A DNA stretch of 64,000 nucleotides from a virus. Made by a program: the position numbers and the translations under genes. The stretch is from the IMG/VR virus record IMGVR_UViG_3300017743_000004, positions 4,621 through 68,620 of that record; one strand, written 5' to 3'. Positions 1 through 64,000 of the stretch are shown here, piece by piece (within the stretch, counting starts at the first letter, position 1; each line of letters opens with the position of its first letter). The notes beneath the pieces are model-generated. The model saw only the letters and a list, made by a program, of their open reading frames with translations, was not told the origin of the DNA and searched no databases.

Positions 1-2
1 AA

Positions 3-881
3 AATGAAAGAGTACCCAACAATATTATTTTTATAGACTCTTTAAACCCAGGCGAAACATCAGAAAAAACAAAATCAGAGGCTGTTTTAGAGCTAGAAAA
101 TCAAATTGAAGATCTCCAAAATCAATTAGCTGAGTTTACTGCACCTGTTGAAAAAATAGATAGAGCAATTACTAGAATACGTAATTCGGCATTTGATAAA
201 GAATTTGCAGAGTGGTTTACAAAACAAAGAAACTTCCCAACCTCTAATGATATTTTAGAAGAGGTTTTTGGACTTAGAAATAATGTTAGAGGAAACTATC
301 AATTTGCCCCCCAAGGTAAACCATATCCGAGATCTTTTGAAGGGTTTGCTGCTTGGATCGCCGAGAATTCTTTTATTTTAGGGGATTATGTTAAAATTTT
401 AGAAAAAGAAAAAAGAGAATTATTAGTTAATAGAGGACGTGTAAATGAAAAACTTATTAGTTTAGAAAATCGTCTTGAAATAATATTAGCTCAAAATTTC
501 TTTAATACAAATATTTCTGGGTTTAGCACATTAGCTAAAGGATCACCTTCATTCTTCCCAACTATTCAACAAATATTCAAAAAAGGTGATTCTGTAAATC
601 TTTTATCATATGAGGCTTCCTCAATAATAGCGAGTGGTTCAATTCCATTAGTAACTAGAACTGTAGCAGGTTTTAGTTCTTCAATTGAAACTATAGTATT
701 TGAAGATAAAAGACCTTTCCCACCAGCATTATTTCCAACAGGAAAAGGAGCAATATTTTCAACATTTTCTTCTCCTGTTATTAATCGTAATATAATTGAT
801 ATTACAAAACAAATAGGAAATAATGGAGATAGTGTTATTGTAGGAAATCAAATAACACAACTCCGAGGAAGAGGTGATTAA
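3..881 (+). CDS. 3' part of a probable virion/baseplate structural protein (truncated by window start)
   Basis: Not in ORF track. Frame 3 is open from nt 3 (NERVPNNIIF...) to TAA at 879-881; lies directly upstream of structural genes. Confidence 0.7.
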   Translation, partial: NERVPNNIIFIDSLNPGETSEKTKSEAVLELENQIEDLQNQLAEFTAPVEKIDRAITRIRNSAFDKEFAEWFTKQRNFPTSNDILEEVFGLRNNVRGNYQFAPQGKPYPRSFEGFAAWIAENSFILGDYVKILEKEKRELLVNRGRVNEKLISLENRLEIILAQNFFNTNISGFSTLAKGSPSFFPTIQQIFKKGDSVNLLSYEASSIIASGSIPLVTRTVAGFSSSIETIVFEDKRPFPPALFPTGKGAIFSTFSSPVINRNIIDITKQIGNNGDSVIVGNQITQLRGRGD

Positions 882-896
882 AAATAAAAACAACAC

Positions 897-904
897 ATAT
901 TTAT
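897..904 (+). promoter_or_regulatory. putative late promoter core ATATTTAT
   Basis: Recurrent motif, 19 nt before ATG at 924. Confidence 0.65.
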
Positions 905-923
905 TAACAAACATTAATATAAA

Positions 924-1577
924 ATGAGATATTTAAATAATTCTATAGTTACTGTAGACGCTATCTTAACTAAAAAAGGTAGAGAATTATTAGCTAAAAA
1001 TGATGGTTCATTTAGAATCACACAATTTGCATTAGCAGATGATGAAATCGATTATACACTCTACAATCCTACACACCCTTCAGGAAGTGCTTTCTTCGGG
1101 GAAGCAATTGAAAACATGCCTTTATTAGAGGCCTTTCCCAATGAAACCCAAATTATGAAATACAAGCTTACTACTCTCCCCAGAGGAACATCTCGTTTGC
1201 CTATTTTGGATCTTGGATTATCTTCTGTAGTAATTAGACAAGGAGCTAGTTTAGCAATTACACCTGAAACCTTAAACTATTTAGGTGGTAACCAATCCGA
1301 ATCTTCAGGATATACATTTACAATTTCTGATGTAAGACTATTTGGCAATTTTGAAGGGGTTGGAATTGATACTGCTGAAGCTAATAATGCTAATTCTGCT
1401 ACAACTTTAGGAACTAACGTATCCAGAACTGTAGTAGGTACTACATTGAATTTAAGAGCAACAACTATAAATACTCTATTTGGTGTAAGAGATGATTTAA
1501 GTGCCACATTAGTAGTAACAGGAAGAGATTCAGGTGCAAGAATAACAGTACCTGTAACTGTAAATAAAATATCTTAA
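924..1577 (+). CDS. putative baseplate/tail structural protein
   Basis: LTKKGRELLA...ITQFALADDEIDY start resembles N-termini of myovirus baseplate/tail-collar proteins; Thr/Val-rich beta-sheet C-terminus; structural context. Confidence 0.55.
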   Translation: MRYLNNSIVTVDAILTKKGRELLAKNDGSFRITQFALADDEIDYTLYNPTHPSGSAFFGEAIENMPLLEAFPNETQIMKYKLTTLPRGTSRLPILDLGLSSVVIRQGASLAITPETLNYLGGNQSESSGYTFTISDVRLFGNFEGVGIDTAEANNANSATTLGTNVSRTVVGTTLNLRATTINTLFGVRDDLSATLVVTGRDSGARITVPVTVNKIS

Positions 1578-1579
1578 TT

Positions 1580-2605
1580 ATGTCATTTAAAAGATTAGAA
1601 ACAGACGATTTTGTAATTTCAGCTGATGCTATTACAGGGGTATGTTGGGATAAAGGAGTTACTACTCTAACTAACTTTTTTACCTCATCTATCCAAAAAG
1701 CATCAACATCCGGGGATTATTATTTAAATGTAACAGATGGACCTCCATCTTCTTTATCTGAATCAATTCAATTCGCTATTGCTTATGGGCAAAAAGATGG
1801 GAGTGGTTCAATCCCATTTAATTCAGATTTAACAGGTAAATCCCCAACAAAAACCATTTATGGTCAATATAGAACCATGATCAATGAGGATGAAAATACT
1901 GATTTTGCCTTTGGGGATTTTGTTTCAACTGAATTTTATGCTCTATCAATAGATAGATCCCGCTTCAAAGAATCATTACTCCCAGGCTCTTTAAATTTAC
2001 ATATATCAGGTGCTTTATGTCCGATCCATTTAACTGATAATTCTAAAGATGTAGCTTCTTCAACTTTCATAGGTTCAAATAGAGTTTTTCAATTAGTTTC
2101 GGGATCAAATGGTAGCGCATTTACAGATAGTAATATTTTTACAAATGGGTTCTCAAAACAATCTGGGTCTTACGGATGGTTTTTACCTGATACAGGATTA
2201 ATATTATTAAATGCTACAGCATTATCTGCTTCAGCAGCAGGTGGGGGATGTGGTTTACCCGTTACTAGAGAAGTAAATAGTAATGCAACAAATAACGAAG
2301 TATTATTTAATGCTATATCAGCATCCGCTAATTTTCAACTTAACTCCCAAGAAACTATCACATCAGATTTTGTATTTGTGCGTCCTCGTAGTTCAGAATT
2401 TAATTACTCAGGAAACCCCTCATATATTTCAGGCTCAACCGGAGAAGTAGTTTATAATGATTTTATAGATAATCCCCAAACATTTATTACTACAGTAGGG
2501 TTATATAATGATACAAACGATTTATTAGCTGTAGCTAAATTATCTAAACCATTAATTAAAGACTTTACTAAAGAATCCTTAATTCGCGTTAAGCTAGACT
2601 TTTAA
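1580..2605 (+). CDS. putative baseplate wedge / tail-collar protein
   Basis: C-terminal ITTVGLYNDTNDLLAVAKLSKP resembles tail-collar/baseplate motif; paralogous C-terminus with next gene. Confidence 0.55.
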   Translation: MSFKRLETDDFVISADAITGVCWDKGVTTLTNFFTSSIQKASTSGDYYLNVTDGPPSSLSESIQFAIAYGQKDGSGSIPFNSDLTGKSPTKTIYGQYRTMINEDENTDFAFGDFVSTEFYALSIDRSRFKESLLPGSLNLHISGALCPIHLTDNSKDVASSTFIGSNRVFQLVSGSNGSAFTDSNIFTNGFSKQSGSYGWFLPDTGLILLNATALSASAAGGGCGLPVTREVNSNATNNEVLFNAISASANFQLNSQETITSDFVFVRPRSSEFNYSGNPSYISGSTGEVVYNDFIDNPQTFITTVGLYNDTNDLLAVAKLSKPLIKDFTKESLIRVKLDF

Positions 2606-2610
2606 AATGA

Positions 2611-3489
2611 ATGAGCGCATTCAAACAATTTTTAGCACAGGACGTATTAGTATCTCCATTTGAGGTAAATAAAGGATTTTCCTTTACAAGTGAATCATTT
2701 TTAGATTCTGATGTTGGTATTGTAGTATTAGATGGAGTTTCCGGGAGTTTTTTAACCAACCAGGATACTACTAGTATAGGTGATTATCAAGAATTTAAAA
2801 CACTTGTATTTAATTCTATAAAACATCTATATTATTCAAATTATAGTGTTTCTTCATCAGGTGATCCAATTTCACTACCAACAGACATAAGAGGATCTCA
2901 ACCAGAAGGGGATAGAATCCAAGGAGGTAGACCTTATCCAAACTTTGATAATTACCTACAATCTACATTACATTTTAATAGATATACCCCCTCTATTTCT
3001 TCATCAGTATTATCCATTCCTTCTAAATTATATGGGGACCAAATACAACCTCATTCATTTAAATTAACAGATGGTACTACTACTTTTACAGATGATGGGG
3101 AAGGAAATATATTAAATAATAATGCTATTGTAGGAAATATATTTTACCCTCATGGCATAGCCGTAGTAACCTCAGGCTCAACAAACATAGATTTTGTAAC
3201 TGGGTCTGTTACTTGTTCATTCTCATCCTCTAGGACTATCTATGAAACCCAATATAAATGTACTTTAAGAGAAAATGAATTTAATTTTACTCAAAATCCT
3301 TCAATAGTAGAAGGATCCTTATCTGGATCCCTACGAGGGTTTGCAACTGCATCATACTTTGAACCCTACATAACCACAATAGGGTTATATGATGAAGCCC
3401 AAAATCTATTAGCAGTAGGTAAATTAGCAATCCCATACCCATCCCCCAGATCAACAGATACAACTTTTATAATTAATTTAGATAGATAA
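2611..3489 (+). CDS. putative baseplate wedge / tail-collar protein (paralog of previous)
   Basis: C-terminal EFNFTQNPS...ITTIGLYDEAQNLLAVGKL aligns with EFNYSGNPS...ITTVGLYNDTNDLLAVAKL of 1580..2605. Confidence 0.55.
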   Translation: MSAFKQFLAQDVLVSPFEVNKGFSFTSESFLDSDVGIVVLDGVSGSFLTNQDTTSIGDYQEFKTLVFNSIKHLYYSNYSVSSSGDPISLPTDIRGSQPEGDRIQGGRPYPNFDNYLQSTLHFNRYTPSISSSVLSIPSKLYGDQIQPHSFKLTDGTTTFTDDGEGNILNNNAIVGNIFYPHGIAVVTSGSTNIDFVTGSVTCSFSSSRTIYETQYKCTLRENEFNFTQNPSIVEGSLSGSLRGFATASYFEPYITTIGLYDEAQNLLAVGKLAIPYPSPRSTDTTFIINLDR

Positions 3490-3960
3490 ATGTGGCAGTA
3501 TAAACAACAAGTTATAGAATCAGTGGAAGATGTTCCTAAAGATGTTTTTGGTTTTATTTATAGAGTAGTACATGAACCCACAGGACAAATTTACATAGGT
3601 AAAAAAGTACTTTATTTTAACCTAAAACGTAAACTCACTAAAAAAGATTTAGAGATTTACGAGGGTGTTCAGGGTAGAAAACCTAAATTTAAAGTAATAC
3701 AAAAAGAATCAGATTGGAAAACTTATTATGGTTCTAATACCCAAATCAAACAATGGGTTAAAGAAGGAAAACAAGAAGAATTAAAAAGAGAAATTTTAGC
3801 TTGGGGATTGGATAAAAAGCACTTAACTTACCTCGAAACAAAGTACTTGTTTATGTACGAGGTATTAGAAAAAGAAGAATTCCTTAATGATAACATATTA
3901 GGGAAGTTCTTCAAAAAAGATTTTGATGACAAACCAACTGCTACTCTCATTAACCAATAA
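3490..3960 (+). CDS. GIY-YIG family endonuclease
   Basis: GFIYRV...IYIGKK, YYGS, conserved E (YLETKY) and C-terminal N (LNDNI). Confidence 0.75.
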   Translation: MWQYKQQVIESVEDVPKDVFGFIYRVVHEPTGQIYIGKKVLYFNLKRKLTKKDLEIYEGVQGRKPKFKVIQKESDWKTYYGSNTQIKQWVKEGKQEELKREILAWGLDKKHLTYLETKYLFMYEVLEKEEFLNDNILGKFFKKDFDDKPTATLINQ

Positions 3961-4855
3961 AGTTTTAGGAGAAGGCAAACCCACAGCAAGAAATAATTAC
4001 GCGTATAGCTGTCCATTTTGCAATCACCATAAACCAAAACTAGAGGTTAACTTAACAGAAAATAAACAGGGGTTCCATCCTTGGCATTGTTGGGCATGTG
4101 ATAAAAAGGGCAAAACAGTCCTATCACTCTTTAATCAATCTAAGACCCACCCAGATTTTATTTTAGAATTAAAAACTATAGTAAAATACGATTCGGGTAA
4201 TACCACAGAAAAGAAACGAGAACAATTAAAGTTACCTGATGATTTTGTTTCTTTAAAATCTGTTACTAAAAGCGATATTATTGGCAGACACGCGCTTGCA
4301 TATTTAAAAAAGAGAAATGTCACTATAGACGATATTATACGCCATAACATTGGTTATTGCACTAAAGGACGGTATAAAAACATGGTAGTTATACCATCCT
4401 ATAATGAAGATGGATCTTTAAATTTTTTCGTAGGAAGATCATTTACCGAATCTCATATTAAATATCTTAATCCATCTATTTCTAAAGATTTCATCCCATT
4501 TGAAAACACTATTAATTGGAATTTACCTATTATTATATGTGAAGGGATGTTTGATGCTATTTCTATAAAAAGAAATACCATACCATTATTAGGTAAAATA
4601 TTTCCTCAACCTTTATTAAAAAAACTTGCTTCCTCTCAAGTACAAAAAGTATACATTGCCCTAGATAAAGATGCTTTAAAACAGTCTTTAAAATTCTGTG
4701 AGTATCTCCTAAATGAAGGGAAAAAAGTATATTTGGTTGATTTAGATCAAAAAGATCCAAGTGAGATGGGTTTTGAGGCTTTTACTAATCTGGTTCAGAA
4801 AACCAACTCCTTAACATTTTACGATTTAATGGAGAAAAAAATAAGTTTATTATGA
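3923..4855 (+). CDS. DNA primase (Zn finger + TOPRIM)
   Basis: CPFCNH...HCWAC zinc-binding domain; YLKKR; ICEGMFDA and ALDKDA TOPRIM motifs; KDPSE. Confidence 0.9.
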   Translation: MMTNQLLLSLTNKVLGEGKPTARNNYAYSCPFCNHHKPKLEVNLTENKQGFHPWHCWACDKKGKTVLSLFNQSKTHPDFILELKTIVKYDSGNTTEKKREQLKLPDDFVSLKSVTKSDIIGRHALAYLKKRNVTIDDIIRHNIGYCTKGRYKNMVVIPSYNEDGSLNFFVGRSFTESHIKYLNPSISKDFIPFENTINWNLPIIICEGMFDAISIKRNTIPLLGKIFPQPLLKKLASSQVQKVYIALDKDALKQSLKFCEYLLNEGKKVYLVDLDQKDPSEMGFEAFTNLVQKTNSLTFYDLMEKKISLL

Positions 4856-5613
4856 ATAACAAAAAGATAGAAAGAGTTTTAGAAATATCTAAAGACTCTA
4901 AACAAATTACCCTCCCCAATTCCAGATACTATCAAAGAAATGGAGAGTATTATCCTTCAATTACCCATGTTTTATCACATTACCCTAAAGGAAGATATTT
5001 TGAAGATTGGTTAAAAAAGGTAGGTTATAGTTCAGAATATATTGTAAAGAAAGCCTCCGAAGATGGTACTAAAGTTCATAATATGATTGAACTTTATCTA
5101 AATGGCGAGGAATTTCATTTTTTAAATGCTGAAGGCATACCTCAATATGATATTGAAATTTGGAAGCTATTTTTAAAATTTGTTGAGTTTTGGGAAGAAT
5201 ATGAGCCCACATTACTAGAAACTGAAGTACATTTGTTCTCTGACAAACTCAAAGTAGCAGGTACCTGTGATATGGTATGTGAAATGAATAATCAATTGTG
5301 GATTGTAGATTTTAAGACTTCAAACCATGTCCATTCAACATATGATTTGCAAGCAGCAGTTTACGGTCAATGTTTTGAAGAATGTTATGGTATAAAGCCT
5401 GACCGTTATGGTATTCTGTGGTTAAAGTCATCTAAACGTGGTCCTTGGGGAACTAAAATCCAAGGTAAAGGATGGGAAATGTACGAATCTAAGCGTTCAC
5501 AAGAAGAAAATTTAGAGATATTTAATGCTTTACATAAAATCTTTAAAGTAGAGAATCCAAATGCAGTACCTGCGTTTGAAGAATATCCAACTCACATTAA
5601 ACGAAAAGTCTAA
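4852..5613 (+). CDS. PD-(D/E)XK family exonuclease
   Basis: YYPSIT, GTKVH, AGTCD, IVDFKTS, QAAVY motifs typical of phage RecB/Cas4-like exonucleases. Confidence 0.85.
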   Translation: MNNKKIERVLEISKDSKQITLPNSRYYQRNGEYYPSITHVLSHYPKGRYFEDWLKKVGYSSEYIVKKASEDGTKVHNMIELYLNGEEFHFLNAEGIPQYDIEIWKLFLKFVEFWEEYEPTLLETEVHLFSDKLKVAGTCDMVCEMNNQLWIVDFKTSNHVHSTYDLQAAVYGQCFEECYGIKPDRYGILWLKSSKRGPWGTKIQGKGWEMYESKRSQEENLEIFNALHKIFKVENPNAVPAFEEYPTHIKRKV

Positions 5614-5620
5614 TATTTAT
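5613..5620 (+). promoter_or_regulatory. putative late promoter core ATATTTAT
   Basis: Overlaps upstream TAA; 10 nt before ATG at 5631. Confidence 0.65.
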
Positions 5621-5630
5621 TATCAAAAGT

Positions 5631-6428
5631 ATGATTTCTCTAGTTTCACTTTTAAAAGAAGCTGTTTCGTCCCCCAAAGCTATTATATTAGCAGGCGCAC
5701 CTGGAGCAGGAAAAGGTTCAGTATTAAAAGGACTAGATTTATCAGGCTTAAAAACATTTAACTTAGATAATAAGTTTATTGAATTATTAAAAACATCAAA
5801 TGTATCCCTTGATTTAAAATCAGGGGACGCAGAATCAAGATCTAAGGCGGCACAAGCAATGGCCGCCGCAACTAAAAATCTTAAAACAGAACTCATCCCC
5901 CAGGCTATTGAAAATAAACAATCCTTTATATTGGATGGTACTGCAGCTTCCTCTAAACAAACTTTAGAATTAAAAAGTCAATTAGAAAAAGTAGGGTATG
6001 AGGTGATGATGTTGTATGTGTATACTGATTTAGAAACATCTTTAAAACGAAATCAAGAACGATTTGAAAAGTCAGGTGGGGAAGATAGATCATTGATGCC
6101 TTCCATTGTTTTAACTACATGGAATAGTGTAACTAAAAACTTTGATACATATAAGAACGAATTTGAAAATTTTGTTTCTGTAGCAAACACAGGTAAAAGT
6201 GAGACTTTAAAGGACATTAAACAAATTTTAGATAAGTATGTTGAACCTTTTAGACCTACAGATACTAAACCTAAAACTGACAAAGAAGAAGAACGTTCTA
6301 GAAAACAAGCCGAAAAGCTTAATCAAGAAGTACAACAATTTTTATCCTCGGATAAAGTAAAAGATATAATTGACTCTTCTGTTTCTTCAGAGGAAGCTCA
6401 ATCTAAAATTAACGCATTCCTTAAATGA
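5631..6428 (+). CDS. zeta-toxin/AAA_33-like P-loop kinase with N-terminal leader
   Basis: GAPGAGKG Walker A; FILDGT; YVYTDLETSLKRNQER lid; leader MISLVSLLKE. Confidence 0.75.
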   Translation: MISLVSLLKEAVSSPKAIILAGAPGAGKGSVLKGLDLSGLKTFNLDNKFIELLKTSNVSLDLKSGDAESRSKAAQAMAAATKNLKTELIPQAIENKQSFILDGTAASSKQTLELKSQLEKVGYEVMMLYVYTDLETSLKRNQERFEKSGGEDRSLMPSIVLTTWNSVTKNFDTYKNEFENFVSVANTGKSETLKDIKQILDKYVEPFRPTDTKPKTDKEEERSRKQAEKLNQEVQQFLSSDKVKDIIDSSVSSEEAQSKINAFLK

Positions 6429-9400
6429 AAAAACTCGTAGAATCTTTAGTAAATGCCGTTTTAGAGGCAGATGAAAAAGTTATTGGAATCTATGGTGGTG
6501 GATTTAAACCACCTACAGCAGGCCATTACGAGGTAATTGAAAATATCCTTAAAACTAACCCCCAGCTAGATAAACTTTACATAGCCGTAGGGCAAAAAGA
6601 AAGAGATGGTATTACACAAGCAGATTCACTTTTAGTGTTTGATGTTTATAAAAAATATTTTCCATTTAAAGTAGAATTTGTACCTGTAAAATCAGTTTAC
6701 AATTATATTAAAGATTTTGTTGAGGAAAATCCTGATAAAACAGTAATTGCTTTTAGAGGAGCGAGGGAAGGACAAGAAGAAGATTTAGTGGATAACGAGA
6801 CATTTAAAATGTTTTTAGATCGTTACGCACCTGATGTTGAATATAAGCAAGTTAAAACATTAATAACTGGTGTTTCAGGTACTAAAGCTAGACAAGCATT
6901 AAAATCAGGTAATAAAGAAAAATTCTTTAAATATTTACCTACATCTTTATCAAATCTAGATAGAGATAAAATTTACGATATTTTAACTGCTACAGTAGAG
7001 GAAAATGCTAAAAAAGCAGCTATAAATGCCTACTCAAGAGAATTAGCCTTAGGGTTAGAAGAACAACAAGGTAAAACCGGATACAGAGCCGGCTCTATAA
7101 ACCCAAAACTTCCTCAAGAAAGATTAAAAGACAGAGGATTTGCTATTAATCGCTCAACTACAGGTTTATTAGGTACAGGATTTTATTTTTACGGAGATAA
7201 AGATCAAGCTGTAACATCCACCAAAGATGATGGGAGAGATAAATACACAGAAATTGATCTATCTCAATATAAACTCTTTACCCCCTCTAACCCAGAAAAA
7301 TTCTATAATGTAATTAAGAATTTAACACTGTTGTTAACAGATCTTATTTTTGATGAGAAAGTAAATTTTGAAGATGAAAATGTAACTAAACAATTAGATT
7401 TATACTCAAGTTATTTATCTAAAGAATTAGGATTATCTGATTTAGAAATTGAATTAGCAGCACAATCTTTTATAGATGATGTTTCCCAATCTAAAGATGG
7501 TGTTTTATTATCTAATCGTATCTTAAGTGATTATGATGGTATAGATTTAACAGGTACCTCATTAGATAATTTTGCAGTTGGTAGTTTAATATTTGATGGT
7601 AAGCTAAAGCCTGGATCTTATACTTCAACTAAAATACAAGATTTAGAGGAAGTTGGTGAAGCTTCTCAAAAACCTTACAAATGGTCTAAATCAGAATCTT
7701 CTCGTTTTCCTGGTACTATAGATTATAGTTTTATAACAGATAAAGATACCGAATATCAAGCTTATTTTGCCCCTACCTCACCAGGATTTTATGAATTTGG
7801 GTTTAGTGCAGAAGATGGTGATTTATCAGCAACTATAAATAAAGGTGAATTGTTTAGAGTAATGTCTACCATAGTAGATATTATGAAAGATTTTGTAACA
7901 ACAACACCATGGGATAGAATTGAATTTGAAGGATCTAAAGACTTTGAAAGAGTCGAGAAGGGCGTAGAAGATAAGCGTAGAGATAAACTATATAGAGCCT
8001 ATCTTAAAAAGAACCTCTCCAACTTCCCAAATATAGATGTTTTCGTACAAGGTGGTGTAACTTACTTATACAATGAAGATGAGAACAGTTTAACTGAAGT
8101 TGGTGAAGCTACTCAAAAACCATATAAATGGACAGTAAAAAGAAGTTACTGGGAGCCAACATTAATGGAAATTACTTATAGTTTTACTACAGATAAAGGT
8201 ATAAAATATGAAGCATTATTCTACGAAAATGCAGATTATCGGTTTGATTTTCTGTTTTATCCTGAAGATGGAACTGCACTGGATGTTGTAAATAAAGGTG
8301 AATTGTTTAGAGTAATGTCTACCATAGTAGATATTATGAAAGACTTTATAAAAAAAGAAAAATGGAGTGTAATAGAATATTCCTCAGCTAAACAATATGA
8401 GGATGATGACCGTAGAGAAAAATTATATACTGCTTACTTAAAAAAGAATCTCCCTGATGGTATTAGAGCAGAGGAAATGGGTGATGGAGATATTATGTTA
8501 ACAAACCTAAATTTAAAGGAAGCAGACCCTAAAAAAGGTACAGGTAAAAAGCCAAAAGGCAGTGGGCGCAGATTATACACAGATGAAAACCCAAAAGATA
8601 CAGTAAGCATCAAATTCTCTACTAGACAAGATATTGTAGATACCTTAAATAAAAAATCATTTAAAGCTAAATCACATGCTCGCCAATCCCAGATTATCAA
8701 CCTTATTCATCAAAGGGTAAGAGCAGCATATGGTAGAGCAAAAGATCCTGCTGTTAAAAAACGTTTAAAAACAGCTTTAGATTATATTACAAAACGTAAA
8801 GAAGCATCTAAGAAAAAAACCCAACGTTTAAAAAAAGTAAGCGAAGGTGATACTTATGAAAAAATGGCTGCTAAAGGTAAAAAAGCAGGTAATTTAAAAC
8901 AGGGTACTGTTAGAAAAAGATTAGGCATTAAAAAAGGTGAAAAAGTTCCAATGTCTAAAATTAATAAAGAAATCTCCCGTTTAAAGAAAATGGACAAAGA
9001 TAAAGATAAAAAAGGTGTACAATTGGGGGATAAGAACCAAAAATATTATAAAGCCCTACAATTATCTAAAACTTTAAAGTCCACAACTAACATTAGAGAA
9101 GATATGAATGATACAGATGGGGAATTCCAAAAATTATTATCATCTTTAAGTGATTTTTTAAAACAAAAATTAGAATTAAAATCATTACCAAACTTAGAAT
9201 ATATTGATGATGATGTTGAAAACGCTGAAAATATTCTCGGGAATACTGCTTATTATAATCCTAATACCTCTACTATTGTTTTATACACCAAAGGAAGACA
9301 CCCTAAAGACATATTAAGGAGCTACGCTCACGAAATGATACATCATAAGCAAAACGAGGATGGTAAATTCGATGGCAGTATTAACACTTTTAATATCAAC

Positions 9401-9490
9401 CAAGACGACTATCTAAAACAAATAGAGGAGGAAGCATATTTAAACGGAAATATTTTATTTAGAAGTTGGGAAAACACTGTAGAAAAATGA
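6425..9490 (+). CDS. multidomain polyprotein: HxGH nucleotidyltransferase, ADP-ribosyltransferase-like module, two tandem repeats, two basic modules, HExxH metallopeptidase
   Basis: GGGFKPPTAGH and SGTKAR (cytidylyltransferase-like); GYRAG...LGTGFYF (ART-like, weaker call); duplicated EVGEAxQKPYKW module; AHEMIHHKQ...EEEAY zincin motif. Confidence 0.7.
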   Translation: MKKLVESLVNAVLEADEKVIGIYGGGFKPPTAGHYEVIENILKTNPQLDKLYIAVGQKERDGITQADSLLVFDVYKKYFPFKVEFVPVKSVYNYIKDFVEENPDKTVIAFRGAREGQEEDLVDNETFKMFLDRYAPDVEYKQVKTLITGVSGTKARQALKSGNKEKFFKYLPTSLSNLDRDKIYDILTATVEENAKKAAINAYSRELALGLEEQQGKTGYRAGSINPKLPQERLKDRGFAINRSTTGLLGTGFYFYGDKDQAVTSTKDDGRDKYTEIDLSQYKLFTPSNPEKFYNVIKNLTLLLTDLIFDEKVNFEDENVTKQLDLYSSYLSKELGLSDLEIELAAQSFIDDVSQSKDGVLLSNRILSDYDGIDLTGTSLDNFAVGSLIFDGKLKPGSYTSTKIQDLEEVGEASQKPYKWSKSESSRFPGTIDYSFITDKDTEYQAYFAPTSPGFYEFGFSAEDGDLSATINKGELFRVMSTIVDIMKDFVTTTPWDRIEFEGSKDFERVEKGVEDKRRDKLYRAYLKKNLSNFPNIDVFVQGGVTYLYNEDENSLTEVGEATQKPYKWTVKRSYWEPTLMEITYSFTTDKGIKYEALFYENADYRFDFLFYPEDGTALDVVNKGELFRVMSTIVDIMKDFIKKEKWSVIEYSSAKQYEDDDRREKLYTAYLKKNLPDGIRAEEMGDGDIMLTNLNLKEADPKKGTGKKPKGSGRRLYTDENPKDTVSIKFSTRQDIVDTLNKKSFKAKSHARQSQIINLIHQRVRAAYGRAKDPAVKKRLKTALDYITKRKEASKKKTQRLKKVSEGDTYEKMAAKGKKAGNLKQGTVRKRLGIKKGEKVPMSKINKEISRLKKMDKDKDKKGVQLGDKNQKYYKALQLSKTLKSTTNIREDMNDTDGEFQKLLSSLSDFLKQKLELKSLPNLEYIDDDVENAENILGNTAYYNPNTSTIVLYTKGRHPKDILRSYAHEMIHHKQNEDGKFDGSINTFNINQDDYLKQIEEEAYLNGNILFRSWENTVEK
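7836..8343 (+). repeat. 55-bp perfect direct repeat inside two diverged ~149-aa modules
   Basis: TAAATAAAGGTGAATTGTTTAGAGTAATGTCTACCATAGTAGATATTATGAAAGA at 7836-7890 and 8289-8343. Confidence 0.95.
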
Positions 9491-10071
9491 TTAGTTTATT
9501 AGAAATATACGAGCAAGAATCCCAAAAATTAGATCCCTCTAAAGTTGTAATCTTTTCAGATATGGATGGAGTGCTTACAGACTTTGATAAGTACTATGAG
9601 GAGATTACAGGCGTAAATAAAAATTCTAAAATAGCTAAAGACAAAGATATGTTTTATGAGCTATTAAATGATGCCCTAGATAGAAAAGGGATGGACTATA
9701 GAGATTTCTTTGCCCAAATGCCTCCCTTAGCAGACTATATGGAGTATTGGAATTATATTACCTCATTAGGTCGTCCTGTGTATTTGCTAACAGCCCCTAT
9801 GAGACCACCTGAGTCAAGAGATGGAAAAGATGATTGGGCTAAAGAATATTTAACCGGAGTTAAAAAAGTATTATTTTTTGGAAGCAATTATAAACAAAAA
9901 GTAATGGATATTTACTTTAAAATTCCAAAAGATGACCCCTCTCGTAAAAACTTAATACTTATTGACGACAGAGAAGGTAATATTACAAATTGGAGAAAAG
10001 CAGGTGGAACAGGTATACTACATACAAGCGCAGCCGATACTATCTCCCAGCTTAAAAAATTAGGTTTATGA
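9487..10071 (+). CDS. HAD-family 5'(3')-nucleotidase-like phosphatase
   Basis: DMDGVLTDF motif I, LLTAP motif II, K, LIDDR motif IV, AGGTGILH. Likely start ATG 9487 (ATGA overlap), giving leader MISLLEIYE. Confidence 0.85.
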   Translation: MISLLEIYEQESQKLDPSKVVIFSDMDGVLTDFDKYYEEITGVNKNSKIAKDKDMFYELLNDALDRKGMDYRDFFAQMPPLADYMEYWNYITSLGRPVYLLTAPMRPPESRDGKDDWAKEYLTGVKKVLFFGSNYKQKVMDIYFKIPKDDPSRKNLILIDDREGNITNWRKAGGTGILHTSAADTISQLKKLGL

Positions 10072-10652
10072 GTGAAAACGTTTTAAAAAAACAGTTCAAA
10101 GAAAAAGATGTAAATCGTTTACGTAATATCTTTTCTAAAAACGCGGGCAACAAAACTGTTGTACAGTCCGGTTATTCCAAAGAACACGTTAAATATAGCG
10201 AAGGAGACGTGTGGGTAGAAAATGATAAGCAATGGACTATCAAAGATGGTATCAGACAATCCGTCTCTAAACTAGATAAAGCTAGACAAACCTCAAATTT
10301 TCCAATGTTTTGTCCTTGTTGTAACAAGATGATGAAACATAAAAGTGATAAGCAATTTTGGACATTATATAAAAGATGTTTTGAATGTCAAGTTGATTTT
10401 GAAACAGATTTGAGGATAGAAGGGTTGTGGGATACATATCAAACTAAAATCTTAAACGCTAGTGTAGATAATTTGATTTATGATTATGAACATTGGATAG
10501 AAGAAATGTTAAATGAAAGTGGTCAGTCTTATATTACTGAAGCAGGTGATGTTGAAAAATGGGCTGGAGGAATTAATGTAGAAAGAGTTTTAGAATCTAA
10601 AGAAAAAACAATAGAATTCTTAAAAGGACTAAAAAAAGATGACAACACTTGA
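10068..10652 (+). CDS. hypothetical protein with CxxC...CxxC zinc ribbon
   Basis: CPCC...CFEC; coupled by ATGA overlap. Confidence 0.6.
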   Translation: MSENVLKKQFKEKDVNRLRNIFSKNAGNKTVVQSGYSKEHVKYSEGDVWVENDKQWTIKDGIRQSVSKLDKARQTSNFPMFCPCCNKMMKHKSDKQFWTLYKRCFECQVDFETDLRIEGLWDTYQTKILNASVDNLIYDYEHWIEEMLNESGQSYITEAGDVEKWAGGINVERVLESKEKTIEFLKGLKKDDNT

Positions 10653-11247
10653 GTTAATAGGAGTATTATCTGTAGCTATAATAACATCAATATTAGGCCC
10701 TATAGCCGTAGCTTGGGCTAAAACTAAATTTTCCTCTAAAAAAGATTCCTTAACTAAAGATATAGATGCCTCAGAGCAAGTTCAGGAGCAAATTGAAGAT
10801 TTATTAGATGAATTAAACGCCGATAGAGTATGGATTTCAATGTTCCATAACGGAGGTCATCTTTATCCAACAGGAAAATCACTCCAAAAATTCTCCATCA
10901 TGTATGAGACTTTAGGAGTAGGACATTCCAAATCCATTAAAGAAACATTCCAGAATGTACCTATTTCTTTATTTGCTAAAACCATGGGTAAACTAAATAA
11001 AGATGGAGAAATTAAAGCTAGTATTAAATGTCAAGAAGGTAACTTTGGATTAACAGCATTTTTAACTGAATATGGTTCCAAATGTTTATTAATGTTAGCA
11101 TTAGAAGATTTACAGGAACATTTTATAGGGATGTTAACAGTTGAGTTTGCATACGATCGCGAAGAACTCTCGGAAGATGAGTTAATATTTATAACACAGA
11201 AAACATCTGTGATAGGAACATTATTATCAACTTTTGTAAAAAAATAA
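10639..11247 (+). CDS. N-terminal TM + GAF-like domain protein, candidate T4-T-type holin
   Basis: Hydrophobic aa 5-27; ADRVWISMFHNG...FSIMYE...FIGMLTVEF pattern fits a GAF fold. Confidence 0.5.
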   Translation: MTTLELIGVLSVAIITSILGPIAVAWAKTKFSSKKDSLTKDIDASEQVQEQIEDLLDELNADRVWISMFHNGGHLYPTGKSLQKFSIMYETLGVGHSKSIKETFQNVPISLFAKTMGKLNKDGEIKASIKCQEGNFGLTAFLTEYGSKCLLMLALEDLQEHFIGMLTVEFAYDREELSEDELIFITQKTSVIGTLLSTFVKK

Positions 11248-11248
11248 T

Positions 11249-11710
11249 ATGAGTATAAAACTTTCTAAATCCGACATGGATAAACTCCACTCCAAAGGAG
11301 AAGGCGAAATTGGTGGTGAAAAAATAACTTACGACCAAGTCAACGAAAAAAAGGTTGAATTAGACGATAAAACTAAATTCCAACTAGATTTAAAACATCT
11401 TTTAGATAAGCATGTAGTTAAAGAAATGGCCGAAGAAGTAATGAAACAAAAAGGCTATTCAAAATTTCTAGTGTCTAAAGATAATCCTAAAGGTGAAACT
11501 TCAGGTTTAGATGATAAAACTTTAAGTAAGATTTTAATGCAAATTGGTAGTAAAGTTAAAGAAACAATCCAATTAGGAGAAAATCTAAACGAGGAATTAT
11601 GTGCTAAAGGTAAAGCCTATATTAGAAAAAGAAAAGCGGCAGGTGAAAAATCATCAGCTTACCTTTCGGGACGTGCTGTTAAGGTTTGTAAAGGACAAAT
11701 GAAAGGATAA
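11249..11710 (+). CDS. modular hypothetical protein, probable head-internal protein
   Basis: Short modules separated by VNE/VKE/LNE; basic C-terminal LCAKG...SAYLSGRAVKVCKG module. Confidence 0.55.
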   Translation: MSIKLSKSDMDKLHSKGEGEIGGEKITYDQVNEKKVELDDKTKFQLDLKHLLDKHVVKEMAEEVMKQKGYSKFLVSKDNPKGETSGLDDKTLSKILMQIGSKVKETIQLGENLNEELCAKGKAYIRKRKAAGEKSSAYLSGRAVKVCKGQMKG

Positions 11711-11712
11711 TT

Positions 11713-12303
11713 ATGAGCTTTGATTTAAAAAAATATTTAGCAAATAATATACTGCTAACTGAAGATATTGGAAATTTACCTCAATTAGACCCAACTGATT
11801 TAAAAGGGGTAGATTTAACTAAAGCAGTAAAAGAAACTTTAGATGAAGATGAAATTCTTAATGAAGCTCTTGCAACTTTAGTAGTAGGTGGTATTTTAGC
11901 CGCTCCTAAACTTATTAATTGGTTAGGTAAAGCTATTAAATCAATTCAAAAGTTTTTTAATAAGAAAAGTGAAACAGAAGTAGCAGATTCTATTGCAGAG
12001 TTTGGACATAAATGGGAAAAACTTTACCTAAAAGCTATCATATCAGTTATTAAGCTTACAGGATTTGCTAAGTCCCAATGGAAAATGAAAGACGGAGAAA
12101 TAGACGAACAAAAATTAGTTACTATTGCAAAAATGATATTAATGGTTATTTTAATAGTAGCTGCATCACTTGGTATAGGAGGAGTAATTTCAGCAAAATC
12201 CTCAATTGTTAAAGCTCTAGAAGGAACTTTTACTGGGGTTAAAGGTACTGAAATAAAGGCCTTACTTAGTACAATTATGACCCAACTTTCTTCCTTTAAA
12301 TAA
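11713..12303 (+). CDS. probable head-internal protein with hydrophobic helices
   Basis: Leader MSFDLKKYL; two hydrophobic segments after ILNE. Confidence 0.55.
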   Translation: MSFDLKKYLANNILLTEDIGNLPQLDPTDLKGVDLTKAVKETLDEDEILNEALATLVVGGILAAPKLINWLGKAIKSIQKFFNKKSETEVADSIAEFGHKWEKLYLKAIISVIKLTGFAKSQWKMKDGEIDEQKLVTIAKMILMVILIVAASLGIGGVISAKSSIVKALEGTFTGVKGTEIKALLSTIMTQLSSFK

Positions 12304-12310
12304 ACTTCAA

Positions 12311-12589
12311 ATGACCCCAGAACGTCTAAAAGAAATAATTAAAGAATCACTCCGAGATTGGTTTAAAAAAGAAGATTGGGTTCGAATCGATACCCAAGGT
12401 AATATTACTGGTCCTTGTGGTACAATGAAAAAAGGAAAAGCCACCACAAGATGTCTCCCCAGAAAAAAAGCTCAATCTTTAACTAAAGCACAAAGAGCAG
12501 CTACCGCTAGAAAAAAAGTTAGAGGTAGTAAAAAAGGCAAACAATTTGTAAGGAATACGAAAAAAGCTACTTACAAGAAAAAATCATAA
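12311..12589 (+). CDS. small basic Cys-containing phage protein
   Basis: Leader LKEIIKE, then SLRDWF..EDWV...PCG...CLP, Lys/Arg-rich. Confidence 0.6.
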   Translation: MTPERLKEIIKESLRDWFKKEDWVRIDTQGNITGPCGTMKKGKATTRCLPRKKAQSLTKAQRAATARKKVRGSKKGKQFVRNTKKATYKKKS

Positions 12590-12596
12590 TATTTAT
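12589..12596 (+). promoter_or_regulatory. putative late promoter core ATATTTAT
   Basis: TAATATTTATAAACAAAA overlapping stop codon; ATG at 12611. Confidence 0.7.
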
Positions 12597-12610
12597 AAAC
12601 AAAATTAATC

Positions 12611-13315
12611 ATGGCAAATAAATTTGACCTAGAAAAATATTTAAAAGAAAATAAAGTACTTTCTCAATCTGGGAGATCTTTAATTTCAGAAGCTAGACCT
12701 AGTGGATTCGGTAGTGGAACAGGACGTAGTAAAACTATCGCTAAAGGTGGAGAAGGTAACCCCGAAGTTATAGCTAAACTTAAAGCTAAGGAAAAAGAAG
12801 AAGAAGAAAAGCTTGCAAAATCCAAAGAAGCTAGAAAATTCAAAATGATTGACGGTGTTCCTCATAAGTTTAAGGATGGAAAATTTGTACCCTTAAAGAA
12901 AAAGATGCAGGAAATGGATGATGATGATACTGGTGCTTCATTAGAAGACCTCTACCAAATGGACCAGGAAATGTTAGATAAGCTAAAAAGAGATAAAAAA
13001 TATCCTGATCTTGATGATGTAGTAGATCCTGATGATCCGTTTGATTTAGAACTTCAACGTGCTATGGATAATGATGATATGATGGAGGCTAAAGATGATG
13101 AAGTAGAAGACATCGATGTTGAAGACGACGAGGAAATGGAAGTAGAAGAGCCTGCTGATGATGAGCCTATAATGGGAGATGAAATCTCAGATGAGAAACA
13201 AGACCTTCAAAAACAACTCACCCAGGCATACAATTCAGCCTTAAAAATGGGAGATGAAAAGTTAACTACACAGTTATCTAATACTATTACATATTACTTA
13301 AAAACTTTGTTTTAA
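12611..13315 (+). CDS. probable head-internal protein (basic then acidic modules)
   Basis: Leader FDLEKYLKEN; alternating charge blocks. Confidence 0.55.
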   Translation: MANKFDLEKYLKENKVLSQSGRSLISEARPSGFGSGTGRSKTIAKGGEGNPEVIAKLKAKEKEEEEKLAKSKEARKFKMIDGVPHKFKDGKFVPLKKKMQEMDDDDTGASLEDLYQMDQEMLDKLKRDKKYPDLDDVVDPDDPFDLELQRAMDNDDMMEAKDDEVEDIDVEDDEEMEVEEPADDEPIMGDEISDEKQDLQKQLTQAYNSALKMGDEKLTTQLSNTITYYLKTLF

Positions 13316-13325
13316 ATAAATAATT

Positions 13326-13499
13326 ATGGATACACAAGAACTAAAAGAACAATTAGACACGTTATACGAAACATTTTCTACCGAACATGAGGGTAGCTCT
13401 AAGGCAGCTCATGGTAGAGCACGTAAGGCTTTATCTGAAATTAAAAATGTAATTAAAGAATATAGAGCAGCTTCAATCAATGAAGACAAGCAAAAGTAA
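13326..13499 (+). CDS. histone H1-like (Hc1-like) small protein, 57 aa
   Basis: Below ORF-track cutoff: MDTQELKEQLDTLYETFSTEHEGSSKAAHGRARKALSEIKNVIKEYRAASINEDKQK; KAAxxRARKA...EYR.AS resembles the Hc1-like N-terminal domain common in Bacteroidota. Confidence 0.7.
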   Translation: MDTQELKEQLDTLYETFSTEHEGSSKAAHGRARKALSEIKNVIKEYRAASINEDKQK

Positions 13500-14265
13500 T
13501 ATAAACGAAAAAAAGCTTAGCAAAGCAGAACTAAATCGTAGAGAAGAGATCATCAAAGATCTCAAAGGCAACAAACGTGAGTTTGTTAAACGTTATGGGA
13601 AGGATGCCGAAAAAGTAATGTATGCTAGAGCAACTAACATAGCTAAAAAACAAGCCGAAGCCATGAATCCAGAATCTGCAAATAAAATTAAAGAAGCTAT
13701 TAAAACAGCTTTAATGGGCCCCGTATCAGAGCAACAACCATCAACTGATAAGTATGATGATAATCCTGCTTTAAAAGGAAAACAAAGCGAATTACCAGAT
13801 GGTCTTCAAAAAGCCATTATTAAAAAAGCAGGAGGTAAAGTGCAAGAAGATGATAGAGTTGATTATACATTTTTTGCAAAAAGGGTACTTGAGGATTTAA
13901 TGAAAAATGGATTAGGTAAAGAAGATATTAGGCGTGTAATGTTCCAAATGGAATTTATCATGCAAAAGCCTGATATGTTTACAGAAGGCGATTTAGATGT
14001 TGGACATCAAGACGATGAGCCAAATATGATAAGAGCTAACCTATACCAATTAACTACATATTCTGCCGAACTTATGCATATGATGAAAAAGTATGATGAT
14101 ATGGCAGGTGAGGTAGATTTTCCCCATTGGTGGCAAGCCAAAATAACTAAAGCCTTGGATTACATGGAGAAAGCTAAACATTACTTAGAAAATAAAGAAG
14201 CTTTAGCCAAAATAGATTCCATGACAGATAGAGTAATGGAAAATGTACTTAAAAAACTCCAATGA
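13480..14265 (+). CDS. modular hypothetical protein, probable head-internal protein
   Basis: Modules delimited by INE, VSE, VQE, FTE; C-terminal PHWWQAKITKA..Y helix. Confidence 0.55.
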   Translation: MKTSKSNINEKKLSKAELNRREEIIKDLKGNKREFVKRYGKDAEKVMYARATNIAKKQAEAMNPESANKIKEAIKTALMGPVSEQQPSTDKYDDNPALKGKQSELPDGLQKAIIKKAGGKVQEDDRVDYTFFAKRVLEDLMKNGLGKEDIRRVMFQMEFIMQKPDMFTEGDLDVGHQDDEPNMIRANLYQLTTYSAELMHMMKKYDDMAGEVDFPHWWQAKITKALDYMEKAKHYLENKEALAKIDSMTDRVMENVLKKLQ

Positions 14266-14741
14266 CAAGAGAAGAACTCCGGGATAGAATTAGAACTATA
14301 GTAAAGTCTATTTATCAAGATAGAACTGACCTTGATATGCCCAAAGCAGAGTATGATGAAATCACAAAATTTCCTCAACTCAAACAGGCCCTCACAGATC
14401 TACTTACCCCAGAGTTCGATATGTTTATAGATACTATAGATTATGTAGCACCTAAACCTACTACTTTCCGTATTAATTTAAAAAACGGAGAAAATTTTAT
14501 GCTAGTATATGATCCTCGTTCATTTGTAGCTAAAATTGAAGGTAAAAAATATTATATTTTAAATTTAAATGAGCTTGAGTTAGCATGTATAGCATTAGCT
14601 CGTTTATTATCATATGGAGAGTCTTTATCTCCGGAAGAGGCCGAAGCAGCAGAAACAGCAGCCGCGGAAACTACAGCCGATGAATTTGATACAGAGGAGC
14701 CTGCTGAAGAACCTGCTGAAGAAACTCCTGAAGAATTATAA
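14262..14741 (+). CDS. hypothetical protein with acidic tail
   Basis: Leader ELRDRIRTIVK; E/A/P-rich C-terminus. Confidence 0.6.
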   Translation: MTREELRDRIRTIVKSIYQDRTDLDMPKAEYDEITKFPQLKQALTDLLTPEFDMFIDTIDYVAPKPTTFRINLKNGENFMLVYDPRSFVAKIEGKKYYILNLNELELACIALARLLSYGESLSPEEAEAAETAAAETTADEFDTEEPAEEPAEETPEEL

Positions 14742-15223
14742 TGAAAAATTTTGACCTAAAAGAATATTTAAAAGACACTAAAAAGTGTCCTACTCCTACT
14801 CAGGATGTAGCCTTAAATACAGCTAATAGAGATAGAGCAATTCAAGCTGACTTTATTAGATATGGTCCTTTAAATGTAGAAAAACCTGGTGATTATTGGG
14901 AAATAACTGCTAAAAAATGGAATACTACAGTTGAAGCCGCTAAAGCCTCAAGATGTGCTAATTGTGTAGCATTCGATGTTTCACCTAGAATGATTGATAA
15001 ATGCATACCTGCGATAGCTTCTGAACCTGTTGAAGATAAAGATGGGATTTTAGGTTATTGTTGGATGCACCAATTTAAATGTCATTCAGCAAGATCATGT
15101 AATACTTGGGCTGCAGGTGGGCCTATCAGTAAAAATGACGTATCTTACGATTGGCAAAAAAGAAATTTAAAAGCAGCTCTAGACCCAGAACCCATAGATC
15201 CTGATATGTACAAAGACGATTAA
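14741..15223 (+). CDS. Cys-rich metal-binding phage protein
   Basis: Leader FDLKEYLK; CANCVAF...GYC...C...C..W. Confidence 0.6.
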   Translation: MKNFDLKEYLKDTKKCPTPTQDVALNTANRDRAIQADFIRYGPLNVEKPGDYWEITAKKWNTTVEAAKASRCANCVAFDVSPRMIDKCIPAIASEPVEDKDGILGYCWMHQFKCHSARSCNTWAAGGPISKNDVSYDWQKRNLKAALDPEPIDPDMYKDD

Positions 15224-16465
15224 ATGGACGCATTAGAAAAATTTTTAAATAGTGTAGCTTATAAATTTGATAAAGGGTATCCTGATGTAAATAATGCACA
15301 GGATATTTCTCTTTTAGAAGAATTAATCAGCAAAACATTAGGTGAATCCTTCAGTTTTGATATCTTGAAAGAAGAATTATTTATTTTTGAAGCTACAGAT
15401 AGAGAAATCTCATCGAATACTAAAAAAGCAGTAGCTGATATTATCCAAAACGCAGATTCATCTTTTGGGTTTAAAGCTCAATCCAACGCAAATCGTTTAG
15501 GTAATCCTAACAAAGTAGATCCTGAAAAAGTCCAACAGGTATTTAAAGATACTATTGGTGTTGAAGGAGAAATTAAAATTTATAATCCACGTTCAGGACC
15601 TAACCCCTCAGGTAAATTCGATATGTATGAATTTGATTCTGAAAAATACGGTCCTGTTAGAATTGTTTTAAGTGGTGGAGGTAACGCTGGTGAAAAATAC
15701 GAGAAAGAATTCGTAGCTAAATCTAAAGCAACAGCAGGAGATTCTAAAGAAAACCTTCCAACAGACCTTAAAACATTATATTCTTCCTTAGGTATTGATA
15801 ATACTAAACTAACCCCAGACGATATCGAGTTTGCGGGTGCTACAGACACAAAAAGATCACTATCACTAGAAGGTCCCAAAGATATTGGTAAAATCATTTC
15901 GGACATGACCATTAAATATAATGGTAAAGAATATTATATCTCATTAAAAAATAAAGCAGGTTCAGGTATCTACTCAGGTAAAAATATACCTTTCATCTAT
16001 GATAAAGATGGTATTGTAGTATATGATGCTTCTAAAAAAGGAAGTGCTCCTGGTATTGATTTATTGTTTGACATTTTTAATATAGATGAAGAAAAGTTAG
16101 CCCAAGGTTTAAATAATTTTAAAAATCAAGAAGGTGAGGTTGATAGTTTTTCTCCAGTAGATATTGATAAAGATAAATTTAAAAACTTACTTGCTTCATC
16201 TTTAGGATATGGTTATTATTATGTTAGAGAAAAAGGAAAAGGTGATGTAAAAGTTATTCCTTTGCTTACAGCTGAAGACGCTATGGATGCTGTTGGTACT
16301 ATTAAGAATACTCAAGTTAAATATCCTGGTCCTAATACAAAACAATTAACTATAAAAATTGATACTGATAGTCCTACATTTGGATCATCACAATATCAAG
16401 TAGCAGTTAGGAATACCCAAGGTAAATTTTTACCATTATCATTAAGAATTTCAAAAGTTAAATAA
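15224..16465 (+). CDS. restriction-endonuclease-fold (PD-(D/E)XK-like) protein with N-terminal leader
   Basis: GEKYEKE helix, ISDMTI and YISLK resemble the E...PD...(E/S)xK catalytic layout. Confidence 0.5.
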   Translation: MDALEKFLNSVAYKFDKGYPDVNNAQDISLLEELISKTLGESFSFDILKEELFIFEATDREISSNTKKAVADIIQNADSSFGFKAQSNANRLGNPNKVDPEKVQQVFKDTIGVEGEIKIYNPRSGPNPSGKFDMYEFDSEKYGPVRIVLSGGGNAGEKYEKEFVAKSKATAGDSKENLPTDLKTLYSSLGIDNTKLTPDDIEFAGATDTKRSLSLEGPKDIGKIISDMTIKYNGKEYYISLKNKAGSGIYSGKNIPFIYDKDGIVVYDASKKGSAPGIDLLFDIFNIDEEKLAQGLNNFKNQEGEVDSFSPVDIDKDKFKNLLASSLGYGYYYVREKGKGDVKVIPLLTAEDAMDAVGTIKNTQVKYPGPNTKQLTIKIDTDSPTFGSSQYQVAVRNTQGKFLPLSLRISKVK

Positions 16466-16467
16466 CT

Positions 16468-17259
16468 ATGTGCGACTGTGGATGTAATACTTGCGACAAT
16501 ACTAAAATCTCGTTAAACGAGAGCTTAGTCCCTAAACAATTAGCCCCACAGATCCTATCCGAGGGCTTAAACTACCATTTAGAAAACAATATTCCATTAT
16601 ACGAGAATATCTACCAGTATGGTTCAGAAAAGTATTTTACTTTACTAAACGAGGCTAGAAAATTATACACTAGAGGAATGTTAGATTTAAATGAAGATGA
16701 TGAAGATTTAATTAGAACTAACATTGGTGCTTTTGGAATATGCGAAGGTAAAAGAGTTCCTTTAGATTTTCCCATGTTGAACGAGGATTTAGACGAACAA
16801 AAAGAGTATACTAAAGGTGATTTTGAACAAATGGCTTCAAGGGAATTTAAACCCGGAGAAGCTACTAATTCAGATATAGTAGCCCTTGCTAGAAAAGCAT
16901 TTTTGGATTATAAGTTTGGGAGAGGATTTAAACAATATTTCCCTAAAACTTTTTTAGACGAAGCTAAAAAGAAAAAGAAAAAAGACCCTCCAATTGGAAA
17001 ACCAATGCGTTCCTCCTCAGGAGGTAAAGCATATAAAGTATATGTTAAAGATCCTAAAACTGGAAATATCAAAACAATACGTTTCGGTTCAGGTGGATTA
17101 AAAGCTAAAATTAATGACCCAAAGGCAAGAGCAGCGTTTTCAAAACGTCATAATTGCCCACAAAAGAAAGATAGAACTAAGGCCTCATATTGGTCTTGTA
17201 GACTACCACGTTATGCAAAATTACTCGGACTTAAATCAAGCTTCAGTGGATTCTGGTAA
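16468..17259 (+). CDS. modular phage protein with basic C-terminal domain
   Basis: CDCGCNTC start; multiple LNE/LDE boundaries; KVYVKDPKTGNIKTIRFG...RH.C...YWSCR domain. Confidence 0.6.
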   Translation: MCDCGCNTCDNTKISLNESLVPKQLAPQILSEGLNYHLENNIPLYENIYQYGSEKYFTLLNEARKLYTRGMLDLNEDDEDLIRTNIGAFGICEGKRVPLDFPMLNEDLDEQKEYTKGDFEQMASREFKPGEATNSDIVALARKAFLDYKFGRGFKQYFPKTFLDEAKKKKKKDPPIGKPMRSSSGGKAYKVYVKDPKTGNIKTIRFGSGGLKAKINDPKARAAFSKRHNCPQKKDRTKASYWSCRLPRYAKLLGLKSSFSGFW

Positions 17260-17521
17260 ACTACCATTCACTCAAGAAAAACAAGGTAAATATATTATTC
17301 GTGAATTCTCTCACCTAGAAGACGATTCAGCTTTCAAGTGGCATAGAGATGAACAGAATAGAAGAGTTACAGTGTTGGAGGGTGAAGGGTGGAAGTTTCA
17401 ATTTGATGAAAAACTCCCCATTCATTTATCCCCAGGTACTAGAATTGATATTCCTAAATTAATAGTTCATAGGATTATTAAAGGAAAAACTGATTTGAAA
17501 ATTAGAATTTTAGAATATTAA
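17246..17521 (+). CDS. small cupin-fold protein
   Basis: WHRDEQNR.VTVLEG.GW...IPKLIVHRI cupin motifs; likely start GTG 17246 rather than 17114. Confidence 0.65.
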   Translation: MDSGKLPFTQEKQGKYIIREFSHLEDDSAFKWHRDEQNRRVTVLEGEGWKFQFDEKLPIHLSPGTRIDIPKLIVHRIIKGKTDLKIRILEY

Positions 17522-17523
17522 CC

Positions 17524-17531
17524 ATATTTAT
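17524..17531 (+). promoter_or_regulatory. putative late promoter core ATATTTAT
   Basis: CATATTTATAAACAAAA; ATG at 17545. Confidence 0.7.
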
Positions 17532-17544
17532 AAACAAAATTAAA

Positions 17545-17976
17545 ATGGGCAACTTTAATTTAAAAAAATATTTAGCTGAAGGTAGATTACTTAACGAATA
17601 CGCCCCAAACATCAGTCTTTATGATGAAGACAATAGAATTTCCGCTGCTATAACCAGGTTTGTTAAAAAGGCTATGGATGATGAGAAAACGGGAGATCAG
17701 ATAATGGATATTATAATCACAAGAGCAAAGGACGGTATTGAAAAATGGCAGAGATCAAAAAAAGATACTGGAAAAGGTAGAGTAAACGAAGGTATCTTTG
17801 GTACTTCTTATGAAGAGAAGTTAAACAAGGCTATAGATAGGTTTGTTCAAAAAAGAATGGACTATGGGGGAGTTGGTGTATTAGATACAATACAGAATAT
17901 CTTAAGAAATATAGCAAAGGATGAAATCAGACGATATGATCGCATCAAACGAGGTCTATACGTTGCTAAAAAATAA
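17545..17976 (+). CDS. probable head-internal protein with internal duplication
   Basis: Leader FNLKKYLAE; two repeats AI.RFV.K.MD...I...AKD.I, each preceded by [LV]NE. Confidence 0.6.
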   Translation: MGNFNLKKYLAEGRLLNEYAPNISLYDEDNRISAAITRFVKKAMDDEKTGDQIMDIIITRAKDGIEKWQRSKKDTGKGRVNEGIFGTSYEEKLNKAIDRFVQKRMDYGGVGVLDTIQNILRNIAKDEIRRYDRIKRGLYVAKK

Positions 17977-18039
17977 AACACTATAAACACCTAGATTCAT
18001 AGCCTAGGGGCTCGAAAGAGTTTATAAAATATGACAGCT

Positions 18040-18075
18040 GTGGCGTCACCAAAACTTGGAGACGTCACTTTTTTT
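18040..18075 (+). terminator. Rho-independent terminator
   Basis: GTGGCGTC...GACGTCAC stem with inner CCAA/TTGG, followed by T7. Confidence 0.8.
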
Positions 18076-18084
18076 ATGTATATT
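18056..18084 (+). promoter_or_regulatory. putative early/host-RNAP promoter TTGGAG-N17-TATATT
   Basis: Same geometry found before 19508, 48679, 57454 and 59132. Confidence 0.6.
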
Positions 18085-18107
18085 CAATCAGTAAACTTTA
18101 AAATTAA

Positions 18108-19472
18108 ATGGCAGAAAAACTAGTAATCGTAGGAGCAGGTGTAGCAGGTGTAAACGCAGCTACCAAACTCGTAGACAATGGCTATCCCGGTGAAAACATC
18201 ACCATCATTGATATGGGAAAATCCCCATATGAAAGAAAACCCGAAGAAGTAATGACAGGCTTCCTTGGAGCAGGTGGTTGGAGCGATGGTAAACTTACTT
18301 ACCATACAGCAATCGGAGGTCATATGTCTAAGTATTGTGGAGAGGATAAGGCAATGGAATTGTTTGATGAGGTAATCAACAACTTTAAACGTTTCCACCC
18401 TAAACCAGAGGAAGTACAATGTTCAGACCCTCAAGCAGAACCAGATTTTATTAAACCATATTTTGGTTTACGTTTATTCCCTGTGTGGCACGTTGGTACA
18501 GATTATCTACATGAGATTGGTAAAAATTGGTATGATTATCTAGTTGATAAAGGTGTTAAATTCGAATGGGAGACTAAAGTAACTGCAATTGATTTTGAAG
18601 ATCAAATTGTATCTATAGGAACCGTAGATGAAATTGAATATGATCGCCTAATGTTTGCCGTCGGTAAATCAGGTATCGATTTTGGTAAACAACTAGCGGA
18701 CGATTATTCATTCCCTACTGAACCTAAACCAGTTCAAATAGGAGTACGATTTGAAGCCCCACAAAAACACTTTCAAAAACTAATCGATATTTCATACGAT
18801 TTTAAATTGTATCGTAAATTCGAAGATAAAGGAGTTTCCCTTCGTTCATTCTGTACAAACAACAATGCTGCTTATGTTGCCCTTGAAGAAACATATGGGG
18901 ATTATTCGTACAACGGACATGCTAAAAAAGGAGAAGATTACAGAAACGATATGACCAATTTTGGTATCTTGATGGAAATTAATGGTATTGAAGAACCATT
19001 CAAATGGTCAAGAGAGCTAGTTTCTAAAGTACAAAAACATTCTGTAGTTCCTGGTGAAGGGTATGGTGGAAACAAAGCTCAAGGACGTCACCAAGCCAAA
19101 TACAAAGCAGGTCTGTATTATACCCCTGATAGTGAAAAATGGAAATCTAAAACCTCAGAAGGGGATTGGGTTAAAGCACATTATATTAATGAAAATGGTT
19201 TACAACAAGTTAAAGATCATTTCCAAGGTTACTATTCATACATTGATGATTTTATCGAGGATATGAAAAAAGTATTCCCTACACTTGGGGATGATTGGGG
19301 CGTTTATATTCCCGAGGTAAAATATCTCTCCCCAGAACCACTTGTAGACTATAGCAACCTAGCACTTGAACAATTTGACAATGTGCACTTCGTAGGAGAT
19401 GCTCTATCTGCTCGTGGTATTACAGTTTCCGGAGCACAAGGAATTTATGTTGCGGAAGGGTTGTTATCCTGA
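18108..19472 (+). CDS. FAD-dependent oxidoreductase
   Basis: IVGAGVAG Rossmann motif; GFLGAGGWSDGKL; IGVRFE; SFCTN; C-terminal FVGD...RGITVSG. Confidence 0.85.
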   Translation: MAEKLVIVGAGVAGVNAATKLVDNGYPGENITIIDMGKSPYERKPEEVMTGFLGAGGWSDGKLTYHTAIGGHMSKYCGEDKAMELFDEVINNFKRFHPKPEEVQCSDPQAEPDFIKPYFGLRLFPVWHVGTDYLHEIGKNWYDYLVDKGVKFEWETKVTAIDFEDQIVSIGTVDEIEYDRLMFAVGKSGIDFGKQLADDYSFPTEPKPVQIGVRFEAPQKHFQKLIDISYDFKLYRKFEDKGVSLRSFCTNNNAAYVALEETYGDYSYNGHAKKGEDYRNDMTNFGILMEINGIEEPFKWSRELVSKVQKHSVVPGEGYGGNKAQGRHQAKYKAGLYYTPDSEKWKSKTSEGDWVKAHYINENGLQQVKDHFQGYYSYIDDFIEDMKKVFPTLGDDWGVYIPEVKYLSPEPLVDYSNLALEQFDNVHFVGDALSARGITVSGAQGIYVAEGLLS

Positions 19473-19489
19473 GGAATTTTTCGTATATT
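19461..19489 (+). promoter_or_regulatory. putative early promoter TTGTTA-N17-TATATT
   Basis: 17-nt spacing; ATG at 19508. Confidence 0.55.
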
Positions 19490-19507
19490 CACATAAAATA
19501 AAATCAA

Positions 19508-19801
19508 ATGGCTAAAAGGCAAAAAGCTTACGAATACAAAACAATTAATTCAAGAGGTGCTCATATGTCCTTGTTTAGAGAATTGGGTAGTGAAAGTTGG
19601 AAGCTCCATTCATGGGATGGTCCTGCAGTTAAAATCCATGATAGGGATCATATTGACTCAACATTCTCAAAAAATGAATACCATTTGTATGGACGTTTTT
19701 TGGAAAAGGAACAATGGCAAGAACGTAAATCACAACGTGAAGGTATTCCATTCTACAAGAATCCATCTATGAAACATCTAATCTCTGATTACAGAAACTA
19801 A
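19508..19801 (+). CDS. hypothetical protein
   Basis: LHSWDGPAV...EYHLYG resembles a common phage repeat-type motif. Confidence 0.6.
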   Translation: MAKRQKAYEYKTINSRGAHMSLFRELGSESWKLHSWDGPAVKIHDRDHIDSTFSKNEYHLYGRFLEKEQWQERKSQREGIPFYKNPSMKHLISDYRN

Positions 19802-20337
19802 TGAGGATAGGATTAACAGGTACAATGTCCGTTGGAAAAACAACTCTGGTGAATCAACTTATTGGTTTGCCGGAGTTGGACGGCTATATCAAACGTACAG
19901 AGCGTTCTAAGTATTTGATGGAAATGGGAATTCCATTGAACACAGATTCGACATTAAAAGGTCAAACTGTATTTTTAGCAGAACGTGCTAGCGAGCTAAT
20001 GCAAGATAAAATTCTTACAGATAGAACTGTAATTGATGTAATGGCGTTTGCATTTTTATCTCAATCAATGACAAACAAGGAGAAAAAACATTTCCTTAAA
20101 CTAGCATCTAAACTCATCCCAGAATATGATGTTATTGTATATTTGTCTCCAAACGGAATTCCTATTGAAGATAATTCTGTAAGAGAAACAAATCCATTCT
20201 ATAGAAATCAAGTTGACTCTGTTATCAGATCATTTCTTCAAGAACATAGAAGCAAAATTAACTCACTTGTAAAATTAGAGAATCCTAATAATAGACTATT
20301 AGAATTTAAAGAGAGGATAGTTTGGGAGAGAATGTGA
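19801..20337 (+). CDS. NadR/AAA_28-like P-loop nucleoside or nucleotide kinase
   Basis: IGLTGTMSVGKTTL, TDRTVID, IEDNSVR. Confidence 0.8.
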   Translation: MRIGLTGTMSVGKTTLVNQLIGLPELDGYIKRTERSKYLMEMGIPLNTDSTLKGQTVFLAERASELMQDKILTDRTVIDVMAFAFLSQSMTNKEKKHFLKLASKLIPEYDVIVYLSPNGIPIEDNSVRETNPFYRNQVDSVIRSFLQEHRSKINSLVKLENPNNRLLEFKERIVWERM

Positions 20338-20344
20338 TATTTAT
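20337..20344 (+). promoter_or_regulatory. putative late promoter core ATATTTAT
   Basis: Overlaps TGA; ATG at 20363. Confidence 0.65.
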
Positions 20345-20362
20345 AATCAAAACCTTTATCTA

Positions 20363-20683
20363 ATGAAAATATCTGAACTTAGAAAACTTATCAAAGAAGA
20401 AATTCTTAAAGAAATGGCTGTTAATGAAATGGCTAAAATTCAAGGTGAATTAAAAACCGCAATTGAAAAAGTCATTGACGGAAATGAAGATCTTACTGGA
20501 TTGGAACTTAAAAAGAAAATCAGAGGAAACGAAAAAGTAAAAGATATTCTTGATAAGAATGATGAAGATCTTTTTGATAATCAACTTAATAGATTTATTA
20601 AAGAAAAAAAGGGCGAATTAGAGCTTAAAAAGAGAGGTAGAAAGAAAGGAGGTAAAAATAAGCCGAAGGATGAAAAAAAGTGA
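20363..20683 (+). CDS. probable head-internal basic protein
   Basis: Leader MKISELRKLIKEEI; KKRGRKK tail. Confidence 0.6.
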   Translation: MKISELRKLIKEEILKEMAVNEMAKIQGELKTAIEKVIDGNEDLTGLELKKKIRGNEKVKDILDKNDEDLFDNQLNRFIKEKKGELELKKRGRKKGGKNKPKDEKK

Positions 20684-20982
20684 TTTAAAATCCTATATTA
20701 GGGAAAATATCATCGAAATTCTTTCTGAGGAAGAAGAGGAAACAGAAGGTACAATTAAAGCTAAAGCTGACGCTTACAGAGATTTAGCGAATGCTAAAAA
20801 AGAAGCAGGTATTGAGGAAGAGGTGTCTCCTACTATTCGTCAAAAAAAAGGAGACCCAACGCCTCCTAAACGCTGCTTTAAAAAAGTATAAAAAAGCTGA
20901 GTCTGAAGAAGACAAGGAAAAGTTTTTAAAGAGAATAAAACGATACACCACTATCCAAAATGAGTTGGAAAGAATCAAATAG
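20670..20982 (+). CDS. probable single gene split by a +1 shift at an A8 run
   Basis: Leader DLKSYIRENI in 20670 frame; after A8 at 20842-20849 the plausible coiled-coil continues in the +1 frame (ETQRLLNAALKK...). Confidence 0.5.
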
Positions 20983-21526
20983 AATAATTGTTTTTCTATT
21001 AGGTGTAGCAGGTGGGTTTTTTTTAGTAGATAAATGTAGCGCACCCACTGTTATAACTAATACAGAGATTGAATATAAGTGGGATACCATACAAACAGAG
21101 GTATCCCATTATGTTCCTAAACCTGTCCCTTATCCTGTTGAGGTAGTAAGATGGGATACATTTAAAACTTCTATAGATACTGCCTTTATTTTAAAGGATT
21201 ATTTCTCTAAAATATTTTATAGAGATTCTATAGTTCAAGATTCTGTCTCTATCATTATCGAGGACACTGTCACTCGAAACCGAATTGTATCTCGTTACCT
21301 AAATTATACCCTAAGGTACCCAACTAAAATTGTTACAAACGAAGTATATGTTCCTAAAAACGAGTACTTTTATGGAGCACAACTTGTATCAGGGAGGGAA
21401 GGATTTGCGTATATAGGCCCTGAACTTAGTTTAAAAACAAAAACAAATAATTTATATCAATTTGGGATAGGAATAAATAACCAATTAGCTCCTGTTATAT
21501 CCCTTTCTATTAACTGGAAGTTTTAA
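20960..21526 (+). CDS. membrane-anchored exported protein, candidate spanin
   Basis: N-terminal TM ending in Cys; repeated D-[ST]-hydrophobic; C-terminal amphipathic beta strands ending in F. Confidence 0.5.
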   Translation: MSWKESNRIIVFLLGVAGGFFLVDKCSAPTVITNTEIEYKWDTIQTEVSHYVPKPVPYPVEVVRWDTFKTSIDTAFILKDYFSKIFYRDSIVQDSVSIIIEDTVTRNRIVSRYLNYTLRYPTKIVTNEVYVPKNEYFYGAQLVSGREGFAYIGPELSLKTKTNNLYQFGIGINNQLAPVISLSINWKF

Positions 21527-23109
21527 TGGCCCAAGAGAATATTAAAAAAATAATTGCCGCTGAATATATAAAATGTGCAAAAGATCCTGTATATTTTATG
21601 CGCAAGTATTGTTATATTCAACACCCACAAAGAGGTAGAATCTTATTCCATTTATTCCCATTCCAGGAAAAAGTATTAGATTTATTTCAAAATCATAATT
21701 ACTCAATTATAAACAAATCCCGTCAGTTAGGTATCTCTACTTTATCTGCAGGATATTCTTTATGGTTAATGTTATTCCATAAGGACAAAAACATTCTTTG
21801 TATAGCTACAAAACAGGAAACAGCTAAAAACATGGTAAACAAGGTAAAGTTTATGTATGATAACTTACCTTCCTGGTTAAGAGTAGACTTTGCAGAAAAT
21901 AACCGTTTAAATTTAAGATTAACAAACGGGTCTCAAATTAAAGCAACATCAGCATCTTCAGATGCAGGTAGATCAGAAGCCGTTTCTTTACTACTAATTG
22001 ATGAGGCTGCCTTCATTGAAAATATTGGTGAGATATGGGCTTCAGCTCAACAAACCCTAGCTACAGGTGGTGGGTGTATTGCCATTTCAACCCCTTATGG
22101 AACCGGAAATTGGTTTCATCAAACATGGGTTAGAGCAGAACAACAAGACAACGAGTTTATCCCCATCCGTTTACCTTGGTATGTCCACCCCGAACGAGAT
22201 GAAGATTGGAGAAAAAATCAAGATAAATTACTAGGAGACCCTAAAATAGCATCCCAAGAGTGTGATTGTGATTTTAACACCTCTGGTGATACTGTTTTTT
22301 CAGGGGAAATGATAGAATTTTATTCTGAAACATCACAAAAAGATCCTCTTGAAAAAAGAGGAGCAGATCAAAATCTTTGGGTATGGGAACCTGTAGACTA
22401 CTCTAGGGATTATATGGTAGTAGCAGACGTAGCTAGAGGTGATAGTAAAGACTTTTCAGCATTCCATGTAATAGATGTTGAATCAAACACCCAGGTAGCT
22501 GAATACCGTGGACAATTATCAACTAAAGAATTTGGACATTTACTAGTGGGTATTGCTTCTGAATACAATGAAGCTTTACTAGTAATAGAAAATGCTAATA
22601 TTGGATGGGCTGTTTTACAGGTAGTAATAGATAGAGGATATAGAAACATTTATCAATCACCTAAAAGTGGAGATATAACATCCGATTCGTATTTTGACCA
22701 ATATAATAACAACTCGGCCTTAGTGCCTGGTTTTATAATGTCATTAAGAACTCGTCCTTTGGTGATACAAAAATTTAACGAGTATTTTATTGATAAATCA
22801 GTAACAATTAATTCAAAAAGATTGTTACAAGAAATGAGAGTGTTTGTATGGAAATCGGGTAGAGCGGAAGCTCAACAAGGTTATAATGATGATTTAGTTA
22901 TGAGTTTTGCAATTGCAATGTATATGAGAGACACAGCATTTAAATTTAAACAACAAGGTTTGGATTTAACTAAGGCTGCCTTAAATAATATTACTACAAA
23001 CAAAACAAATTATAATTTTGCTTATAACCCTAACAAGTATAGTAACGTTCCTAATCCATATGAAATCAAAACAAAGGATGGAAACGAATCAATAGACTGG
23101 TTATTATAA
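21526..23109 (+). CDS. terminase large subunit (T4 gp17-like)
   Basis: CAKDPVYF, KSRQLG Walker A, LLIDEAAF Walker B, ISTPYG, ADVARG, DDLVMS nuclease motifs. Confidence 0.95.
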   Translation: MAQENIKKIIAAEYIKCAKDPVYFMRKYCYIQHPQRGRILFHLFPFQEKVLDLFQNHNYSIINKSRQLGISTLSAGYSLWLMLFHKDKNILCIATKQETAKNMVNKVKFMYDNLPSWLRVDFAENNRLNLRLTNGSQIKATSASSDAGRSEAVSLLLIDEAAFIENIGEIWASAQQTLATGGGCIAISTPYGTGNWFHQTWVRAEQQDNEFIPIRLPWYVHPERDEDWRKNQDKLLGDPKIASQECDCDFNTSGDTVFSGEMIEFYSETSQKDPLEKRGADQNLWVWEPVDYSRDYMVVADVARGDSKDFSAFHVIDVESNTQVAEYRGQLSTKEFGHLLVGIASEYNEALLVIENANIGWAVLQVVIDRGYRNIYQSPKSGDITSDSYFDQYNNNSALVPGFIMSLRTRPLVIQKFNEYFIDKSVTINSKRLLQEMRVFVWKSGRAEAQQGYNDDLVMSFAIAMYMRDTAFKFKQQGLDLTKAALNNITTNKTNYNFAYNPNKYSNVPNPYEIKTKDGNESIDWLL

Positions 23110-23116
23110 TATTTAT
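23109..23116 (+). promoter_or_regulatory. putative late promoter core ATATTTAT
   Basis: Overlaps TAA; only 5 nt before portal ATG. Confidence 0.65.
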
Positions 23117-23121
23117 AAGAT

Positions 23122-24984
23122 ATGGCTCAGAAGGACCTTTTTTCAAGATTACAAAGACTATTCTCTACTGATGTAGTAATCCGTAATGTAGGCGGTAACC
23201 TCAAAGTAGTAGATACAGATCATATTCAGACCTCAGGTGAATATGCTACGAATTCCTTAATGGATAGGTATTCAAGATTATATAAAAACCCTGCAGCAAC
23301 CTCTTTATATGGTCAACAATTTAATCTTAATTATCAGTATCTAAGACCACAAATTTATTCTGATTATGATGCTATGGACCAAGATGCTATTATTGCATCT
23401 GCCCTAGATATCATATCAGATGAATCTACCCTCCAGAATGAAATGGGTGAGGTATTAAGAATTAGATCTAGTGATGATTCACTACAAAAGATCCTATATA
23501 ATTTATTTTATGATGTTTTAAACATTGAATTTAATCTTTGGAGTTGGATTCGCCAAATGTGTAAGTATGGTGATTTCTTCTTAAAACTAGAAATCTCAGA
23601 AAAATTTGGTGTTTATAATGTCATCCCATATTCTGCTTTCCATATTGAAAGAAAAGAAAATTTTGATATTGAAAACCCATCAAAAGTAGAATTTTTATAT
23701 AACCCCCAAGGAAATTATGGTGGTGGGTCAGGGTATACTTACACACCTAACCAAGAAGAAAAAAATAGAATTGTATTTGATAACTACGAGATGGTTCACT
23801 TTAGATTATTAACTGATCTAAATTATCTCCCTTATGGTAGATCCTATATTGAACCCGCTCGTAGACTATTTAAACAATATACTTTAATGGAGGATGCTAT
23901 GTTAATTCATAGAATTGTTCGTGCTCCTGAAAAACGTATTTTTTACGTAAATGTAGGTGGTATCCCACCAAACGAGGTAGAGCAGTTTATGCAAAAAACT
24001 ATCTCAACTATGAAGCGTACTCCTCACGTTGATCAAGAAACTGGGGAATATAACTTAAAGTATAATATGCAAAACCTATTGGAAGACTTTTATATTCCAA
24101 TTAGGGGAAATGATACAACTACAAAAATTGATACTACTAAAGGTTTAGATTACGATGGTATCCAAGACGTAGAATATTTAAGAGATAAATTATTTGCTGC
24201 TTTAAAAGTACCTAAAGCATTCTTAGGGTACGATGAAAATGTAGAAGGTAAAGCAACATTAGCAGCAGAAGATATTAGGTTCGCTCGTACAATCGATAGA
24301 ATCCAAAGAATTATAGTTTCCGAATTATATAAAATAGCCTTCATTCACCTCTACACCCAGGGATATGATGAGGATTCATTGACAAATTTTGAACTTTCAT
24401 TAAATACTCCTTCAATCATTTATGATCAGGAGAGAATTGCATTAATGAAAGAAAAGGTAGAATTAGCTTCATCTATGATGGAGAATAATTTATTACCTAC
24501 TGATTGGATTTACGATAACATATTCCACTTATCAGAAAATGAATTTAACGAATATAGAGATCTGATTGTACAAGATGCTAAACGTAAGTTTAGATTAAAT
24601 CAGATTGAAAGTGAAGGTAACGATCCTGTTACAACAGGTAAATCATATGGTACACCACACGATTTAGCCTCTTTATATGGTAAGGGAAGGTACGAAGACA
24701 ATTCAGTACCTGATGGGTATGACGAAAAAGAATCTCTAGGTAGACCTAAAGAAAAAGTCACTAAAAGAAATACCCAAGACGATAACTTTGGTAAGGATAG
24801 AATTGGTAGCAAAGGCAACAAAGTTGACGACCAACCAGATGCAAATTTAAACTTTAAAGGGGGTTCTCCACTCGCTTTAGAAGTTTTAGAAAAAAATAGA
24901 TCATTAATAGAATCCCTAAAAACTAGAAATAATAAAAAATCTAACGGTGATTCATTGCTAGATGAATCTCAAATTAGGGAATAA
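23122..24984 (+). CDS. portal protein (T4 gp20-like)
   Basis: MEDAMLIHRIVRAPEKRIFYVNVG, LEDFYIP.RG, YLRDKLFAALKVP, RF...I.R.Q. Confidence 0.95.
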   Translation: MAQKDLFSRLQRLFSTDVVIRNVGGNLKVVDTDHIQTSGEYATNSLMDRYSRLYKNPAATSLYGQQFNLNYQYLRPQIYSDYDAMDQDAIIASALDIISDESTLQNEMGEVLRIRSSDDSLQKILYNLFYDVLNIEFNLWSWIRQMCKYGDFFLKLEISEKFGVYNVIPYSAFHIERKENFDIENPSKVEFLYNPQGNYGGGSGYTYTPNQEEKNRIVFDNYEMVHFRLLTDLNYLPYGRSYIEPARRLFKQYTLMEDAMLIHRIVRAPEKRIFYVNVGGIPPNEVEQFMQKTISTMKRTPHVDQETGEYNLKYNMQNLLEDFYIPIRGNDTTTKIDTTKGLDYDGIQDVEYLRDKLFAALKVPKAFLGYDENVEGKATLAAEDIRFARTIDRIQRIIVSELYKIAFIHLYTQGYDEDSLTNFELSLNTPSIIYDQERIALMKEKVELASSMMENNLLPTDWIYDNIFHLSENEFNEYRDLIVQDAKRKFRLNQIESEGNDPVTTGKSYGTPHDLASLYGKGRYEDNSVPDGYDEKESLGRPKEKVTKRNTQDDNFGKDRIGSKGNKVDDQPDANLNFKGGSPLALEVLEKNRSLIESLKTRNNKKSNGDSLLDESQIRE

Positions 24985-24991
24985 TATTTAT
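24984..24991 (+). promoter_or_regulatory. putative late promoter core ATATTTAT
   Basis: Overlaps TAA; ATG at 25005. Confidence 0.65.
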
Positions 24992-25004
24992 AACAAACTG
25001 GAAA

Positions 25005-25877
25005 ATGTCAATAAAGCATTCAAAATATAAGAATACGGGTATTTTATTTGAACTTTTAGTAAGAAGGGTTACAGCTGATACCCTCAACGAAAAGGAATCC
25101 CCCGCATTAAAATTAATTAAAAAATATTTTTCTAAAACAGAATTATCTAAGGAGTTAAAACTTTACGAATCTGTATCTAAATCAAACGGGATATCAGAAA
25201 ACCAAGCTAACTCTTTAATTCAAACTTTATTAGAAAATTCTAAAAGACTAAATAGAAAAACTTTAAAGTCTGAAAAGTATAACTTAATTTCTGAGATTAA
25301 GGGTTTTTATAATCTAGATGAGTTTTTTAAAACTAAACTTCCTAATTATAAAACATTTTCCTCATTCTTTACACTTTTGGAAATTTACAACACCAATCTC
25401 TATATCAACCCAGATGAGATTGTTAAAAACAAACAAACCCTTCTAGAACAAATTTGTAAAGCAAATATCTCTGAAAATTCAGTTAAAGAAAACTTAGTAA
25501 ATGAGTTTCAAACATACGATAAAGATTTAAGATTACTTACTTATAAACTCTTATTAGAAAAATTTAACACCAAGTACTCTAACCTTAATAGATATCAGAA
25601 ACAAATCTTAAAAGAATTTATTACCTCTGTAGATTCTACTCCTAAGTTAAGAGAAATTTATAATTTAAGATCTTCTCAATTAAAAGCAATTTTAGAAACA
25701 TTTAATAAAAAAATTACAGATAATGTAATTAAAATTAAATTGAATGAAGTTGTGTCTTTATTAGAAGTTAAAACTAATAAATGTTCTGTTAAATCAAATG
25801 ATATTTTTAATTTACTTCAATATTTTGAATTAATTGAAGAATTAAATAAAATTCATGGACCTAAGAGATCGAATTAA
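25005..25877 (+). CDS. head-assembly region helical protein
   Basis: KHSKYKNTGILFELL start; sits between portal and protease. Confidence 0.6.
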   Translation: MSIKHSKYKNTGILFELLVRRVTADTLNEKESPALKLIKKYFSKTELSKELKLYESVSKSNGISENQANSLIQTLLENSKRLNRKTLKSEKYNLISEIKGFYNLDEFFKTKLPNYKTFSSFFTLLEIYNTNLYINPDEIVKNKQTLLEQICKANISENSVKENLVNEFQTYDKDLRLLTYKLLLEKFNTKYSNLNRYQKQILKEFITSVDSTPKLREIYNLRSSQLKAILETFNKKITDNVIKIKLNEVVSLLEVKTNKCSVKSNDIFNLLQYFELIEELNKIHGPKRSN

Positions 25878-26100
25878 AGAAATAATAAAAAATAGATTCC
25901 TTACCAAAGAAATCTCTACAACAGGTACAGGCGCTACTTTTACCCCGGGCACGGGCGAACAATATGCAACCCCCAAAGCATTTAGAAAAAAAGGTACTAA
26001 ACCTGTAATATATTACTATAAATTAGGCTTTAAACCCGTTAACAAAACAAAGTTACGCAAAGCAGCGAAGGGAATAGAAGTAGTCGATATTTATAAGTAA
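25855..26100 (+). CDS. small prohead-core-like protein
   Basis: Leader LRDRIKEIIK; LTKE then ISTTG...YATPKAF. Confidence 0.55.
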   Translation: MDLRDRIKEIIKNRFLTKEISTTGTGATFTPGTGEQYATPKAFRKKGTKPVIYYYKLGFKPVNKTKLRKAAKGIEVVDIYK

Positions 26101-26336
26101 TGGGCTACGGCTATAAATTAAAGGAAAACCAAGATCCTAAACAATTCCAACAAGAGAGAATTGAAGGATTTGAAAAAATTAGTGATAGAATGTTTGAGAT
26201 TGCCTCTCTATTAAGAAAAGCAAAATTAAACACTAAACAATTTTATGAGGAAAATCCTGACTCATATAATGTTGTATACGGAACAGATTTGATTCAGGAC
26301 TATTTAGAAGATATAACTACATTACTAAACAAATGA
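26100..26336 (+). CDS. hypothetical protein
   Basis: Coupled by TAATG overlap; preceded by ATATTTAT at 26087-26094. Confidence 0.6.
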   Translation: MGYGYKLKENQDPKQFQQERIEGFEKISDRMFEIASLLRKAKLNTKQFYEENPDSYNVVYGTDLIQDYLEDITTLLNK

Positions 26337-27166
26337 AAACAATTCAAGAACATTACATAGCTTTAAAAGAGGGAAAAACCTCTAAATCTTATTTTCATAA
26401 GTTAGCTAAATCATTATTTCCACATTTGGTATCTAACCAAAATTCATTTAATGATTCTCTTAAAATCTTAAAAAATAGAGGTATTATTACTGAAGAGGTT
26501 AAAGCCGTAGAGAAAAAAACATCTAAAGATGTAATGGATGTTCAGGCTAAGCAATACAACTATCAAGATAAAAACAATATTGATACTGTATATGGGGCTG
26601 AATTTTTAAAGGGATTTTATGCGGAAATTAAAGACCCTGCTAATAAAGATAAAACCCCAGATGATATTAAAGAAATTGTTAGAAAAAATTTAACTAAATC
26701 TGCTACTCATTATACAGAAAATTCCGCTTTTGGAATCAAGGGTATCGGATATGGTAAAGCAGAACAACCTAAAGAAGTAACAGGTAAATATAAGTCTTCA
26801 GGATATGGTGATTTGAAAGAATCTAAAGTTCCTACAATGACTGAACTTTTACTTGAAGGTAAAAAGAAAACAAATTCAGTAGAAGATAAATTATCCGAAA
26901 TTGAAGAGAGTGGTGCAATCGTTACTTTAGAAACTCAAATCGAGGCTGTAGAAGAAATGATTGAAACAAAATGTCAAAGATTAGAAATGATCTCCGAAGA
27001 CGATAACCTATCAGAGTTAGTAGATCCAAAGAGAATTAAGGAACTGCAAAAGGAAATTAAGATCTTAGAAAAGAGAAAAGCCAAAATGCAGAAAATGTAC
27101 GAAAAACTAACCGGAAAGGCTAAGAAAAAACAAATCGTAGATGAAACAAATACTGATAGAGACTAA
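26333..27166 (+). CDS. probable prohead core protein
   Basis: Multiple [LI]xE sites and C-terminal coiled coil, immediately upstream of the protease. Confidence 0.55.
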   Translation: MKTIQEHYIALKEGKTSKSYFHKLAKSLFPHLVSNQNSFNDSLKILKNRGIITEEVKAVEKKTSKDVMDVQAKQYNYQDKNNIDTVYGAEFLKGFYAEIKDPANKDKTPDDIKEIVRKNLTKSATHYTENSAFGIKGIGYGKAEQPKEVTGKYKSSGYGDLKESKVPTMTELLLEGKKKTNSVEDKLSEIEESGAIVTLETQIEAVEEMIETKCQRLEMISEDDNLSELVDPKRIKELQKEIKILEKRKAKMQKMYEKLTGKAKKKQIVDETNTDRD

Positions 27167-27737
27167 TATCTTTAAACCTACTGTTTCTATCAATGAAGGT
27201 AAAACCTCATCTGATGGAAATTTACTAGTACAAGGTATCCTTTCTACAGCCGAAAAACAAAACGGCAATGGTAGAGAGTATCCAATGGAAATCCTTGAAA
27301 GAGAAATTAATAAATACATGGAGGTAGTTAAGGAAAACAGAGCATTAGGTGAGTTAGATCACCCTGATTCTCAAGTTGTTAACCTTAAAAACGTATCCCA
27401 TAAAATCAACGATATGAAATTCGTTGGAAAAAAAGTAATGGGCACTATTGAAATTTTACCTACCCCATCCGGAAATATTTTAAAAGCACTATTTGCAAGC
27501 AACGTTCCTGTAGGAATTTCTTCTCGTGGGATGGGCTCTCTAAAACAAGTAGGAGAAGTAATGGAGGTGCAAGACGATTTCGAACTCTTATGTTATGATT
27601 TTGTCTCTACCCCTTCTAACCCAGGATCCTACATGAGTCCTTTAAACGAATCTCTTACTGAATCCAATATTTATAATAAAACCAATTCTATCATTACAGA
27701 TATTTTATGCTCTAACGATAGATGTCCAATTTACTAA
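27141..27737 (+). CDS. prohead core protease (T4 gp21-like)
   Basis: NGNGREYP, ALGELDHP, VSH, GISSRGMGS, YDFVSTPS. Confidence 0.95.
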   Translation: MKQILIETNIFKPTVSINEGKTSSDGNLLVQGILSTAEKQNGNGREYPMEILEREINKYMEVVKENRALGELDHPDSQVVNLKNVSHKINDMKFVGKKVMGTIEILPTPSGNILKALFASNVPVGISSRGMGSLKQVGEVMEVQDDFELLCYDFVSTPSNPGSYMSPLNESLTESNIYNKTNSIITDILCSNDRCPIY

Positions 27738-27740
27738 AAT

Positions 27741-29369
27741 ATGGCTACATTATTTGAAAGTTGTTCTGCGATTATGTATGCAGGTACTTTTTTAGGAGAT
27801 AATTCCCAAAAAGGTACCTCATTTTCATTTTTACCAACTTCAGGAATTGGGGATTTTGATTATACAGGTTCTACAGGTATTACAGGATCTTCAAGAATTA
27901 ATTCTACTTTAAATTTTCAGGAATTTACTATAAATGCTACCCCTAAAATAGATTATTCTTATACAAATGAAAATTTTGCATTTATAAGTGGGGGTGTTGT
28001 AGCTGATAAAACTATTTCTTCCTCTATTCTTCAAGGTTCATCTACAGGAAATTTAATTTTAGAGGGAGAAACTAATAATCATTTTGTTACCCCTATTACT
28101 TTTACAACAGCAAATGTAAATGTAGCTTCAAGTTCTTTAGATAAATTTATAACTGAAGGAAACTATGATTATAATATAGTAACATTCCAAGAAGATAACA
28201 CACCAGGCGAACAAGCACGTTTAGATTTTCAATTCAACGCATTTTCTGATGATGTAGAAAGAATAGTTAAAATTTCTTATTGTGTAAGTGGAGGTTTTCC
28301 TTTTAATTCAGTTACTGCAGATAAAGCTAGAATCTTAAAAATTCAAGGCCAATCTTTTGATCAGTTTTCAAATTTAGTGGGAACCGGAGAAGATATTCTA
28401 ATTAACCCTTCAGAATATACTAATGCTAAACTTGATCCTGATTCAGCTTCTATATTTGTAAGATCAGGTTTTAATAATTTAGAAGTTACAGATATCGGGG
28501 ATGGTTGGTTAAGACTAGCCCACCTCTCCAGAATGAGTGGATCAGTAGGAACAAATGATGTTTTAAGAGTTAGATATGTTACCCACACAGGCAACCCAGA
28601 TGGAGGCTTAAATGTAGGAAATAATAGCCCTGGTTCTGGTTCTTCAGGGGCACCTAATGGAAGTTTTACTTCAAGTATAGCAACATTCTCAATTGCTAAT
28701 TTACAGTTAGAAGTTATAGAAGATAGTATTACTGGTTCTTTATCTGGTTCAGCTGATTCTGTAAGGAATAGAAATGCCTTAGCATTCATGCCTGCTACCT
28801 CTTATATTCCAACAAGTGCTTCAGCAATTACAAAACCCTCAGAATCACTTGAATTACCATTAACTTCATCTACAATTGATAATTTTCTTACAGATCTAAA
28901 CCAAGGTACAATAATTACAAGATTTGCATGGACACCTTTATCAGGATCAGATGAAGCATCTTCTAATCACTTTGCATTATTAAAAACAGGTTCAGCTCCA
29001 TCCTCAGATTATTTAAGAATAGATGGTAGAGGAATTTATTATAGATCATCATCAGCAATATTCTCCCCATTATCTACTAACCAATCCCAGATCCCTTATT
29101 TAACTCAATCGGGTAGTTTAACACCTACAACATATCACAATTATGCATTTACTTGGAGTGGGTCTGAAATCTCATGTTCTATAGATAGTGGTTCAATTAT
29201 AACCGCTAAAGGACCTTGGACTGGGAGTAGTGGAGAACAATTAGAATATATTACAGGAATAACTAATATTTCACATAATACACAAGTAAGATTACAATAC
29301 ATTATGGTATCCCCTCATAAATTTAGTGCGGATGCTCTTAAAAATTCTACAAATACTACCATAGTTTAA
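27741..29369 (+). CDS. virion surface (head decoration/fibre) protein with carbohydrate-binding/LamG-like domains
   Basis: GDGWLRL, NLQLE, ATSYIPTS and TTYHNYAFTW motifs; S/T/G-rich. Confidence 0.55.
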   Translation: MATLFESCSAIMYAGTFLGDNSQKGTSFSFLPTSGIGDFDYTGSTGITGSSRINSTLNFQEFTINATPKIDYSYTNENFAFISGGVVADKTISSSILQGSSTGNLILEGETNNHFVTPITFTTANVNVASSSLDKFITEGNYDYNIVTFQEDNTPGEQARLDFQFNAFSDDVERIVKISYCVSGGFPFNSVTADKARILKIQGQSFDQFSNLVGTGEDILINPSEYTNAKLDPDSASIFVRSGFNNLEVTDIGDGWLRLAHLSRMSGSVGTNDVLRVRYVTHTGNPDGGLNVGNNSPGSGSSGAPNGSFTSSIATFSIANLQLEVIEDSITGSLSGSADSVRNRNALAFMPATSYIPTSASAITKPSESLELPLTSSTIDNFLTDLNQGTIITRFAWTPLSGSDEASSNHFALLKTGSAPSSDYLRIDGRGIYYRSSSAIFSPLSTNQSQIPYLTQSGSLTPTTYHNYAFTWSGSEISCSIDSGSIITAKGPWTGSSGEQLEYITGITNISHNTQVRLQYIMVSPHKFSADALKNSTNTTIV

Positions 29370-29388
29370 ATTTTCTTAATTTTTCTGA

Positions 29389-29423
29389 AGATGGCACATA
29401 CGTATCACGGTAATGTGCCATCT
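29389..29423 (+). promoter_or_regulatory. 11-bp perfect inverted repeat enclosing a late-promoter variant, upstream of scaffold/capsid operon
   Basis: AGATGGCACAT (29389-29399) / ATGTGCCATCT (29413-29423); ATACGTAT at 29398-29405. Confidence 0.65.
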
Positions 29424-29506
29424 CTATATATGGTACCTAATTAATCGATCTAATATTACGTTTTTTAAATAAACGTATTTTCACAAACAATTTAAATTTT
29501 GGAAAA

Positions 29507-30634
29507 ATGGCTGATAAGCAATTATTAAAAGAGGCCATTGCAGAAGCTAAAACCATTAAAGAAGTTGCTATTGCAAACGCAAAAGCTGCTCTTGAAGAAA
29601 CCTTCTCTCCAGTGCTAAAAGAAAAATTAGCAGCTATGATGGAAGAAGATGAAAAAATGGAAGAGGCTGATACAATGGAAGAAGCTAAAAACGAAATGGA
29701 AGAAGATGAAAAAATGGATGAAACTTATTCCTACCAAGAAGAAGGTATGGATCAGAATGAAAACATGGATGAAGCTTCTTTAGAGGAGTTATTAGCTGAA
29801 CTCGAAGAAGGTGAAGACACGAACGAGGAAGATAAAGTGAACGAGGCTGAATTGGATGAAGCTGAAGGCGATATGGACCTCGAAGAAATGTCTGAAGACG
29901 AATTAAAATCATTCGTCGAAGAAGTTATTGAAGATATGGTTCAAGCTGGTGAATTAGAAGCCGGTGGTGATCCTGTTGAAATGTCTGATGAAGAAGAAGA
30001 AGAGGAAGGTAAAGAGGAAATGGAAATGGATTCTATGGAAGAAGTTAACATTGACGAATTACTTTCAGAAGAAGACGTAAACGAGTTTGATCTTGCAGGC
30101 GCAGAAATGATTGCTCCTGAACTTATCGGTGGCGTCATTGCCGCACTTGGAGCACTTGGATTAGGTGCAGCGATCGATAAAGAGGAACTTAAGAAAATGT
30201 CATCTGACAAGCTTAAGGCTCTTGCTGCAAAACTCGGTGTAGGTAAGAAGAACGAGGAAGTCGAAGAAGGAGACATAGAGGAAATGAAGGAAGAGTTAGA
30301 TGAGTTAAAAGGTGAACTTTCCGAAGTTAACTTACTCAATGCTAAACTTCTTTACACCAACAAGCTCTTCCGTTCTAGAAGCTTAACAGAATCACAAAAA
30401 GTAAAAGTTTTATCAACATTTGATAAAGCTACTTCGGTAAAAGAAGTTAAATTAGTATTTGAGACACTCTCAGACTCATTAACTACTTCCCAGGTTGTAA
30501 AAGAAAATAAAGGTTCCGCATCTAGACCCACAGGTGGGGCTAGTAAAAATCCTCAACCGATCTTAGAATCTAACGATCAGGTTAGGAGATGGCAAAAATT
30601 AGCCGGTATTACTACCGATAAATCCTATACATAA
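29507..30634 (+). CDS. prohead scaffold protein (gp22-like)
   Basis: Very acidic coiled coil between protease and capsid genes; EVNLLNAKLLY; RWQKLAGI tail. Confidence 0.85.
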   Translation: MADKQLLKEAIAEAKTIKEVAIANAKAALEETFSPVLKEKLAAMMEEDEKMEEADTMEEAKNEMEEDEKMDETYSYQEEGMDQNENMDEASLEELLAELEEGEDTNEEDKVNEAELDEAEGDMDLEEMSEDELKSFVEEVIEDMVQAGELEAGGDPVEMSDEEEEEEGKEEMEMDSMEEVNIDELLSEEDVNEFDLAGAEMIAPELIGGVIAALGALGLGAAIDKEELKKMSSDKLKALAAKLGVGKKNEEVEEGDIEEMKEELDELKGELSEVNLLNAKLLYTNKLFRSRSLTESQKVKVLSTFDKATSVKEVKLVFETLSDSLTTSQVVKENKGSASRPTGGASKNPQPILESNDQVRRWQKLAGITTDKSYT

Positions 30635-30636
30635 AA

Positions 30637-32304
30637 ATGGAATTAGTAAACAACTTAGTCAACGAATCCGCAGAGTCGTTTAGAAACATGCAAAGCGACG
30701 CTGCAAGATTAGCTGGTAAGTGGGAAAAGACAGGTTTACTTGAGGGCTTAGATAATGAGCTTGAAAAGAACAACATGTCACTTATCCTCGAAAACCAAGC
30801 TAAGCAATTATTGAACGAAAGTTCATTAACAGGTACTGGTGGTACCTTCGCAGCAGGAACTGGTGAGCAGTATGCCTCTGTAGTCTTACCTATGGTAAGA
30901 AAGATTTTTGGACAGGTAGCTGCCCAAGAATTCGTATCTGTTCAACCAATGAATTTACCTTCAGGTCTGGTATTCTTCTTAGATTTCCAATATGGAACTA
31001 GTAAGACTCCTTTCTCAGCTGGTGATTCGCTTTATGGAAACACTGGTTCCGACCAGTTCCCATTCTCAACTGCTGAATCTAATCTGAATCAAGCAAACAC
31101 TGGTGGATTATATGGTGCAGGTAAGTTCTCTTACTCTACAAATAATCATACTGCTTCTACTGGTATTACTTCTGCCTCAGCAACTTTTGCAGATGTTAAT
31201 TTTGACTCCAGATTATCTTCATCAATTGTAAATGGAGATATTGTTAAATTAACTGTTGGAACTGCTAGAACTACTTTAGCGGATTTAGATAAAGAAGCTG
31301 TAAGAAGCTTTATTATCTCCTCAGGTTCTAATGTTACCTCAGATAATATCCTTCCTGCTTTTACAAAGTATGATGAAGGTGCTAATACTGTAACTTTCTT
31401 TACTACTGGATCGGATATTACAATCCACCAAACTAGTTCATATGTAGTAGAATACAGTAAGCAAACCAAAGATAACGCAAGAGGTGATTTCGAAGCAGGT
31501 GCTGCATTTGCTGTACCTAATGCTCAGTCTGCTGCTAATATCTCAATCCCAGAAATTAATATCGGAATGAGATCATTAGGTATTATTGCTAAGACTAAAA
31601 AGCTGAAGGCAGTATTCACTCCTGAACTCGCTCAGGACTTGAACGCTTACCAAGCTTTAGATGCCGAAGCTGAAGTTACCAACATCATGTCTGAGTACAT
31701 TTCCTTAGAAATTGACTTGGAAATTCTTGATATGTTGATGGCTGATGCTTTAACAACTGAGTTCTGGTCTGCTAAGAACAACAGAGTAATTAATGATGCC
31801 AAGACTGCTTTCGAAGCTGAAGGAACAAACGGATTCTACAACACACAGGGTCAGTGGTTCCAAACATTAGGTACCAAGCTTCAGAAGGTATCTAACAAGA
31901 TCCACCAATTAACTTTAAGAGGTGGTGCCAACTTCATGGTAATCTCTCCAACTGTAGCTACTGTTATTGAGTCAATCCCAGGATTCGCCTCAAACTCTGA
32001 TGGTGATGCTGCTAACATGGAGTACGCGTTTGGTGTACAAAAGGCAGGTACTTTGAACAGCCGCTACACTGTGTACAAGAACCCTTACATGAATGAAAAT
32101 ACCATTCTGATGGGTTACAGAGGTACTCAGTTCTTAGAGGCAGGTGCTGTATTCGCTCCTTATGTACCGTTGATCCAAACTCCATTAGTATACGATCCTG
32201 ACACGTTCGTACCTAGAAAAGGTCTCTTAACACGCTACGCTAAGAAGATGTTAAGACCAGAATTCTACGGTAAGGTCTTCGTGAATGGATTGAACACTCT
32301 CTAA
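30637..32304 (+). CDS. major capsid protein (T4 gp23-like)
   Basis: KW..TGLL, ILENQ, VSVQPMNLPSGLVF, KLKA.FTPELAQDL, EIDLEIL, APYVPL, F.P.KG..TRY. Confidence 0.96.
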   Translation: MELVNNLVNESAESFRNMQSDAARLAGKWEKTGLLEGLDNELEKNNMSLILENQAKQLLNESSLTGTGGTFAAGTGEQYASVVLPMVRKIFGQVAAQEFVSVQPMNLPSGLVFFLDFQYGTSKTPFSAGDSLYGNTGSDQFPFSTAESNLNQANTGGLYGAGKFSYSTNNHTASTGITSASATFADVNFDSRLSSSIVNGDIVKLTVGTARTTLADLDKEAVRSFIISSGSNVTSDNILPAFTKYDEGANTVTFFTTGSDITIHQTSSYVVEYSKQTKDNARGDFEAGAAFAVPNAQSAANISIPEINIGMRSLGIIAKTKKLKAVFTPELAQDLNAYQALDAEAEVTNIMSEYISLEIDLEILDMLMADALTTEFWSAKNNRVINDAKTAFEAEGTNGFYNTQGQWFQTLGTKLQKVSNKIHQLTLRGGANFMVISPTVATVIESIPGFASNSDGDAANMEYAFGVQKAGTLNSRYTVYKNPYMNENTILMGYRGTQFLEAGAVFAPYVPLIQTPLVYDPDTFVPRKGLLTRYAKKMLRPEFYGKVFVNGLNTL

Positions 32305-32327
32305 TAGAGTATTTGATCAGTAAAATC

Positions 32328-32355
32328 AAGAGCCGCTTTTTGCGGCTCTTTTTTT
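32328..32355 (+). terminator. Rho-independent terminator after capsid gene
   Basis: AAGAGCCGC-TTTTT-GCGGCTCTT followed by T-run. Confidence 0.9.
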
Positions 32356-32373
32356 ATCTCCTATAGGTAACTA

Positions 32374-32381
32374 ATATGTAT
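32374..32381 (+). promoter_or_regulatory. late promoter variant ATATGTAT
   Basis: TAATATGTATA just after the terminator; ATG at 32406. Confidence 0.5.
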
Positions 32382-32405
32382 AGGTGAATAAGTAAATGTA
32401 AAAAA

Positions 32406-33317
32406 ATGTTGCAAACACCATCTCAATTAACGGTTCCGAGTTATTTAATGAACTTCCCGTTTTCGCTATCTACAGATCATCCTAATAATGTTTGGATGAA
32501 AGAAATGAGTCCCGAGGACTTACAAATAAACCAATCTAGAGCGTATCGCCAATTTTTAGAATTATATAATTTTTTAGCAGGTGGTTCTTTAGTTTATCTA
32601 TTACCGACTGAAGATAACTTCCAGGATTTAGTTTATACAGCTAATCTAGGAATTTATCTACCTCATTTAAAAGATAATAATATTTTATTATCAAACTTTA
32701 CTTCAATCCCTCGTCAAGGGGAAGAGTTAATTGGAGAAAAGTTTTTACAACAAATGGGTTATAATACTTTTATCACCCCTACAAAATGGGAAGGTGAAGC
32801 CGATTTAAAATATTTGTACGATAATGTTTATATAGGGGGATATGGAATCCGTTCACAAAAAGAAACTTATGAGTGGATGGAAAAAGAATTTGATATGAAC
32901 ATTATTAAGGTTGAAATGGTAGATGAATATTTGTATCATTTGGACTGTAGTATTTTCCCGTTATCTAACGATAAAACTATGGTTTGTACGTCGTTGTATA
33001 ACGATGAGGAAATAGCGCATATAGAACAATATACTGAGATAATCCCCGTATCTGAAGATGATGCAATGGGGGGTATTACAAATTCCGTAAGAATGGGTAA
33101 TACTATTTTATGTGCCTCAAACATTGTAGAGTTAAAACGTACAGATGAGAATTACGATCACGAAAAAAATAAACTTGCTACTTTAGAAAAAATATGTGCC
33201 CATGAGGGAATGGAGCCCGTTATATTTAATTTATCAGAATACATGAAATCAGGAGCAATGCTCTCATGTATGGTTATGCATCTAAATTACGTTGATCAAG
33301 TAAAATCTCTTCTATAA
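32406..33317 (+). CDS. amidinotransferase / guanidino-modifying enzyme, ArgZ-like arginine dihydrolase
   Basis: DLVYTAN, RQGEE, WEGEAD, GYGIRS, YHLDC, SEYMKSGAMLSC (catalytic Asp, His and Cys present). Confidence 0.85.
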   Translation: MLQTPSQLTVPSYLMNFPFSLSTDHPNNVWMKEMSPEDLQINQSRAYRQFLELYNFLAGGSLVYLLPTEDNFQDLVYTANLGIYLPHLKDNNILLSNFTSIPRQGEELIGEKFLQQMGYNTFITPTKWEGEADLKYLYDNVYIGGYGIRSQKETYEWMEKEFDMNIIKVEMVDEYLYHLDCSIFPLSNDKTMVCTSLYNDEEIAHIEQYTEIIPVSEDDAMGGITNSVRMGNTILCASNIVELKRTDENYDHEKNKLATLEKICAHEGMEPVIFNLSEYMKSGAMLSCMVMHLNYVDQVKSLL

Positions 33318-33318
33318 A

Positions 33319-34074
33319 ATGGCAAAAGCTTTACAAGAGTGGTTGGATACAGATGTTAAAAATCTAAAGAAAAAACCAATTAAGGATCTATCAAGTATAT
33401 TCTTCTTTAGAGACCCTATTAGACCACAACTTATAGACCCAGATAGATTCTATTCCCCAGCAGATGGAACTATTCTATACCAAAAAATAGTAGATTATCC
33501 AAACGAACCTATTGTAGAGATTAAGGGAGTAGATTATACATTACAGGATGTTCTACAAGATCCTGACTATAACCAACCAGCATTAGTTATAGGAATTTTT
33601 ATGTCATTTTATGATGTTCATGTAAATAGAATTCCTTATGGAGGTGTTTTAACTTACCAAGCTTTAGATGCAATCGAGAGTTATAATAAACCTATGTTGG
33701 CTGTAGAACATGATATTCTAAGTAGGACGATCAATCCTAACAATATGGGTTATTTAACTAACAACGAGAGAATGTGGAATAAAATATATTCACCTTCCAT
33801 AGATTACACATATTATTTAGTTCAAATTGCGGATGAAGATGTAAATGTGATTTCACATTTTACGAATGATCAAAATGAAATTTTTGCACAAAACGAAAGG
33901 TTTTCTTTTATTAGATGGGGTTCTCAGGTTGATTTAGTTTTACCACTTGATGAAAGGTTTGACTTTCAAACGTTACAAAACGTAACAGACCACGTTGAAG
34001 CTGGAGTAGATCCATTAGTAGAAATTAAACCAACAGAACATGAGCTCAAATCACCATACCGATCCTATTTTTAA
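33319..34074 (+). CDS. phosphatidylserine-decarboxylase-fold pyruvoyl enzyme lacking a membrane anchor
   Basis: FFFRDP.R, SPADG, IFMSFYDVHVNR.P..G, NER, QIA, FIRWG-SQVDL self-cleavage site. Confidence 0.85.
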   Translation: MAKALQEWLDTDVKNLKKKPIKDLSSIFFFRDPIRPQLIDPDRFYSPADGTILYQKIVDYPNEPIVEIKGVDYTLQDVLQDPDYNQPALVIGIFMSFYDVHVNRIPYGGVLTYQALDAIESYNKPMLAVEHDILSRTINPNNMGYLTNNERMWNKIYSPSIDYTYYLVQIADEDVNVISHFTNDQNEIFAQNERFSFIRWGSQVDLVLPLDERFDFQTLQNVTDHVEAGVDPLVEIKPTEHELKSPYRSYF

Positions 34075-34726
34075 CGAGAAAAAAAGACCTAAAAATCCTA
34101 TTAAGTTTAATTTATCTTTAAATAGCGAGCAAAAAGAAGCAAAAAAGCATATTATAGAAAATCCTGTTACAATTCTAAGAGGAGCAGCAGGTTCAGGTAA
34201 AACTTTAGTGGCGTGTCAAGCTGCTTTAGATATGTTATTTACTAAACAGGTCGAAAGAATTATAATTACTCGCCCTACTGTCTCAAAAGAAGAAATAGGA
34301 TTCCTCCCAGGGGATATTAAAGAAAAAATGGATCCCTGGTTAGCACCTGTCCATCAAAATCTATTTAAACTTTATAATAAAGATAAAGTAATGAAAGAAA
34401 TAGATGAAGGTAGGATTGAAATCATCCCATTTGCATTTATGCGAGGTATTACATTTACAGAAAGTTTTGTAATTGTAGATGAAGCCCAAAACGTAACTCA
34501 TAACCAAATGGAAATGGTTATAGGACGTTTAGGAAGAAATTCAAAAATGGTAATTTGTGGTGATGTTTCTCAAATTGATTTACGTTATAAAAAGGAATCA
34601 GGGTTTGCTTTTTTACCAAATATTGAAGCACAAGTTGAAGGCTTTAAGTTAATAACTTTAAGACATAACCATAGACATGATATAGTTCAGCCAATTTTAG
34701 ATATTTATTCTAATTATAGAGATTAA
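34040..34726 (+). CDS. phoH: PhoH family ATPase
   Basis: GAAGSGKT, ITRP, GFLPGD..EKMDPW, FMRG.TF, VDEAQN, GDVSQID, RH.IV. Confidence 0.95.
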   Translation: MSSNHHTDPIFNEKKRPKNPIKFNLSLNSEQKEAKKHIIENPVTILRGAAGSGKTLVACQAALDMLFTKQVERIIITRPTVSKEEIGFLPGDIKEKMDPWLAPVHQNLFKLYNKDKVMKEIDEGRIEIIPFAFMRGITFTESFVIVDEAQNVTHNQMEMVIGRLGRNSKMVICGDVSQIDLRYKKESGFAFLPNIEAQVEGFKLITLRHNHRHDIVQPILDIYSNYRD

Positions 34727-34737
34727 TATTTATCATC

Positions 34738-35025
34738 ATGGCCGAAACAGTTATATTTAAGTGGGATACAGCTAATTTTACTTGGGATAACAATCCATAT
34801 ACATGGGACGAAGTAGAATTAGTAAAAGAGTTAGCAGGAGGAGGAAGTAGTTATCAAGAAATTTTTAAAGATGAAGAAAAAAAGAAAAAATTCATCAAAT
34901 TGTTATGCAAGGTCCAAGGTAAAGAATATAAAGAAACTCACGAAGTAAAAAAGGTTAAAGTAAAAGCAAAAGATGTTAAACTTGTAATTAAAGAAGTTTT
35001 AAACATCGATATAAAAGTAAAATAA
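34738..35025 (+). CDS. hypothetical virion protein with Trp heptad repeat
   Basis: FKWDTANFTWDNNPYTWD; preceded by ATATTTAT at 34726-34733. Confidence 0.6.
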   Translation: MAETVIFKWDTANFTWDNNPYTWDEVELVKELAGGGSSYQEIFKDEEKKKKFIKLLCKVQGKEYKETHEVKKVKVKAKDVKLVIKEVLNIDIKVK

Positions 35026-35286
35026 ATGAACGATATTTTATTAGAAGCATTAGGAGGATTAGGAGCTGTTGTTACTGCCTTTCTTTATACAAAGTGGCAA
35101 ACTAATTTGAACCATAAAGAAATTGAGGAAATCAAGGATAAAATGGAAGAAAATGAAAAAAGTGATGCTGCCCGTGACACTAAAATTGCTATATTAGAGA
35201 CTCAAAGTAGTACTATTGTATCAAGATTAGAAAAAATGGAAGATACCCTTCAAAAAATATTTGAAAAAATCAATAATATAAGATAA
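35026..35286 (+). CDS. small TM + coiled-coil protein (possible lysis accessory/holin)
   Basis: Hydrophobic aa 4-21 followed by heptad coiled coil. Confidence 0.5.
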   Translation: MNDILLEALGGLGAVVTAFLYTKWQTNLNHKEIEEIKDKMEENEKSDAARDTKIAILETQSSTIVSRLEKMEDTLQKIFEKINNIR

Positions 35287-35288
35287 TT

Positions 35289-35855
35289 ATGTATACACTT
35301 TTTACAGATAAAACAGAGGTATTTGAATGTGATTTACAATTAGAGGGAGCTTCTCTTAAAAAATCCTTCGCTCGACTCCTTATTGAATCCCCAGACATTA
35401 GCTTAGTATTTAACGGTGAAATTTCCTCATCTGGGAAATGTAAAATTCCTGTTAAAAAACTAAAGGGGCTATTAGATGAGAATGTAAAAGGTAAAATCAA
35501 ATTAGAGGTAGTAGCAGAAGATACTTATTTTACTCCTTGGAGTGATGATTTTAAAATCGATGCTTCTAAAAAATTAACTGTAGAAGTTAAATCCCAATCC
35601 CCTTCAAAACCTATTTTGGAGGCAAAACCAAAAGTATCTGTAAAAGCTTCTACACCTAAGGTTGCCAAACCAAAAGAAAGAAACCATATTCACATACTAA
35701 CTGAGGCGTTCAAGAAAAAAGATATTACCATTAAAAATATTTTAGAGAACAAAGAGTTAGTAAACAAAGTATTAGATGCGTATATTAAAAAGTTTAAAGT
35801 CGACCCTAAACAAAAAACACCAATTTTAGAAGGTATCGTAAATAAACTTTATTAA
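35289..35855 (+). CDS. hypothetical structural protein
   Basis: Ig-like beta N-terminus (LEVVAEDTYFTPW), P/K linker. Confidence 0.55.
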   Translation: MYTLFTDKTEVFECDLQLEGASLKKSFARLLIESPDISLVFNGEISSSGKCKIPVKKLKGLLDENVKGKIKLEVVAEDTYFTPWSDDFKIDASKKLTVEVKSQSPSKPILEAKPKVSVKASTPKVAKPKERNHIHILTEAFKKKDITIKNILENKELVNKVLDAYIKKFKVDPKQKTPILEGIVNKLY

Positions 35856-35868
35856 AATAGAATAAGTT

Positions 35869-38661
35869 ATGGCGTTACCTGATTTTACGGGACAAAATAT
35901 ACAAGATACCTACCAAAGAGTAGTTCAAACTGATGGGTCCCTCTTGTACAATGGTACAGGTAGTATTTTAAATACCCTCCCTGTAACAGCATCTCACGCT
36001 ATTTCAGCCTCATATGCTGTTTCTGCATCTCACGAAATTATAAAAGAGGTAAGTTCCTCATTTGCTGATACTGCTTCATTTGTTAATCCTTTAAATCAGG
36101 ATGTTACTATTACAGGTTCAGGTGATTTAATTTTAAATGCAGGCAGTGATATTATAGGTCCTTCTACTTTTAGAATTTACTCTGATTTTTCTAATAGAGG
36201 TAGAATTGATTTATTTTCCACAACAGGAGTTGGTGCAGCAAATGTAAAACTATACGGAGGTACATCTACATTAGAATTACAACACGATAGTGGAGTTGAA
36301 ATTATAGGCTCCACTAAAATACAAGGCTTAGGTACAACAGACGCAACCACTGCTTTAAGAGTAGAAGACGCAAATGCTTCTGCTTCTTTTATAGTAAGAG
36401 ATGATGGTAACGTAGGTATAGGTACAACTTCTCCTGTAGGAATACTTCATGCTTATTCAACCTCTGCACCTGTTATAGAAAGCCCTTCTAATGCAGCTAT
36501 AATAATTAGAAGAAATGATAATACAAACTATTCATCACTTCTTAAATACCATTCAGGTAATTCAGAAAAGTTTGTAGCAGGGTTGTCTGATGCAGGGGAT
36601 TTTACAAACTCTACAGGTGAGGAATATTTTATCGGTACAACCAAAACAAATCCTTTATTAGTATTAAAGAACGATGGTAAATTAGGTATAGGTACAACAT
36701 CACCATCATATAAATTAGATGTAAGTGGTAGCGGTAATTTTACAGATGGATTAGACATAACAGGCTCTCTTAATGTAACAGCAGGTAACGTAGGTATAGG
36801 AACTAATGTACCTTCCTCAAGACTCCAAGTTAAAGGTTCAGGTACAACATCCTCAACTACAGCTTTAAGAGTAGAAAATGCAAATTCATCTGCTTCTTTA
36901 GTTATAACAGATGATAGTTTAATTCAAGTAGATAATCCACCTTTTACAACTTCAACAGCAGCTGATTTTGAAGGTATACTTTTAAGTAATACTGCTGAAA
37001 TTAGGAGTAATAGCAATGCTTCGGGTAGAGTAGCTGGGTTTAGATTATTTAACCCTAGTACTTCAACTGGTCAATTAGAATTATATAGAGCAGGAGTAGT
37101 AACTACCCAATTAACATCAGGTGACCAAACTTCTAATAACTATTCTTTTGTAACCTATGGTAACTTTGGATTGGGTACTTCAACACCTGATAAAGGTAAG
37201 TTAGTAATATCAAGTAATTCAATTAGAACTGTCGCAGAATCTATACTGTATGTAACAGGTAGTACTTCAGATAGTTACGATTTAGCAAGATTTGTATCCG
37301 ATGATACTGCTAGAGTAGTTATTACTAATAGTGGAAGTGTAGGTATAGGTACAACATCACCCACCGAAAAACTAACCATAGAAGGTAACATATCAGCATC
37401 AGGAGATTTAGCAATTCAAGGATTTCCAAGTGTATCCGCATCCTTGGCATCATCAGGAGGTGGAGGTGGTGGTTCTCAAACCCTACAACAAGTATTAGAT
37501 ACAGGTAATACCGCAGCATCTGATATGACCCTTAACGGGGAATTAAATGTAAACGGAATCCAATTCACCACCTCTAGCAATGAACAATCTCTTGGTATAG
37601 GTAATAATGTATTAAGTAATAATACAGGAACTGATGTTACTGCTATCGGAAGAATAGCAGGTCAAAACAATTCAGGCTCTAATTGTGTTATGATTGGGGA
37701 AAGTGCTGGTTCAAATAATAGCGGTAGTTCTACTGTTATGATTGGAGAACTTGCAGGTTCATTAAACAAAGGTAATGATTGTGTACTTATAGGTTACACA
37801 GCAGGTGCTAATAACTTTGGTAATCAACAAGTCTTTATAGGATTTAATGCAGGTAAAAACCAATATTCTGGATCAGTAAGTGGTGTTGATGCTACTAATA
37901 ATGTAAGTATAGGATTTAGAGCAGGAGAATTTAGTTCTGGGAGTAATGTCTTGGTAGGTGCTGACACTGGTAGAAATAATCAAGGAACTAATAATGCATT
38001 TATAGGATCAGGAAACGCCGCAGGAGGAGCTAACACAGGAGATGGAAATATTGGAATTGGTGCAAATGCTCTTTCCACAAACCAGGGGGATCATAATATA
38101 GCATTTGGTAGAGATGCATTAAAAGTTAATGAAAGAGATTATAGTGTAGCAATAGGTCATAGTACCCTTAAAAATCAAACAACTGGTCAATATAATATTG
38201 CTATAGGAAGGGATGCCGGTGCTAATGGTGCTGCGGCTCTTACGGGGCAACAAAATATTTTTATTGGATATGATGTTACTTATGGAAATTCATCAGGTGG
38301 TTTACTAGGGGCAATTGGTATAGGGAATTCTATTGATTTAACTCAATCTTATTCCATTGTATTAGGTAGACCAACTTATACTTATATGAAAGTAGGAATA
38401 GGAACTTCTACACCTACTGCTAGACTTCATGTAAAAAGTGGATTTACAACTAGCGCCCAAATGGCTTTCCTTGTTGAAGATTCAAATGGAACTGATTTAT
38501 TCAAAGTAACATCTGATGGTAGAATAGGTATACCCATTTCAGTAACACCATCAGGTACCTCAGATTCACAAGGAAGTCAAGGTGATATATCTTATGATGA
38601 TGATTATTTTTATGTAAAAACTTCTGCTGGTTGGAAAAGAGCAGCATTATCAACTTTCTAA
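35869..38661 (+). CDS. tail fibre / adhesin
   Basis: About six GNVGIGTTxP-type repeats; N..IG..AG beta-roll repeats; C-terminal GDISYDDDYFYV...WKR.AL. Confidence 0.85.
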   Translation: MALPDFTGQNIQDTYQRVVQTDGSLLYNGTGSILNTLPVTASHAISASYAVSASHEIIKEVSSSFADTASFVNPLNQDVTITGSGDLILNAGSDIIGPSTFRIYSDFSNRGRIDLFSTTGVGAANVKLYGGTSTLELQHDSGVEIIGSTKIQGLGTTDATTALRVEDANASASFIVRDDGNVGIGTTSPVGILHAYSTSAPVIESPSNAAIIIRRNDNTNYSSLLKYHSGNSEKFVAGLSDAGDFTNSTGEEYFIGTTKTNPLLVLKNDGKLGIGTTSPSYKLDVSGSGNFTDGLDITGSLNVTAGNVGIGTNVPSSRLQVKGSGTTSSTTALRVENANSSASLVITDDSLIQVDNPPFTTSTAADFEGILLSNTAEIRSNSNASGRVAGFRLFNPSTSTGQLELYRAGVVTTQLTSGDQTSNNYSFVTYGNFGLGTSTPDKGKLVISSNSIRTVAESILYVTGSTSDSYDLARFVSDDTARVVITNSGSVGIGTTSPTEKLTIEGNISASGDLAIQGFPSVSASLASSGGGGGGSQTLQQVLDTGNTAASDMTLNGELNVNGIQFTTSSNEQSLGIGNNVLSNNTGTDVTAIGRIAGQNNSGSNCVMIGESAGSNNSGSSTVMIGELAGSLNKGNDCVLIGYTAGANNFGNQQVFIGFNAGKNQYSGSVSGVDATNNVSIGFRAGEFSSGSNVLVGADTGRNNQGTNNAFIGSGNAAGGANTGDGNIGIGANALSTNQGDHNIAFGRDALKVNERDYSVAIGHSTLKNQTTGQYNIAIGRDAGANGAAALTGQQNIFIGYDVTYGNSSGGLLGAIGIGNSIDLTQSYSIVLGRPTYTYMKVGIGTSTPTARLHVKSGFTTSAQMAFLVEDSNGTDLFKVTSDGRIGIPISVTPSGTSDSQGSQGDISYDDDYFYVKTSAGWKRAALSTF

Positions 38662-38680
38662 TAATAAAAACAAAAAACAA

Positions 38681-39007
38681 ATGGCTATACAAGCAACTTC
38701 AACATTCGAATATAATTCCGGAGTATACACAAACCCTTACTTTAGAATTGTTTTAAATTTACCACAAGATGGTCAACAAACCCCAGTAGACTGTTTTATG
38801 TATTCTTCACAAGATGCATATATTTCTGGAAGTGGGCAAATTGCATGTTTTCCTTTCTATATTAATAATGCATCAGCTTCAGTTGATAACAGCGGAGATA
38901 ATGTAATTAACAAATACCTCTTGTTTGTTACAGAACAAATTACAGGTTCATTAGAAACAATGTCTTCAGGTTCTACATTTAATATTATTGAGATACCAAC
39001 TCTCTAA
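38681..39007 (+). CDS. small fibre-associated protein
   Basis: Directly follows the fibre gene. Confidence 0.55.
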   Translation: MAIQATSTFEYNSGVYTNPYFRIVLNLPQDGQQTPVDCFMYSSQDAYISGSGQIACFPFYINNASASVDNSGDNVINKYLLFVTEQITGSLETMSSGSTFNIIEIPTL

Positions 39008-39014
39008 TATTTAT
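39007..39014 (+). promoter_or_regulatory. putative late promoter core ATATTTAT
   Basis: TAATATTTATAACAAAA overlapping TAA; ATG at 39026. Confidence 0.7.
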
Positions 39015-39025
39015 AACAAAAACCA

Positions 39026-40180
39026 ATGGCAAATATCTCTATCTGGCCTGGCTCATCCTCATTCTCCCCAGGTGATACTCCAAGAGGTTTATATGATACA
39101 GACTCAGATTTCCAATCTGATGCGGATAAAGTTGCAAATTTTTGTGCTAGAAGATTAGGATATCCTCTAGTTGATGTAGAATTGCAAGACTTAAACTTTT
39201 ATACTGCTTTTGAGGAAGCCATTACCACTTATGGAAATGAGCTTTATGCTTATAAAGTTAAAGAAGATTATTTATCTTTAGAGGGAGCTCCTACATCATC
39301 TAACTTAAATCATTCGTTAGCTACGCCGAATTTAGGTCCTGTAGTGCGTTTATCCGAACAGTATGCTACCGAGGCTGGAACTGGAGGAAACGTTGATTAT
39401 AGAACAGGTTCTTTTACATTAACATCTTCTATCCAAGACTACGATTTCGATACTTTCGCTTCCCAAAACGGAATTACAGGAAGTGATATGGAGATTAAAA
39501 AAGTATTTTATGAGCCTTCTCCTGCGATTGAAAGGTTTTATGATCCATTTGCTGGAACTGGATATGGTTTTGTAGGTTTAATGGATGCTTTTGGATTTGG
39601 TGGATTCTCTCCTGCTGTACAATTCTTAATGATGCCTTTAAGCTTTGACATGGCAAGAATGCAACAAATTGAAATGGCAGATACTGTAAGAAGGTCTAAC
39701 CATACCTTCCAGATCAGAAACAATAAATTAAAAATATTCCCTATTCCAAAATCAGGAGATCAAGGCTCTAAATTATATTTTGAATACATTTTAAAATCTG
39801 ATCGTTTAGCAACTGCTACCCAAGATGCTTCAGATAAAATTACAAATGTTTCAAATGTTCCATATACTAACCCTGTTTACCTACAAATAAACTCGATAGG
39901 AAGACAGTGGATTTTTGAATATACATTGGCATTAGCTAAAGAAATGTTAGGATATGTGAGAGGAAAATATTCAACTGTACCTATCCCAAATTCTGATGTA
40001 ACTTTAAACCAAGGGGATTTGATTTCTGCTGCTACAGCAGAGAAAAATGCCTTAATAGAAAAGCTAAGAGGATACTTTGATGAAACTTCAAGAAAATCTT
40101 TATTAGAAAGAAAATCACAAGAAGGAGATTTTAAACAACAGGAACTTAATAAGGTTCCTATGACAATTTTTGTAGGATGA
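39026..40180 (+). CDS. neck protein (T4 gp13-like adaptor)
   Basis: RRLGYPLVDVEL, WIFEYTLALAKEMLG..RGKY, VTLN. Confidence 0.85.
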   Translation: MANISIWPGSSSFSPGDTPRGLYDTDSDFQSDADKVANFCARRLGYPLVDVELQDLNFYTAFEEAITTYGNELYAYKVKEDYLSLEGAPTSSNLNHSLATPNLGPVVRLSEQYATEAGTGGNVDYRTGSFTLTSSIQDYDFDTFASQNGITGSDMEIKKVFYEPSPAIERFYDPFAGTGYGFVGLMDAFGFGGFSPAVQFLMMPLSFDMARMQQIEMADTVRRSNHTFQIRNNKLKIFPIPKSGDQGSKLYFEYILKSDRLATATQDASDKITNVSNVPYTNPVYLQINSIGRQWIFEYTLALAKEMLGYVRGKYSTVPIPNSDVTLNQGDLISAATAEKNALIEKLRGYFDETSRKSLLERKSQEGDFKQQELNKVPMTIFVG

Positions 40181-40515
40181 TTAAATTAAAACAAATTTTA
40201 AGCGAGATTTTAAACACTTACTCTGTAGAGGGTTATATTTTATCTGACCGTAAAGAAAATGTAAGTGATATTAATGCCCAAATTAGAGCTCTAGAGAAAG
40301 TCACCATTGTAGATAACATTACCCCAGAGGACTATCCACAAAAGGAAAATATAGAATATACTAAAATTAAAATCAAGTTTATTACCCACACAAACGATCC
40401 TAAACAAGATATAGAAAATTTTAGGAAAGAAATTTTAACTTCGGATGAAGGAAATGTAAGAATAGCTGGGGTAAGATCGGTAAAATTTAACTTAGATTCC
40501 CTTAAAAGAATATAA
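40177..40515 (+). CDS. hypothetical protein with capsid-cargo-type leader
   Basis: MIKLKQILSE leader; IRALEKVTIV ferredoxin-like pattern. Confidence 0.55.
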   Translation: MIKLKQILSEILNTYSVEGYILSDRKENVSDINAQIRALEKVTIVDNITPEDYPQKENIEYTKIKIKFITHTNDPKQDIENFRKEILTSDEGNVRIAGVRSVKFNLDSLKRI

Positions 40516-41012
40516 TGGCACTTTTTGGAGGCGAAAGAGACATATCATTATTTAGACATTTAAACCGTGAATTGGTCAATGATATTGTTCAACAACAGTT
40601 AGGAATCTATAAGTTAGAACTTTCTGCTACTACCTCTAATATTTACGGGGAATCTATGGATAAAACCTATAGAGATCCTGTTTTAATTAATGGATTAATT
40701 GTAAGAGGAGACCAAAATATTACAGATGATGATTTTGGTCCTGATTTAAAAAGAGACTTTAAATTTTCAGTATTAAGAGCAGACTTAGTAGATGTAGATT
40801 TAGTATGTGAAATAGGAGATATTGTATTGTGGAATGATTTATACTTTGAAGTTCATCAAATTATAGAAAATCAATTATTCGTAGGTAAAAACCCTGACTA
40901 TGCTTATGGGGATAATGAATATCTTAAAAAGTTTGGTACTTCACTTTCAATCAACTTAGATACCCATTTAGTAAGACCAGATGTAGTAGGAATAAAACAA
41001 ACTAGACTTTAA
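40515..41012 (+). CDS. head closure / neck protein (gp14-like)
   Basis: NIYGES, FG, EIGDIVLW....FEV; position after gp13-like gene. Confidence 0.7.
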   Translation: MALFGGERDISLFRHLNRELVNDIVQQQLGIYKLELSATTSNIYGESMDKTYRDPVLINGLIVRGDQNITDDDFGPDLKRDFKFSVLRADLVDVDLVCEIGDIVLWNDLYFEVHQIIENQLFVGKNPDYAYGDNEYLKKFGTSLSINLDTHLVRPDVVGIKQTRL

Positions 41013-41926
41013 TGGCTAAAAGAAAACCTATACCAAAAACCCAAAAAGAACTCGCAGCAGAATTAACTAATAATCCTGTTGATACTTCTTATACTAAAAG
41101 GGATTTTAATAGGGCTTTAAATACTAAAGTAACACATAAAGATCCTAAACCCTTTACTGTGGGTATTCAGGATATTGACGAGTCTATTTTATTTTATTTT
41201 CAAAATGTAATTAAACCCACCATTTCTAAAAATGGTCAAAATTTAGAAGTCCCCATCTATTACGGTTCCCCAGAAAGATGGTCTGCTATACAAAAAGATG
41301 GGTTTATGAGAGGGAGAGATGGTCAACTTTTAATCCCTGCAGTCGTATTTAAACGTACTAATATGACTCGTCAAAGATATACTAATAAAATATTAAGCTT
41401 AGACAATCAGGTTCAAAATTTTTATACATTTCAACCAAAATTCACCAAAGAAAATGCTTATGATAATTTCTTTGCTGAAAACGGGTTAAATAATAGAAAA
41501 CCTACTCAAAAAACCATTTTATCTGTAGTTCCTGATTTTGTAACTATGAATTATTCATGTGTGATTTTTACAGATTTTGTAGAACATATGAATAAAATCA
41601 CAGAAGCTATAAATTATGCCTCTGATTCGTATTGGGGTGATCCTGCTAGGTTTAAATTTAAATCCTCAATTGATAGTTTTTCTTCAACAGTAGAATTACA
41701 AGCAGGAGAACAAAGAGCAGTAAAAACCACCTTTGATATTAAATTACAAGGCTACCTAATCCCAGATGTAGCAATTAAAGATTTATCTTACGATAGAGTA
41801 ACATATTCACCTTCTAAGATAATATTTACAATGGAGACTGTTTCAGGGGTTGAAACATTCACCGAACAACAGGTAGTAATAGAACAATTAGATAGCTCAC
41901 TAGAGGGTGGGGGGGATTTAGGATAA
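41012..41926 (+). CDS. tail terminator / sheath stabiliser (gp15-like)
   Basis: VPIYYGSPERW, P..V.MNY, F.I.LQGYL.P. Confidence 0.75.
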   Translation: MAKRKPIPKTQKELAAELTNNPVDTSYTKRDFNRALNTKVTHKDPKPFTVGIQDIDESILFYFQNVIKPTISKNGQNLEVPIYYGSPERWSAIQKDGFMRGRDGQLLIPAVVFKRTNMTRQRYTNKILSLDNQVQNFYTFQPKFTKENAYDNFFAENGLNNRKPTQKTILSVVPDFVTMNYSCVIFTDFVEHMNKITEAINYASDSYWGDPARFKFKSSIDSFSSTVELQAGEQRAVKTTFDIKLQGYLIPDVAIKDLSYDRVTYSPSKIIFTMETVSGVETFTEQQVVIEQLDSSLEGGGDLG

Positions 41927-41931
41927 AAATT

Positions 41932-42825
41932 ATGTCAACATTTTCATCAACAGAAATTACTGAAGCTTCAAGTACTACTTTTGTAGGTATTACTGGTTCT
42001 ATATTTAATAGTTCAAGTTTAGATGAATCTGGTTCACAAGAAATACTTCAACCTTACTATATGGAGATTTTAGTTGATCCTGATAGAAGAGGAGAAGCTT
42101 ATCAATACGATCCTCAAACAGATACCCATCAATTTAAAATAAATTATTCTGACCAAAAAGGGCCTGATAATGGTCTCCAACTTCGATCAGAGTATAATTA
42201 TTTTACTACTCATTCATTTCAAGTAAGATTCCTTAAATTCAATGGGGTAGACGGAGAATTTTGTCAAACCTTTTCCCAACATGACCCTCCTTCAATCGCT
42301 GCGGAGTATGATTTAGGGCTAGCTAGTGGATATAGATCCCAATTAGCTAATAATATTAAGTATGAGGGTACTAAAAAATTCTTCTCTCTAAAACTTAGAG
42401 CATCAAACCCAGACCCAAACGTTGTTTCTGATCAAGTCTTTATTTTATCATCTTCATTAGAGATGGGAGAATGGTTTGATGTAGAATATCGTTACACTTG
42501 GGGTGCTAATAGAAATTCGACGGTAATCGGAAAAATAAATAACGAAACTGTAGTTCAGGAAAACGTAGATACTCTTTGGAACCAAAATGAAACCTTTTAT
42601 GTTTTAATAGGATGCTACCAGGATGGTGATATTGGAAAAAAAGGAATAGAAACTATTACTCAAGTTCGTAATTATAAGATGGGTGATTCTTCGGGAATGT
42701 TTCAAGTTTTACCTAATTATGATAAACAAATTAGTGATAAAAATAATGAACCTCCTAATAATATTTCTTTTCCATTAGACCCAAGGTCATCTGCCCAAAA
42801 CGTTAATGGTTCAAATCCTTATTAA
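41932..42825 (+). CDS. virion protein with polysaccharide-lyase-like beta-jelly-roll domain
   Basis: RSE, FSQH, GEWFDV, FYVLIGCYQ echo lyase-type motifs in degenerate form. Confidence 0.45.
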   Translation: MSTFSSTEITEASSTTFVGITGSIFNSSSLDESGSQEILQPYYMEILVDPDRRGEAYQYDPQTDTHQFKINYSDQKGPDNGLQLRSEYNYFTTHSFQVRFLKFNGVDGEFCQTFSQHDPPSIAAEYDLGLASGYRSQLANNIKYEGTKKFFSLKLRASNPDPNVVSDQVFILSSSLEMGEWFDVEYRYTWGANRNSTVIGKINNETVVQENVDTLWNQNETFYVLIGCYQDGDIGKKGIETITQVRNYKMGDSSGMFQVLPNYDKQISDKNNEPPNNISFPLDPRSSAQNVNGSNPY

Positions 42826-42827
42826 AT

Positions 42828-44126
42828 ATGCCTCAATATCTTTTAAAAAATATACCTGTATCAGACCAATATGTAGAAGGGTCTTATCAATATGTTTCTG
42901 AAGTATGGAGAGACCCAAATAAACCAGGTGCATACAAATACATAAATAGAGAGAATAAAGCAAGAACTAAATTACAAGGAGTAACAGGTAAAAAACATGT
43001 TTTTACAGTAAGTGATGATAAGGTAGCAGGTAGAAATGCTGCTTATTTAAGATTATTCACTACTAATTTAGTTAGATTCTCTTTTAATCTATCCATCCCA
43101 GATAGTTCAAGTATGGACTTACAAGATGCTGAGGATTTTATTACTGTTTTCCAAATGGAACATCCTTTGTTTTCCGCTAACGAATACCGAAAAGGACATT
43201 CATATGCTTGGGATACCCCAGCTAAAGTTCATATTAAAAAAGATATTGCAGCATCAACCTCCGCGGGATTTGATAAATACTATTGCGAATGTGTTTATAG
43301 AGAATTAGAAGTATCAGGAAGTTGGGCTGACTATCAATCAGGTAAAAAATACCCTCCACCTTCATATCCTACCTCTTCAGATCTTCCCGCAGGATATAGA
43401 CCTTTTCATATCCCAACTTCATTTTACCCACCCTCCGAAAAAACTTTACAAACTTCGTCTTTATTTATACAAGGAGATACTATACTAATAGCATGTGTTT
43501 TTGATTTACAGAAACAAATGGGAGGGAGAATTATTAGTATTTTTAATACCCCTTTAGATGATGTAGATAGGGAAAGAGATACTCCTGCTGATTGGGGTTC
43601 AATGGAAATGTCAAGGTATTATCCTAATTATGGACTAGAGTTATCTCCCTCAGTTGCCGCTAGAGGCAATACAAACATAATTGAAATATATGACCCTACA
43701 ATAGGAGAAAATATTACAGCAGTTCCTGATCTCTATACTAGCAATTTTATTACATTTGCATCTCAATCATTTATAGAGGACTACGAATACCCATTACCAT
43801 CTCCGGAATATGGGTTAAAAGCATTAGATACAAATATTCTTTTTAATTGGGATCCTACAGATTTAACAACCCCATCAGGATCCGAAGGAACAAGTACAAA
43901 CAAAGTTACTACACTAGTATCCCCTCAAGGTAAAAGATATAAATCACCCCCAGGAGGTGGAGGAACTAGTAAATTAATTAATGCTCATATAGTACCTGAT
44001 TTTGGTAGAGTTAAAACTTTTAATGAAGTTGAATTTTTATTTAGTAAAGATGTCCATTCAGTACAAACGGAAAATAAAGTCTCCATAACTTCTTTTTATA
44101 ACAAGATAAAATCAACCCCAGTTTAA
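42828..44126 (+). CDS. hypothetical virion protein
   Basis: Long ORF in tail region; FITVFQMEH; C-terminus similar to that of 51773..52387. Confidence 0.55.
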   Translation: MPQYLLKNIPVSDQYVEGSYQYVSEVWRDPNKPGAYKYINRENKARTKLQGVTGKKHVFTVSDDKVAGRNAAYLRLFTTNLVRFSFNLSIPDSSSMDLQDAEDFITVFQMEHPLFSANEYRKGHSYAWDTPAKVHIKKDIAASTSAGFDKYYCECVYRELEVSGSWADYQSGKKYPPPSYPTSSDLPAGYRPFHIPTSFYPPSEKTLQTSSLFIQGDTILIACVFDLQKQMGGRIISIFNTPLDDVDRERDTPADWGSMEMSRYYPNYGLELSPSVAARGNTNIIEIYDPTIGENITAVPDLYTSNFITFASQSFIEDYEYPLPSPEYGLKALDTNILFNWDPTDLTTPSGSEGTSTNKVTTLVSPQGKRYKSPPGGGGTSKLINAHIVPDFGRVKTFNEVEFLFSKDVHSVQTENKVSITSFYNKIKSTPV

Positions 44127-44142
44127 TAATATTTATTATAAA

Positions 44143-44280
44143 ATGGCGGATAATACAAAATCTGTAGATCAAAATAAGGTGCCTAGAATTGGAAGTAAAT
44201 CTCCAACTCAAATACCTTCTCAAATACAGGTTAGATATGAACCTCCTATTATAGAAGCTGGGGGAGAAATAACAGAATAA
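44143..44280 (+). CDS. small protein, 45 aa
   Basis: Not in track: MADNTKSVDQNKVPRIGSKSPTQIPSQIQVRYEPPIIEAGGEITE; has its own ATATTTAT (44129-44136) and AAAATG context and fills the gap exactly. Confidence 0.6.
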   Translation: MADNTKSVDQNKVPRIGSKSPTQIPSQIQVRYEPPIIEAGGEITE

Positions 44281-44283
44281 AAC

Positions 44284-44865
44284 ATGGCAAAAAGAAATAA
44301 TAGATTAATTTTACCTGATTTTTTTGGAACTAAATCTACTTTAGAAAATAATTCTATAGTAAATACAACATCCCCATTACAACCAGGAGAAACTATATTT
44401 GAAAAGGATACAGGACAATTTAAAACGAATTTAACTGATTCTACTCTAGCTTGGAATTCCTCATCATACACAGGTAATACAATTAGATTTGAAGATTTAA
44501 CAGCTTTAAGGGCATATGAGTATCCTTTGGCAAATCAATTATTTCATACTGTATCACCCCAAAGATTTTTTTATTACGACGCAACCGATTCTACTTCCAC
44601 AGATAATAGTGTAGATGTAATTACTACAGTAGGAGGGAAAAGATATAAGCAATTTTCCAATTTTCCATTTACAGGTAGTGCATCCGTATCAGGTAGTTTA
44701 ACTGTATCAGGTAGTTTTATATTTAGTGGAACGGGTTCAACTCCTTTTTCTATAGCTAATCTTCCGACTATTGATCCGGGTGTAGCGGGAGCTCTTTATA
44801 CAACAGGAAGTGAATTTTTTGGGTCGGATGCGGGCACCGGTAAAAAAGTATTAATGATCTCATAA
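44284..44865 (+). CDS. short fibre/collar-like structural protein
   Basis: LQPGE...EKDTGQFK collar-type motif; TGSASVSGSLTVSGS repeat; LPT.DP.VAGALY tail. Confidence 0.55.
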   Translation: MAKRNNRLILPDFFGTKSTLENNSIVNTTSPLQPGETIFEKDTGQFKTNLTDSTLAWNSSSYTGNTIRFEDLTALRAYEYPLANQLFHTVSPQRFFYYDATDSTSTDNSVDVITTVGGKRYKQFSNFPFTGSASVSGSLTVSGSFIFSGTGSTPFSIANLPTIDPGVAGALYTTGSEFFGSDAGTGKKVLMIS

Positions 44866-44866
44866 A

Positions 44867-46042
44867 ATGGCAGTATACAAAATATTTCCTGAAAAAGACG
44901 CAACTCTATACTCTGCTTACCCTACAATGAATACCGGAAGGGATGAGATTTTAGAAATAGCAAATCTCCAACCTGAAAATTCAAATGTTCCCGAAGACGT
45001 AAGAAGAACATTAATTAAATTTTCTGAAGGGGATATAAACGAAGTTATAACTAATGACATCCCCACAGATTTAGTAGCGTCTGAATCATATTCGGCTTCA
45101 TTAAGATTATTTATAGCGGATGCTACTTCTATCCCTACAGATTATAATATTGAAGCCTATCCTGTGTGGATAGGAGTAAATGCCAAAACCTATGAAATGG
45201 GGACAGGAAAATTTCTGGATTCTCCTCAAACCACAAATGGTGTTTCTTGGGTTTATAGAATTAAAAGTGGAAGTGAACAATGGACTCTAGACCCAGATGA
45301 ACTACCTAGTGGAGTAGCCTTAGATTATGGAACTACCCCTGGGGGTGGGAATTGGTATATTAATAATTCTGTTTATGATAATATCTTTACTAATCAAAGA
45401 TTTTTTTATAATGATGATCAAGATATTAATATAGATGTTACTGATTCTATTAAAGCATTTTATACGGCGTCATTAAGTAGTCCTTCTAATATAGTTGAGG
45501 GTGGTATAATAAATGATGGGTTTATATTAAAACTTCCATCTACAGTTGAATTTTCAGATGCCTATATGGGTCTAAAATTCTTTTCAGTAGATACTCATAC
45601 AATATACCCTCCCTGTTTAGAATTAAAGTGGAATGATACTGTATATTCTACAGGTTCACTATCTACAATCTCACAAACCCCATTTGTAATAACATTTAAA
45701 TCAAACCAACCTAAATACACCCAGGGTTCTACCCAAAGATTCAGATTAAACGTGCGTCCCCAATTCCCAACACGTACATTCCAAACTTCATCAGTGTATT
45801 TAAATAATCATTATTTACCTCAAGAATCATTTTACGCAATAAAAGATTTAGATACAGGTGAATTTATAATAAATTTTGATAATACATGCACTAAAATATC
45901 AGCAGACAGTACTTCAAGTTATTTTGATGTATTTATGAATGGGTTACAACCCGAGAGATATTATAAAGTATGTATTAAAACTACTATTGATGGTAGTACA
46001 GTTATATTAAGTGAAGGTTTAACGTTTAAAGTAAGTTTATAA
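44867..46042 (+). CDS. virion structural protein with DNRLRE-like domain
   Basis: EKDATLYS..P..NTG.DEILEI...RRTLIKF; P.LELKW.D. Confidence 0.6.
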   Translation: MAVYKIFPEKDATLYSAYPTMNTGRDEILEIANLQPENSNVPEDVRRTLIKFSEGDINEVITNDIPTDLVASESYSASLRLFIADATSIPTDYNIEAYPVWIGVNAKTYEMGTGKFLDSPQTTNGVSWVYRIKSGSEQWTLDPDELPSGVALDYGTTPGGGNWYINNSVYDNIFTNQRFFYNDDQDINIDVTDSIKAFYTASLSSPSNIVEGGIINDGFILKLPSTVEFSDAYMGLKFFSVDTHTIYPPCLELKWNDTVYSTGSLSTISQTPFVITFKSNQPKYTQGSTQRFRLNVRPQFPTRTFQTSSVYLNNHYLPQESFYAIKDLDTGEFIINFDNTCTKISADSTSSYFDVFMNGLQPERYYKVCIKTTIDGSTVILSEGLTFKVSL

Positions 46043-46043
46043 A

Positions 46044-46292
46044 ATGGAATCAGTAAAATTAGAACAAGAAGAAATCCAAAAATTATCTAAAATTCAAGAA
46101 CACCAACAAAATTTTATTGTTGAGTTAGGTAGACTAGAGTATGATATTACACTTTTAGAATTTCAAAAAGACAAAATCCAAGAAGAAATAGAGCAGTTAG
46201 CTCAATCCTCCCAAGACCTAGCTAAAGAACTCGAAACTAAGTATGGGGCGGGTACCATAAATATGGAAAAAGGAGAGTTTTATAAACAATAG
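46044..46292 (+). CDS. small coiled-coil protein
   Basis: Heptad coiled coil ending KYGAGTINMEKGEF. Confidence 0.6.
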   Translation: MESVKLEQEEIQKLSKIQEHQQNFIVELGRLEYDITLLEFQKDKIQEEIEQLAQSSQDLAKELETKYGAGTINMEKGEFYKQ

Positions 46293-46312
46293 TTCTTTTG
46301 ACAAAGTAAATA

Positions 46313-46320
46313 ATATTTAT
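46313..46320 (+). promoter_or_regulatory. putative late promoter core ATATTTAT
   Basis: Intergenic, before sheath ATG at 46339. Confidence 0.7.
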
Positions 46321-46338
46321 AATCAAAAATACTAAAAA

Positions 46339-48060
46339 ATGGCAGAAGTCCTTCTTTCACCTGGTGTTTTAACAAGAGAAAACGACCAGTCCTTCTTAAC
46401 ACAGCAACCCATTCAAGCAGGAGCTTGTATTGTGGGTCCTACAGCAAAAGGTCCTACTACTCCTACTTTAGTCCGCTCATATTCTGATTATGTAAACAGA
46501 TTTGGTACTACTATAGTTTCGGGTTCACAGGTATACTCATATTTTACAAATATCTCAGCCCAAAATTATTTTAATAATGGTGGTACTACTTTATTAGTAG
46601 CAAGAGTTACCTCAGGTACATTTACCTCAGCAACATCTTCGTATATAGCAACCGGATCAGGAGCTGCTACTAATACTTCCCCATTCACACTAAGAACTCT
46701 CTCAGAAGGGGCTATAATGAATACCGGAGATACTGAAGGAACTAATAATACTTTAGCTTCAGGATCAATTGATAATGTTAGGTGGGAAATACCTACAGTA
46801 AATACAGCCTCAGGTGAATTTTCACTATTAATTAGACAGGGTAGTGACAGTCAAACAGAAAAAGTAGTTTTAGAATCTTATGATGGTTTATCATTAGATC
46901 CTAAATCATCTAATTTTATTTCTAAAGTAATAGGTAATACTAGAGAATCTGTAGTAACCACAGCTGATGGAACTTTTATTCAAGTATCAGGTAGTTTTCC
47001 AAACACTTCTAGATATGTAATAGTAGATAAAGTCCATGCTTTAACTCCTGATTATTTAGATAATAATGGAACTGCAAAAACTATTTTCACAGGTTCTTTA
47101 CCTTCTGTTTCAAGTGGTTCATTTGGTGGAGCTTTAGGAAATCAATTTAAAGCTTCTGAGGAAGCCTTATTCTATCAGAATATTGCAGCAGGCAATATCC
47201 AGGGATTAGATGATACTGATTACGCAACTACTTTTACTTTATTGAATAATAAAGATGAATATCAATTCAATGTAATCTCAGCTCCTGGTATTACTAGAGA
47301 TTTACATCCCACCCAATTTAACTCTTTAGTTAATTTAGCCCAAACTAGAACAGATACAATCGCAGTAGCTGATTTAGTAGGATACAATTCAACAATTGGA
47401 GCTGTAACTACACAAGCAGGAAATGTAAATAGCTCATATGCTGCTTCATATTGGCCATGGGTACAAATTAATGACCCTGATACAGGAGAATATGTATTTG
47501 TCCCTGCTTCAACATTAATCCCAGGTGTATATGCATTTAACGATTCTGTTGCAGAACCTTGGTTTGCACCCGCGGGTATTAACAGAGGTGGATTAGATAC
47601 AGTAGTACGTCCTGAGAAGAAATTAACTCAATCAAATAGAGATACTTTATACGGTGGTAAAGTAAATCCAATTGCAGTATTTCCTAATACAGGAACGGTA
47701 GTATTTGGTCAGAAAACATTACAGAAAAAAGCATCTGCTTTAGACCGCGTAAATGTTAGAAGACTGTTAATTGCTCTTAAATCATTTATTGGTCAAACAG
47801 CCGCTAACTTAGTATTTGAACAAAATACTATCACCACAAGAAACAACTTCTTAACTCAAGTAAACCCATATTTAGAATCAGTTCAACAAAGACAGGGATT
47901 ATTTGCCTTTAGAGTTGTAATGGATGATACAAATAATACACCTGATGTAATCGACAGAAATCAATTAGTTGGTCAGATTTTCTTACAGCCAACTAGAACA
48001 GCAGAATTTATTGTACTTGATTTCAACGTGTTGCCTACAGGAGTTGAATTTCCATCTTAA
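46339..48060 (+). CDS. tail sheath protein (gp18-like)
   Basis: SPGVLTREND, GPTAKGP, YWPW, WFAPAGINRG, GQKTL, DRVNVRRL, FEQN, P.RTAEFI. Confidence 0.95.
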   Translation: MAEVLLSPGVLTRENDQSFLTQQPIQAGACIVGPTAKGPTTPTLVRSYSDYVNRFGTTIVSGSQVYSYFTNISAQNYFNNGGTTLLVARVTSGTFTSATSSYIATGSGAATNTSPFTLRTLSEGAIMNTGDTEGTNNTLASGSIDNVRWEIPTVNTASGEFSLLIRQGSDSQTEKVVLESYDGLSLDPKSSNFISKVIGNTRESVVTTADGTFIQVSGSFPNTSRYVIVDKVHALTPDYLDNNGTAKTIFTGSLPSVSSGSFGGALGNQFKASEEALFYQNIAAGNIQGLDDTDYATTFTLLNNKDEYQFNVISAPGITRDLHPTQFNSLVNLAQTRTDTIAVADLVGYNSTIGAVTTQAGNVNSSYAASYWPWVQINDPDTGEYVFVPASTLIPGVYAFNDSVAEPWFAPAGINRGGLDTVVRPEKKLTQSNRDTLYGGKVNPIAVFPNTGTVVFGQKTLQKKASALDRVNVRRLLIALKSFIGQTAANLVFEQNTITTRNNFLTQVNPYLESVQQRQGLFAFRVVMDDTNNTPDVIDRNQLVGQIFLQPTRTAEFIVLDFNVLPTGVEFPS

Positions 48061-48075
48061 AAACGTAACTTAGTA

Positions 48076-48083
48076 ATATTTAT
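48076..48083 (+). promoter_or_regulatory. putative late promoter core ATATTTAT
   Basis: TAATATTTATAAACAAAA before tube ATG at 48098. Confidence 0.7.
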
Positions 48084-48097
48084 AAACAAAATATAAA

Positions 48098-48586
48098 ATG
48101 GCAGTATTAGATCCGAACGAAATTTTCTTCACAGCATTTGAGCCTAAAGTAAAAAATAGGTTTATCGCTTATATTGATGGATTTCCTTCTTATATAATTA
48201 AAGGAGTAAACGCAGTCACTATCGATAATGGAGAACAAGTATTAAACCACATTAACGTTTACCGTAAAGTAAAAGGTAAGTCAAAGTGGGGTGATGTGCA
48301 GTTTACATTATACGATCCAATTACTCCTTCAGGTGCTCAAGCAATGATCGAATGGATCAGATTACACCATGAATCTGTAACAGGTAGAGATGGTTATTCC
48401 GATTTCTATAAGAAAGATATTACATTCAATGTAATTGATCCTGTAGGCTCTATCATCTCAGAGTGGATTATGAAAGGTGCTTTCATTAAAACCGCTAACT
48501 GGGGTGATTATTCATATGATGAAGATGGTACAATCCAAAACCTTACAATGACTGTAGGTATGGATTACTGTGTATTGAACTTCTAA
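48098..48586 (+). CDS. tail tube protein (gp19-like)
   Basis: EPK..NRF, W..V.FTLYD, EW, YKKDI, W..KGAF; follows sheath. Confidence 0.9.
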   Translation: MAVLDPNEIFFTAFEPKVKNRFIAYIDGFPSYIIKGVNAVTIDNGEQVLNHINVYRKVKGKSKWGDVQFTLYDPITPSGAQAMIEWIRLHHESVTGRDGYSDFYKKDITFNVIDPVGSIISEWIMKGAFIKTANWGDYSYDEDGTIQNLTMTVGMDYCVLNF

Positions 48587-48614
48587 TACTTCGCTGCTAC
48601 CTTAGGTAGTTAAT

Positions 48615-48648
48615 AAAAACCCTGACTACGAGTTGGTCGGGGTTTTTT
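48615..48648 (+). terminator. Rho-independent terminator overlapping early- and late-type promoter motifs
   Basis: AAAAACCCTGACT...GGTCGGGGTTTTTT; TTGGTC-N17-TATATT (48633-48661) and ATATTTAT (48657-48664). Confidence 0.8.
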
Positions 48649-48678
48649 GTTTTCGTATATTTATAAACAAAATGTTTT

Positions 48679-49404
48679 ATGTCTGAACTAAAGTTCCCTA
48701 CAGAAATTATAGATTTACCCTCAAAGGGTTTACTATATCCCAAAGAAAATCCATTGTCTTCAGGTCAAGTTGAAATGAAATACATGACCGCTAAAGAAGA
48801 AGATATTTTAACCAACCAAGCTTACATTAATAAAGGAATTGTACTAGATAAACTTATTGAATCTCTAGTAGTTTCTCCTATCAATGTAAATGATCTACTT
48901 GTAGGTGATAAAAATGCCATTTTAGTAGCCTCTAGAGTACTAGGTTATGGTAAAGAATATGAATTTACATATGATGGTGAAAAGCTTGAAGTCGATTTAT
49001 CTACCCTAGATAATAAACCTTTAAACGAGGAATTATTTAAAGATGGAGTTAATAATTTTGATTTTATTTGCCCTACCTCAGGTACTAAAATTACCTTCAA
49101 ATATATTACCGGACACGACGAAAAGAAAATTGATAGAACTGTTGCAGGTTATAAAAAACTCAATAAAGATGCCTCCCCAGAACTATCAACTCGTTTGAAG
49201 TATATTATTACCTCAGTAGAAGGTGATTCAGAGCAAAAAACAATTAACGATTTTGTAGATAACTATCTTTTAGCTCGCGATTCAAGAGCCTTAAGAGAGT
49301 ATATTAAAAAAATTCAACCCGACGTTGATCTTACATTCGTTGCCCCGGATGGTGAGGTAGTTGACATTCCGATGGGATTAAGCTTTTTTTGGCCTGACCT
49401 CTGA
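48679..49404 (+). CDS. tail assembly chaperone / baseplate hub assembly protein (gp26-like)
   Basis: LPSKG, MTAKEEDIL, D..AIL...R..GYG; between tube and tape measure; ends SFFWPDL. Confidence 0.75.
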   Translation: MSELKFPTEIIDLPSKGLLYPKENPLSSGQVEMKYMTAKEEDILTNQAYINKGIVLDKLIESLVVSPINVNDLLVGDKNAILVASRVLGYGKEYEFTYDGEKLEVDLSTLDNKPLNEELFKDGVNNFDFICPTSGTKITFKYITGHDEKKIDRTVAGYKKLNKDASPELSTRLKYIITSVEGDSEQKTINDFVDNYLLARDSRALREYIKKIQPDVDLTFVAPDGEVVDIPMGLSFFWPDL

Positions 49405-49702
49405 GCTAGCACCTCAAGTCAGATTCAACATATTTAGACAAATCCATGAAATTATTTTTCATGGGAAAGGAGGATATGATTATCCTACAGTGTATAGCAT
49501 GCCCATTTGGCTCAGAAAATACACCTACTCCCAGATTAATGAATTCTATGAGAAACAAGCTAAATCATATGAGGATGCCTCTAAAGGATCAAACACCCAA
49601 ACAGCTATCGATACCGATGGTAAGGTAAATCCACAAGCATTCCGCGAAAATCAGGTTGTAGAACGCAAGCCAACCTATTCAACAAGGGCATCTAAAAAAT
49701 GA
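49382..49702 (+). CDS. frameshift extension of the chaperone (gp51-like; G/GT analogue)
   Basis: +1 frame opens after TAA at 49379-49381 and reads FFGLTSELAPQVRFNIFRQIHEIIFHGKGGYDYPTVYSMPIWLRKY..., with no ATG for about 39 codons. Confidence 0.7.
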   Translation, partial: AFFGLTSELAPQVRFNIFRQIHEIIFHGKGGYDYPTVYSMPIWLRKYTYSQINEFYEKQAKSYEDASKGSNTQTAIDTDGKVNPQAFRENQVVERKPTYSTRASKK

Positions 49703-49709
49703 TGCCCTT
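49684..49709 (+). terminator. 9-bp perfect hairpin abutting the tape-measure late promoter
   Basis: AAGGGCATC / GATGCCCTT, no U-tract; ATATTTAT at 49712-49719. Confidence 0.45.
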
Positions 49710-49733
49710 CAATATTTATAACAAAATACCCTA

Positions 49734-51758
49734 ATGTCCAAGAAAGAAGAACAAGAAAGGCTAGGCATTGTACAAGAAATAGCTAATGTTGTTATTGCTC
49801 AAACTAAGGAATTAAAGGAGCAATCTATAGAAAGAAATAAAATTCGATCTCTTGCTAGGGAAACAGTTAAATTAGCCGAAGAACAATTATTTTTTGACAA
49901 AGATTCTGTAGCTACCCAAGAGGGTTTAGATGCTGTATTAAAAAAACAAGCTCAAACCCAAGAAGCTCTAAAAAGAATAAAAGCTCAAAAGAACACTTTA
50001 GATGTCAAAGATAAAAAGCTTAAGGCAGAACTACTTAAAAATTTAAAAGAACAAAGAAAAGAACTTAAGAAAATAAATCAAAATTATCAGGAACAAGTTG
50101 AATTAGGGGAAAAAGTACAAAAGAATTTTGGTGTTAAAGTTATGGACTCTCTAGAAGACATAGCTACCAAAATTCCAGGCCTAAGAAAATTCTCAGGACC
50201 TTTTAAGGAGGCCTCACAATCAGCAAGAAAACAAGCTTTACATTTAGCTAAAGGTGGAAAAGGAATGGGTGCACTTGCCAAAGGTGCAGGTACTCTCCTT
50301 AAAAGAATGGGCCCACTTGCTCTTTTAGGGGCAGTTACTAGTTTCTTTAAAATGTTAGTAGCATCTGATAAAGCTATTGAAGATCTAGCTAGGAGTACTA
50401 ATATATCATATGGTGAATCCCAAAAATTAAGGCAAGAATTTTTAGGAATCCAACAAACTTCCAACTCTCTTTTTATCAATATGGAAAGAGTCGGGAAGGC
50501 TTTCCAAGATATTAGTACAACATTAGGAACAGGGGGAAATGTTATTGGAAAATCTAAAGAATTATTAGCTACTTTTGCAGATATCCAAGGAAGAACTGGT
50601 ATGACTAGTGACCAGTTAATGGGAATAGCTGATCTTGCTTTAACCACCAGTGGTAATTTAGAAGGGGTTACTAAAGAGTTTTTAGCTCAAGCTAAACTTA
50701 CTTCAATAAATAATGGAGTATTACTAAATACTAAAACTTTAATGGCAGATATTTCTAATGTTTCAGCTGCCACTACATTATCATTAGGAAAAAACCCACC
50801 AGCAATAGCTAGAGCAGTAGCAGAAGCTAAATCATTAGGGTTTGAACTAAATAGAATAGAATCTATTCAATCTTCTTTATTAGATTTTGAATCCTCTATT
50901 GCGGCAGAATTAGAAGCTGAAGTTTTATTAGGAAAGGATCTTAATTTAAATAAAGCAAGGGAAGCTGCTTTAAATAATGATTTAGGCACATTAGCCAGAG
51001 AAATATCTAGAGAAGCAGGAACTTCAGCTGAATTTACTAAAATGAACTTTATCCAACAGGAAGCAATTGCTAAAGCTGTTGGGATGAATCGTGAAGAATT
51101 AGCTAAAATTTTATTTGTTCAAGAAAAAATAGCTAATTTTTCAGGTGACGCCGCTGAAGAAAATAAAAAACTCCTTAATGACAGAATTAAAGCCGTAGGA
51201 TTAGAACAAGCTATGGCCGAATTCAAAGAAGGTGAATTTAAAACATTAAAAGAACAAGCTGGGATTTCAACAACTCTTAATGAGTTAATGCAAAATCTTC
51301 AAAAACTTATAGCTGGAAATGCCGAAAAAATATTAGGTCTTGCAGAATCTCTTATATCAAGCATAGATACTGTTGGGAATTTTATTACCAAGAGTTCTGG
51401 GTTTTTTAATATGTTCGCAGGATCAGTTTCTTTCAACCCAGCTCTAGTAGCTAAAGGTAGGGCGCAAATCGCCATCGCGGAATCAGAAAATATTAATGAT
51501 GGTGTAATTACCCCAACAAATGGTTTAGTTGTATCCTCAGGTGCTGGCAGTATAAACTTAGCCTCTAACGATTCAATAGTAGGAAATAAAAATGGTATTA
51601 TAGCAGGCACCAACCTATTTGATATTTCACCATTAGTTACAGAAATGCAACAAATGAGAGCTATAATGGCCCAAATTTTAAGTAAAGATACAAATGTATA
51701 CCTTGATGCAGATAAGGTAGGTACCTCATTTAATATTAATACTGTTAGTATTCAATAA
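49734..51758 (+). CDS. tape measure protein
   Basis: Long Ala/Leu/Glu/Lys helical protein after the chaperone; FESSIAAELEA.VL.GK.LNL.KAR.AAL. Confidence 0.8.
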   Translation: MSKKEEQERLGIVQEIANVVIAQTKELKEQSIERNKIRSLARETVKLAEEQLFFDKDSVATQEGLDAVLKKQAQTQEALKRIKAQKNTLDVKDKKLKAELLKNLKEQRKELKKINQNYQEQVELGEKVQKNFGVKVMDSLEDIATKIPGLRKFSGPFKEASQSARKQALHLAKGGKGMGALAKGAGTLLKRMGPLALLGAVTSFFKMLVASDKAIEDLARSTNISYGESQKLRQEFLGIQQTSNSLFINMERVGKAFQDISTTLGTGGNVIGKSKELLATFADIQGRTGMTSDQLMGIADLALTTSGNLEGVTKEFLAQAKLTSINNGVLLNTKTLMADISNVSAATTLSLGKNPPAIARAVAEAKSLGFELNRIESIQSSLLDFESSIAAELEAEVLLGKDLNLNKAREAALNNDLGTLAREISREAGTSAEFTKMNFIQQEAIAKAVGMNREELAKILFVQEKIANFSGDAAEENKKLLNDRIKAVGLEQAMAEFKEGEFKTLKEQAGISTTLNELMQNLQKLIAGNAEKILGLAESLISSIDTVGNFITKSSGFFNMFAGSVSFNPALVAKGRAQIAIAESENINDGVITPTNGLVVSSGAGSINLASNDSIVGNKNGIIAGTNLFDISPLVTEMQQMRAIMAQILSKDTNVYLDADKVGTSFNINTVSIQ

Positions 51759-51765
51759 TATTTAT
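51758..51765 (+). promoter_or_regulatory. putative late promoter core ATATTTAT
   Basis: TAATATTTATAAACAAAATG. Confidence 0.7.
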
Positions 51766-51772
51766 AAACAAA

Positions 51773-52387
51773 ATGTCGCTTAAAGATAAAACCTCAATAT
51801 ATCAGCCACTCACTCCCAAAACTCGAAAGGCAGGAAGCGCTTTTGGTAATTTACTTAACCAAGCAATCGTAGTAAAGAATGCTTCGCAAACAGGTAAATC
51901 CCCAAATTCAGACTTGTTACCCCAAGCTACTAACATAAAAAGTAATTTTGTTGAAGGTAATCCAACCTCAACAAAGTTTTCACAAACTGTATCCGTTAAT
52001 AGTGTTTCCCCTACTTTCCATAAATCATCCCTTCCACCAAGAGATAAAGGAACATCAAATAACTTTGTCCAAGGTGATAGAAGATCTAATAAAATTTTAC
52101 AAGGTACTACAGTCAGAAGTAATTCCCCAATAGGTAATCCATCTACAGGGAAAACTAACCAAACTAATAATGCCTTTTTTAATGTAGGTAAAGCTAGTCA
52201 ATTCTCTACCTCAGGAGATTTTATTAATTCTTTTTCTGGTAAAAAAGTATCGTCAGGAGCAACTGTTCCCCCTACATTTACTTTTATGGAATTATTTTTC
52301 CAAAGGGTTGGAACCTCTGGTGGAACTGAAGAAAATACTACTCCAATAAATACCTTTTTTACTAAAATTAATACAGTTGAAGTTTAA
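51773..52387 (+). CDS. low-complexity S/T/N-rich protein with internal repeats
   Basis: SNFVEGN / NNFVQGD / SPIGN repeats. Confidence 0.55.
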   Translation: MSLKDKTSIYQPLTPKTRKAGSAFGNLLNQAIVVKNASQTGKSPNSDLLPQATNIKSNFVEGNPTSTKFSQTVSVNSVSPTFHKSSLPPRDKGTSNNFVQGDRRSNKILQGTTVRSNSPIGNPSTGKTNQTNNAFFNVGKASQFSTSGDFINSFSGKKVSSGATVPPTFTFMELFFQRVGTSGGTEENTTPINTFFTKINTVEV

Positions 52388-53715
52388 TGCCTTTAATAGA
52401 TCTAAAATCTAGGTTAAGTGATTTAAAGTACGGTAAAGATAGACCCGGAGGGGGCAATTCTGTCCCACTTCAACCCTTTGTCAGAAAATCCCCCCCTAGT
52501 GGGAGATCAGTTAAATCACCTGATTTTTTAGTAAGAAATGGATTTTTATTTCCATTTTCTTTAATAGACGACTTTATTAGAGTAGGAACTTATTTTACTT
52601 CGGTTGATGGTTTACTTTTTATAGCAAAACAAAATGCTTTGGCATTAACTTCTCCAACTAAAAGTAAAACAGTTTTAGAATTTTTAAAAAGAGATGCTTA
52701 TAGTCCTATAACCTCATTAGCTCAAGTTGCTCTATCAGGGTTAGGAGTCCATTTTACAGGAAAAGGTTTTAATCCTGTGGGGAATATTGATTACATCCCA
52801 CCTATTAAAGAAAGAACATCCAGAGTTGGATATTCAAGATCACCAGGCCTTATAGATCCACCAGGTATTAGCTTTAAAGGTGTTCCTGATGAGGTAAAAC
52901 AGAAAAAAGATCCATTTAAAACTAAAGGAATTGATTCTGAACCTTTAGATAAAGTTAATGCTCTTTCTATTTATAAAAGTAGTGATGTAGATAATACAAA
53001 ACCTATTAATGATTTTATAAAATTTAGAATAGCAGCTATAGACAATGTAAACCCAACCCAAAAAGAGTATATTCATTTTAGAGCATTTTTAAATGGGTTT
53101 ACAGATAATTATAGTGCCCAATGGAATGGGTTTAGATACCCAAATAGAGGTGAACAATTTTATAAATATGGTGGGTTTGATAGAACTTTTTCATTAACTT
53201 GGACAGTATATGCCCAATCAAAGGCAGAATTGATTCCTATGTACCAAAAGTTAAACTTTCTAGCTTCCCTTTTAGCACCTGATTATGGTACAAATGGGTT
53301 TATGAAAGGAAATTTAATAGAACTTACAGTTGGTGGTTACCTCTTCAACCAACCCGGCTTTATTACTAGCTTAACTTATACAGCCCCAGAAGATACACCA
53401 TATGAAATAGGGGTGGTTAATTCTCCCCCATTATCTATTGGGGGTGAAGGAGAACAAGACCTTTCAGTAAAAGAATTACCTTATAGAATTAATGTAAGTA
53501 CTTTTAACTTTACACCAATCCATAACTTTGTTCCTGAAAAACAAAAGAACTTATATAATGGTTTAGGTAATTCTATTTCAGAATTTGGAAACCAAAGATA
53601 TATAGCTTTACAATCCGAAAATAATAATTATTCTAGTGATGCAGGTGTAAGACCAAATGGGGGTAAAATTGATTCTAAAGTATTAATTAATAAACCTGTA
53701 AATTCTAATGGCTAA
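52387..53715 (+). CDS. baseplate tube initiator-like protein
   Basis: FRAFL..F.DNY.A.W, RGEQFYKY.GFDR.FS; lies before LysM and hub genes. Confidence 0.6.
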   Translation: MPLIDLKSRLSDLKYGKDRPGGGNSVPLQPFVRKSPPSGRSVKSPDFLVRNGFLFPFSLIDDFIRVGTYFTSVDGLLFIAKQNALALTSPTKSKTVLEFLKRDAYSPITSLAQVALSGLGVHFTGKGFNPVGNIDYIPPIKERTSRVGYSRSPGLIDPPGISFKGVPDEVKQKKDPFKTKGIDSEPLDKVNALSIYKSSDVDNTKPINDFIKFRIAAIDNVNPTQKEYIHFRAFLNGFTDNYSAQWNGFRYPNRGEQFYKYGGFDRTFSLTWTVYAQSKAELIPMYQKLNFLASLLAPDYGTNGFMKGNLIELTVGGYLFNQPGFITSLTYTAPEDTPYEIGVVNSPPLSIGGEGEQDLSVKELPYRINVSTFNFTPIHNFVPEKQKNLYNGLGNSISEFGNQRYIALQSENNNYSSDAGVRPNGGKIDSKVLINKPVNSNG

Positions 53716-54007
53716 TCGTTATAATACAATACCACAAACTAGAATTGAAGGAAAACGTGTTTACCAAAATGTTAAATATCCTGACATTCCGTTATCTGAA
53801 AATGATATTTATGTGCAATCATCTCAAGGAGATAGATTCGATATTTTAGCACAACAATACTATGGTGATTCATCTCTATGGTGGGTTATTTCTTCTGCTA
53901 ATAATGATTTACCACAGGATTCTTTAGTAATACCTTTAAGACAACAAATTAGAATCCCCTCAAATCCCTCAATAGCTATCCAGCTATTTGAATCTTTAAA
54001 TTCTTAA
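53708..54007 (+). CDS. LysM-type baseplate protein
   Basis: GDRFDILAQQYYGDSSLWWVI..AN.....QIRIP. Confidence 0.85.
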   Translation: MANRYNTIPQTRIEGKRVYQNVKYPDIPLSENDIYVQSSQGDRFDILAQQYYGDSSLWWVISSANNDLPQDSLVIPLRQQIRIPSNPSIAIQLFESLNS

Positions 54008-54010
54008 GTT

Positions 54011-56851
54011 ATGGGAAATATTGTAGGAGAACCTTTTCCTTCATTTGTAAAAAATCAAGTCGATTCTCGCCAAAAGGTTTATGGTAAAAAAGACAGGGAT
54101 GTAAAAGACTTACAATATCTAAATAATAGAACCTCTTGGATTAAATTAGGTTCTTCAATTAATATAGATGAATTTTCTAAAAAATATAGAGATTTAGGAG
54201 AAGAGTATAGAGATAATGAATTAGCTAAACAGCTAGTTTTATTTGGTGGCTCACAAAACGATATTGGGGGTGCTGTTGATTTAAATTCTAATATAAATCG
54301 TTTTGGAAGAGATAGTTTAAGTACCGCTTATGGGTTTGGTGGGTTAGAGTTCGGTCAAGTTCCAATGCCTGGGATTCAGTCTGTAGAAACTAAAACTTTA
54401 AATAGAGGATCAATAAAAAGGGCAAATGTAACTATTGTAGCCCATAATCCTAAACAATTTGAATTAATAGAAATATTATATTTAAGATTAGGTTATCATG
54501 TTTTACTGGAGTATGGACATTCCTCATATTTGGATGATGATGGGGAATTACAAACCCAACCCCCAACCTTAATGAGTAAATTTTTAGATGGAGAATTTTC
54601 TACTCCATACCAAGTTTTAGATGCTATACAATCCCAAAAAGTTACAACTAGAGGAAATTATGATGCTCTATTAGGTAAAGTTGATAAATTTTTCTGGGAA
54701 TTTAACCCGGATGGTACCTACAAAATCTCATTAAGTTTAGTATCTATAGGAGATGTAATTCAGTCTCTTAATTTAAATACTACTAAATCTTTTAATAAAG
54801 ATACTGATGAACCTATAGAATTAAATTATAGAGGAAATGAATTGGCTAAACAATTTAAATCAAGAATTTCAGAACTTAAAAGGGTAAATACTGTACAAGG
54901 AAAAGAACCCCAAACCTCTGTTCTTACTTCTAAACTTCCTAATGGGTCTAAAATTGTTACATATAAAAAACATTCATTTACAGGAGAAAAGGGAACAACA
55001 ACCGTAAAAAATAGGTTCTATTATATTAGATTTTCTGAATTTTTACGAGTCTTAGAAAAAAACTTAGTATTTACATTAGACCTAAATAATAAAATTCCTG
55101 CTTTAAAATTTGATACTGATATTGCTAGTAATTTAATGTATTATGATCCTAATGTATTTACTTTAGATCCTAGAATATGCACAGCGGATTATGAACTTCC
55201 TTTTTCGGATGAAACTAGATATTTATTTAACCAACATCTTCAATTTGATGCATTCGAAGAAAAAAATTTTAAAGCTGAAATAGGGGAAACTTCTTATGGA
55301 AGAATAATGAATATTTTTCTAGAAATGAATTTTATCTTAGATGTCTTGGAAAAAAATGTAGATGAAAATGGAAAGGTTCCTTTATTAAATTTTTTAAAGT
55401 CTATATTAAAAGAAGTAAATAATAATTTCTCCAACTCTACTGAATTAGACGTATTTTTAGATGAAACTACTAATAAAGTAAAAATTCTTGAACAAAGATC
55501 TCTTCCAAATTTAGAATCTATATTAAAACAATTTGAATTACCAAATTCAAATACAATATTTGACATTTATGGATATTCAAGTAATCAAACTTTAGGATTT
55601 GTAAAAACATTTAATTTTAAAACTGAAATATCAAACGCATTATCAACTACAATTTCGATAGGAGCTCAATCTAGTGGAACTATAAAAGGAGAAAATTTTA
55701 GTGCATTTTCAAATTGGAATAGAGGTTTAATAGATAGGATATCACCTGTAAAAAGTAACCCTTTAAGTTCTAAAAATTCTTTATCTCTTGATGATATAAA
55801 AAATCAAATTTCTTCTAAAGAAGAAGAACTAAATAAAACTAAAATAACTTTTTTGGGAGAATTATTAGGATATTCTTCCCCAGGAATTCCATCTTTCAAA
55901 CCAACTTCCGTAAATTCTTTTTTAGATTTGCAAAAAGATTGTTATGAATTAGCAGAAGAAATTGAAAATCTTAAACAACAACAAAGAATACTTGAAGGTA
56001 ATCAAGAAGGAAAAACGAACGAAAAAGTTTTTTCAAATTCTATAGCATTTTTACCCCTAAATTTATCTTTAACTTTAGATGGTCTCTCAGGATTTAAAAT
56101 CTATCAATCTTTCCTTTTAAGACAAGGTTTATTACCCAAAAATTACCCAGACAACCTAAGATTTTTAATTAAAGGGGTTTCTAATACAATTAATTCCGAA
56201 GGATGGACTACTACAATAGAAACTTTATCACAGCCAACATTTACTAAAACTCCTAAACAATTAATCTTTGGGGATAAATTACCTTCAACAGATTTTGTTG
56301 TATTAGCCCGCCTTTCGGATATTATTGAAGAACAAATAGAAACTCCTAATGCTGATATATTAAGAGAAACTTTACAAAAGTTAGGATATAGTGAAAAAAT
56401 AGGATCTTCAGATGGAACAGACCCCGGACCACAAATATCTAGTGGAGGGGATATTACCTCGAATATGGAAAAAGTTGCTTCTGCTGTACTTACTACTCTA
56501 AAACAAAAACTACCTAATCTTTCTATAGAAGTAACAGGTGGAAATGATTTATTCCACCAAAAACTCCAGGATTCAAAATCTAGACATAAAAAAGGTAATG
56601 GATTAGATTTTGTTATTAGTCCTAATAATCTTTCTAATGTAGAAAAAGTAGAAAGTATTTTACAGGGATATTCTGGGGGTTCTACTTCCGAACTTCCTAT
56701 AAGATATTTAAATGAATACGCTACTAAAAGTAAAAATGCTACAGGAAATCATTTCCATTTATCAGTAGGGGCTGGGACTGAAGGACGAAAAGAATTCTTC
56801 CTTGCTAAAAGAGAAATAAGAAAGGGAAAAATCGAAAAGTTTGTAGTATGA
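54011..56851 (+). CDS. baseplate hub protein with C-terminal M15-like peptidoglycan peptidase
   Basis: PMPGI.S...hub motifs; LTLDGLSG...WTTTIE; C-terminal TGGND...SRHKKGNGLDF...HFHLS zinc peptidase motif. Confidence 0.7.
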   Translation: MGNIVGEPFPSFVKNQVDSRQKVYGKKDRDVKDLQYLNNRTSWIKLGSSINIDEFSKKYRDLGEEYRDNELAKQLVLFGGSQNDIGGAVDLNSNINRFGRDSLSTAYGFGGLEFGQVPMPGIQSVETKTLNRGSIKRANVTIVAHNPKQFELIEILYLRLGYHVLLEYGHSSYLDDDGELQTQPPTLMSKFLDGEFSTPYQVLDAIQSQKVTTRGNYDALLGKVDKFFWEFNPDGTYKISLSLVSIGDVIQSLNLNTTKSFNKDTDEPIELNYRGNELAKQFKSRISELKRVNTVQGKEPQTSVLTSKLPNGSKIVTYKKHSFTGEKGTTTVKNRFYYIRFSEFLRVLEKNLVFTLDLNNKIPALKFDTDIASNLMYYDPNVFTLDPRICTADYELPFSDETRYLFNQHLQFDAFEEKNFKAEIGETSYGRIMNIFLEMNFILDVLEKNVDENGKVPLLNFLKSILKEVNNNFSNSTELDVFLDETTNKVKILEQRSLPNLESILKQFELPNSNTIFDIYGYSSNQTLGFVKTFNFKTEISNALSTTISIGAQSSGTIKGENFSAFSNWNRGLIDRISPVKSNPLSSKNSLSLDDIKNQISSKEEELNKTKITFLGELLGYSSPGIPSFKPTSVNSFLDLQKDCYELAEEIENLKQQQRILEGNQEGKTNEKVFSNSIAFLPLNLSLTLDGLSGFKIYQSFLLRQGLLPKNYPDNLRFLIKGVSNTINSEGWTTTIETLSQPTFTKTPKQLIFGDKLPSTDFVVLARLSDIIEEQIETPNADILRETLQKLGYSEKIGSSDGTDPGPQISSGGDITSNMEKVASAVLTTLKQKLPNLSIEVTGGNDLFHQKLQDSKSRHKKGNGLDFVISPNNLSNVEKVESILQGYSGGSTSELPIRYLNEYATKSKNATGNHFHLSVGAGTEGRKEFFLAKREIRKGKIEKFVV

Positions 56852-57450
56852 CATATTTTCCTAAATCCTCCACAATAAATAACCTATATTCTAATGGGGA
56901 ACTCTTTAACCCTAAAACTAGAGATCCTTATGTAGGATATTATTATGAAACCCATAATGGAAAATATTTCGCAGGTAGAAATCCTAATGAGTTAGCTACT
57001 CAAATTGAGTTAATTATTATTACTAGTGAAGAATCTGATTTGTTCCAAATACAAGATTTAAGATTCTCTACTGCAAATAATATTAATTATTCTATCTTAA
57101 AAGAAGAATCTCAACAATTAGAAAAACTCCAACCATTCCTAAACTCTGTTCCCACTCCTACCCCCCAGGATTACCAAATAGGAGAATTCCAAAGATACTT
57201 TGCTAAAAAAGTAAATGAGGAAAAATACACAGAGATTTCTTTAACTACATTTAACGAGTTAAAAGCACAAGATCCAAAATATTTCTTTTCTCAATTCACA
57301 CAATTTTCTTTACCTTGGAAATTAATAGGTGAAAAAGAACAAGTAGCTAGAACAAATAAAAACATAATCGAATTAACTGAGAGACAAAACAATGTATTTT
57401 TCCTTGGAAAATTCCTAAAATTTAATTACCTTCAGTTTTATAAAAACTAG
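56848..57450 (+). CDS. hypothetical baseplate-region protein
   Basis: YVGYYY, PTP..DYQIG...RYF. Confidence 0.6.
   Translation: MTYFPKSSTINNLYSNGELFNPKTRDPYVGYYYETHNGKYFAGRNPNELATQIELIIITSEESDLFQIQDLRFSTANNINYSILKEESQQLEKLQPFLNSVPTPTPQDYQIGEFQRYFAKKVNEEKYTEISLTTFNELKAQDPKYFFSQFTQFSLPWKLIGEKEQVARTNKNIIELTERQNNVFFLGKFLKFNYLQFYKN
57404..57432 (+). promoter_or_regulatory. putative early promoter TTGGAA-N17-TACCTT
   Basis: Same geometry as other early promoters; 21 nt before ATG at 57454. Confidence 0.5.
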
Positions 57451-57453
57451 GTT

Positions 57454-58667
57454 ATGTTTTGGTTAATAGAGACTCCTGAACAATTTGAGGAGTTATGTTA
57501 TAAAGGTTTTAAACAAGTGTATTTAGAGGTAGTGCCCTCTTTAGATTACATTAGCTGCATCTTTATAGCTACCCCTCAAAAAAATATATTTTATCAATTG
57601 ACCATTCTGAGGCTTTATCCTTAGAGATAGATCCGGTTTTAAAATGGTTAGAGGGAATGGAAAAAATACAGGTAAAAAATAAGGTAGATACTATACAATA
57701 TTTACCATTTAAAAATATAGAGGATATTTCAATGCAAACATCCCACCCCACCATACATCCATCCATATTTCAGGATATACAATCAAGAACACATAACATA
57801 AACTATACAGTGCCTATATCAAAGGTATTTGAAAAATGCGATGCAGCCTATGAGAAGGTAAAGCACTTACAATATAAACAATATTATGACTTCTATAACA
57901 CTAAAGCATCAATCGTGTTCGGTGCCCTCTCTAAAAACGGCATACCAATTGACACAAAACTATTCGAGGACAAATATGAGTATAAACCACCCTCAGATCA
58001 AATTTACCCCGAATACAACTTTAAAACAGCAACCCGCAGACCCTCTTGTTTATACAATGGTATAAACTTTCTAGCGTTAAATAAAGAGGATGGTTCACGG
58101 GAGGTGATAAAGCCAAAGAACGATTGCGTTATAGAAATAGATATTTCATCTTACCATCCTACTATCTTAGCTAACTTAATAGGTTATAATTTTGGTGGAG
58201 AAAACATTCACCAACATTTTGCTGATCTATACGGAGTAGATTATAAAAAAGCTAAAGAGCTTACATTCAAGCAACTATATGGAGGAATATTTAAAGAATA
58301 CAAAAACATAGAATTTTTCAAACAAACACAAACTTTTATAGATAATCTCCACTCCCAATATAACCAACAAGGTTATATAGAGTCTCCTATATCAAAATGG
58401 AGATTCGAAAAGGAAATTCTGGGGGAAATTAAGCCTCAAAAATTATTTAATTATTTATTGCAAGAGATAGAAACATCCCAGAATATTGGCTTGATGTGGG
58501 AAATATTTAAAACTTTAAATGGAAAAAATTCTTATTTATTTTTATACGTTTATGATGCGTTTGTCTTCGATTGGGATACCAAAGAGGATATTGAGGAAGT
58601 GGTTTCGATATTTAAAAAACGTGGTTTGGTAACCACCATCAAAACAGGAGAAACGTATAATTTGTAA
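57454..58667 (+). CDS. short, divergent family A DNA polymerase; 5' end offset by a -1 shift at an A7 run
   Basis: ATG 57454 (MFWLIETPEQ...) stops at 57624; -1 frame from 57578-57584 continues KYILSIDHSEA...MEKIQ into TRRPS, EIDISSYHP (motif A), KAKELTFKQLYG (B), YVYDAF (C). Confidence 0.75.
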
Positions 58668-58689
58668 TATGTATAACAAAATATATGTT

Positions 58690-59073
58690 ATGAATAAATT
58701 ATATTGTACCTTTGTAGAAGAAGATCAAATTGAATCTAAAATTGAGGAATTAGGTACGCATTATTCTATCTTGAATAATAAGGTTTTCGCTTTATACATT
58801 AAATCAACTAATGAGTACGCTTTAACCTATAATATCGATAGGCAAGTAAATAGTGCTATCCCAACTAATACTATTCTAGTTCATAGAAAAAAAGAATCAA
58901 ACACACTCTATACAATCAATGCTTTGAACGTGTTGATTAAAACTTTAAATGGAGGAGTAGTTGATACTAAATTCCCAATTCAGTGGATCCATTATAGAAA
59001 TTGTATTTTACTTACAAATCATAATGATCTAAGACAATTAGATACAAAAGTCTACAAAATCTTTGAATTATAG
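58690..59073 (+). CDS. conserved hypothetical protein
   Basis: MNKLYCTF...VHRKKESNTLYTINALN; track start 58669 lies inside the ATATGTAT promoter variant (58667-58674). Confidence 0.65.
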   Translation: MNKLYCTFVEEDQIESKIEELGTHYSILNNKVFALYIKSTNEYALTYNIDRQVNSAIPTNTILVHRKKESNTLYTINALNVLIKTLNGGVVDTKFPIQWIHYRNCILLTNHNDLRQLDTKVYKIFEL

Positions 59074-59074
59074 T

Positions 59075-59103
59075 TTGGTGGCTTAATCCCCAATCATTAT
59101 ATT
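59075..59103 (+). promoter_or_regulatory. putative early promoter TTGGTG-N17-TATATT
   Basis: Intergenic, before SSB ATG at 59132. Confidence 0.6.
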
Positions 59104-59131
59104 TAGTCTATTATTAACCTTAAAATTAATT

Positions 59132-59947
59132 ATGGACTTAAATCAGATCAAATCAAAATTAGCTTCCATGCAACAGCCACAAGGTGGCACGAGAGAGAAG
59201 CGCGACTTTACCAAGATCTTCTGGAAACCAAGAGAAGAAGGTAAGTATCAAATCAGGATTGTTCCTTCCAAGAACAACAAAAACAACCCATTCCAGGAAG
59301 TATTTGTACACTATGGAATTAACAAGTATCCTATGTTTGCCCTTACAAATTGGAATGAAAAAGATCCTATTGTAGAGTTTGCAAAGCAACTTAGAACAAC
59401 TTCCGATAAGGAAAATTGGCAACTCGCCAAAAAACTCGATCCAAAAATGCGTGTATACGCTCCTGTAATCGTCCGTGGAGAGGAGGATAAAGGAGTCCGT
59501 ATGTGGGAATTTGGAAAAGAGATTTACATGCAGTTGTTAGGTATTGCAGATGATGAGGATTACGGAGATTTTACTGATGTGAATGAGGGACGTGATTTTA
59601 CTGTTGAAGCCGTTAGAGGTGAAATTGCAGGTAGAATGGGTCTTAAAACTTCTATCCGTGTAAAGCCAAAAGTAACCACTTTGTCTGAAAACCCAACACA
59701 AGTAAGTCAGTTCCTAGCAGAACAGCCTGATGTTTTGGAAAATCAACGCAAATATTCATTTGATGATATGAAAACTATCCTCCAGAATTGGTTGAATCCT
59801 GAATCACAAGAAGATGAAGGTGATATCATTTCTGAAAAATCAGATGATTTTGACGGAGACTCTAAGACAAATTATTCTCTTAACAAGAAGGAATCAAAGT
59901 CACAGAAGTTTGAAAAGATGTTTGAGGACGATGATCTTCCATTTTAA
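59132..59947 (+). CDS. single-stranded DNA-binding protein (gp32-like)
   Basis: FWKP, IRIVP, DPI.E, WEFGK.IY, D...GRDF, acidic tail DDDLPF. Confidence 0.85.
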   Translation: MDLNQIKSKLASMQQPQGGTREKRDFTKIFWKPREEGKYQIRIVPSKNNKNNPFQEVFVHYGINKYPMFALTNWNEKDPIVEFAKQLRTTSDKENWQLAKKLDPKMRVYAPVIVRGEEDKGVRMWEFGKEIYMQLLGIADDEDYGDFTDVNEGRDFTVEAVRGEIAGRMGLKTSIRVKPKVTTLSENPTQVSQFLAEQPDVLENQRKYSFDDMKTILQNWLNPESQEDEGDIISEKSDDFDGDSKTNYSLNKKESKSQKFEKMFEDDDLPF

Positions 59948-59950
59948 TCT

Positions 59951-61030
59951 ATGGCTAGGAAGAAAAATGCTTCACTTACGGCTGCAGTAAGTGAGGAGCT
60001 CAAAAAGAGCTTTGATATCAATAAGTTTAAGACCCAGAAGGGTCTTGGAGGTAACGTAAAGTTTAAACCCCAAAAGTGGGTACCTCTTTCGGATGCGTTT
60101 CAGCAAACGACTTCCGTCCCCGGAATACCCTTAGGACACATTGTGCTCCTGAGGGGTCATTCCGATACAGGAAAAACTACTGCTCTGATTGAAGCAGCAG
60201 TCTCAGCTCAAAAAGCTAAAATCCTCCCAGTATTCATCATCACAGAGATGAAATGGAATTGGGAACACGCCATGCAAATGGGTCTTCAAGTCGAAGAGGT
60301 ATGGGATGAAGAAACTGGGGAACTTGTTGATTATCGAGGTAATTTCTTGTATGCAGATAGAGAAACCCTCAACACAATCGAAGATGTTGCTGTCTTTATT
60401 GCAGATTTGATAGACGAACAAAAGAAAGGTAACCTCCCATATGACCTTATGTTCTTGTGGGATTCAATCGGATCCGTTCCTTGTGAAATGTCTGTTAAAT
60501 CAAATAAAAACAACAATGAATGGAATGCGGGTGCAATGTCAACTCAATTTGGAAACAATATCAATCAGAGAATTACATTGTCCCGTAAAGAATCCTATCC
60601 ATACACTAATACTCTAGTTTGTATTAATAAGGTATGGACAGCAAAAGCAGAATCACCTATGGGGCAACCTAAACTAATGAACAAAGGTGGATTTGCTATG
60701 TGGTTCGATTCTACATTCGTTGTAACATTTGGTAACATTGCAAACGCTGGAACCTCTAAAATCAAAGCTATCAAAGATGGTAAGCAAGTAGAATTTGCTA
60801 AACGCACTAACTTGCAAATCGACAAAAACCATATTAATGGTATTACCACTAGGGGCAAAATCGTAATGACCCCTCACGGATTTATACTTGATGATGATAA
60901 GCAAATTAAAAAGTATAAAGACGATCACGCCAAGGAATGGAGTAAAATTCTTGGTGGAGTAGACTTTGATATTATAGAAGAGGATAGTATCTTGGAGCCT
61001 GAAGTTATACATAACCAAGAACCAGATTAA
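59951..61030 (+). CDS. RecA/UvsX-like recombinase
   Basis: GIPLG, GHSDTGKTT, LWDSIG, INKV, KGG.A, KNH. Confidence 0.85.
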   Translation: MARKKNASLTAAVSEELKKSFDINKFKTQKGLGGNVKFKPQKWVPLSDAFQQTTSVPGIPLGHIVLLRGHSDTGKTTALIEAAVSAQKAKILPVFIITEMKWNWEHAMQMGLQVEEVWDEETGELVDYRGNFLYADRETLNTIEDVAVFIADLIDEQKKGNLPYDLMFLWDSIGSVPCEMSVKSNKNNNEWNAGAMSTQFGNNINQRITLSRKESYPYTNTLVCINKVWTAKAESPMGQPKLMNKGGFAMWFDSTFVVTFGNIANAGTSKIKAIKDGKQVEFAKRTNLQIDKNHINGITTRGKIVMTPHGFILDDDKQIKKYKDDHAKEWSKILGGVDFDIIEEDSILEPEVIHNQEPD

Positions 61031-62076
61031 TGCAAAAAGAGGACCTTCTCAAAATGTTGAGTGATGTTAAGGAGGGAGCAGATGCTCCCTCCCCTCAACA
61101 AGACCGAATAGTTTTAATAGACGGATTAAATTTATTTTTTAGAAACTTTGCAATGCTAAACTTTACTAACAAGGAGGGAGTCCATGTTGGTGGTTTAGGA
61201 GGATTTTTAAGATCATTAGGTACTTTAATTAATACCTTACACCCAACAGAATTGTATATTGTATTTGATGGGATGGGGTCTTCACAAAATCGCAAAAACC
61301 TAATTTCCGAATATAAATCAAATCGTAACATTACTAGAATTACGAATTGGGAAATATTTGAAAATATAGATGAAGAACATGATGCTAAGTTAGATCAAAT
61401 TTCACGTCTAACATACTATCTAAGATGTCTCCCAGCTAAAACAGTTGCATTAGATAAAACAGAAGCAGATGATATTATAGCATATTTGTCTAAAAAATTA
61501 GCCAAAGAGTATAATTCAAACGTGTTCATTGTTTCTTCGGATAAGGATTTTATTCAACTTGTAGATGATAACATTACAGTGTATCGTCCTATAGAAAAAG
61601 ATTTTTATACTAAAGATACAGTACAAGAAAAATTTGGTATTCCTGCTGAAAACTTTATTTTATACAAAACACTAATAGGAGATAATTCTGATAATATTAA
61701 AGGGATTAAGGGTATTGGTCCTAAAGGTGTTATAAAGCGATTCCCTCAATTAGCAACGGAGATTATGTCTTTGGATCAACTCATTGATATAGCAACTGAA
61801 AAACACAAAGACAACGTAGTGTATTCACGTATAGTATTTGAAGAAGATAATTTAAGAAAAACACACAAAGTTATGGATCTCCATAATCCTATGTTATCTT
61901 CACTAGATGAAAAATATTTAGATCAATTGGTTTTAGAAAAAACACCTAAATTAGAAGCACAAACGTTTTTGAAATTTTATCACGAAGACGATATGCGCCA
62001 CTTGATTAAAAATGTTGAGTTTTGGATAAACAATACCTTTAAAATTTTAAATAGTTATAACAGTGACTCTAAATAA
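61030..62076 (+). CDS. 5'-3' exonuclease / RNase H (FEN-like)
   Basis: LIDGLN, VFDG, YKSNR, EADDIIA, SSDKDF.QL, GDNSDNI.GI.GIG.K. Confidence 0.92.
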   Translation: MQKEDLLKMLSDVKEGADAPSPQQDRIVLIDGLNLFFRNFAMLNFTNKEGVHVGGLGGFLRSLGTLINTLHPTELYIVFDGMGSSQNRKNLISEYKSNRNITRITNWEIFENIDEEHDAKLDQISRLTYYLRCLPAKTVALDKTEADDIIAYLSKKLAKEYNSNVFIVSSDKDFIQLVDDNITVYRPIEKDFYTKDTVQEKFGIPAENFILYKTLIGDNSDNIKGIKGIGPKGVIKRFPQLATEIMSLDQLIDIATEKHKDNVVYSRIVFEEDNLRKTHKVMDLHNPMLSSLDEKYLDQLVLEKTPKLEAQTFLKFYHEDDMRHLIKNVEFWINNTFKILNSYNSDSK

Positions 62077-63418
62077 TATAAATCAGTACGGAACAGCATT
62101 TCAAGTAAAAGTAATAGCTGCTCTCCTAAACGATAAAAGTTTTTTAATTAATATAAATGATATTTTAAGTGAAGAATATTTTGAGTCTCAAGCATCAAAG
62201 TGGATTATAAACGAATCACTTTTATATTTTACAAAATACCATTGCCCTCCTACAATGGAGGTGCTAGCAGTAGAGCTTAAGAAACTTAAAAATGAGGTTC
62301 TACAAATTTCAATTAAAGAACTACTCCATTCAGCATATCAAGCTTCTGAAAAGGATTTGGATTATGTTAAAGAAGAGTTTTTTAACTTTTGTAAAAACCA
62401 ACAACTTAAAAAAGCACTTATGTCTTCTGTGGATTTACTACAAGCAGGAGATTATGATGCCATTAGGTATCTAGTAGATAGCGCTTTAAAATCTGGTCAA
62501 GATAAAAATATAGGACATGAGTATAATAAAGACTTGGAATCAAGGTATAGAAAAGATCAAAGAGAAATTGTACCAACACCATGGCATGAATTCAATGATT
62601 TACTACAAGGTGGTCTCGGAAATGGAGATCTTGGTTTACTATTTGGTTCTCCTGGGGGTGGTAAGAGTTGGTCGCTCGTTGCTTTAGGAGGTCATGCTGT
62701 TAAAATGGGGTATAATGTAGTGCATTATACTTTAGAATTGCGAGAAGATTATGTTGGTAAAAGATATGATTCATTCTTCACCCAAATCCCAGTAAATGAG
62801 ATTCATAACCATAAAGATAAAGTACAAGAAGTTACTGAAAAGATAGAAGGGAATTTAATTATTAAACAGTTCCCAACAGGTAAAGCTACAATTTCAACTC
62901 TAGAATCTCATATTGAAAAATGTATTAACCAAGAGATTACTCCTGATTTAATTATTATTGATTATATTGATTTGCTCCGAAGTAAAAAGAATTCTCGTGA
63001 ACGAAAAGATGAAATTGATGATATTTATATTGGAACTAAAGGGTTAGCTGCTCAATTAGATATTCCAATATGGTCCGTCTCGCAAGTTAATAGAGCCGGT
63101 GCTAAGGATGATATCATTGAGGGTGATAAGGCTGCCGGTTCTTACGACAAAATTATGATTACTGATTTTGCCGTCTCATTGTCAAGAAAGAAAGAAGACA
63201 AACAGAACGGTACAGGGAGACTTCATATTATGAAAAACAGGTATGGGATGGATGGTATGACATTTGGAGCAAAAATTGATACAGCGATAGGTAAATTTGA
63301 GCTAGTTGATCTAGATTCAATCCCCACCCCTCCATCTTCCACCCCAGATTCAAATGGTTTTTCTCCATCAGATAAAGAACATCTTAATAATCAATTTTTT
63401 AACCTAAATAATGAGTAA
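62063..63418 (+). CDS. replicative DnaB-like helicase (gp41-like)
   Basis: GSPGGGKS, YTLEL, IIDYIDLL, SQVNR, KNRYG. Confidence 0.92.
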   Translation: MTLNNINQYGTAFQVKVIAALLNDKSFLININDILSEEYFESQASKWIINESLLYFTKYHCPPTMEVLAVELKKLKNEVLQISIKELLHSAYQASEKDLDYVKEEFFNFCKNQQLKKALMSSVDLLQAGDYDAIRYLVDSALKSGQDKNIGHEYNKDLESRYRKDQREIVPTPWHEFNDLLQGGLGNGDLGLLFGSPGGGKSWSLVALGGHAVKMGYNVVHYTLELREDYVGKRYDSFFTQIPVNEIHNHKDKVQEVTEKIEGNLIIKQFPTGKATISTLESHIEKCINQEITPDLIIIDYIDLLRSKKNSRERKDEIDDIYIGTKGLAAQLDIPIWSVSQVNRAGAKDDIIEGDKAAGSYDKIMITDFAVSLSRKKEDKQNGTGRLHIMKNRYGMDGMTFGAKIDTAIGKFELVDLDSIPTPPSSTPDSNGFSPSDKEHLNNQFFNLNNE

Positions 63419-64000
63419 AAAAGATATAACTAAAGAACGTATTGTATACAAGCCGTTCGAATATCAAGAAGCAGCAGACTATTGGCTTAAACAGCAACAA
63501 GCACATTGGCTTCATACTGAAGTTCCTATGATGTCTGATATAAATGATTGGAAACAAAATCTAACAGACACAGAAAAAAATATTGTGGGTTCTATCCTCA
63601 AAGGGTTTGCCCAAACTGAAACAGTTGTAAACGATTATTGGTCAGGATTAGTAACAAAATGGTTTAGAAAACCTGAAATTATTATGATGGCTACAACTTT
63701 CGGTGCATTTGAAACCATTCACGCCGAAGCATATTCACTACTAAATGAAGAACTTGGTCTTGATAATTTCGCTGAATTTATGGAGGATGAGGCTACGATG
63801 GCAAAAATTGAAAACCTTATGTCTATTAGGGATAGTTTCAATGGTGAAAAAGATTGGCATGAGATTGCTAAATCACTTGCGATTTTCTCTGCGTTCACCG
63901 AAGGAGTTAATTTATTTTCTTCGTTTGCGGTACTTTTATCTTTCAAGATGCGAAACAAACTTAAGGGAGTGGGTCAAATTGTTGAATGGTCTATTAGAGA
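63411..64000 (+). CDS. nrdB: ribonucleotide reductase class I beta subunit (truncated by window end)
   Basis: Not in track: MSKKDITKERIVYKPFEY...HWLHTEVPM.SD..DW...FAQTE...ETIHAEAY...EGVNLFSSF. Confidence 0.92.
   Translation, partial: MSKKDITKERIVYKPFEYQEAADYWLKQQQAHWLHTEVPMMSDINDWKQNLTDTEKNIVGSILKGFAQTETVVNDYWSGLVTKWFRKPEIIMMATTFGAFETIHAEAYSLLNEELGLDNFAEFMEDEATMAKIENLMSIRDSFNGEKDWHEIAKSLAIFSAFTEGVNLFSSFAVLLSFKMRNKLKGVGQIVEWSIR

Follow-up and report, generated by a model that had tools for sequence, protein, structure and literature searches.

The stretch of viral DNA analysed here (64,000 nt; the window) contains a 1021-aa open reading frame (ORF) on the plus strand, at 6425..9490, whose product is a string of eight separate modules, raising the question of whether it is a polyprotein and, if so, which enzyme would cut it and where the pieces would go. 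In phage T4, gp21 cleaves head proteins after Glu at (L/I)-x-E. A sequence-only reading of the locus had proposed that sites of this type separate the domains and that the pieces are effectors injected with the DNA, and all eight [LIV]-x-E strings that it quoted are present in the ORF, with Glu at residues 14, 193, 213, 409, 558, 699, 807 and 892. Judged from the sequence, each module ends in hydrophobic-x-Glu (phi-x-E), the same motif that T4-type head proteases cut. The reading that we prefer, and to which we give about an even chance, is that the product is cargo of a marine myovirus with a T4-type head: a polyprotein that would be targeted to the capsid and processed by the prohead protease.

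Modules of the polyprotein and placement of the sites

The features of the locus and of the head genes are collected in Table 1. The first module behind the leader has a Rossmann-like fold with (T/H)xGH and ISxTxxR-type motifs; Foldseek matched it to PPAT, NadD and NMNAT (TM up to 0.83, for E. coli PPAT; E down to 2.9e-6), T31, G33, H34, S151, G152, T153 and R156 are invariant in the family alignment, and Pfam CTP_transf_like scored it at E 0.13 only. The enzyme class proposed earlier, an HxGH nucleotidyltransferase, thus stands, whereas the motif is TAGH, that is, the T/HxGH variant. The connector carries an element, ..(F/Y)AREL..LEE, that recurs before other modules in relatives. When modelled alone, residues 214-409 formed a single compact domain (pLDDT 93.2, pTM 0.88) with VIA matches to diphtheria-toxin homologues, ParT and RES toxin at Z 5.0-6.2 (5.0-5.6 for the ART toxins) and with several weak ART-PolyVal-like Foldseek matches in BFVD (E 0.028-0.16); the Pfam search matched no family, and the earlier ART-like label holds at the level of the fold only. 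This module has 56 representative relatives, both standalone and embedded. The two repeats and the two basic modules of the sequence-only reading were also recovered: the former are DUF6934 (PF22028; E 2e-9, 38 bits against a gathering cut-off of 27, in two stretches), and basic module A shows 80-88% identity across the family and has standalone forms of 140-210 aa with a 10-residue leader.

Table 1. Positions in the window of the polyprotein, its modules, its operon and the head genes
Feature	Position	Strand	Remarks
Head/tail-type upstream motif (ATATTTATTATCAAAAG)	5609..5632	+	17 nt before ATG of the operon's first gene
Zeta_toxin-like P-loop kinase	5631..6428	+	Pfam Zeta_toxin E 2.1e-20
Modular polyprotein, whole ORF with stop	6425..9490	+	1021 aa
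Leader, aa 1-14 (MKKLVESLVNAVLE), ends V-L-E	6425..6466	+	predicted helix 2-13
T/HxGH nucleotidyltransferase module, aa 15-193, ends T-V-E-E	6467..7003	+	Foldseek and invariant residues
Helical connector, 20 residues, aa 194-213 (..AYSRELALGLEE)	7004..7063	+	helix at low model confidence
ART-fold module, aa 214-409, ends D-L-E-E	7064..7651	+	structure model
DUF6934 repeat 1, aa 410-558, ends S-L-T-E	7652..8098	+	Pfam PF22028 and repeat alignment
DUF6934 repeat 2, aa 559-699, ends N-L-K-E	8099..8521	+	Pfam PF22028 and repeat alignment
Basic module A, aa 700-807, ends K-V-S-E	8522..8845	+	12.3 kDa, pI 10.7
Basic module B, aa 808-892, ends N-I-R-E	8846..9100	+	9.6 kDa, pI 10.2
HExxH zincin module, aa 893-1021 (HEMIHH ... 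E1001), plus stop	9101..9490	+	invariant catalytic residues
NT5C 5'-nucleotidase, separate ORF	9487..10071	+	Pfam NT5C E 1.8e-7
Head-core-region protein, N-terminus MKTIQEHYIALKE, leader-like, ends L-K-E	26333..27166	+	directly upstream of protease gene
Prohead protease, candidate processing enzyme	27141..27737	+	Pfam Peptidase_S77 E 7.6e-28; phrog_207 E 1.3e-53
Gp23-family major capsid protein	30637..32304	+	Pfam Gp23 E 2.4e-69

The signal of the sites lies in their placement and not in their number: the ORF contains 16 [LIV]-x-E, which is chance level (15.2 +/- 3.3 in 2000 shuffles). With the poorly modelled 200-414 stretch excluded, 5 of 13 sites fall in linkers that make up 82 of 806 residues (binomial p = 0.007), a bias towards boundaries of the kind that the sequence-only reading required. 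BLAST homology breaks against 121 relatives occurred at approximately 193, 409/410, 552-558, 700-710, 803-808 and 893-903, and the stretches with pLDDT<50 in the full-length AlphaFold model were 553-562 (containing E558), 698-721 (E699), 805-824 (E807) and 884-895 (E892). The sites thus coincide with boundaries defined independently by homology breaks and by two AlphaFold models, the match between sites and predicted structure that had been anticipated. E193 and E213 are placed by the AlphaFold model inside one continuous helix (177-215) rather than in a loop.

Junctions across the family

Relatives with E<=1e-3 numbered 1987 among 8000 scored; they are marine metagenomic and are non-independent samples, so that counts among them overstate the number of evolutionary events. 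[LIVM]-x-E ended 0-6 residues before the start of basic module A in 67 of 69 distinct left-hand contexts and directly before that of basic module B in 37 of 38, and within the same 0-6 residues it preceded DUF6934 (8/8 contexts), the RIxF module (6/6) and the GRYD module (6/6), compared with 10.6% at random positions for that range. Whichever bead follows the nucleotidyltransferase in relatives starts right behind Glu, and whichever module lies upstream of the zincin ends in phi-x-E. A boundary-unbiased test used the peaks of HSP ends in an all-versus-all BLAST, at which the alignments of pairs of relatives break off. Of 368 distinct peaks, 108 coincided exactly with [LIVM]-x-E, compared with 1.6% for random positions, and Glu at P1 reached 4.5 times its background frequency.

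Conservation separates the junction sites from the interior ones. Among aligned sequences, the junction site was kept at E14 in 49/55, E193 in 40/41, E807 in 54/66 and E892 in 67/67, whereas the interior site was kept at E6 in 7/60, E39 in 16/70, E101 in 5/70, E582 in 2/20, E651 in 4/21 and E1002 in 5/70. Exactly behind phi-x-E, modules have been shuffled, permuted, gained and lost in relatives, which bears out the earlier expectation for homologues and the proposal that modules can be added or swapped behind a three-residue motif. Beads gained include Fe/Mn superoxide dismutase (SOD), plastocyanin, a ligase-like domain and NT5C, the last being fused as the final bead in many relatives (alignment A1 consensus; P0015, P0050, P0120). 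Beads may be added, lost and reordered so freely because each needs only the three-residue terminal motif.

Leader, operon and head genes

The 14-residue leader of the polyprotein is amphipathic. A separable N-terminal leader of 10-14 residues ending in phi-x-E begins 105 of 121 relatives; 7 relatives have an extra module inserted between leader and nucleotidyltransferase, and standalone basic-A and ART-fold proteins begin with a 10-residue leader of the MIKLxDILxE type. The 10-residue leaders carry L4 (21/22), I/L/V7 (20/22) and L8 (21/22), whereas E10 was fixed in advance by the selection pattern. For the T4 capsid-targeting sequence (CTS), PMC9026906 maps targeting to residues 4 and 7 and processing to residues 8 and 10. 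In its 10-residue form the leader, with hydrophobic residues at 4, 7 and 8 and Glu at 10, matches these positions and would be CTS-like, resembling the short leaders of T4 IPI-III and Alt that end in hydrophobic-x-Glu. The leader is missing from 16 of the 121 polyproteins, from 6 of 15 ART-fold proteins that have this module at the N-terminus and from several basic-A proteins; at one locus (L029) the polyprotein starts at beta-strand 1 without a leader, just after the primase gene.

The kinase gene upstream also encodes a 10-residue N-terminal leader, MISLVSLLKE, and its stop codon shares an ATGA with the start of the polyprotein; the NT5C start overlaps the polyprotein stop in the same way (ATGA). 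The polyprotein gene sits among genes for replication and nucleotide metabolism (primase, exonuclease, kinase, NT5C), and the terminase gene lies 12 kb downstream. The operon does share an upstream motif with the head and tail genes. A weight matrix was built from 14 exact ATATTTATAA sites, most of them 12-25 nt before head and tail genes, and the operon site scored 17.9 bits, higher than any other site of the window outside the training set; this site, at 5613, is one base off the core consensus. Of 80 related loci scanned, 9 had ATATTTAT[AT]A at a distance of approximately 770-900 nt before the polyprotein.

The gp21 homologue reported earlier at 27141 was confirmed by its Peptidase_S77 match, and by family membership it is an enzyme of matching known specificity. 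All five long related contigs that were examined encode an S77 protease, and the Gp23-type protein has a conserved ..ENQAKQL[LV]xE site at about aa 61 in the window and in 5 related contigs. On the preferred reading, the kinase-polyprotein-NT5C operon would be expressed together with the head genes, and the leader would deliver its polyprotein to the prohead core during assembly, in the manner of the T4 CTS. The gp21-type Peptidase_S77 protease would then cut after each junction Glu, removing leader and connector and freeing seven or eight independent proteins, which would stay with the DNA and probably be ejected along with it. Of the strategy proposed in the sequence-only reading, the modularity behind phi-x-E and the gp21-family protease stand. 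The CTS-like leader, the basic modules that resemble internal proteins, the head/tail-type upstream motif and the existence of phi-x-E polyproteins lacking a peptidase module also speak for it. The label 'effector' is uncertain: enzymes of ordinary kinds make up many of the beads (nucleotidyltransferase, NT5C, Fe/Mn SOD, plastocyanin), and what use they would have once injected is not evident. A search for virion proteomes of phages that carry such a gene returned none.

Which enzyme would cut, and comparison with known systems

The polyprotein could instead process itself, which we regard as unlikely though by no means negligible: the HExxH zincin of the chain, putatively IrrE-like, or a second module of HEIEH type that relatives have, would cut the junctions in cis or in trans in the cytoplasm, and the pieces would act inside the infected cell and never be packaged. 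H969, E970, H973 and E1001 of the zincin are invariant in 71 aligned sequences, the module has pLDDT ~90 in the full-length AlphaFold model, and an HExxH module occurs in 120/120 listed relatives, from a search biased towards HExxH carriers. That a zincin with invariant catalytic residues could do the cutting counts against the prohead-protease reading. As a lead only, the ESM Atlas places it near clusters of standalone viral proteins (124-131 aa) that bear the name IrrE N-terminal-like (feature score 0.94-0.97), with IrrE/M78 and SprT-like clusters close by; no Pfam zincin family scored above cut-off (sole match a weak DUF6647, E 0.25), one relative scored E 0.049 with Pfam M78, and phmmer against PDB sequences gave no match. 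The location among replication genes and the existence of leaderless variants also suit self-processing, and zincin autoproteolysis is a published prediction for polyvalent proteins (PMC5512222). However, a 1281-aa relative (P0123) has phi-x-E junctions and no HExxH motif, which points to a protease acting in trans; several two-module relatives likewise keep the junctions without HExxH, and standalone single modules with a phi-x-E leader are unexplained by a cis-acting peptidase. Because the zincin is also found as a standalone viral protein of 124-131 aa, it looks like one more cargo bead. We know of no Glu-at-P1 specificity among IrrE-like zincins. For prohead proteases this specificity is documented (PMC9026906).

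An uncleaved multidomain ('polyvalent') enzyme, in which phi-x-E would be a helix-capping or linker convention carried with mobile domains and the leader an N-terminal helix with another role, seems improbable to us. It would account for the continuous helix around E193 and E213 and for the chance-level total of phi-x-E, and some polyvalent proteins, such as N4 vRNAP, ArdC and TraC1, are delivered unprocessed (PMC5512222). Nevertheless, the motif stands at 92-100% of junctions between unrelated beads against 10.6% at random, and it also ends the 10-residue leader of single-domain proteins. Sequence conservation is not a property of ordinary linkers between domains. Moreover, Fe/Mn SOD and plastocyanin, normally free oligomeric enzymes, sit mid-chain. 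There is only a slim chance, in our view, that phi-x-E is cut by a host enzyme or another phage glutamyl endopeptidase with no capsid link; the junction motif is kept in leaderless variants and metabolic beads suit a cytoplasmic role, but PHROGs searches of 62 ORFs and Pfam searches of 9 selected ORFs of the window showed no candidate other than S77, it recurs in all five related long contigs, and the leader pattern agrees with the positions mapped in the T4 CTS. Against the prohead-cargo reading itself stand the replication-block location, the leaderless variants, the one-base mismatch in the upstream motif and the helix containing E193 and E213.

The prohead-cargo reading finds its closest likeness in T4, whose internal proteins are basic and of ~8-20 kDa (PMC9026906). 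The basic beads would resemble them in size and charge (9.6 and 12.3 kDa, pI above 10), and the ART-fold bead may parallel the packaged T4 ART Alt, the likeness being one of size, pI and fold. As in T4, the same phage has genes for both a gp21-family protease and a capsid protein of the Gp23 type, and the cargo set is highly variable. Unlike T4, in which each cargo has a separate gene and its own leader, up to eight or more predicted cargos are joined here behind one leader with internal sites, and they include metabolic enzymes. In phiKZ, 201phi2-1 and SPN3US, inner-body and ejection proteins carry several S/A-x-E sites cut by a gp21-related prohead protease, a motif described for phiKZ as reminiscent of that of T4 (PMC9026906). 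The Glu-ended three-residue motif, with sometimes several sites per protein, is shared, although cutting is predicted here, P3 is hydrophobic rather than Ser or Ala, and the sites lie between whole enzyme domains that are unrelated and swappable, whereas in the phiKZ group cutting takes off propeptides or breaks up structural inner-body proteins.

In its general form the idea is partly known already, since polyvalent virion proteins with predicted proteolytic release are already described for phages and conjugative elements (Iyer et al. 2017, PMC5512222); the published model is autoproteolysis by an MPTase domain, and the contexts are beside head genes or in MuF fusions. Common to both are many unrelated enzymatic domains per polypeptide, among them an ART (here a fold that is weakly ART-PolyVal-like) and a putative zincin with HExxH, extensive shuffling and predicted proteolytic release. 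By contrast, the present protein has phi-x-E at every junction, which fits a prohead protease, and a CTS-like leader, and its gene lies among replication genes, neither beside head or packaging genes nor fused to MuF. It matched no Pfam polyvalent-protein family. RNA-virus polyproteins are single translation products cut at short conserved sites into independent proteins. Those, however, comprise the replication and structural core and always include their own protease, whereas the beads of the present family are accessory and variable, and their likely protease comes from a gene elsewhere in the genome.

Among cultured phages, tblastn against 50,697 phage records matched only 4 immuto records, and gp088 of Flavobacterium phage vB_FspM_immuto (907 aa, 'nicotinamide mononucleotide adenylyltransferase') was the only cultured relative found. 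Its synteny is that seen here (primase, exonuclease, hypothetical, polyprotein-type gene, NT5C), both proteins contain nucleotidyltransferase and HEMIHH modules, and in gp088 phi-x-E precedes the nucleotidyltransferase (E286), the zincin (E565) and the GRYD module (E702). Unlike the polyprotein of the window, gp088 has no N-terminal leader and no ART-fold, DUF6934 or basic beads; it begins with a Pol-beta-like nucleotidyltransferase and has a second, HEIEH module.

Placement of phi-x-E sites and exchange of modules

The sequence-only reading had proposed a capsid-packaged effector polyprotein that is cut at [LIV]-x-E sites by a gp21 homologue. All eight sites that it quoted are present, with their Glu at residues 14, 193, 213, 409, 558, 699, 807 and 892. 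However, the polyprotein holds 16 [LIV]-x-E sites in total, compared with 15.2 +/- 3.3 from composition, which rules out overall enrichment, and the claim therefore rests on the placement of the sites. Placement at module boundaries is supported by three independent lines: homology breaks, the structural model and conservation. BLAST comparison with 121 homologous proteins (relatives) placed homology breaks at ~193, 409/410, 552-558, 700-710, 803-808 and 893-903, and block order was permuted in some relatives; in P0049, for example, the zincin precedes the basic block. AlphaFold modelling of the whole chain from a 71-sequence alignment (mean pLDDT 66.7) gave pLDDT below 50 at 553-562, 698-721, 805-824 and 884-895, segments that contain E558, E699, E807 and E892, and aa 214-409 modelled alone with 30 relatives formed a single compact domain (pLDDT 93.2, pTM 0.88). 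With the poorly modelled residues 200-414 left out, 5 of 13 sites fell in 82 of 806 residues that are linker (p = 0.007). Across the aligned family, junction sites (phi-x-E, that is, hydrophobic-x-Glu, at a module boundary) were retained in 49/55 (E14), 40/41 (E193), 54/66 (E807, the Glu itself in 66/66) and 67/67 (E892) sequences; interior sites were poorly retained (7/60, 16/70, 5/70, 2/20, 4/21 and 5/70). The columns of E409, E558 and E699 were misaligned by shuffled modules in the MAFFT alignment A1, and motif anchors were substituted for them.

The homologous-protein search found 1987 relatives at E<=1e-3 among 8000 candidates scored, the best 120 being 580-1780 aa long; a viral contig scan confirmed 613 of 624 candidate stretches, and the basic module (bead) alone found at least 8000 candidates. 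In nearly all relatives the nucleotidyltransferase module ends with hydrophobic-x-Glu, and varied beads start directly behind its terminal Glu (GRKKKKDPKKG.., VGEA..PY.W of DUF6934, RIAFTPDF.. and GDTYEKMA..), as do two mini-beads with I-D-E or I-T-E at their own ends. The segment preceding the zincin, whatever its kind, likewise ends in phi-x-E, mostly [VIL]-N-E. Counting distinct left-hand contexts with an [LIVM]-x-E that ended 0-6 residues ahead of a bead's conserved start, we found the motif in 67/69 contexts for basic A, 37/38 for basic B, 8/8 for DUF6934, 6/6 for the RIxF bead, 6/6 for the GRYD bead and 22/41 for NT5C, whose anchor lies deeper inside the domain, compared with 10.6% of random positions for the same span. 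An anchor-free analysis took the ends of pairwise alignments among relatives (HSP-end peaks, all-vs-all BLAST): 108 of 368 distinct peaks lay exactly on [LIVM]-x-E (1.6% at random) and 169 on it or within a few residues (9.7% at random), all family counts being drawn from related sequences and not from independent events. The bead contexts and HSP-end peaks show that modules are exchanged behind a three-residue phi-x-E junction across the family, and the observation is confirmed and is considerably stronger than could be known from the window alone.

Identity of the modules

The module at aa 15-193 has a PPAT/NadD/NMNAT fold (Foldseek TM up to 0.83), with invariant TAGH and S-G-T-x-x-R motifs. 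For aa 214-409, earlier labelled ART-like, a Pfam scan of the module and 29 relatives gave no family for the module; VIA gave weak but consistent matches to diphtheria-toxin homologues, ParT and RES toxin (Z 5.0-5.6), so the label is plausible at fold level only. BFVD contained ART-PolyVal-like proteins at E 0.028-0.16, and the family retains G-Y-[RH]-x-G and G-T-G-[FY]-Y-F motifs. Foldseek with the ART-fold model found nothing in the PDB at E<=0.001, and the best-scoring match, to a chain of the cyanophage A4 pre-ejectosome (Z 6.2, E 0.028), was set aside as too weak; the available text of its paper contains no description of the matched domain. The two repeats of the first reading proved to be tandem DUF6934 modules (aa 410-558 and 559-699), each starting VGEA[ST]QKPYKW. 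The basic modules, aa 700-807 (12.3 kDa, pI 10.7) and 808-892 (9.6 kDa, pI 10.2), show the highest conservation in the family (80-88% identity); their best ESM Atlas match (0.81) fell inside the range of shuffled proteins and was rejected. The HExxH module is a probable zincin (aa 893-1021; H969, E970, H973 and E1001 invariant), and by feature comparison it lies near standalone viral proteins (124-131 aa) that bear the name IrrE N-terminal-like. Phmmer searches of PDB sequences with the zincin and basic modules gave 0 matches, and 2 at chance level (E 0.78).

Among 39 relatives scanned with Pfam, extra beads included Fe/Mn SOD, a plastocyanin-type copper protein and NT5C (3/39 each), NT5C being fused also in the A1 consensus; DUF5661, a weak HYD1-type ART, a second HEIEH module and a ligase-like K-I-D-G bead occur as well. 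Complete Fe/Mn SOD (P0071, P0107, P0121), plastocyanin/azurin-type copper domains (P0084, P0107, P0117) and the nucleotidyl-ligase-like bead (P0123 and 2995..6360 of the related locus L029) lie mid-chain between phi-x-E junctions, without a signal peptide. Two other ORFs of the window contain resembling elements. The C-terminal part of 16468..17259 (KKKKKKDPPIGKP..YKVYVKDPKTG..) matches phrog_7595, and its Lys-rich K..DP..GKP start recalls that of basic module A. Several metagenomic proteins (P0141-P0146) have, in front of their ART-fold module, an element of ~45 residues (M..[LI].KFL...SYKFPKGYPD.N), and the N-terminus of 15224..16465, MDALEKFLNSVAYKFDKGYPDVNN, is similar to it.

Gene neighbourhood and upstream motif

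The source record is a single 68.6-kb contig, and the phage is a myovirus with a T4-type head, sheath and tube proteins also being encoded in the window. NT5C is a separate ORF here and the last, fused bead of the polyprotein in many relatives, so its split or fused state differs within the family. The only cultured relatives found were Flavobacterium phage immuto records, in which the syntenic gp088 (907 aa, annotated NMNAT) has two modules in common with the polyprotein.

Features of the window and positions of the upstream motif
Feature	Position	Strand	Remarks
GIY-YIG homing endonuclease, SegE-type	3490..3960		just upstream of primase gene; Pfam E 2.1e-24
Primase	3923		in the co-directional, translationally coupled gene run holding the polyprotein
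Exonuclease, PD-(D/E)XK-type	4852		same coupled run
Zeta_toxin-like P-loop kinase	5631..6428		stop overlaps polyprotein start
Polyprotein	6425..9490	+	1021 aa
NT5C 5'-nucleotidase	9466..10071		ATG 9487 overlaps polyprotein stop as ATGA
Terminase	21526
Portal protein	23122
Peptidase_S77 protease	27141..27737		E 7.6e-28
Acidic scaffold-like protein	29507..30634		25 phi-x-E sites in 375 aa
Gp23-family capsid protein	30637		E 2.4e-69
ATATTTATAA(A/C)CAAAA	11185, 12589, 17524, 20337, 23109, 24984, 26087, 27667, 39007, 46313, 48076, 48657, 49712, 51758	+
Motif variants ATATTTATTA	897, 5613, 44129

The T4 late-promoter consensus TATAAATA was uninformative in itself as a signal (22 matches compared with 15.2 expected), and its minus-strand matches pointed to the real plus-strand motif, ATATTTATAA. 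As ATATTTATAA(A/C)CAAAA, this motif is intergenic and strongly strand-biased: the + strand has 14 exact copies, the - strand only 1. Most of them sit 12-25 nt before the ATG of head and tail genes (portal, 25005, 39026, sheath, tube, 48679, 49734 and 51773) and some small ORFs (12611, 17545 and 20363), and the motif is probably the structural-gene promoter or leader element of the phage, its timing class being judged only from the neighbouring genes. The replication genes of the window have no ATATTTATAA motif. The variant at 5613 lies 17 nt ahead of the kinase start codon and scored 17.9 bits with a weight matrix built from the exact copies, which makes it the best non-training site in the window and places it ahead of two training sites. 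In 9 of 80 related loci scanned, ATATTTAT[AT]A lies ~770-900 nt upstream of the polyprotein, about one kinase gene away.

Leaders, candidate protease and the cargo reading

In 98 of the 121 relatives, the protein starts with 10-16 amphipathic residues that end in phi-x-E and abut beta-strand 1 of the nucleotidyltransferase. An additional module is inserted behind this leader in 7 more, indicating that the leader is a separate unit; the other 16 are leaderless and start at beta-strand 1. The ART-fold bead is found alone or N-terminal in shorter metagenomic proteins, and ART-fold proteins have a short leader ending phi-x-E in 9/15 cases and none in 6/15. The basic-A bead occurs in mini-polyproteins of 140-210 aa with a 10-residue MIKLxDILxE-type leader, in which Leu4 (21/22), Ile/Leu/Val7 (20/22) and Leu8 (21/22) recur, Glu10 being required by the selection pattern. 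According to the available part of PMC9026906, the T4 capsid-targeting sequence (CTS) comprises residues 1-10 of IPIII, of which 4 and 7 mainly govern targeting, and 8 and 10 processing. In the window, the kinase starts MISLVSLLKE, NT5C starts MISLLEIYE.., and the protein immediately upstream of the S77 protease starts MKTIQEHYIALKE.

The gp21 homologue reported at 27141 is a Peptidase_S77, present in 5/5 long related contigs checked, and is the candidate for cutting the junctions; the specificity documented for its family fits (Glu in P1, a small or hydrophobic residue in P3). A common ..ENQAKQL[LV]xE lies at ~residue 61 of the window's capsid protein and of those of five relatives, near the point where T4 gp23 sheds its 65-residue propeptide, as stated in the portion of PMC9026906 at hand. 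The obvious rival is that the embedded zincin cuts the junctions itself, as the polyvalent-protein literature would predict (PMC5512222, in the part available). However, P0123 (1281 aa) has the same junctions and no HExxH motif anywhere, several two-bead proteins also lack this motif, and single beads, too, bear what may be a cleavable leader.

The proposed cargo polyprotein is partly supported. Module exchange at phi-x-E is shown; capsid targeting with S77 cleavage is the best-supported mechanism, an inference to which we give roughly even odds, and injection of the pieces would be a further step on top of both. Against the capsid model stand the leaderless variants, the position of the gene among replication genes, the many housekeeping-type beads and the complete absence of protein-level data. 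More tentatively, and with the balance slightly against it, marine T4-like phages might use a general plug-and-play grammar, in which one 10-14-residue targeting leader is followed by any beads that each end in hydrophobic-x-Glu, so that any protein could enter the prohead, be released by the head protease and travel with the DNA; the beads of the family include ART, nucleotidyltransferase, NT5C, Fe/Mn SOD, plastocyanin, a ligase-like domain, zincin and histone-like basic proteins. If so, the virion would carry a variable enzyme kit, with thousands of combinations in ocean metagenomes, and tailed phages would possess a polyprotein strategy that demands nothing of a new capsid-delivered protein beyond a three-residue protease site, accounting for fast diversification of the injected repertoire. 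Capsid targeting as known from T4, where the cargo is single small proteins, would thereby extend to enzyme strings in a very abundant uncultured marine phage group (~2000 full-length relatives scored), and there would be a natural design rule for packing T4-type capsids with several foreign proteins. The locus merges features of its two nearest known counterparts, the T4 internal-protein/CTS system and the polyvalent proteins (Iyer et al.); no description of this architecture was found in searches of the non-subscription literature.

Two head-region proteins of the window are very dense in phi-x-E sites, 25005..25877 (20 in 290 aa) and the extremely acidic 29507 product, as expected of scaffold or core proteins degraded by a gp21-type protease. 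The viral contig G001 (268,739 bp), which holds related locus L024, has widely separated matches to S77 (two) and to Gp23 (two or three), and could be a double or chimeric assembly. The small, otherwise unrelated ORFs 11713..12303, 12611..13315, 14741..15223 and 17545..17976 have a common N-terminal M..F[DN]LK[KE]YL, which extends to ..LL[TN]E in 2/4, and 12611 and 17545 (2/4) have the head/tail-type upstream motif; these N-termini may represent a second type of targeting leader.

Follow-up and report, generated by a model that had tools for sequence, protein, structure and literature searches.

What does a three-residue motif do when it recurs through the outer proteins of a virus particle? 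Over the 64,000-nucleotide stretch of viral DNA analysed here, termed the window, the tripeptide [ST]-[GAS]-S is concentrated in structural genes. The original prediction took it for a possible post-translational mark such as O-glycosylation, or for a repeated binding site coating the virion. With genes denoted by their first position, its counts are reproduced for the major capsid protein (MCP), sheath, 27741 protein, fibre, neck protein and 38681 protein (7, 8, 19, 21, 5 and 4), and the “many” copies it gave for 1580, 2611, 44284 and 44867 come to 7, 8, 7 and 6. The absence of the motif from the portal, tail tube, tape measure, 946-aa hub and helicase of the window is likewise confirmed. Three further carriers had been overlooked, namely 41932 (4 copies), 42828 (5), and a 1733-aa ORF ending at window position 881 (35). 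All coordinates are collected in Table 1.

Table 1. Motif-bearing and motif-poor features of the window, with copies of [ST]-[GAS]-S against the number expected where available.
Feature	Position	Strand	Copies	Remarks
Fibre/baseplate-like ORF, C-terminal 292 of 1733 aa	3..881	+		Start upstream of window (contig 300-5501)
Tail-fibre-module protein, 341 aa	1580..2605	+	7 vs 2.7	
Tail-fibre-module protein, 292 aa	2611..3489	+	8 vs 2.1	
Replication/metabolism genes	3490..20683	+		Tested jointly with 57657-63998
S/T-rich protein, 542 aa	27741..29369	+	19 vs 5.8	Between prohead protease and scaffold genes
Gp23-type MCP, 555 aa	30637..32304	+	7	
Fibre/spike protein, 930 aa	35869..38661	+	21 vs 9.2	Period-6 array, residues 30-70
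108-aa protein	38681..39007	+	4 vs 0.6	
Neck/head-completion protein (adaptor-like), 384 aa	39026..40180	+	5 vs 1.2	
297-aa protein	41932..42825	+	4 vs 1.2	3 copies in period-6 array, residues 21-33
432-aa protein	42828..44126	+	5 vs 1.6	
193-aa protein	44284..44865	+	7 vs 1.7	Period-6 array, residues 130-150
391-aa protein	44867..46042	+	6 vs 1.5	
Tail sheath	46339..48060	+	8	All in residues 61-259
Motif-free block: tube, hub subunit, tape measure, ORFs 51773 and 52387, wedge-like protein, 946-aa hub	48098..57450	+		

Against whole-protein shuffles, the 70 ORFs of the window contain 109 copies where 55.9 are expected. Twelve proteins, termed the rich proteins, hold 101 of them against 31.8 ± 5.7 (z 12.1), and the excess over composition that had been predicted persists when residues are shuffled within 15-aa windows (35.2 ± 5.8 expected, z 11.4). 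The T-ending form [ST][GAS]T, which serves as the control, occurs 25 times in the same proteins against 26.4. A position profile of the rich proteins together with the 1733-aa ORF bears out the degeneracy as first written (S/T, G/A/S and S at positions 1, 2 and 3). Position 1 favours S (82 vs 22.7) and T (54 vs 17.7), with every other residue at or below 1.3-fold; position 2 favours G (71 vs 12.8), A (27 vs 9.3) and S (38 vs 18.2); position 3 favours S alone (136 vs 40.3), T being at expectation (28 vs 32.2). The motif is position-specific and enriched beyond composition, and its T-ending control is not.

The signal is directional, with 22 copies of TGS and 4 of the reversed SGT. In an unbiased scan of all tripeptides over 39 virion-module ORFs, a set fixed beforehand, SGS ranks first (35 vs 8.5, z 9.1) and TGS second (22 vs 6.9, z 5.7). 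When the classes are permuted to [GAS]S[ST], [GAS][ST]S or S[ST][GAS], 15-aa local shuffles give just z 1.3-1.6. Flanking residues tend to be hydrophobic, at 49% before and 52% after the motif compared with a background of 31%. Since its serine codons vary, with TCN and AGY mixed, the motif is not a DNA repeat. Pairwise BLAST among the rich proteins gives just two similarities, both weak, in keeping with the earlier claim that these proteins are unrelated, and because they so nearly lack mutual similarity, the motif is taken to have arisen many times. Two established sequons are flat in the same proteins and were rejected: the Bacteroidota form D[ST][AILVMT] (21 vs 21.9) and the N-glycosylation form N-x-[ST] (68 vs 71.0).

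Within the MCP, copies lie at TGS136, TAS172, SAS179, SSS194, SGS229, TGS257 and TSS266, all within residues 136-268 (nt 31042-31440) and, as originally described, nowhere else in the 555 aa. They fall where the sequence aligns to, or is inserted after, residues 12-169 of T4 gp23*, a region that we take to be the externally placed insertion domain of a T4-type capsid. Sheath copies all avoid the conserved C-terminal core, of which residues 340-571 align to T4 gp18 420-651. Across 76 MCP orthologues there are 3-13 copies each (median 7 vs 2.5 expected), nearly all in residues 134-298, and sites 194, 257, 229 and 172 are matched in 73, 68, 63 and 56 of the 76, respectively. Substitutions stay within the class (TAS/SAS/TGS/TSS/SGS) with T rare at position 3, and conservation is higher in the motif than in its flanks, peaking at the third Ser (1.00, 0.93, 0.84 and 0.80). 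About ten semi-conserved sites carry the excess. Free turnover of sites leaves no sign, because distinct alignment columns number 53 for the S-ending form (xxS) and 62 for the T-ending form (xxT).

Other structural proteins behave similarly. Thirty-four neck orthologues contain 130 copies against 36.3 (TGS 25, SGT 1). The 1580 protein has sites kept at alignment columns 102, 144, 264 and 400, and its orthologues in Flavobacterium phage immuto and Microcystis phage Mel-JY01 have 5 copies (vs 1.7) and 9 (vs 2.2). YSTGSLS in the 44867 protein is conserved in three phages, and the immuto orthologue (84179-85288) adjoins an annotated baseplate wedge protein. The whole 1733-aa ORF has 35 copies against 8.3 and is homologous to immuto 85620-89417 and to 109912-114375 of the complete relative G003, where the count is 35 vs 8.6. 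The 27741 product, which has one orthologue among 80 relatives, may be a spike or fibre of the head; its atlas leads, to be read as leads only, are clusters of ConA-like lectins and “phage head spike fiber domain”.

Elsewhere in the window the motif is scarce. The tube-to-hub block has 0 copies where 8.2 are expected (P 2.7e-4; [ST][GAS]T 4 vs 6.4), and the replication and metabolism genes, tested jointly, have 1 against 10.2 (P 4e-4; [ST][GAS]T 12 vs 8.7), so that the T-ending control is depleted in neither. Beyond the window the depletion is weak in immuto non-virion ORFs (31 vs 41.2) and absent from the remaining ORFs of the complete relatives G001 (84 vs 76) and G003 (87 vs 89). Depletion outside the virion is strong in this window only and is not general.

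Enrichment is clade-specific. It is common to immuto, Mel-JY01 and about 80 IMG/VR contigs, and the clade, which is abundant and aquatic, has at least 599 confirmed IMG/VR matches as relatives. The observed/expected ratio of [ST]GS is 2.1-3.0 in the window, immuto, Mel-JY01, RM378, G001 and G003. Whole proteomes of eight unrelated phages, T4 and RB49 among them, are not enriched (0.70-1.59); Che8 reaches a weak 1.55 with no enriched ORF. In G001, xxS occurs 267 times against 126.5 and xxT 107 against 108.6; in G003 the values are 285 against 149 and 166 against 161.6. The MCP and sheath orthologues of RM378 are not enriched, nor is the megaphage LR756508.1 (xxS 336 vs 284.5; MCP 1 vs 1.1; sheath 1 vs 1.5 and 0 vs 1.1). 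Immuto and Mel-JY01 are isolates whose genome records name the host.

No modifying enzyme was recognised originally in the window, and indeed no glycosyltransferase is found in its 64 kb or in the 4.6 kb that precede it on the contig, which is only 42% complete. The original proposal was to look for such enzymes elsewhere in the genome; complete relatives carry a conserved cluster of several soluble transferases. Immuto gp169-gp181 are annotated with five glycosyltransferases alongside aminotransferases, one epimerase and one methyltransferase; all three complete relatives have a gp181-like transferase, as do 5 of the 17 relatives searched, and Mel-JY01 and RM378 also have glycosyltransferases. 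The G001 cluster contains GT1, GT1, GT2, GT15-like, RXYLT1-like and GT2 transferases with a hexapeptide acetyltransferase, a GFO/IDH/MocA oxidoreductase and an FkbM methyltransferase. None of the 15 ORFs at this locus, flanking nuclease included, has a transmembrane-like segment in a simple hydropathy scan, and Pfam detects no flippase, polymerase or phosphoglycosyltransferase at the cluster. This is indirect evidence that the transferases work in the cytoplasm and that their acceptor is a soluble molecule, not a lipid carrier. Of the solved proteins, chlorovirus B736L is the best match for both GT-B enzymes (E 2e-10 and 0.011). The gp181-like enzyme, in which Glycos_transf_1 is the sole Pfam family detected, has a profile with a weaker match to GtfA/Gtf1 (4pqg, E 1e-3), the serine-rich-repeat O-GlcNAc transferase. 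That match is the sole link to the GtfA/GtfB system, which was rejected, motif-bearing window proteins having no long serine-rich-repeat regions.

Thirty-nine immuto ORFs are common to Mel-JY01, G001 and G003, and six of these are absent from all 11 outgroup genomes: gp180, gp178, a recombinase and three proteins of unknown function. A gp180-like profile matches immuto and Mel-JY01 and none of the 8 controls; it has no match in LR756508.1 or LR756511.1 and a weak cross-match to the gp181-like gene of RM378 (E 1.5e-6). The gp181-like transferase, the oldest of these enzymes, is also in RM378, with its unenriched MCP and sheath, and, at E 1e-74, in the unenriched LR756508.1. For co-occurrence across relatives, a check originally proposed, the picture is mixed: the gp181-like transferase of LR756508.1 occurs without enrichment, and the gp180-like and gp178-like transferases follow enrichment but within a single clade. 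Because it rests on one clade, their match to enrichment counts as one evolutionary event. DNA glycosylation is an unlikely role for the cluster, judging from the literature. In its LC-UV-MS/MS analysis, which was aimed at 7-deazaguanines, PMC10516641 describes for immuto DNA a new 324-Da fdPreQ1 peak in place of dG, along with the peaks of three canonical nucleosides, and it reports no glycosylated base.

The main rival to a covalent mark, unlikely in our judgement but weighty, is a clade-specific amphipathic β-strand or β-bulge element without modification. Two hydroxyls would lie on one face and the small G/A/S among hydrophobic neighbours on the other, and the lineage would have put the element to repeated use, in trimeric fibres as well as surface domains and in part as period-6 arrays. 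The hydrophobic flanks suit such an element, as does a β-strand register in the spacing of copy pairs within 20 aa (even 42, odd 10); in the window, distance 6 is seen 10 times where 2.1 are expected, and in G001 distances 6, 12 and 18 occur 51, 42 and 30 times. Period-6 or period-12 arrays of fibre-like proteins account for 19 of the 101 copies; 59, however, are isolated, with no other within 12 aa, and these alone exceed the 32 expected in total. Thr is a better β-former than Ser, yet at position 3 it is only at expectation. The eight unrelated phages are unenriched despite beta-rich fibres, sheaths and Gp23-type capsids, and a fold preference leaves depletion of the S-form only in replication and tube-to-hub proteins unexplained. 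Many sites are positionally conserved among orthologues, as a structural element would be, although the motif also occurs in proteins without detectable mutual similarity. Against a strand element, too, the sole model, a poor one of the MCP (mean pLDDT 50.6, low confidence), places the motif in a strand, at strand ends and in a helix. The megaphage LR756508.1, with a related transferase and no enrichment, again favours structure.

Another trans-acting reader than a glycosyltransferase seems improbable. It could be an enzyme for a different Ser modification (phosphorylation, acylation or a phospho-form), or the motif could be a binding site, weak but repeated, whose ligand might be polysaccharide, mucus or a decoration protein coating the particle. 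The many unrelated carriers, sharp position profile and depletion elsewhere would fit any such reader. The window does encode a Zeta-toxin/AAA_33-type kinase-fold protein (5631-6428), but enriched immuto, Mel-JY01 and RM378 have no homologue of it, and none of the six clade-restricted core ORFs is annotated as a kinase or acyltransferase. The lectin-like head-fibre clusters resembled by the 27741 protein offer a lead toward binding; carbohydrate-binding surfaces, however, usually depend on aromatic residues, and one decoration protein would hardly bind capsid, sheath, neck and fibres alike. That the pattern is a compositional or selection artefact of S/T/G-rich low-complexity loops is very improbable and largely refuted. 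In its favour, S, T and G are abundant in the rich proteins (S 8-15%), the choice of motif came after the sequences had been read, and some copies form short tandem arrays, but the excess outlasts local shuffling, permuted classes nearly lose it, TGS far outnumbers SGT, the scan of a predefined set ranks SGS and TGS highest, and control proteomes have ratios near 1.

The reading that we prefer, at a probability of roughly 0.4, is that phi-[ST]-[GAS]-S-phi is a Ser-directed O-glycosylation sequon on outward-facing virion domains. A covalent O-linked modification, most probably glycosylation, would be read from this motif, with the third-position Ser as the likeliest acceptor. Its targets would be the MCP insertion domain, non-core sheath, neck protein, putative head fibre, tail fibres and 1733-aa fibre-like protein. 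The enzymes would be soluble phage-encoded transferases acting in the cytoplasm of the infected cell; candidates are orthologues of immuto gp180 (GT-B) and gp178 (GT2), probably with gp181 (GT-B), clustered with sugar-nucleotide-modifying enzymes. In this phage the cluster would lie in the part of the genome beyond the contig. As window and contig hold none, its transferases are extrapolated from relatives, whose MCPs are 58-67% identical. We infer that these enzymes act on protein, read this motif and are encoded by this phage, and likewise the identity of the modified residue; the outcome would be a glycan coat on head, neck, sheath and fibres.

The originally proposed post-translational mark is partly supported, in that the motif is real and clade-specific and relatives have a transferase cluster. 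It is weakened by the β register, by depletion that is strong only here, and by the gp181-like transferase of unenriched LR756508.1, which is counter-evidence; the cluster could serve another soluble acceptor. More tentative still is the broader proposal that an aquatic T4-core myovirus clade encodes a cytoplasmic, sequon-directed Ser O-glycosylation that coats the whole particle, with internal and non-virion proteins avoiding the motif. If true, the motif would be the first short sequon for O-glycosylation to be defined in a bacterial virus, and the system would parallel, in viruses of prokaryotes, the autonomous glycosylation of giant viruses.

Several known systems are comparable. Virion glycosylation of mycobacteriophages is said to be described by Freeman et al. 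(2023, Cell Host Microbe), with phage glycosyltransferases reportedly proposed or shown to put O-linked glycans on capsid and tail proteins. Those phages are siphoviruses of Actinobacteria, modification is reportedly at C-terminal regions of capsid and tail-tube subunits, and we know of no short sequon described there that spans many virion proteins; the tail tube of the present phage, in contrast, has no motif copy. General O-glycosylation in Bacteroidota, the probable host phylum, likewise uses a three-residue sequon, D-(S/T)-(A/I/L/V/M/T), but a different one that is read in the periplasm and is not enriched here. GtfA/GtfB O-GlcNAcylates serine-rich-repeat adhesins; such GT-B (GT4) enzymes work in the cytoplasm, on Ser that lies in an S-A-S or S-x-S context.

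Lentilactobacillus S-layer proteins have an O-glycosylation signature, SASSAS (PMC10221546). The substrates of both GtfA/GtfB and this signature are secreted proteins, bearing either long, disordered repeats rich in Ser or a single local signature, whereas the present motif turns up at dispersed sites in the folded domains of a dozen virion proteins. In chloroviruses the glycans of the MCP are N-linked, at atypical sites. Autonomous capsid glycosylation in chloroviruses and other giant viruses, as reviewed in PMC9614988, resembles the proposed system in its virus-encoded soluble glycosyltransferases and sugar-modifying enzymes, methyltransferases included. The likeness extends to NY-2A B736L, whose acceptor that review gives as unknown, and whose similarity to the two conserved GT-B enzymes of the clade is mainly in the nucleotide-binding half (profile positions 206-340). 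Like the motif, the Hoc-type Ig-like decoration proteins of T4 (PMC10385173) are a surface feature of a T4-type capsid with a supposed role in weak interactions with the environment. Hoc decorates the capsid as a protein of its own, whereas the motif here is embedded in many structural proteins.

The tripeptide [ST]-[GAS]-S (hereafter xxS, with the T-ending control [ST][GAS]T written xxT) is concentrated in twelve virion proteins of this phage, listed below with the other loci discussed. The copies counted by eye in the original prediction were all reproduced by recount, as was the absence of the motif from portal, tube, tape measure, the 946-aa hub, and helicase. ORFs 41932 and 42828 were missing from that list. 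Also missed was a 1733-aa ORF that enters the window at its start, is related to the 1265-aa gp109 of Flavobacterium phage immuto, and holds more copies than any other protein of the contig.

Coordinates (window nucleotides unless stated) and xxS copies of the proteins and loci discussed
Feature	Coordinates	Copies	Detail
1733-aa ORF	contig 300-5501; window 3-881	35	8.3 expected
ORF 1580		7	
ORF 2611		8	
Kinase-fold gene	5631-6428		Zeta-toxin/AAA_33
1021-aa protein	6425-9490		DUF6934 segment
ORF 27741		19	
Major capsid protein (MCP)	30637-32304	7	residues 136, 172, 179, 194, 229, 257, 266
Conserved unknown	32406-33317		phrog_12759
Phosphatidylserine-decarboxylase-family protein	33319-34074		PF02666, E 8e-25
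Fibre (ORF 35869)		21	
Fibre period-6 array	35869-36080		fibre residues 30-70
ORF 38681		4	
Neck protein (ORF 39026)		5	
ORF 41932		4	
ORF 42828		5	
ORF 44284		7	
ORF 44867		6	
Sheath	46339-48060	8	all within residues 61-259
Mel-JY01 gp181-like gene	83441-84932 (Mel-JY01)		two ORFs
2670-aa fibre-like ORF	152379-160391 (G003)		

The source is a 68.6-kb viral contig from IMG/VR, 42% complete by CheckV; the window, bases 4621–68620 of it, has a GC content of ~32% and carries every gene on the + strand. PHROG and Pfam scans of the window identify a T4-core myovirus. Its structural genes encode large terminase, portal, prohead protease, Gp23-type MCP, an adaptor-like neck protein, sheath, tube, and hub and wedge parts. 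Other genes encode PhoH and a replication module with primase, exonucleases, SSB, a UvsX-like recombinase, DnaB helicase, and ribonucleotide reductase. Among the nearest isolates, MCP identity is 55% to immuto (vB_FspM_immuto), 46% to Microcystis phage Mel-JY01, and 36% to Rhodothermus phage RM378; it is 47% to the uncultured megaphage LR756508.1. IMG/VR holds at least 599 relatives, of which the best 80, with MCPs 58–91% identical, were analysed. The PF02666 gene lies between MCP and PhoH and adjoins the conserved unknown; orthologues of this pair occur at the loci of 19 of the 80 relatives and are absent from immuto. The 1021-aa protein adjoins the kinase-fold gene and is partly similar to a 907-aa ‘NadR’ protein of immuto. 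ORF 27741 resembles the atlas clusters ‘phage head spike fiber’ and ConA-like lectin, a resemblance to be taken as no more than a lead.

The excess of the motif stands up against composition-preserving shuffles. Across 70 ORFs, 109 copies are seen and 55.9 expected, and the twelve rich proteins hold 101 against 31.8 ± 5.7 (z 12.1). Confining the shuffles to 15-residue windows, which keeps local S/T/G richness, still gives z 11.4 for these proteins, while permuted classes of the same residues stay near expectation (local shuffles, z 1.3–1.6). Residue order matters: TGS occurs 22 times and SGT 4 times in the twelve, and xxT is at chance (25 vs 26.4 expected). When each residue is substituted in turn in the twelve and the 1733-aa ORF, position 1 is enriched only for S (82 vs 22.7 expected) and T (54 vs 17.7), position 2 for G (71 vs 12.8), A (27 vs 9.3), and S (38 vs 18.2), and position 3 only for S (136 vs 40.3), with T at 28 vs 32.2. 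A scan of all tripeptides in 39 virion-module ORFs, a set fixed beforehand, meets the concern that the motif was picked post hoc: SGS ranks first (z 9.1), TGS second (z 5.7), and SAS in the top 15.

Several simple origins were considered and rejected. A DNA-level repeat is ruled out because the motif codons are mixed (TCN and AGY). Just two weak BLAST pairs link the twelve proteins, so common descent does not account for the motif, which arose many times independently. Host-type sequons, D[ST][AILVMT] and N-x-[ST], stay near expectation. A prohead-protease cleavage site is rejected by reasoning, since copies fall within the mature MCP domain and in tail proteins, which the protease never encounters.

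Enrichment is a property of one clade, not of phages generally. The comparison took in 10 clade or related genomes, complete and partial, and 8 controls (T4, RB49, Syn9, SPO1, Listeria LIS04, Cellulophaga phi38:1, Flavobacterium FCL-2, and Mycobacterium Che8), with none dropped. Whole-proteome [ST]GS observed/expected is 3.0 in the window, 2.45 in immuto, 2.4 in Mel-JY01, 2.7 in RM378, and 2.1 and 2.3 in the complete relatives G001 and G003; the 8 unrelated phages span 0.70–1.59, which rules out a generic trait of phage structural proteins or of Bacteroidota phages (controls including T4, RB49, FCL-2, and phi38:1). Genome-wide, xxS is doubled in G001 and G003 (267 vs 126.5 and 285 vs 149 expected), with xxT at expectation (107 vs 108.6 and 166 vs 161.6). 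Orthologues of rich proteins are also rich in immuto and Mel-JY01, and those of poor proteins also poor. The RM378 proteome over-represents the gapped pair T-x-S (295 vs 159, z 10.7), with TLS, TFS, and TGS among its top tripeptides, a pattern broader than and different from that of the window’s clade. In G003, the 2670-aa fibre-like ORF and other ORFs hold a massive repeat that dominates tripeptide statistics (NTA 221 vs 27, AVG 153 vs 19).

Neighbouring copies keep beta-strand register. Pairs at most 20 residues apart fall at even distances 42 times and at odd distances 10 times, with a peak at 6 (10 vs 2.1), and G001 has 51, 42, and 30 pairs at distances 6, 12, and 18. Flanking residues are hydrophobic in about half of the copies, against a background of 31%. 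Period arrays hold 19 of the 101 copies, and 59 are isolated. The fibre array, of the form [ST]-A-S-[YHF]-A-[ILV], looks like a shaft repeat built around the motif; ASY, SYA, and YAL are among the most enriched tripeptides in G001.

The motif persists at particular sites. Among the best 80 of at least 599 relatives, 78 MCP orthologues hold 585 copies against 199 expected, and 34 neck-protein orthologues 130 against 36 (TGS 25, SGT 1). An alignment of 76 MCPs has 3–13 copies per sequence (median 7, expected 2.5), nearly all at window residues 134–298. Four sites match in 56–73 of the 76, swapping within the class (TAS, SAS, TGS, TSS, SGS, SSS), with T-ending forms rare. Within this variable region, conservation is higher in the triplets than in their adjoining flanks, and highest at the third Ser. 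The MCP excess comes from ~10 semi-conserved sites, and xxS occupies 53 distinct alignment columns against 62 for xxT, which argues against free turnover of sites.

MCP profile positions 64–212 align with mature T4 gp23 residues 12–169, and 302–531 with 184–413, so that the motif region corresponds to the T4-type insertion domain plus an extra insert. From the T4 gp24/gp23 structures, we take this domain to lie on the capsid exterior. An AlphaFold2 model of the MCP from 29 close orthologues is poor overall (mean pLDDT 50.6); residues 170–275 reach 65–82, and copies there are placed in a strand, at strand ends, and in a helix. Foldseek with this model confirmed T4 gp23/gp24 and nothing more. 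Only residues 340–571 of the sheath match solved sheaths (T4 gp18 420–651), and all its copies lie upstream of this conserved core.

Elsewhere in the window, in sets chosen by gene function, the motif is avoided. Replication and metabolism genes together hold a single copy where 10.2 are expected (Poisson P 4e-4), and the tube-to-hub block none where 8.2 are (P 2.7e-4), while xxT is undepleted in both (12 vs 8.7 and 4 vs 6.4). Depletion outside the rich proteins does not extend to the whole clade: the non-virion ORFs of immuto hold 31 copies against 41.2, and the non-enriched remainder of G001 and G003 is at expectation (84 vs 76 and 87 vs 89). In 58 portal orthologues from the best 80 of at least 599 relatives, xxS falls to 3 against 39.9 and xxT is 32 against 39.0, a result given little weight because the sequences share ancestry.

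The original prediction found no modifying enzyme in the window, and indeed no glycosyltransferase was found there or in the 4.6 kb upstream. By synteny with immuto, the relevant region of this phage would lie ~40 kb beyond the contig end. In immuto, gp169–gp181 are annotated as including five glycosyltransferases, two aminotransferases, an epimerase, a methyltransferase, and a ‘pilin glycosylation protein’. The order in G001 is GT1, GT1, GT2, GT15-like, hexapeptide acetyltransferase, GFO/IDH/MocA oxidoreductase, RXYLT1-like, FkbM methyltransferase, and GT2. None of 15 ORFs scanned at this locus (cluster and flanking nuclease) has TM-like segments. This suggests that the enzymes glycosylate a soluble acceptor directly in the cytoplasm rather than building envelope glycans on a lipid. 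Among solved structures, chlorovirus NY-2A B736L is the closest relative of both conserved GT-B enzymes, gp181-like and gp180-like after their immuto orthologues (E 2e-10 and 0.011); a weak match in the same comparison is GtfA/Gtf1, the serine-rich-repeat O-GlcNAc transferase. B736L is described as a putative mannosyltransferase of unknown acceptor (PMC9614988). DNA is an unlikely target of the immuto transferases, since LC-UV-MS/MS of immuto DNA is described as giving a 324-Da fdPreQ1 peak in place of dG and three canonical nucleoside peaks (PMC10516641). The kinase-fold gene was rejected as reader of the motif, having no homologue in immuto, Mel-JY01, or RM378.

The proposed search for glycosyltransferases elsewhere yielded a cluster in relatives, but its presence appears to track enrichment only partly. 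The gp181-like gene occurs in RM378, in Mel-JY01, and in 5 of 17 relatives searched, including all 3 that are at least 90% complete. Its presence in LR756508.1 (E 1e-74) counts against the link, as that genome is unenriched (xxS 336 vs 284.5; MCP 1 vs 1.1; sheath 1 vs 1.5 and 0 vs 1.1). RM378 MCP and sheath are also unenriched. In Mel-JY01 the gp181-like gene is split, its match containing internal stops (1 TGA, 1 TAA), yet motif enrichment is kept. This favours the gp180-like enzyme as the candidate, or else an enzyme made of two pieces. An unbiased phyletic profile finds 39 immuto ORFs common to Mel-JY01, G001, and G003, only 6 of them absent from all 11 outgroup genomes; two of these are the gp180-like GT-B and the gp178-like GT2. 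The gp180-like profile matches strongly in immuto and Mel-JY01, in none of the 8 controls, and in neither LR756508.1 nor LR756511.1 (the latter covered over bases 300001–595163, also for the motif). In RM378 it gives only a weak cross-match (E 1.5e-6), to the gp181-like gene. The gp180-like and gp181-like genes adjoin in G001, G002, G003, and G006. The gp180/gp178 correlation is confined to one clade and so represents one evolutionary event; the 80 viral-contig loci listed for the gp180-like enzyme, all 60–88% identical, are probably of the window’s clade and gave no independent contrast.

Taken together, these patterns argue for something that reads the motif in trans: a highly specific motif has arisen separately in a dozen proteins unrelated to one another, sits in parts of them that presumably face outward, is not enriched in unrelated phages, and is depleted in the rest of this genome. 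With the conserved soluble cluster and the known precedents in view, a Ser-specific O-glycosyltransferase system with xxS as its sequon is the simplest candidate, a tentative reading to which we assign a probability of about 0.4. The main rival is a lineage-specific amphipathic beta-strand motif carrying no modification, which accounts for the even-spacing register and hydrophobic flanks but not for Thr exclusion, clade restriction, or depletion; we consider it somewhat less likely. Another modification or a binding role is improbable, and an artefact hardly credible.

Should the motif be a sequon, each particle would carry thousands of phage-made sugar sites, an estimate that combines 7 sites in each MCP and 8 in each sheath subunit with T4-type copy numbers. 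A coat of this kind would matter for the stability and adsorption of virions, for their grazing and aggregation in water, and for recognition by host surface defences, and would affect how capsid proteins are interpreted in metagenomes, the clade being common in aquatic viromes. Glycoengineers would gain a three-residue tag with a soluble enzyme set. A purely structural motif would still be an unusually sharp lineage-specific signature of presumably exposed phage domains, needing a structural explanation. The claim is directly testable on isolated phages, and modification or structure can already be decided, as both immuto, whose host is Flavobacterium sp. LMO8, and Mel-JY01 are recorded as isolates with a named host.

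A literature search turned up no account of the motif, or of glycosylated virions in this clade, and nothing on Mel-JY01. Precedents from other systems are S-A-S-type O-glycosylation by GT-B enzymes, the SASSAS O-glycosylation signature described in S-layer proteins (PMC10221546), and the glycosylation of mycobacteriophage virions and giant-virus capsids. Virus-encoded virion glycosylation is known; if the sequon reading is true, what would be new is a short sequon spread over many virion proteins.

Follow-up and report, generated by a model that had tools for sequence, protein, structure and literature searches.

Two adjacent genes of the window, as we call the whole 64,000-nucleotide stretch of DNA from a marine T4-like phage analysed here, form one conserved module. 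ORF A encodes a pentein-fold enzyme resembling ArgZ/AgrE, and ORF B an anchorless protein of the phosphatidylserine decarboxylase (PSD) family. In our judgement the case is evenly balanced on whether two successive reactions of the pair make a short cationic amine from L-arginine, most simply putrescine by way of ornithine. What each enzyme acts on, which step comes first, what is made and how the phage profits are what we infer. Literature searches recovered no paper on the gene pair itself.

In the proposed route, ORF A would act on free L-arginine, attacking it at the guanidino carbon by means of Cys288, His178 and acidic residues. The products would most likely be ornithine, ammonia and CO2 (a dihydrolase reaction) and less likely citrulline (a deiminase reaction). 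The soluble PSD-fold ORF B would cleave itself at Gly201/Ser202 to form a pyruvoyl cofactor and strip the alpha-carboxyl group from the product of the first step, yielding putrescine or, alternatively, N-carbamoylputrescine to be completed by host enzymes. Transcription of the phage pair is probably late and driven by a promoter-like motif of its own, located past the capsid terminator, and the extra diamine in the infected cell might serve DNA condensation, translation or the mobilisation of arginine nitrogen. In bacteria, the same cassette is coupled to an exporter. A more specific version, which we hold tentatively and with rather more doubt than belief, is that a previously undescribed route joins a stand-alone ArgZ-type dihydrolase to a soluble PSD-fold pyruvoyl ornithine decarboxylase, and that it travels together with an exporter as a mobile cassette between distant bacterial phyla. 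Three or more groups of phages would have taken it up as a late-expressed auxiliary metabolic module: Bacteroides phages, the Fletcherviruses of Campylobacter and a marine T4-like lineage that is abundant.

The earlier note had treated the two genes as a functional pair whose adjacency should recur in related genomes, and it recurred strongly. Both genes were found in 77 of 80 related IMG/VR loci and were adjacent in 76 of the 80, and in 76 of the 77 loci having both the gap between them was 12 nt or less. The PSD-like gene started 8-61 nt from the contig end in the three loci without a pentein gene. A PSD-like profile detected bacterial or MAG loci in several phyla, where 70 of 72 loci had a pentein gene in the stretch that was fetched; it lay directly downstream on the same strand at 65. 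This pairing with a guanidino hydrolase makes unrelated functions unlikely. The gene trees of the pair had the same major clades, and the pairwise identities of the two proteins were correlated (r = 0.91 over 946 non-independent pairs). Within the phage collection, the PSD-like gene was represented in 45 records (39 Campylobacter, 6 Bacteroides) and the pentein gene in 47 (40 Campylobacter, 6 Bacteroides and 1 Xanthomonas). Six Bacteroides phage records had both, side by side in DAC19, and neither gene was found in CP220, a phage of the sister genus to Fletchervirus. Six PSD-like forms exceeded 440 aa; a pentein was sought in two of these (P0241 and P0243, compared with ORF A) and none was detected.

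The Fletchervirus NCTC12673 also carries both genes, annotated as gp085 (“phosphatidylserine decarboxylase”) and gp044 (“Aminidotransferase”), each with 39% identity to its window counterpart over about 94% of the length. Unlike the window pair they are separated by some 42 kb, and neither annotation refers to the other gene. A literature search returned no paper connecting them.

Features of the locus (positions in the window) and the basis of each assignment
Feature	Position	Strand	Basis or remark
Gp23-type major capsid gene	30637-32304	+	Pfam Gp23, 2.4e-69; directly upstream of ORF A
Intrinsic-terminator-like hairpin after the capsid gene	32328-32350	+	9-bp stem with 6 GC pairs, 5-nt loop, then TTTTTTT
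TATGTATA	32375-32382	+	One-mismatch variant of the late-promoter-like TATTTATA; ATG of ORF A 31 nt downstream
ORF A, 303 aa, pentein-fold guanidino-group hydrolase, ArgZ/AgrE-like	32406-33317	+	Sequence and fold matches
His178 codon of ORF A	32937-32939	+	HMMER-aligned to ArgZ His168; invariant among aligned homologues
Cys288 codon of ORF A	33267-33269	+	Aligned to the ArgZ nucleophile Cys264
ORF B, 251 aa, anchorless PSD-family pyruvoyl-type decarboxylase proenzyme	33319-34074	+	Pfam PF02666, 8e-25
Gly201-Ser202 codons of ORF B	33919-33924	+	Predicted self-cleavage site; Ser202 is the putative pyruvoyl precursor
PhoH-like ATPase gene	34040-34726	+	Pfam PhoH, 3e-64; 35-nt overlap with the end of ORF B

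The coordinates bear out the earlier description of two genes 1 nt apart, as a single base separates the stop codon of ORF A from the ATG of ORF B. A variant of the late motif does lie behind the capsid terminator, as had been described; position 32374, where the earlier note began the locus, marks this motif and not the start of an ORF. Exact copies of TATTTATA preceded 12 other window genes by 12-25 nt, and most of these were structural. In 74 related loci, the 120 nt ahead of the pentein gene contained TATGTATA in 40 cases and TATTTATA in 26. A capsid gene was found upstream in 75 of 80 related loci and PhoH downstream in 79. The pair was spanned by contigs of 90-95% identity to the window, which came from four RNA libraries. 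One (X15 record 4) joined the capsid gene to the pentein gene and another (X18 record 29) ran from the end of the capsid gene through the pentein gene into the PSD-like gene. We did not count these contigs as evidence of transcription, because they belong to relatives and may reflect DNA carry-over. A flavoprotein gene elsewhere in the window (18108-19472), with matches only to generic FAD/NAD-binding families, also has the TATGTATA motif.

All of the ArgZ/AgrE N-domain motifs that the earlier note named for ORF A were present (DLVYTAN at 74-80, RQGEE at 103-107, EGEAD at 129-133, GYGIRS at 145-150, YHLD at 177-180 and Cys288 in LSC) and were aligned with ArgZ/AgrE residues by HMMER. In this alignment ArgZ N22, D65, N71, R90, E118, R139, H168, D170 and C264 correspond to ORF A N28, D74, N80, R103, E129, R149, H178, D180 and C288. 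These nine positions were invariant or nearly so in 25 homologues, with conservation of at least 90% for D74, N80, R103, E129, R149, H178 and C288. Cys288 itself was kept in at least 90% of the aligned homologues, and was replaced by Arg in the Streptoalloteichus copy (L090). ArgZ/AgrE was also the nearest solved relative of ORF A, by sequence and by fold. AgrE was the best PDB sequence match (2e-23), and Foldseek matched the structure model of ORF A (pLDDT 92.2) to AgrE/ArgZ with an E-value of 7e-21 and only 24% identity (TMq 0.80-0.81, or TM 0.88-0.89 when normalised to the ArgZ/AgrE N-domain chains). Foldseek matches to DDAH (DDAH-1 and PaDDAH, 1e-12, 16% identity) were weaker, and those to amidinotransferases (5e-11 to 1e-8, 10-13% identity) ranked behind both. 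The Pfam amidinotransferase family had no match to ORF A at E <= 0.01. ORF A also matched phrog_12759, of unknown function (2e-62).

The curated NCBIfam models scored ORF A far below their cut-offs, at 89.4 bits for Arg_dihydro (cut-off 450), 86.9 for the bifunctional ArgZ (cut-off 1025) and 92.6 for the M. tuberculosis-type DDAH (NF045659, cut-off 300). All 25 homologues matched the Arg_dihydro/ArgZ models (best E 1.1e-30), likewise below cut-off, and in each of them the DDAH model scored as high as the ArgZ model. Given these low and equal scores, the product of ORF A could be either ornithine or citrulline. The arginines homologous to R103 and R149 in DDAH presumably bind the alpha-carboxylate of the substrate. 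The retention of both in ORF A would therefore indicate an amino-acid substrate rather than agmatine.

ORF A has the pentein fold of the ArgZ/AgrE N-domain, known from the cyanobacterial ornithine-ammonia cycle (PDB 6JUY, 6JV0, 6LRF), and keeps its Cys/His/acid set, the equivalent of Asn71 and both arginines, residues with presumed roles in catalysis and substrate binding. According to a PDB title, the ArgZ N71S variant traps a reaction intermediate. Apart from the low identity, ORF A differs in lacking the C-terminal ornithine-cyclodeaminase-like domain, its 303 aa corresponding only to the N-domain of the 703-aa AgrE. It also has a helical insert of about 25 residues (248-267) before the last module, and its partner is a decarboxylase and not a cyclodeaminase.

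ORF B matched Pfam PS_Dcarbxylase (PF02666) at residues 27-229 with 88.1 bits (cut-off 22, E 8e-25), and also phrog_12670, of unknown function. When ORF B was aligned with five canonical PSDs, Asp49, His101 and Gly201-Ser202 did not vary, and Gly201-Ser202 was invariant among ORF B homologues as well. Within the first 60 residues, the maximum 19-residue hydropathy was 0.31, compared with 0.18-0.83 in four bacterial homologues. Three canonical PSDs (L160, L161 and L165) had hydrophobic stretches ahead of the FFRDP motif, and in L161, a short form from a pair-bearing genome, the segment upstream of this motif reached 1.69. These results agree with the earlier report of PSD catalytic motifs and a Gly/Ser site in a protein without an N-terminal anchor.

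The Asp-His-Ser triad, the Gly-Ser site and the FFRDPxR, SPADG and DVHVNRxP motifs are common to ORF B and canonical PSDs (E. coli Psd, PDB 6L06/7CNW, and short Asd/PRK05305-type proteins). Unlike these, ORF B has an insert, some 30 residues long, that is specific to its family and a strand with the acidic sequence QIADxDVD, and its family is paired with a guanidino hydrolase. The strand reads QIAGxVARRI in canonical short PSDs and QIAD(Y/E)DV(D/N) in the PSD-like proteins, a switch from basic to acidic residues. All 13 NCBIfam PSD/Asd models scored ORF B below cut-off (best 69.2 bits against 183). A phylogeny against true PSDs, which the earlier note had suggested, placed the PSD-like proteins in a clade apart from the canonical short PSDs, on a 100%-supported branch of length 3.2. 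A canonical PSD (140-222 bits) was found alongside the PSD-like gene (72-103 bits) in 15 of 16 pair-bearing genomes. We conclude from these sequence comparisons that ORF B is not the housekeeping PSD. Its structure model (pLDDT 87.9) had only distant Foldseek matches (TM about 0.45-0.5), to E. coli PSD (3e-6), PsiD (2.8e-4) and Ao-ADC1 (9.4e-4). An ESM Atlas search returned only clusters labelled “PSD family protein”, most of them viral, and none of the PADLOC anti-phage defence families matched either window protein or either Sulfurimonas homologue.

That a PSD fold can act on a soluble amino acid has been described before, and so is not new in itself. Ao-ADC1 of Aspergillus oryzae (PDB 9JER) is a pyruvoyl arginine decarboxylase of the PSD family without PSD activity, according to passages of PMC12904898, and PsiD (PDB 8X4Q) is a tryptophan decarboxylase according to its PDB title. 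Both are pyruvoyl enzymes that cleave themselves and use free amino acids instead of lipid, and they provide a precedent for ORF B. Unlike ORF B, they come from fungi, are 440-480 aa long with additional helical regions at the N-terminus, and have no known pairing with a pentein enzyme. They share only 10-15% identity with the ORF B model (Foldseek E 3e-4 to 9e-4). Ornithine and arginine decarboxylases derived from SpeD are known from phages and bacteria (Li et al. 2023, PMC9992855, PMC10407285). Those encoded by phages are also pyruvoyl-dependent and raise the supply of putrescine or agmatine; they have the AdoMetDC fold, whereas ORF B has the PSD fold. The text of the virus survey of Li et al. 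2023 mentions neither phosphatidylserine nor dihydrolase, Campylobacter or Bacteroides, and reports that phages yielded no homologue of arginase.

A MATE exporter adjoined the pair in 19 bacterial loci checked (including L100, L101, L106, L107, L110, L112, L115, L116, L124, L126, L148, L155 and L156). In Verrucomicrobiales loci with this exporter (L128, L133 and L146) it was followed by a solute-binding protein. The one such protein scanned, from L133, was PotD/PotF-like (182 bits, below the NCBIfam cut-off). In Actinomycetota the pair was followed by an ABC exporter and, in L094, L097 and L121, then by a PAD_porph gene (282-344 bits). Two actinomycete PAD_porph genes scanned against NCBIfam scored 242-279 bits to agmatine deiminase, below cut-off. 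NRPS C-A-T modules were found downstream of the pair in two loci (L151 and L154), and an amidase gene was found beside it in L090. The cassette was rare and patchy: of 201 genomes sampled within one bacterial class, a single one had it. Judged by their sequence matches, the exporters, agmatine-deiminase-like genes and PotD-like protein add support for a polyamine theme.

One pentein homologue, P0309, had a SpeD-family N-domain (AdoMet_dc, 34 bits) fused to the pentein. It was a singleton on one 4.3-kb contig, and searches of viral and metagenome contigs did not recover it a second time. Pyruvoyl enzymes that decarboxylate ornithine or arginine are among the SpeD homologues (PMC10407285), and the predicted fusion points toward the polyamine theme. 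This theme, proposed by the earlier note, was thus strengthened by the bacterial neighbours and by the fusion; the PSD fold repurposed for a soluble amino acid, which it also proposed, is not in itself new. SpeA was detected in 5 of the 16 pair-bearing genomes (three above cut-off, two split). There was no clean complementary pattern with SpeA, and a simple gap-filling role of the pair was rejected. Searches of five phage genomes for AdoMet_dc, Orn_Arg_deC_N, Spermine_synth and CN_hydrolase found none of these in any genome. A divergent PAD_porph gene was detected in DAC19 and was missing from the other four.

The precedent of Ao-ADC1 makes arginine decarboxylation a real rival to ornithine decarboxylation for ORF B. 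It is possible, though we consider it unlikely, that ORF B makes agmatine and that ORF A is an agmatine deiminase or dihydrolase, or acts in parallel on arginine or a related guanidino compound; the module would then supply agmatine to the host, which would turn it into putrescine by way of N-carbamoylputrescine. This is also how Campylobacter and Bacteroides produce putrescine. The only characterised PSD-fold polyamine enzyme, which the ORF B model matches at 9.4e-4 (9jer), decarboxylates arginine and not ornithine, according to passages of PMC12904898. The PAD_porph genes in the three actinomycete operons and in DAC19 fit agmatine as an intermediate at least equally well, and the amidase gene in L090 is also in its favour. 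However, these PAD_porph genes fell below the agmatine-deiminase cut-offs and are missing from four of the five phage genomes, and the Foldseek match of the ORF B model to Ao-ADC1 (15% identity) is weaker than that to E. coli PSD. The two arginines kept in ORF A, if they bind a carboxylate as in the homologous DDAH and ArgZ sites, also argue against agmatine, which lacks one. Less probable still is a different arginine product, with ORF A as an amidinotransferase (converting arginine and an amine to ornithine and a guanidino-amine) or a DDAH-type hydrolase, and with ORF B supplying or consuming the amine. In bacteria this product might be an exported specialised metabolite or a building block of a non-ribosomal peptide, which would suit the exporters, always found close by, the NRPS modules and the patchy distribution. 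Foldseek matches to SxtG (5.5e-11), the polyamine amidinotransferase HsvA (5.6e-10) and AGAT (1e-8), together with the level DDAH and ArgZ scores, are compatible with it. The NCTC12673 record also carries a note citing a similar protein, AF210249_12, which we take to be part of an actinomycete antibiotic gene cluster. Nevertheless, the Foldseek E-values put ArgZ/AgrE clearly ahead as the nearest solved relative, with a margin of 8-12 orders of magnitude, Asn80 (ArgZ Asn71) was conserved, the Pfam amidinotransferase family was not matched at the threshold given above, and the phage genomes had no exporter or NRPS.

We regard as very improbable that ORF B is a true peripheral PSD raising phosphatidylethanolamine synthesis during infection, with ORF A unrelated to it. 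The Pfam match above cut-off, the catalytic residues and FFRDPxR motif common to canonical PSDs, the best structural match (E. coli PSD) and the gene name in Fletchervirus GenBank records would all agree with such a role. Opposed to these are the NCBIfam PSD equivalog scores (69 bits against at least 183), the lack of a membrane segment, the canonical PSD already present in nearly all of the pair-bearing genomes and the acidic residues beside the active-site strand. Slightly less credible still is the earlier note's alternative, in which the pair would make or attach an amine that hypermodifies virion proteins or the DNA of the phage. The pair sits among late and structural genes and is present in Fletcherviruses with fully substituted DNA, and QueC homologues were found in three of five long related contigs. 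QueC was missing from the other two, one of them rated 100% complete, and is thus not linked to the pair. In passages of PMC13091555 and PMC10516641, dG is replaced by dI in Fletchervirus and dADG belongs to CP220/Firehammervirus, and these deazaguanine and dI papers do not implicate the pair genes. On chemical grounds, guanidino-group hydrolysis cannot turn guanine into hypoxanthine. The bacterial neighbours were exporters and polyamine-type genes and not DNA-modification genes. We found no support for the modification alternative and dropped it.

If the pair makes putrescine from arginine, it would constitute a new biosynthetic route in polyamine metabolism, and ORF B would represent a new enzyme family of bacterial and phage PSD-fold amino-acid decarboxylases. 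As a mobile cassette, it would let phages make their own DNA-condensing diamine and free arginine nitrogen without host polyamine enzymes. This would extend the known virus-encoded polyamine enzymes and correct the long-standing “phosphatidylserine decarboxylase” and “amidinotransferase” annotations in Campylobacter phages, which are biocontrol candidates. The bacterial cassette with its exporter suggests an unstudied system, perhaps for amine secretion or for pH and nitrogen handling. The family is large in the environment: clustering at 90% identity gave 2,791 clusters for the PSD-like protein and 2,077 for the pentein, and 203 pentein representatives were recovered at E <= 1e-30.

We confirmed the gene pair reported in the earlier note: ORF A, which encodes a pentein-fold protein resembling ArgZ and AgrE, and ORF B, which encodes a protein of the phosphatidylserine decarboxylase (PSD) family, lie one base apart behind the capsid hairpin. 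The window, 64 kb long, comes from a linear viral contig of 68.6 kb; its G+C content is ~32%, and the + strand carries all its long ORFs. Family searches identified T4-like proteins for head, tail and replication, and near-identical sequence was present in marine viral and seawater metagenomes.

Positions of features in the window
Feature	Position	Strand	Remarks
C-terminal part of a ~1,744-aa open frame	3-881	+	whole frame G000:C1:267-5498, at the start of the window's own contig
SegE-type GIY-YIG homing endonuclease	3490-3960		2e-24; among replication genes
Zeta-toxin/AAA_33-type kinase-fold protein	5631-6428		Pfam 2e-20; among replication genes
FAD/NAD(P)-binding oxidoreductase	18108-19472		454 aa; phrog_12409 "dehydrogenase"
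Gp23-type capsid gene	30637-32304	+	directly upstream of hairpin and pair
Strong terminator-like hairpin	32328-32350		directly 3' of capsid gene
ORF A	32406-33317	+	303 aa
ORF B	33319-34074	+	251 aa; 1 base after ORF A
PhoH gene			35-nt overlap with the 3' end of ORF B
Late-promoter-like word sites	12590-12597, 17525-17532, 20338-20345, 23110-23117, 24985-24992, 39008-39015, 46314-46321, 48077-48084, 48658-48665, 49713-49720, 51759-51766

Both genes were found in 77 of 80 related IMG/VR loci, and a 757-nt insertion separated them in one locus. ORF A was missing from the other three loci, where 8-61 nt separate the start of the PSD-like gene from the contig end. The earlier note had proposed conserved adjacency in phages as a check on its reading, and a gap of at most 12 nt was indeed seen in 76 of these 77 loci (76 of all 80); the genes are also adjacent in Bacteroides phage DAC19. 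A search of 50,697 phage records recovered relatives of ORF B in 45 (39 Campylobacter, 6 Bacteroides) and of ORF A in 47 (40 Campylobacter, 6 Bacteroides, 1 Xanthomonas). In Campylobacter phage NCTC12673 the two genes lie ~42 kb apart and are annotated "phosphatidylserine decarboxylase" and "Aminidotransferase". Neither was found in CP220, of the sister genus Firehammervirus.

Pattern-scanning 185,579 species genomes with the PSD-like profile yielded 72 loci from Actinomycetota (Amycolatopsis, Saccharothrix, Saccharopolyspora, Streptomyces, Streptosporangium and others), Verrucomicrobiales, Gammaproteobacteria, Sulfurimonadaceae, Latescibacterota and further phyla. Their proteins were 45-66% identical to ORF B over nearly the full length. 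An ORF A homologue, 44-69% identical, was present in 70 of the 72; it was absent outright from L103, and the contig of L157 ends too early to show whether it is present. The pentein gene lies directly downstream on the same strand in 65 loci, on the opposite strand in two and in the phage order in three. Two loci, L087 and L088, look like phage contigs binned into metagenome-assembled genomes (MAGs), since both match the window roughly as closely as the IMG/VR phage loci do and L088 also carries a capsid gene. L088 was binned into a MAG labelled Flavobacteriales, which hints weakly at the host. The locus L089, also pair-bearing, was likewise assigned to a bacterial MAG. Trees of the two genes recovered the same major clades, and their pairwise identities correlated with r = 0.91 over 946 non-independent pairs. 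The cassette is rare in bacteria: of 201 genomes drawn from the class to which the Sulfurimonas genome belongs, one carried it.

ORF A matched no Pfam family at E <= 0.01, and PHROGs places it in a family of unknown function. In NCBIfam the M. tuberculosis-type DDAH, arginine dihydrolase and bifunctional ArgZ models each scored ~90 bits, far below cut-off, a pattern repeated in all 25 aligned homologues. Among solved structures searched by sequence, AgrE and ArgZ alone matched at E <= 0.01 (2e-23 to 5e-21). They were also the best matches of the AlphaFold model (pLDDT 92.2; E 7e-21, 24% identity), with a TM score of 0.81 normalised to the query and 0.88 normalised to the ArgZ N-domain chains; DDAH (1e-12), amidinotransferases (5e-11 to 1e-8) and arginine deiminase (3e-9) followed well behind. 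In the sequence alignment, ArgZ residues N22, D65, N71, R90, E118, R139, H168, D170 and C264 correspond to N28, D74, N80, R103, E129, R149, H178, D180 and C288 of ORF A. According to a PDB title, the ArgZ N71S variant traps a reaction intermediate. All nine ORF A residues were invariant or at least 90% conserved among 25 phage and bacterial homologues. From the DDAH literature we take the equivalents of R103 and R149 to hold the alpha-carboxylate of the substrate; the conservation of both arginines therefore argues for an amino acid, rather than agmatine, as the likely substrate.

Several homologues depart from this form. In Streptoalloteichus hindustanus (L090, 8795-9694) the catalytic cysteine is replaced by arginine and other conserved residues are lost too; the neighbouring PSD-like gene looks intact, and an amidase-signature gene lies directly upstream. 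LAGLIDADG or intein-type inserts split five homologues (P0336, P0353, P0372, P0381 and P0387). Inteins are unusual in metabolic enzymes, which hints that the pentein gene matters in its (probably phage) genomes. In a further representative, P0282, the pentein is joined to a domain resembling inorganic pyrophosphatase.

ORF B matched Pfam PS_Dcarbxylase at 88 bits, but its scores against the curated PSD models all fell far short of cut-off. An alignment with canonical PSDs, short and long, of bacteria that bear the pair showed Asp49, His101 and Gly201-Ser202 to be retained, along with the motifs FFRDPxR, SPADG and DVHVNRxP. The alignment showed none of the hydrophobic segments that precede FFRDP in short PSDs, and maximum hydropathy was 0.31, against 1.69 in the short PSD of L161. 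ORF B also has a family-specific insert of ~30 residues, and where short PSDs read QIAGxVARRI it reads QIAD(Y/E)DV(D/N), a change from basic to acidic residues that would fit a cationic substrate. In the phylogeny against true PSDs, which the earlier note had called for, the PSD-like clade stood apart from canonical short PSDs on a branch of length 3.2 with 100% support. A canonical PSD (140-222 bits) accompanied the PSD-like gene (72-103 bits) in 15 of 16 pair-bearing genomes; the ORF B family is thus a paralogue and not the housekeeping PSD. Although the catalytic motifs are retained, it is unlikely that ORF B is a true lipid PSD. Structural matches of the ORF B model (pLDDT 87.9) were all distant: E. 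coli PSD came first (3e-6), followed by PsiD, a tryptophan decarboxylase (2.8e-4), and Ao-ADC1, an arginine decarboxylase from Aspergillus (9.4e-4).

The most economical reading of the pair would be a two-step route: ORF A would hydrolyse L-arginine at its guanidino group, and ORF B, by way of a pyruvoyl Schiff base, would strip the alpha-carboxyl from the product. With an ArgZ-like dihydrolase activity in ORF A, arginine would pass through ornithine to putrescine; with a deiminase activity, citrulline would be the intermediate and N-carbamoylputrescine the product. In the chief rival reading, ORF B would decarboxylate arginine to agmatine, as PMC12904898 describes for Ao-ADC1. Agmatine-deiminase-like neighbour genes favour this rival. 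In Actinomycetota an ABC exporter gene lies 3' of the pair and is followed in three loci by a gene of the PAD_porph family (agmatine deiminase / peptidyl-arginine deiminase; 282-344 bits) and in others by a GNAT gene or an NRPS C-A-T module; the two PAD_porph genes scanned against NCBIfam scored 242-279 bits to agmatine deiminase, below cut-off. A divergent PAD_porph gene also lies at a separate place in the genome of phage DAC19 (L159, 6339-7391; MT074139.1, 106338-107390); it scores 87 bits in Pfam but just 32 bits against the model for agmatine deiminase. The text of a 2023 survey reports AIH homologues as undetected in viruses outside chloroviruses. That the pair serves DNA modification is unlikely. 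The earlier note had proposed a new polyamine pathway from arginine to putrescine, through ornithine or agmatine; this interpretation is supported in part and gains considerable strength from the conserved pairing, and the chemistry itself is a proposal.

Elsewhere, a MATE exporter gene lies 3' of the pair in Campylobacterota, Gammaproteobacteria, Latescibacterota and Cryosericota. In Verrucomicrobiales the pair faces a convergent MATE gene, and a solute-binding protein follows; the sole one scanned against NCBIfam (L133) was PotD/PotF-like, below cut-off. SpeA was present in five of the 16 pair-bearing genomes, and the pair would therefore be an accessory route that does not fill a gap. Of other polyamine genes, AdoMet_dc, Orn_Arg_deC_N, Spermine_synth and CN_hydrolase were not detected in the five phage genomes searched. 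One of 150 pentein representatives, P0309 (440 aa), carries an AdoMet_dc domain of the SpeD family, with a TSH motif, fused N-terminal to the pentein. SpeD homologues are described in PMC10407285 as including pyruvoyl ornithine and arginine decarboxylases. If real, the fusion would put a non-homologous pyruvoyl decarboxylase in place of the PSD-like partner; it is a singleton from a 4.3-kb contig, was not found again among viral and metagenome contigs, and is a lead only.

Both superfamilies are already known, and in fungi PSD-fold enzymes are known to act on free amino acids. What appears to be undescribed is that the two genes are conserved as a pair, that PSD-like proteins without an anchor form a clade in bacteria and phages, and that the pair has spread through three phage groups. 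Searches of open-access papers and preprints found none that describes the two genes or connects them, and a term search of the main text of the 2023 survey, which covers polyamine enzymes encoded by viruses, returned neither gene.

The ~1,744-aa frame at the contig start presumably encodes a giant protein, either a fibre or another structural component; its part in the window had no family match. QueC homologues (121-123 bits) were found in three of five long relatives of the phage (L084, L085 and L086, on contigs G003, G004 and G001), so the DNA of some members of the lineage may carry 7-deazaguanine modification. The contig of the window itself is not complete.

The word ATATTTATAA lies 12-25 nt upstream of 12 window genes, mostly structural. 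Its conserved fuller form, ATATTTATAA(A/C)CAAAA with the core TATTTATA on the + strand, precedes the start codons of the portal, sheath, tube, baseplate and other genes at the same distance. It reads as the reverse complement of T4's TATAAATA, and is probably the late promoter of this lineage. The one-mismatch form TATGTATA occurs at -31 of ORF A. Among the 74 related loci with enough upstream sequence, TATGTATA lay within 120 nt upstream of the pentein gene in 40 and TATTTATA in 26; the late-motif variant described earlier behind the capsid terminator is thus real and conserved in position. The oxidoreductase gene, whose known-family matches are confined to the dinucleotide-binding N-terminus, shares the variant TATGTATA with ORF A and has it at -33.
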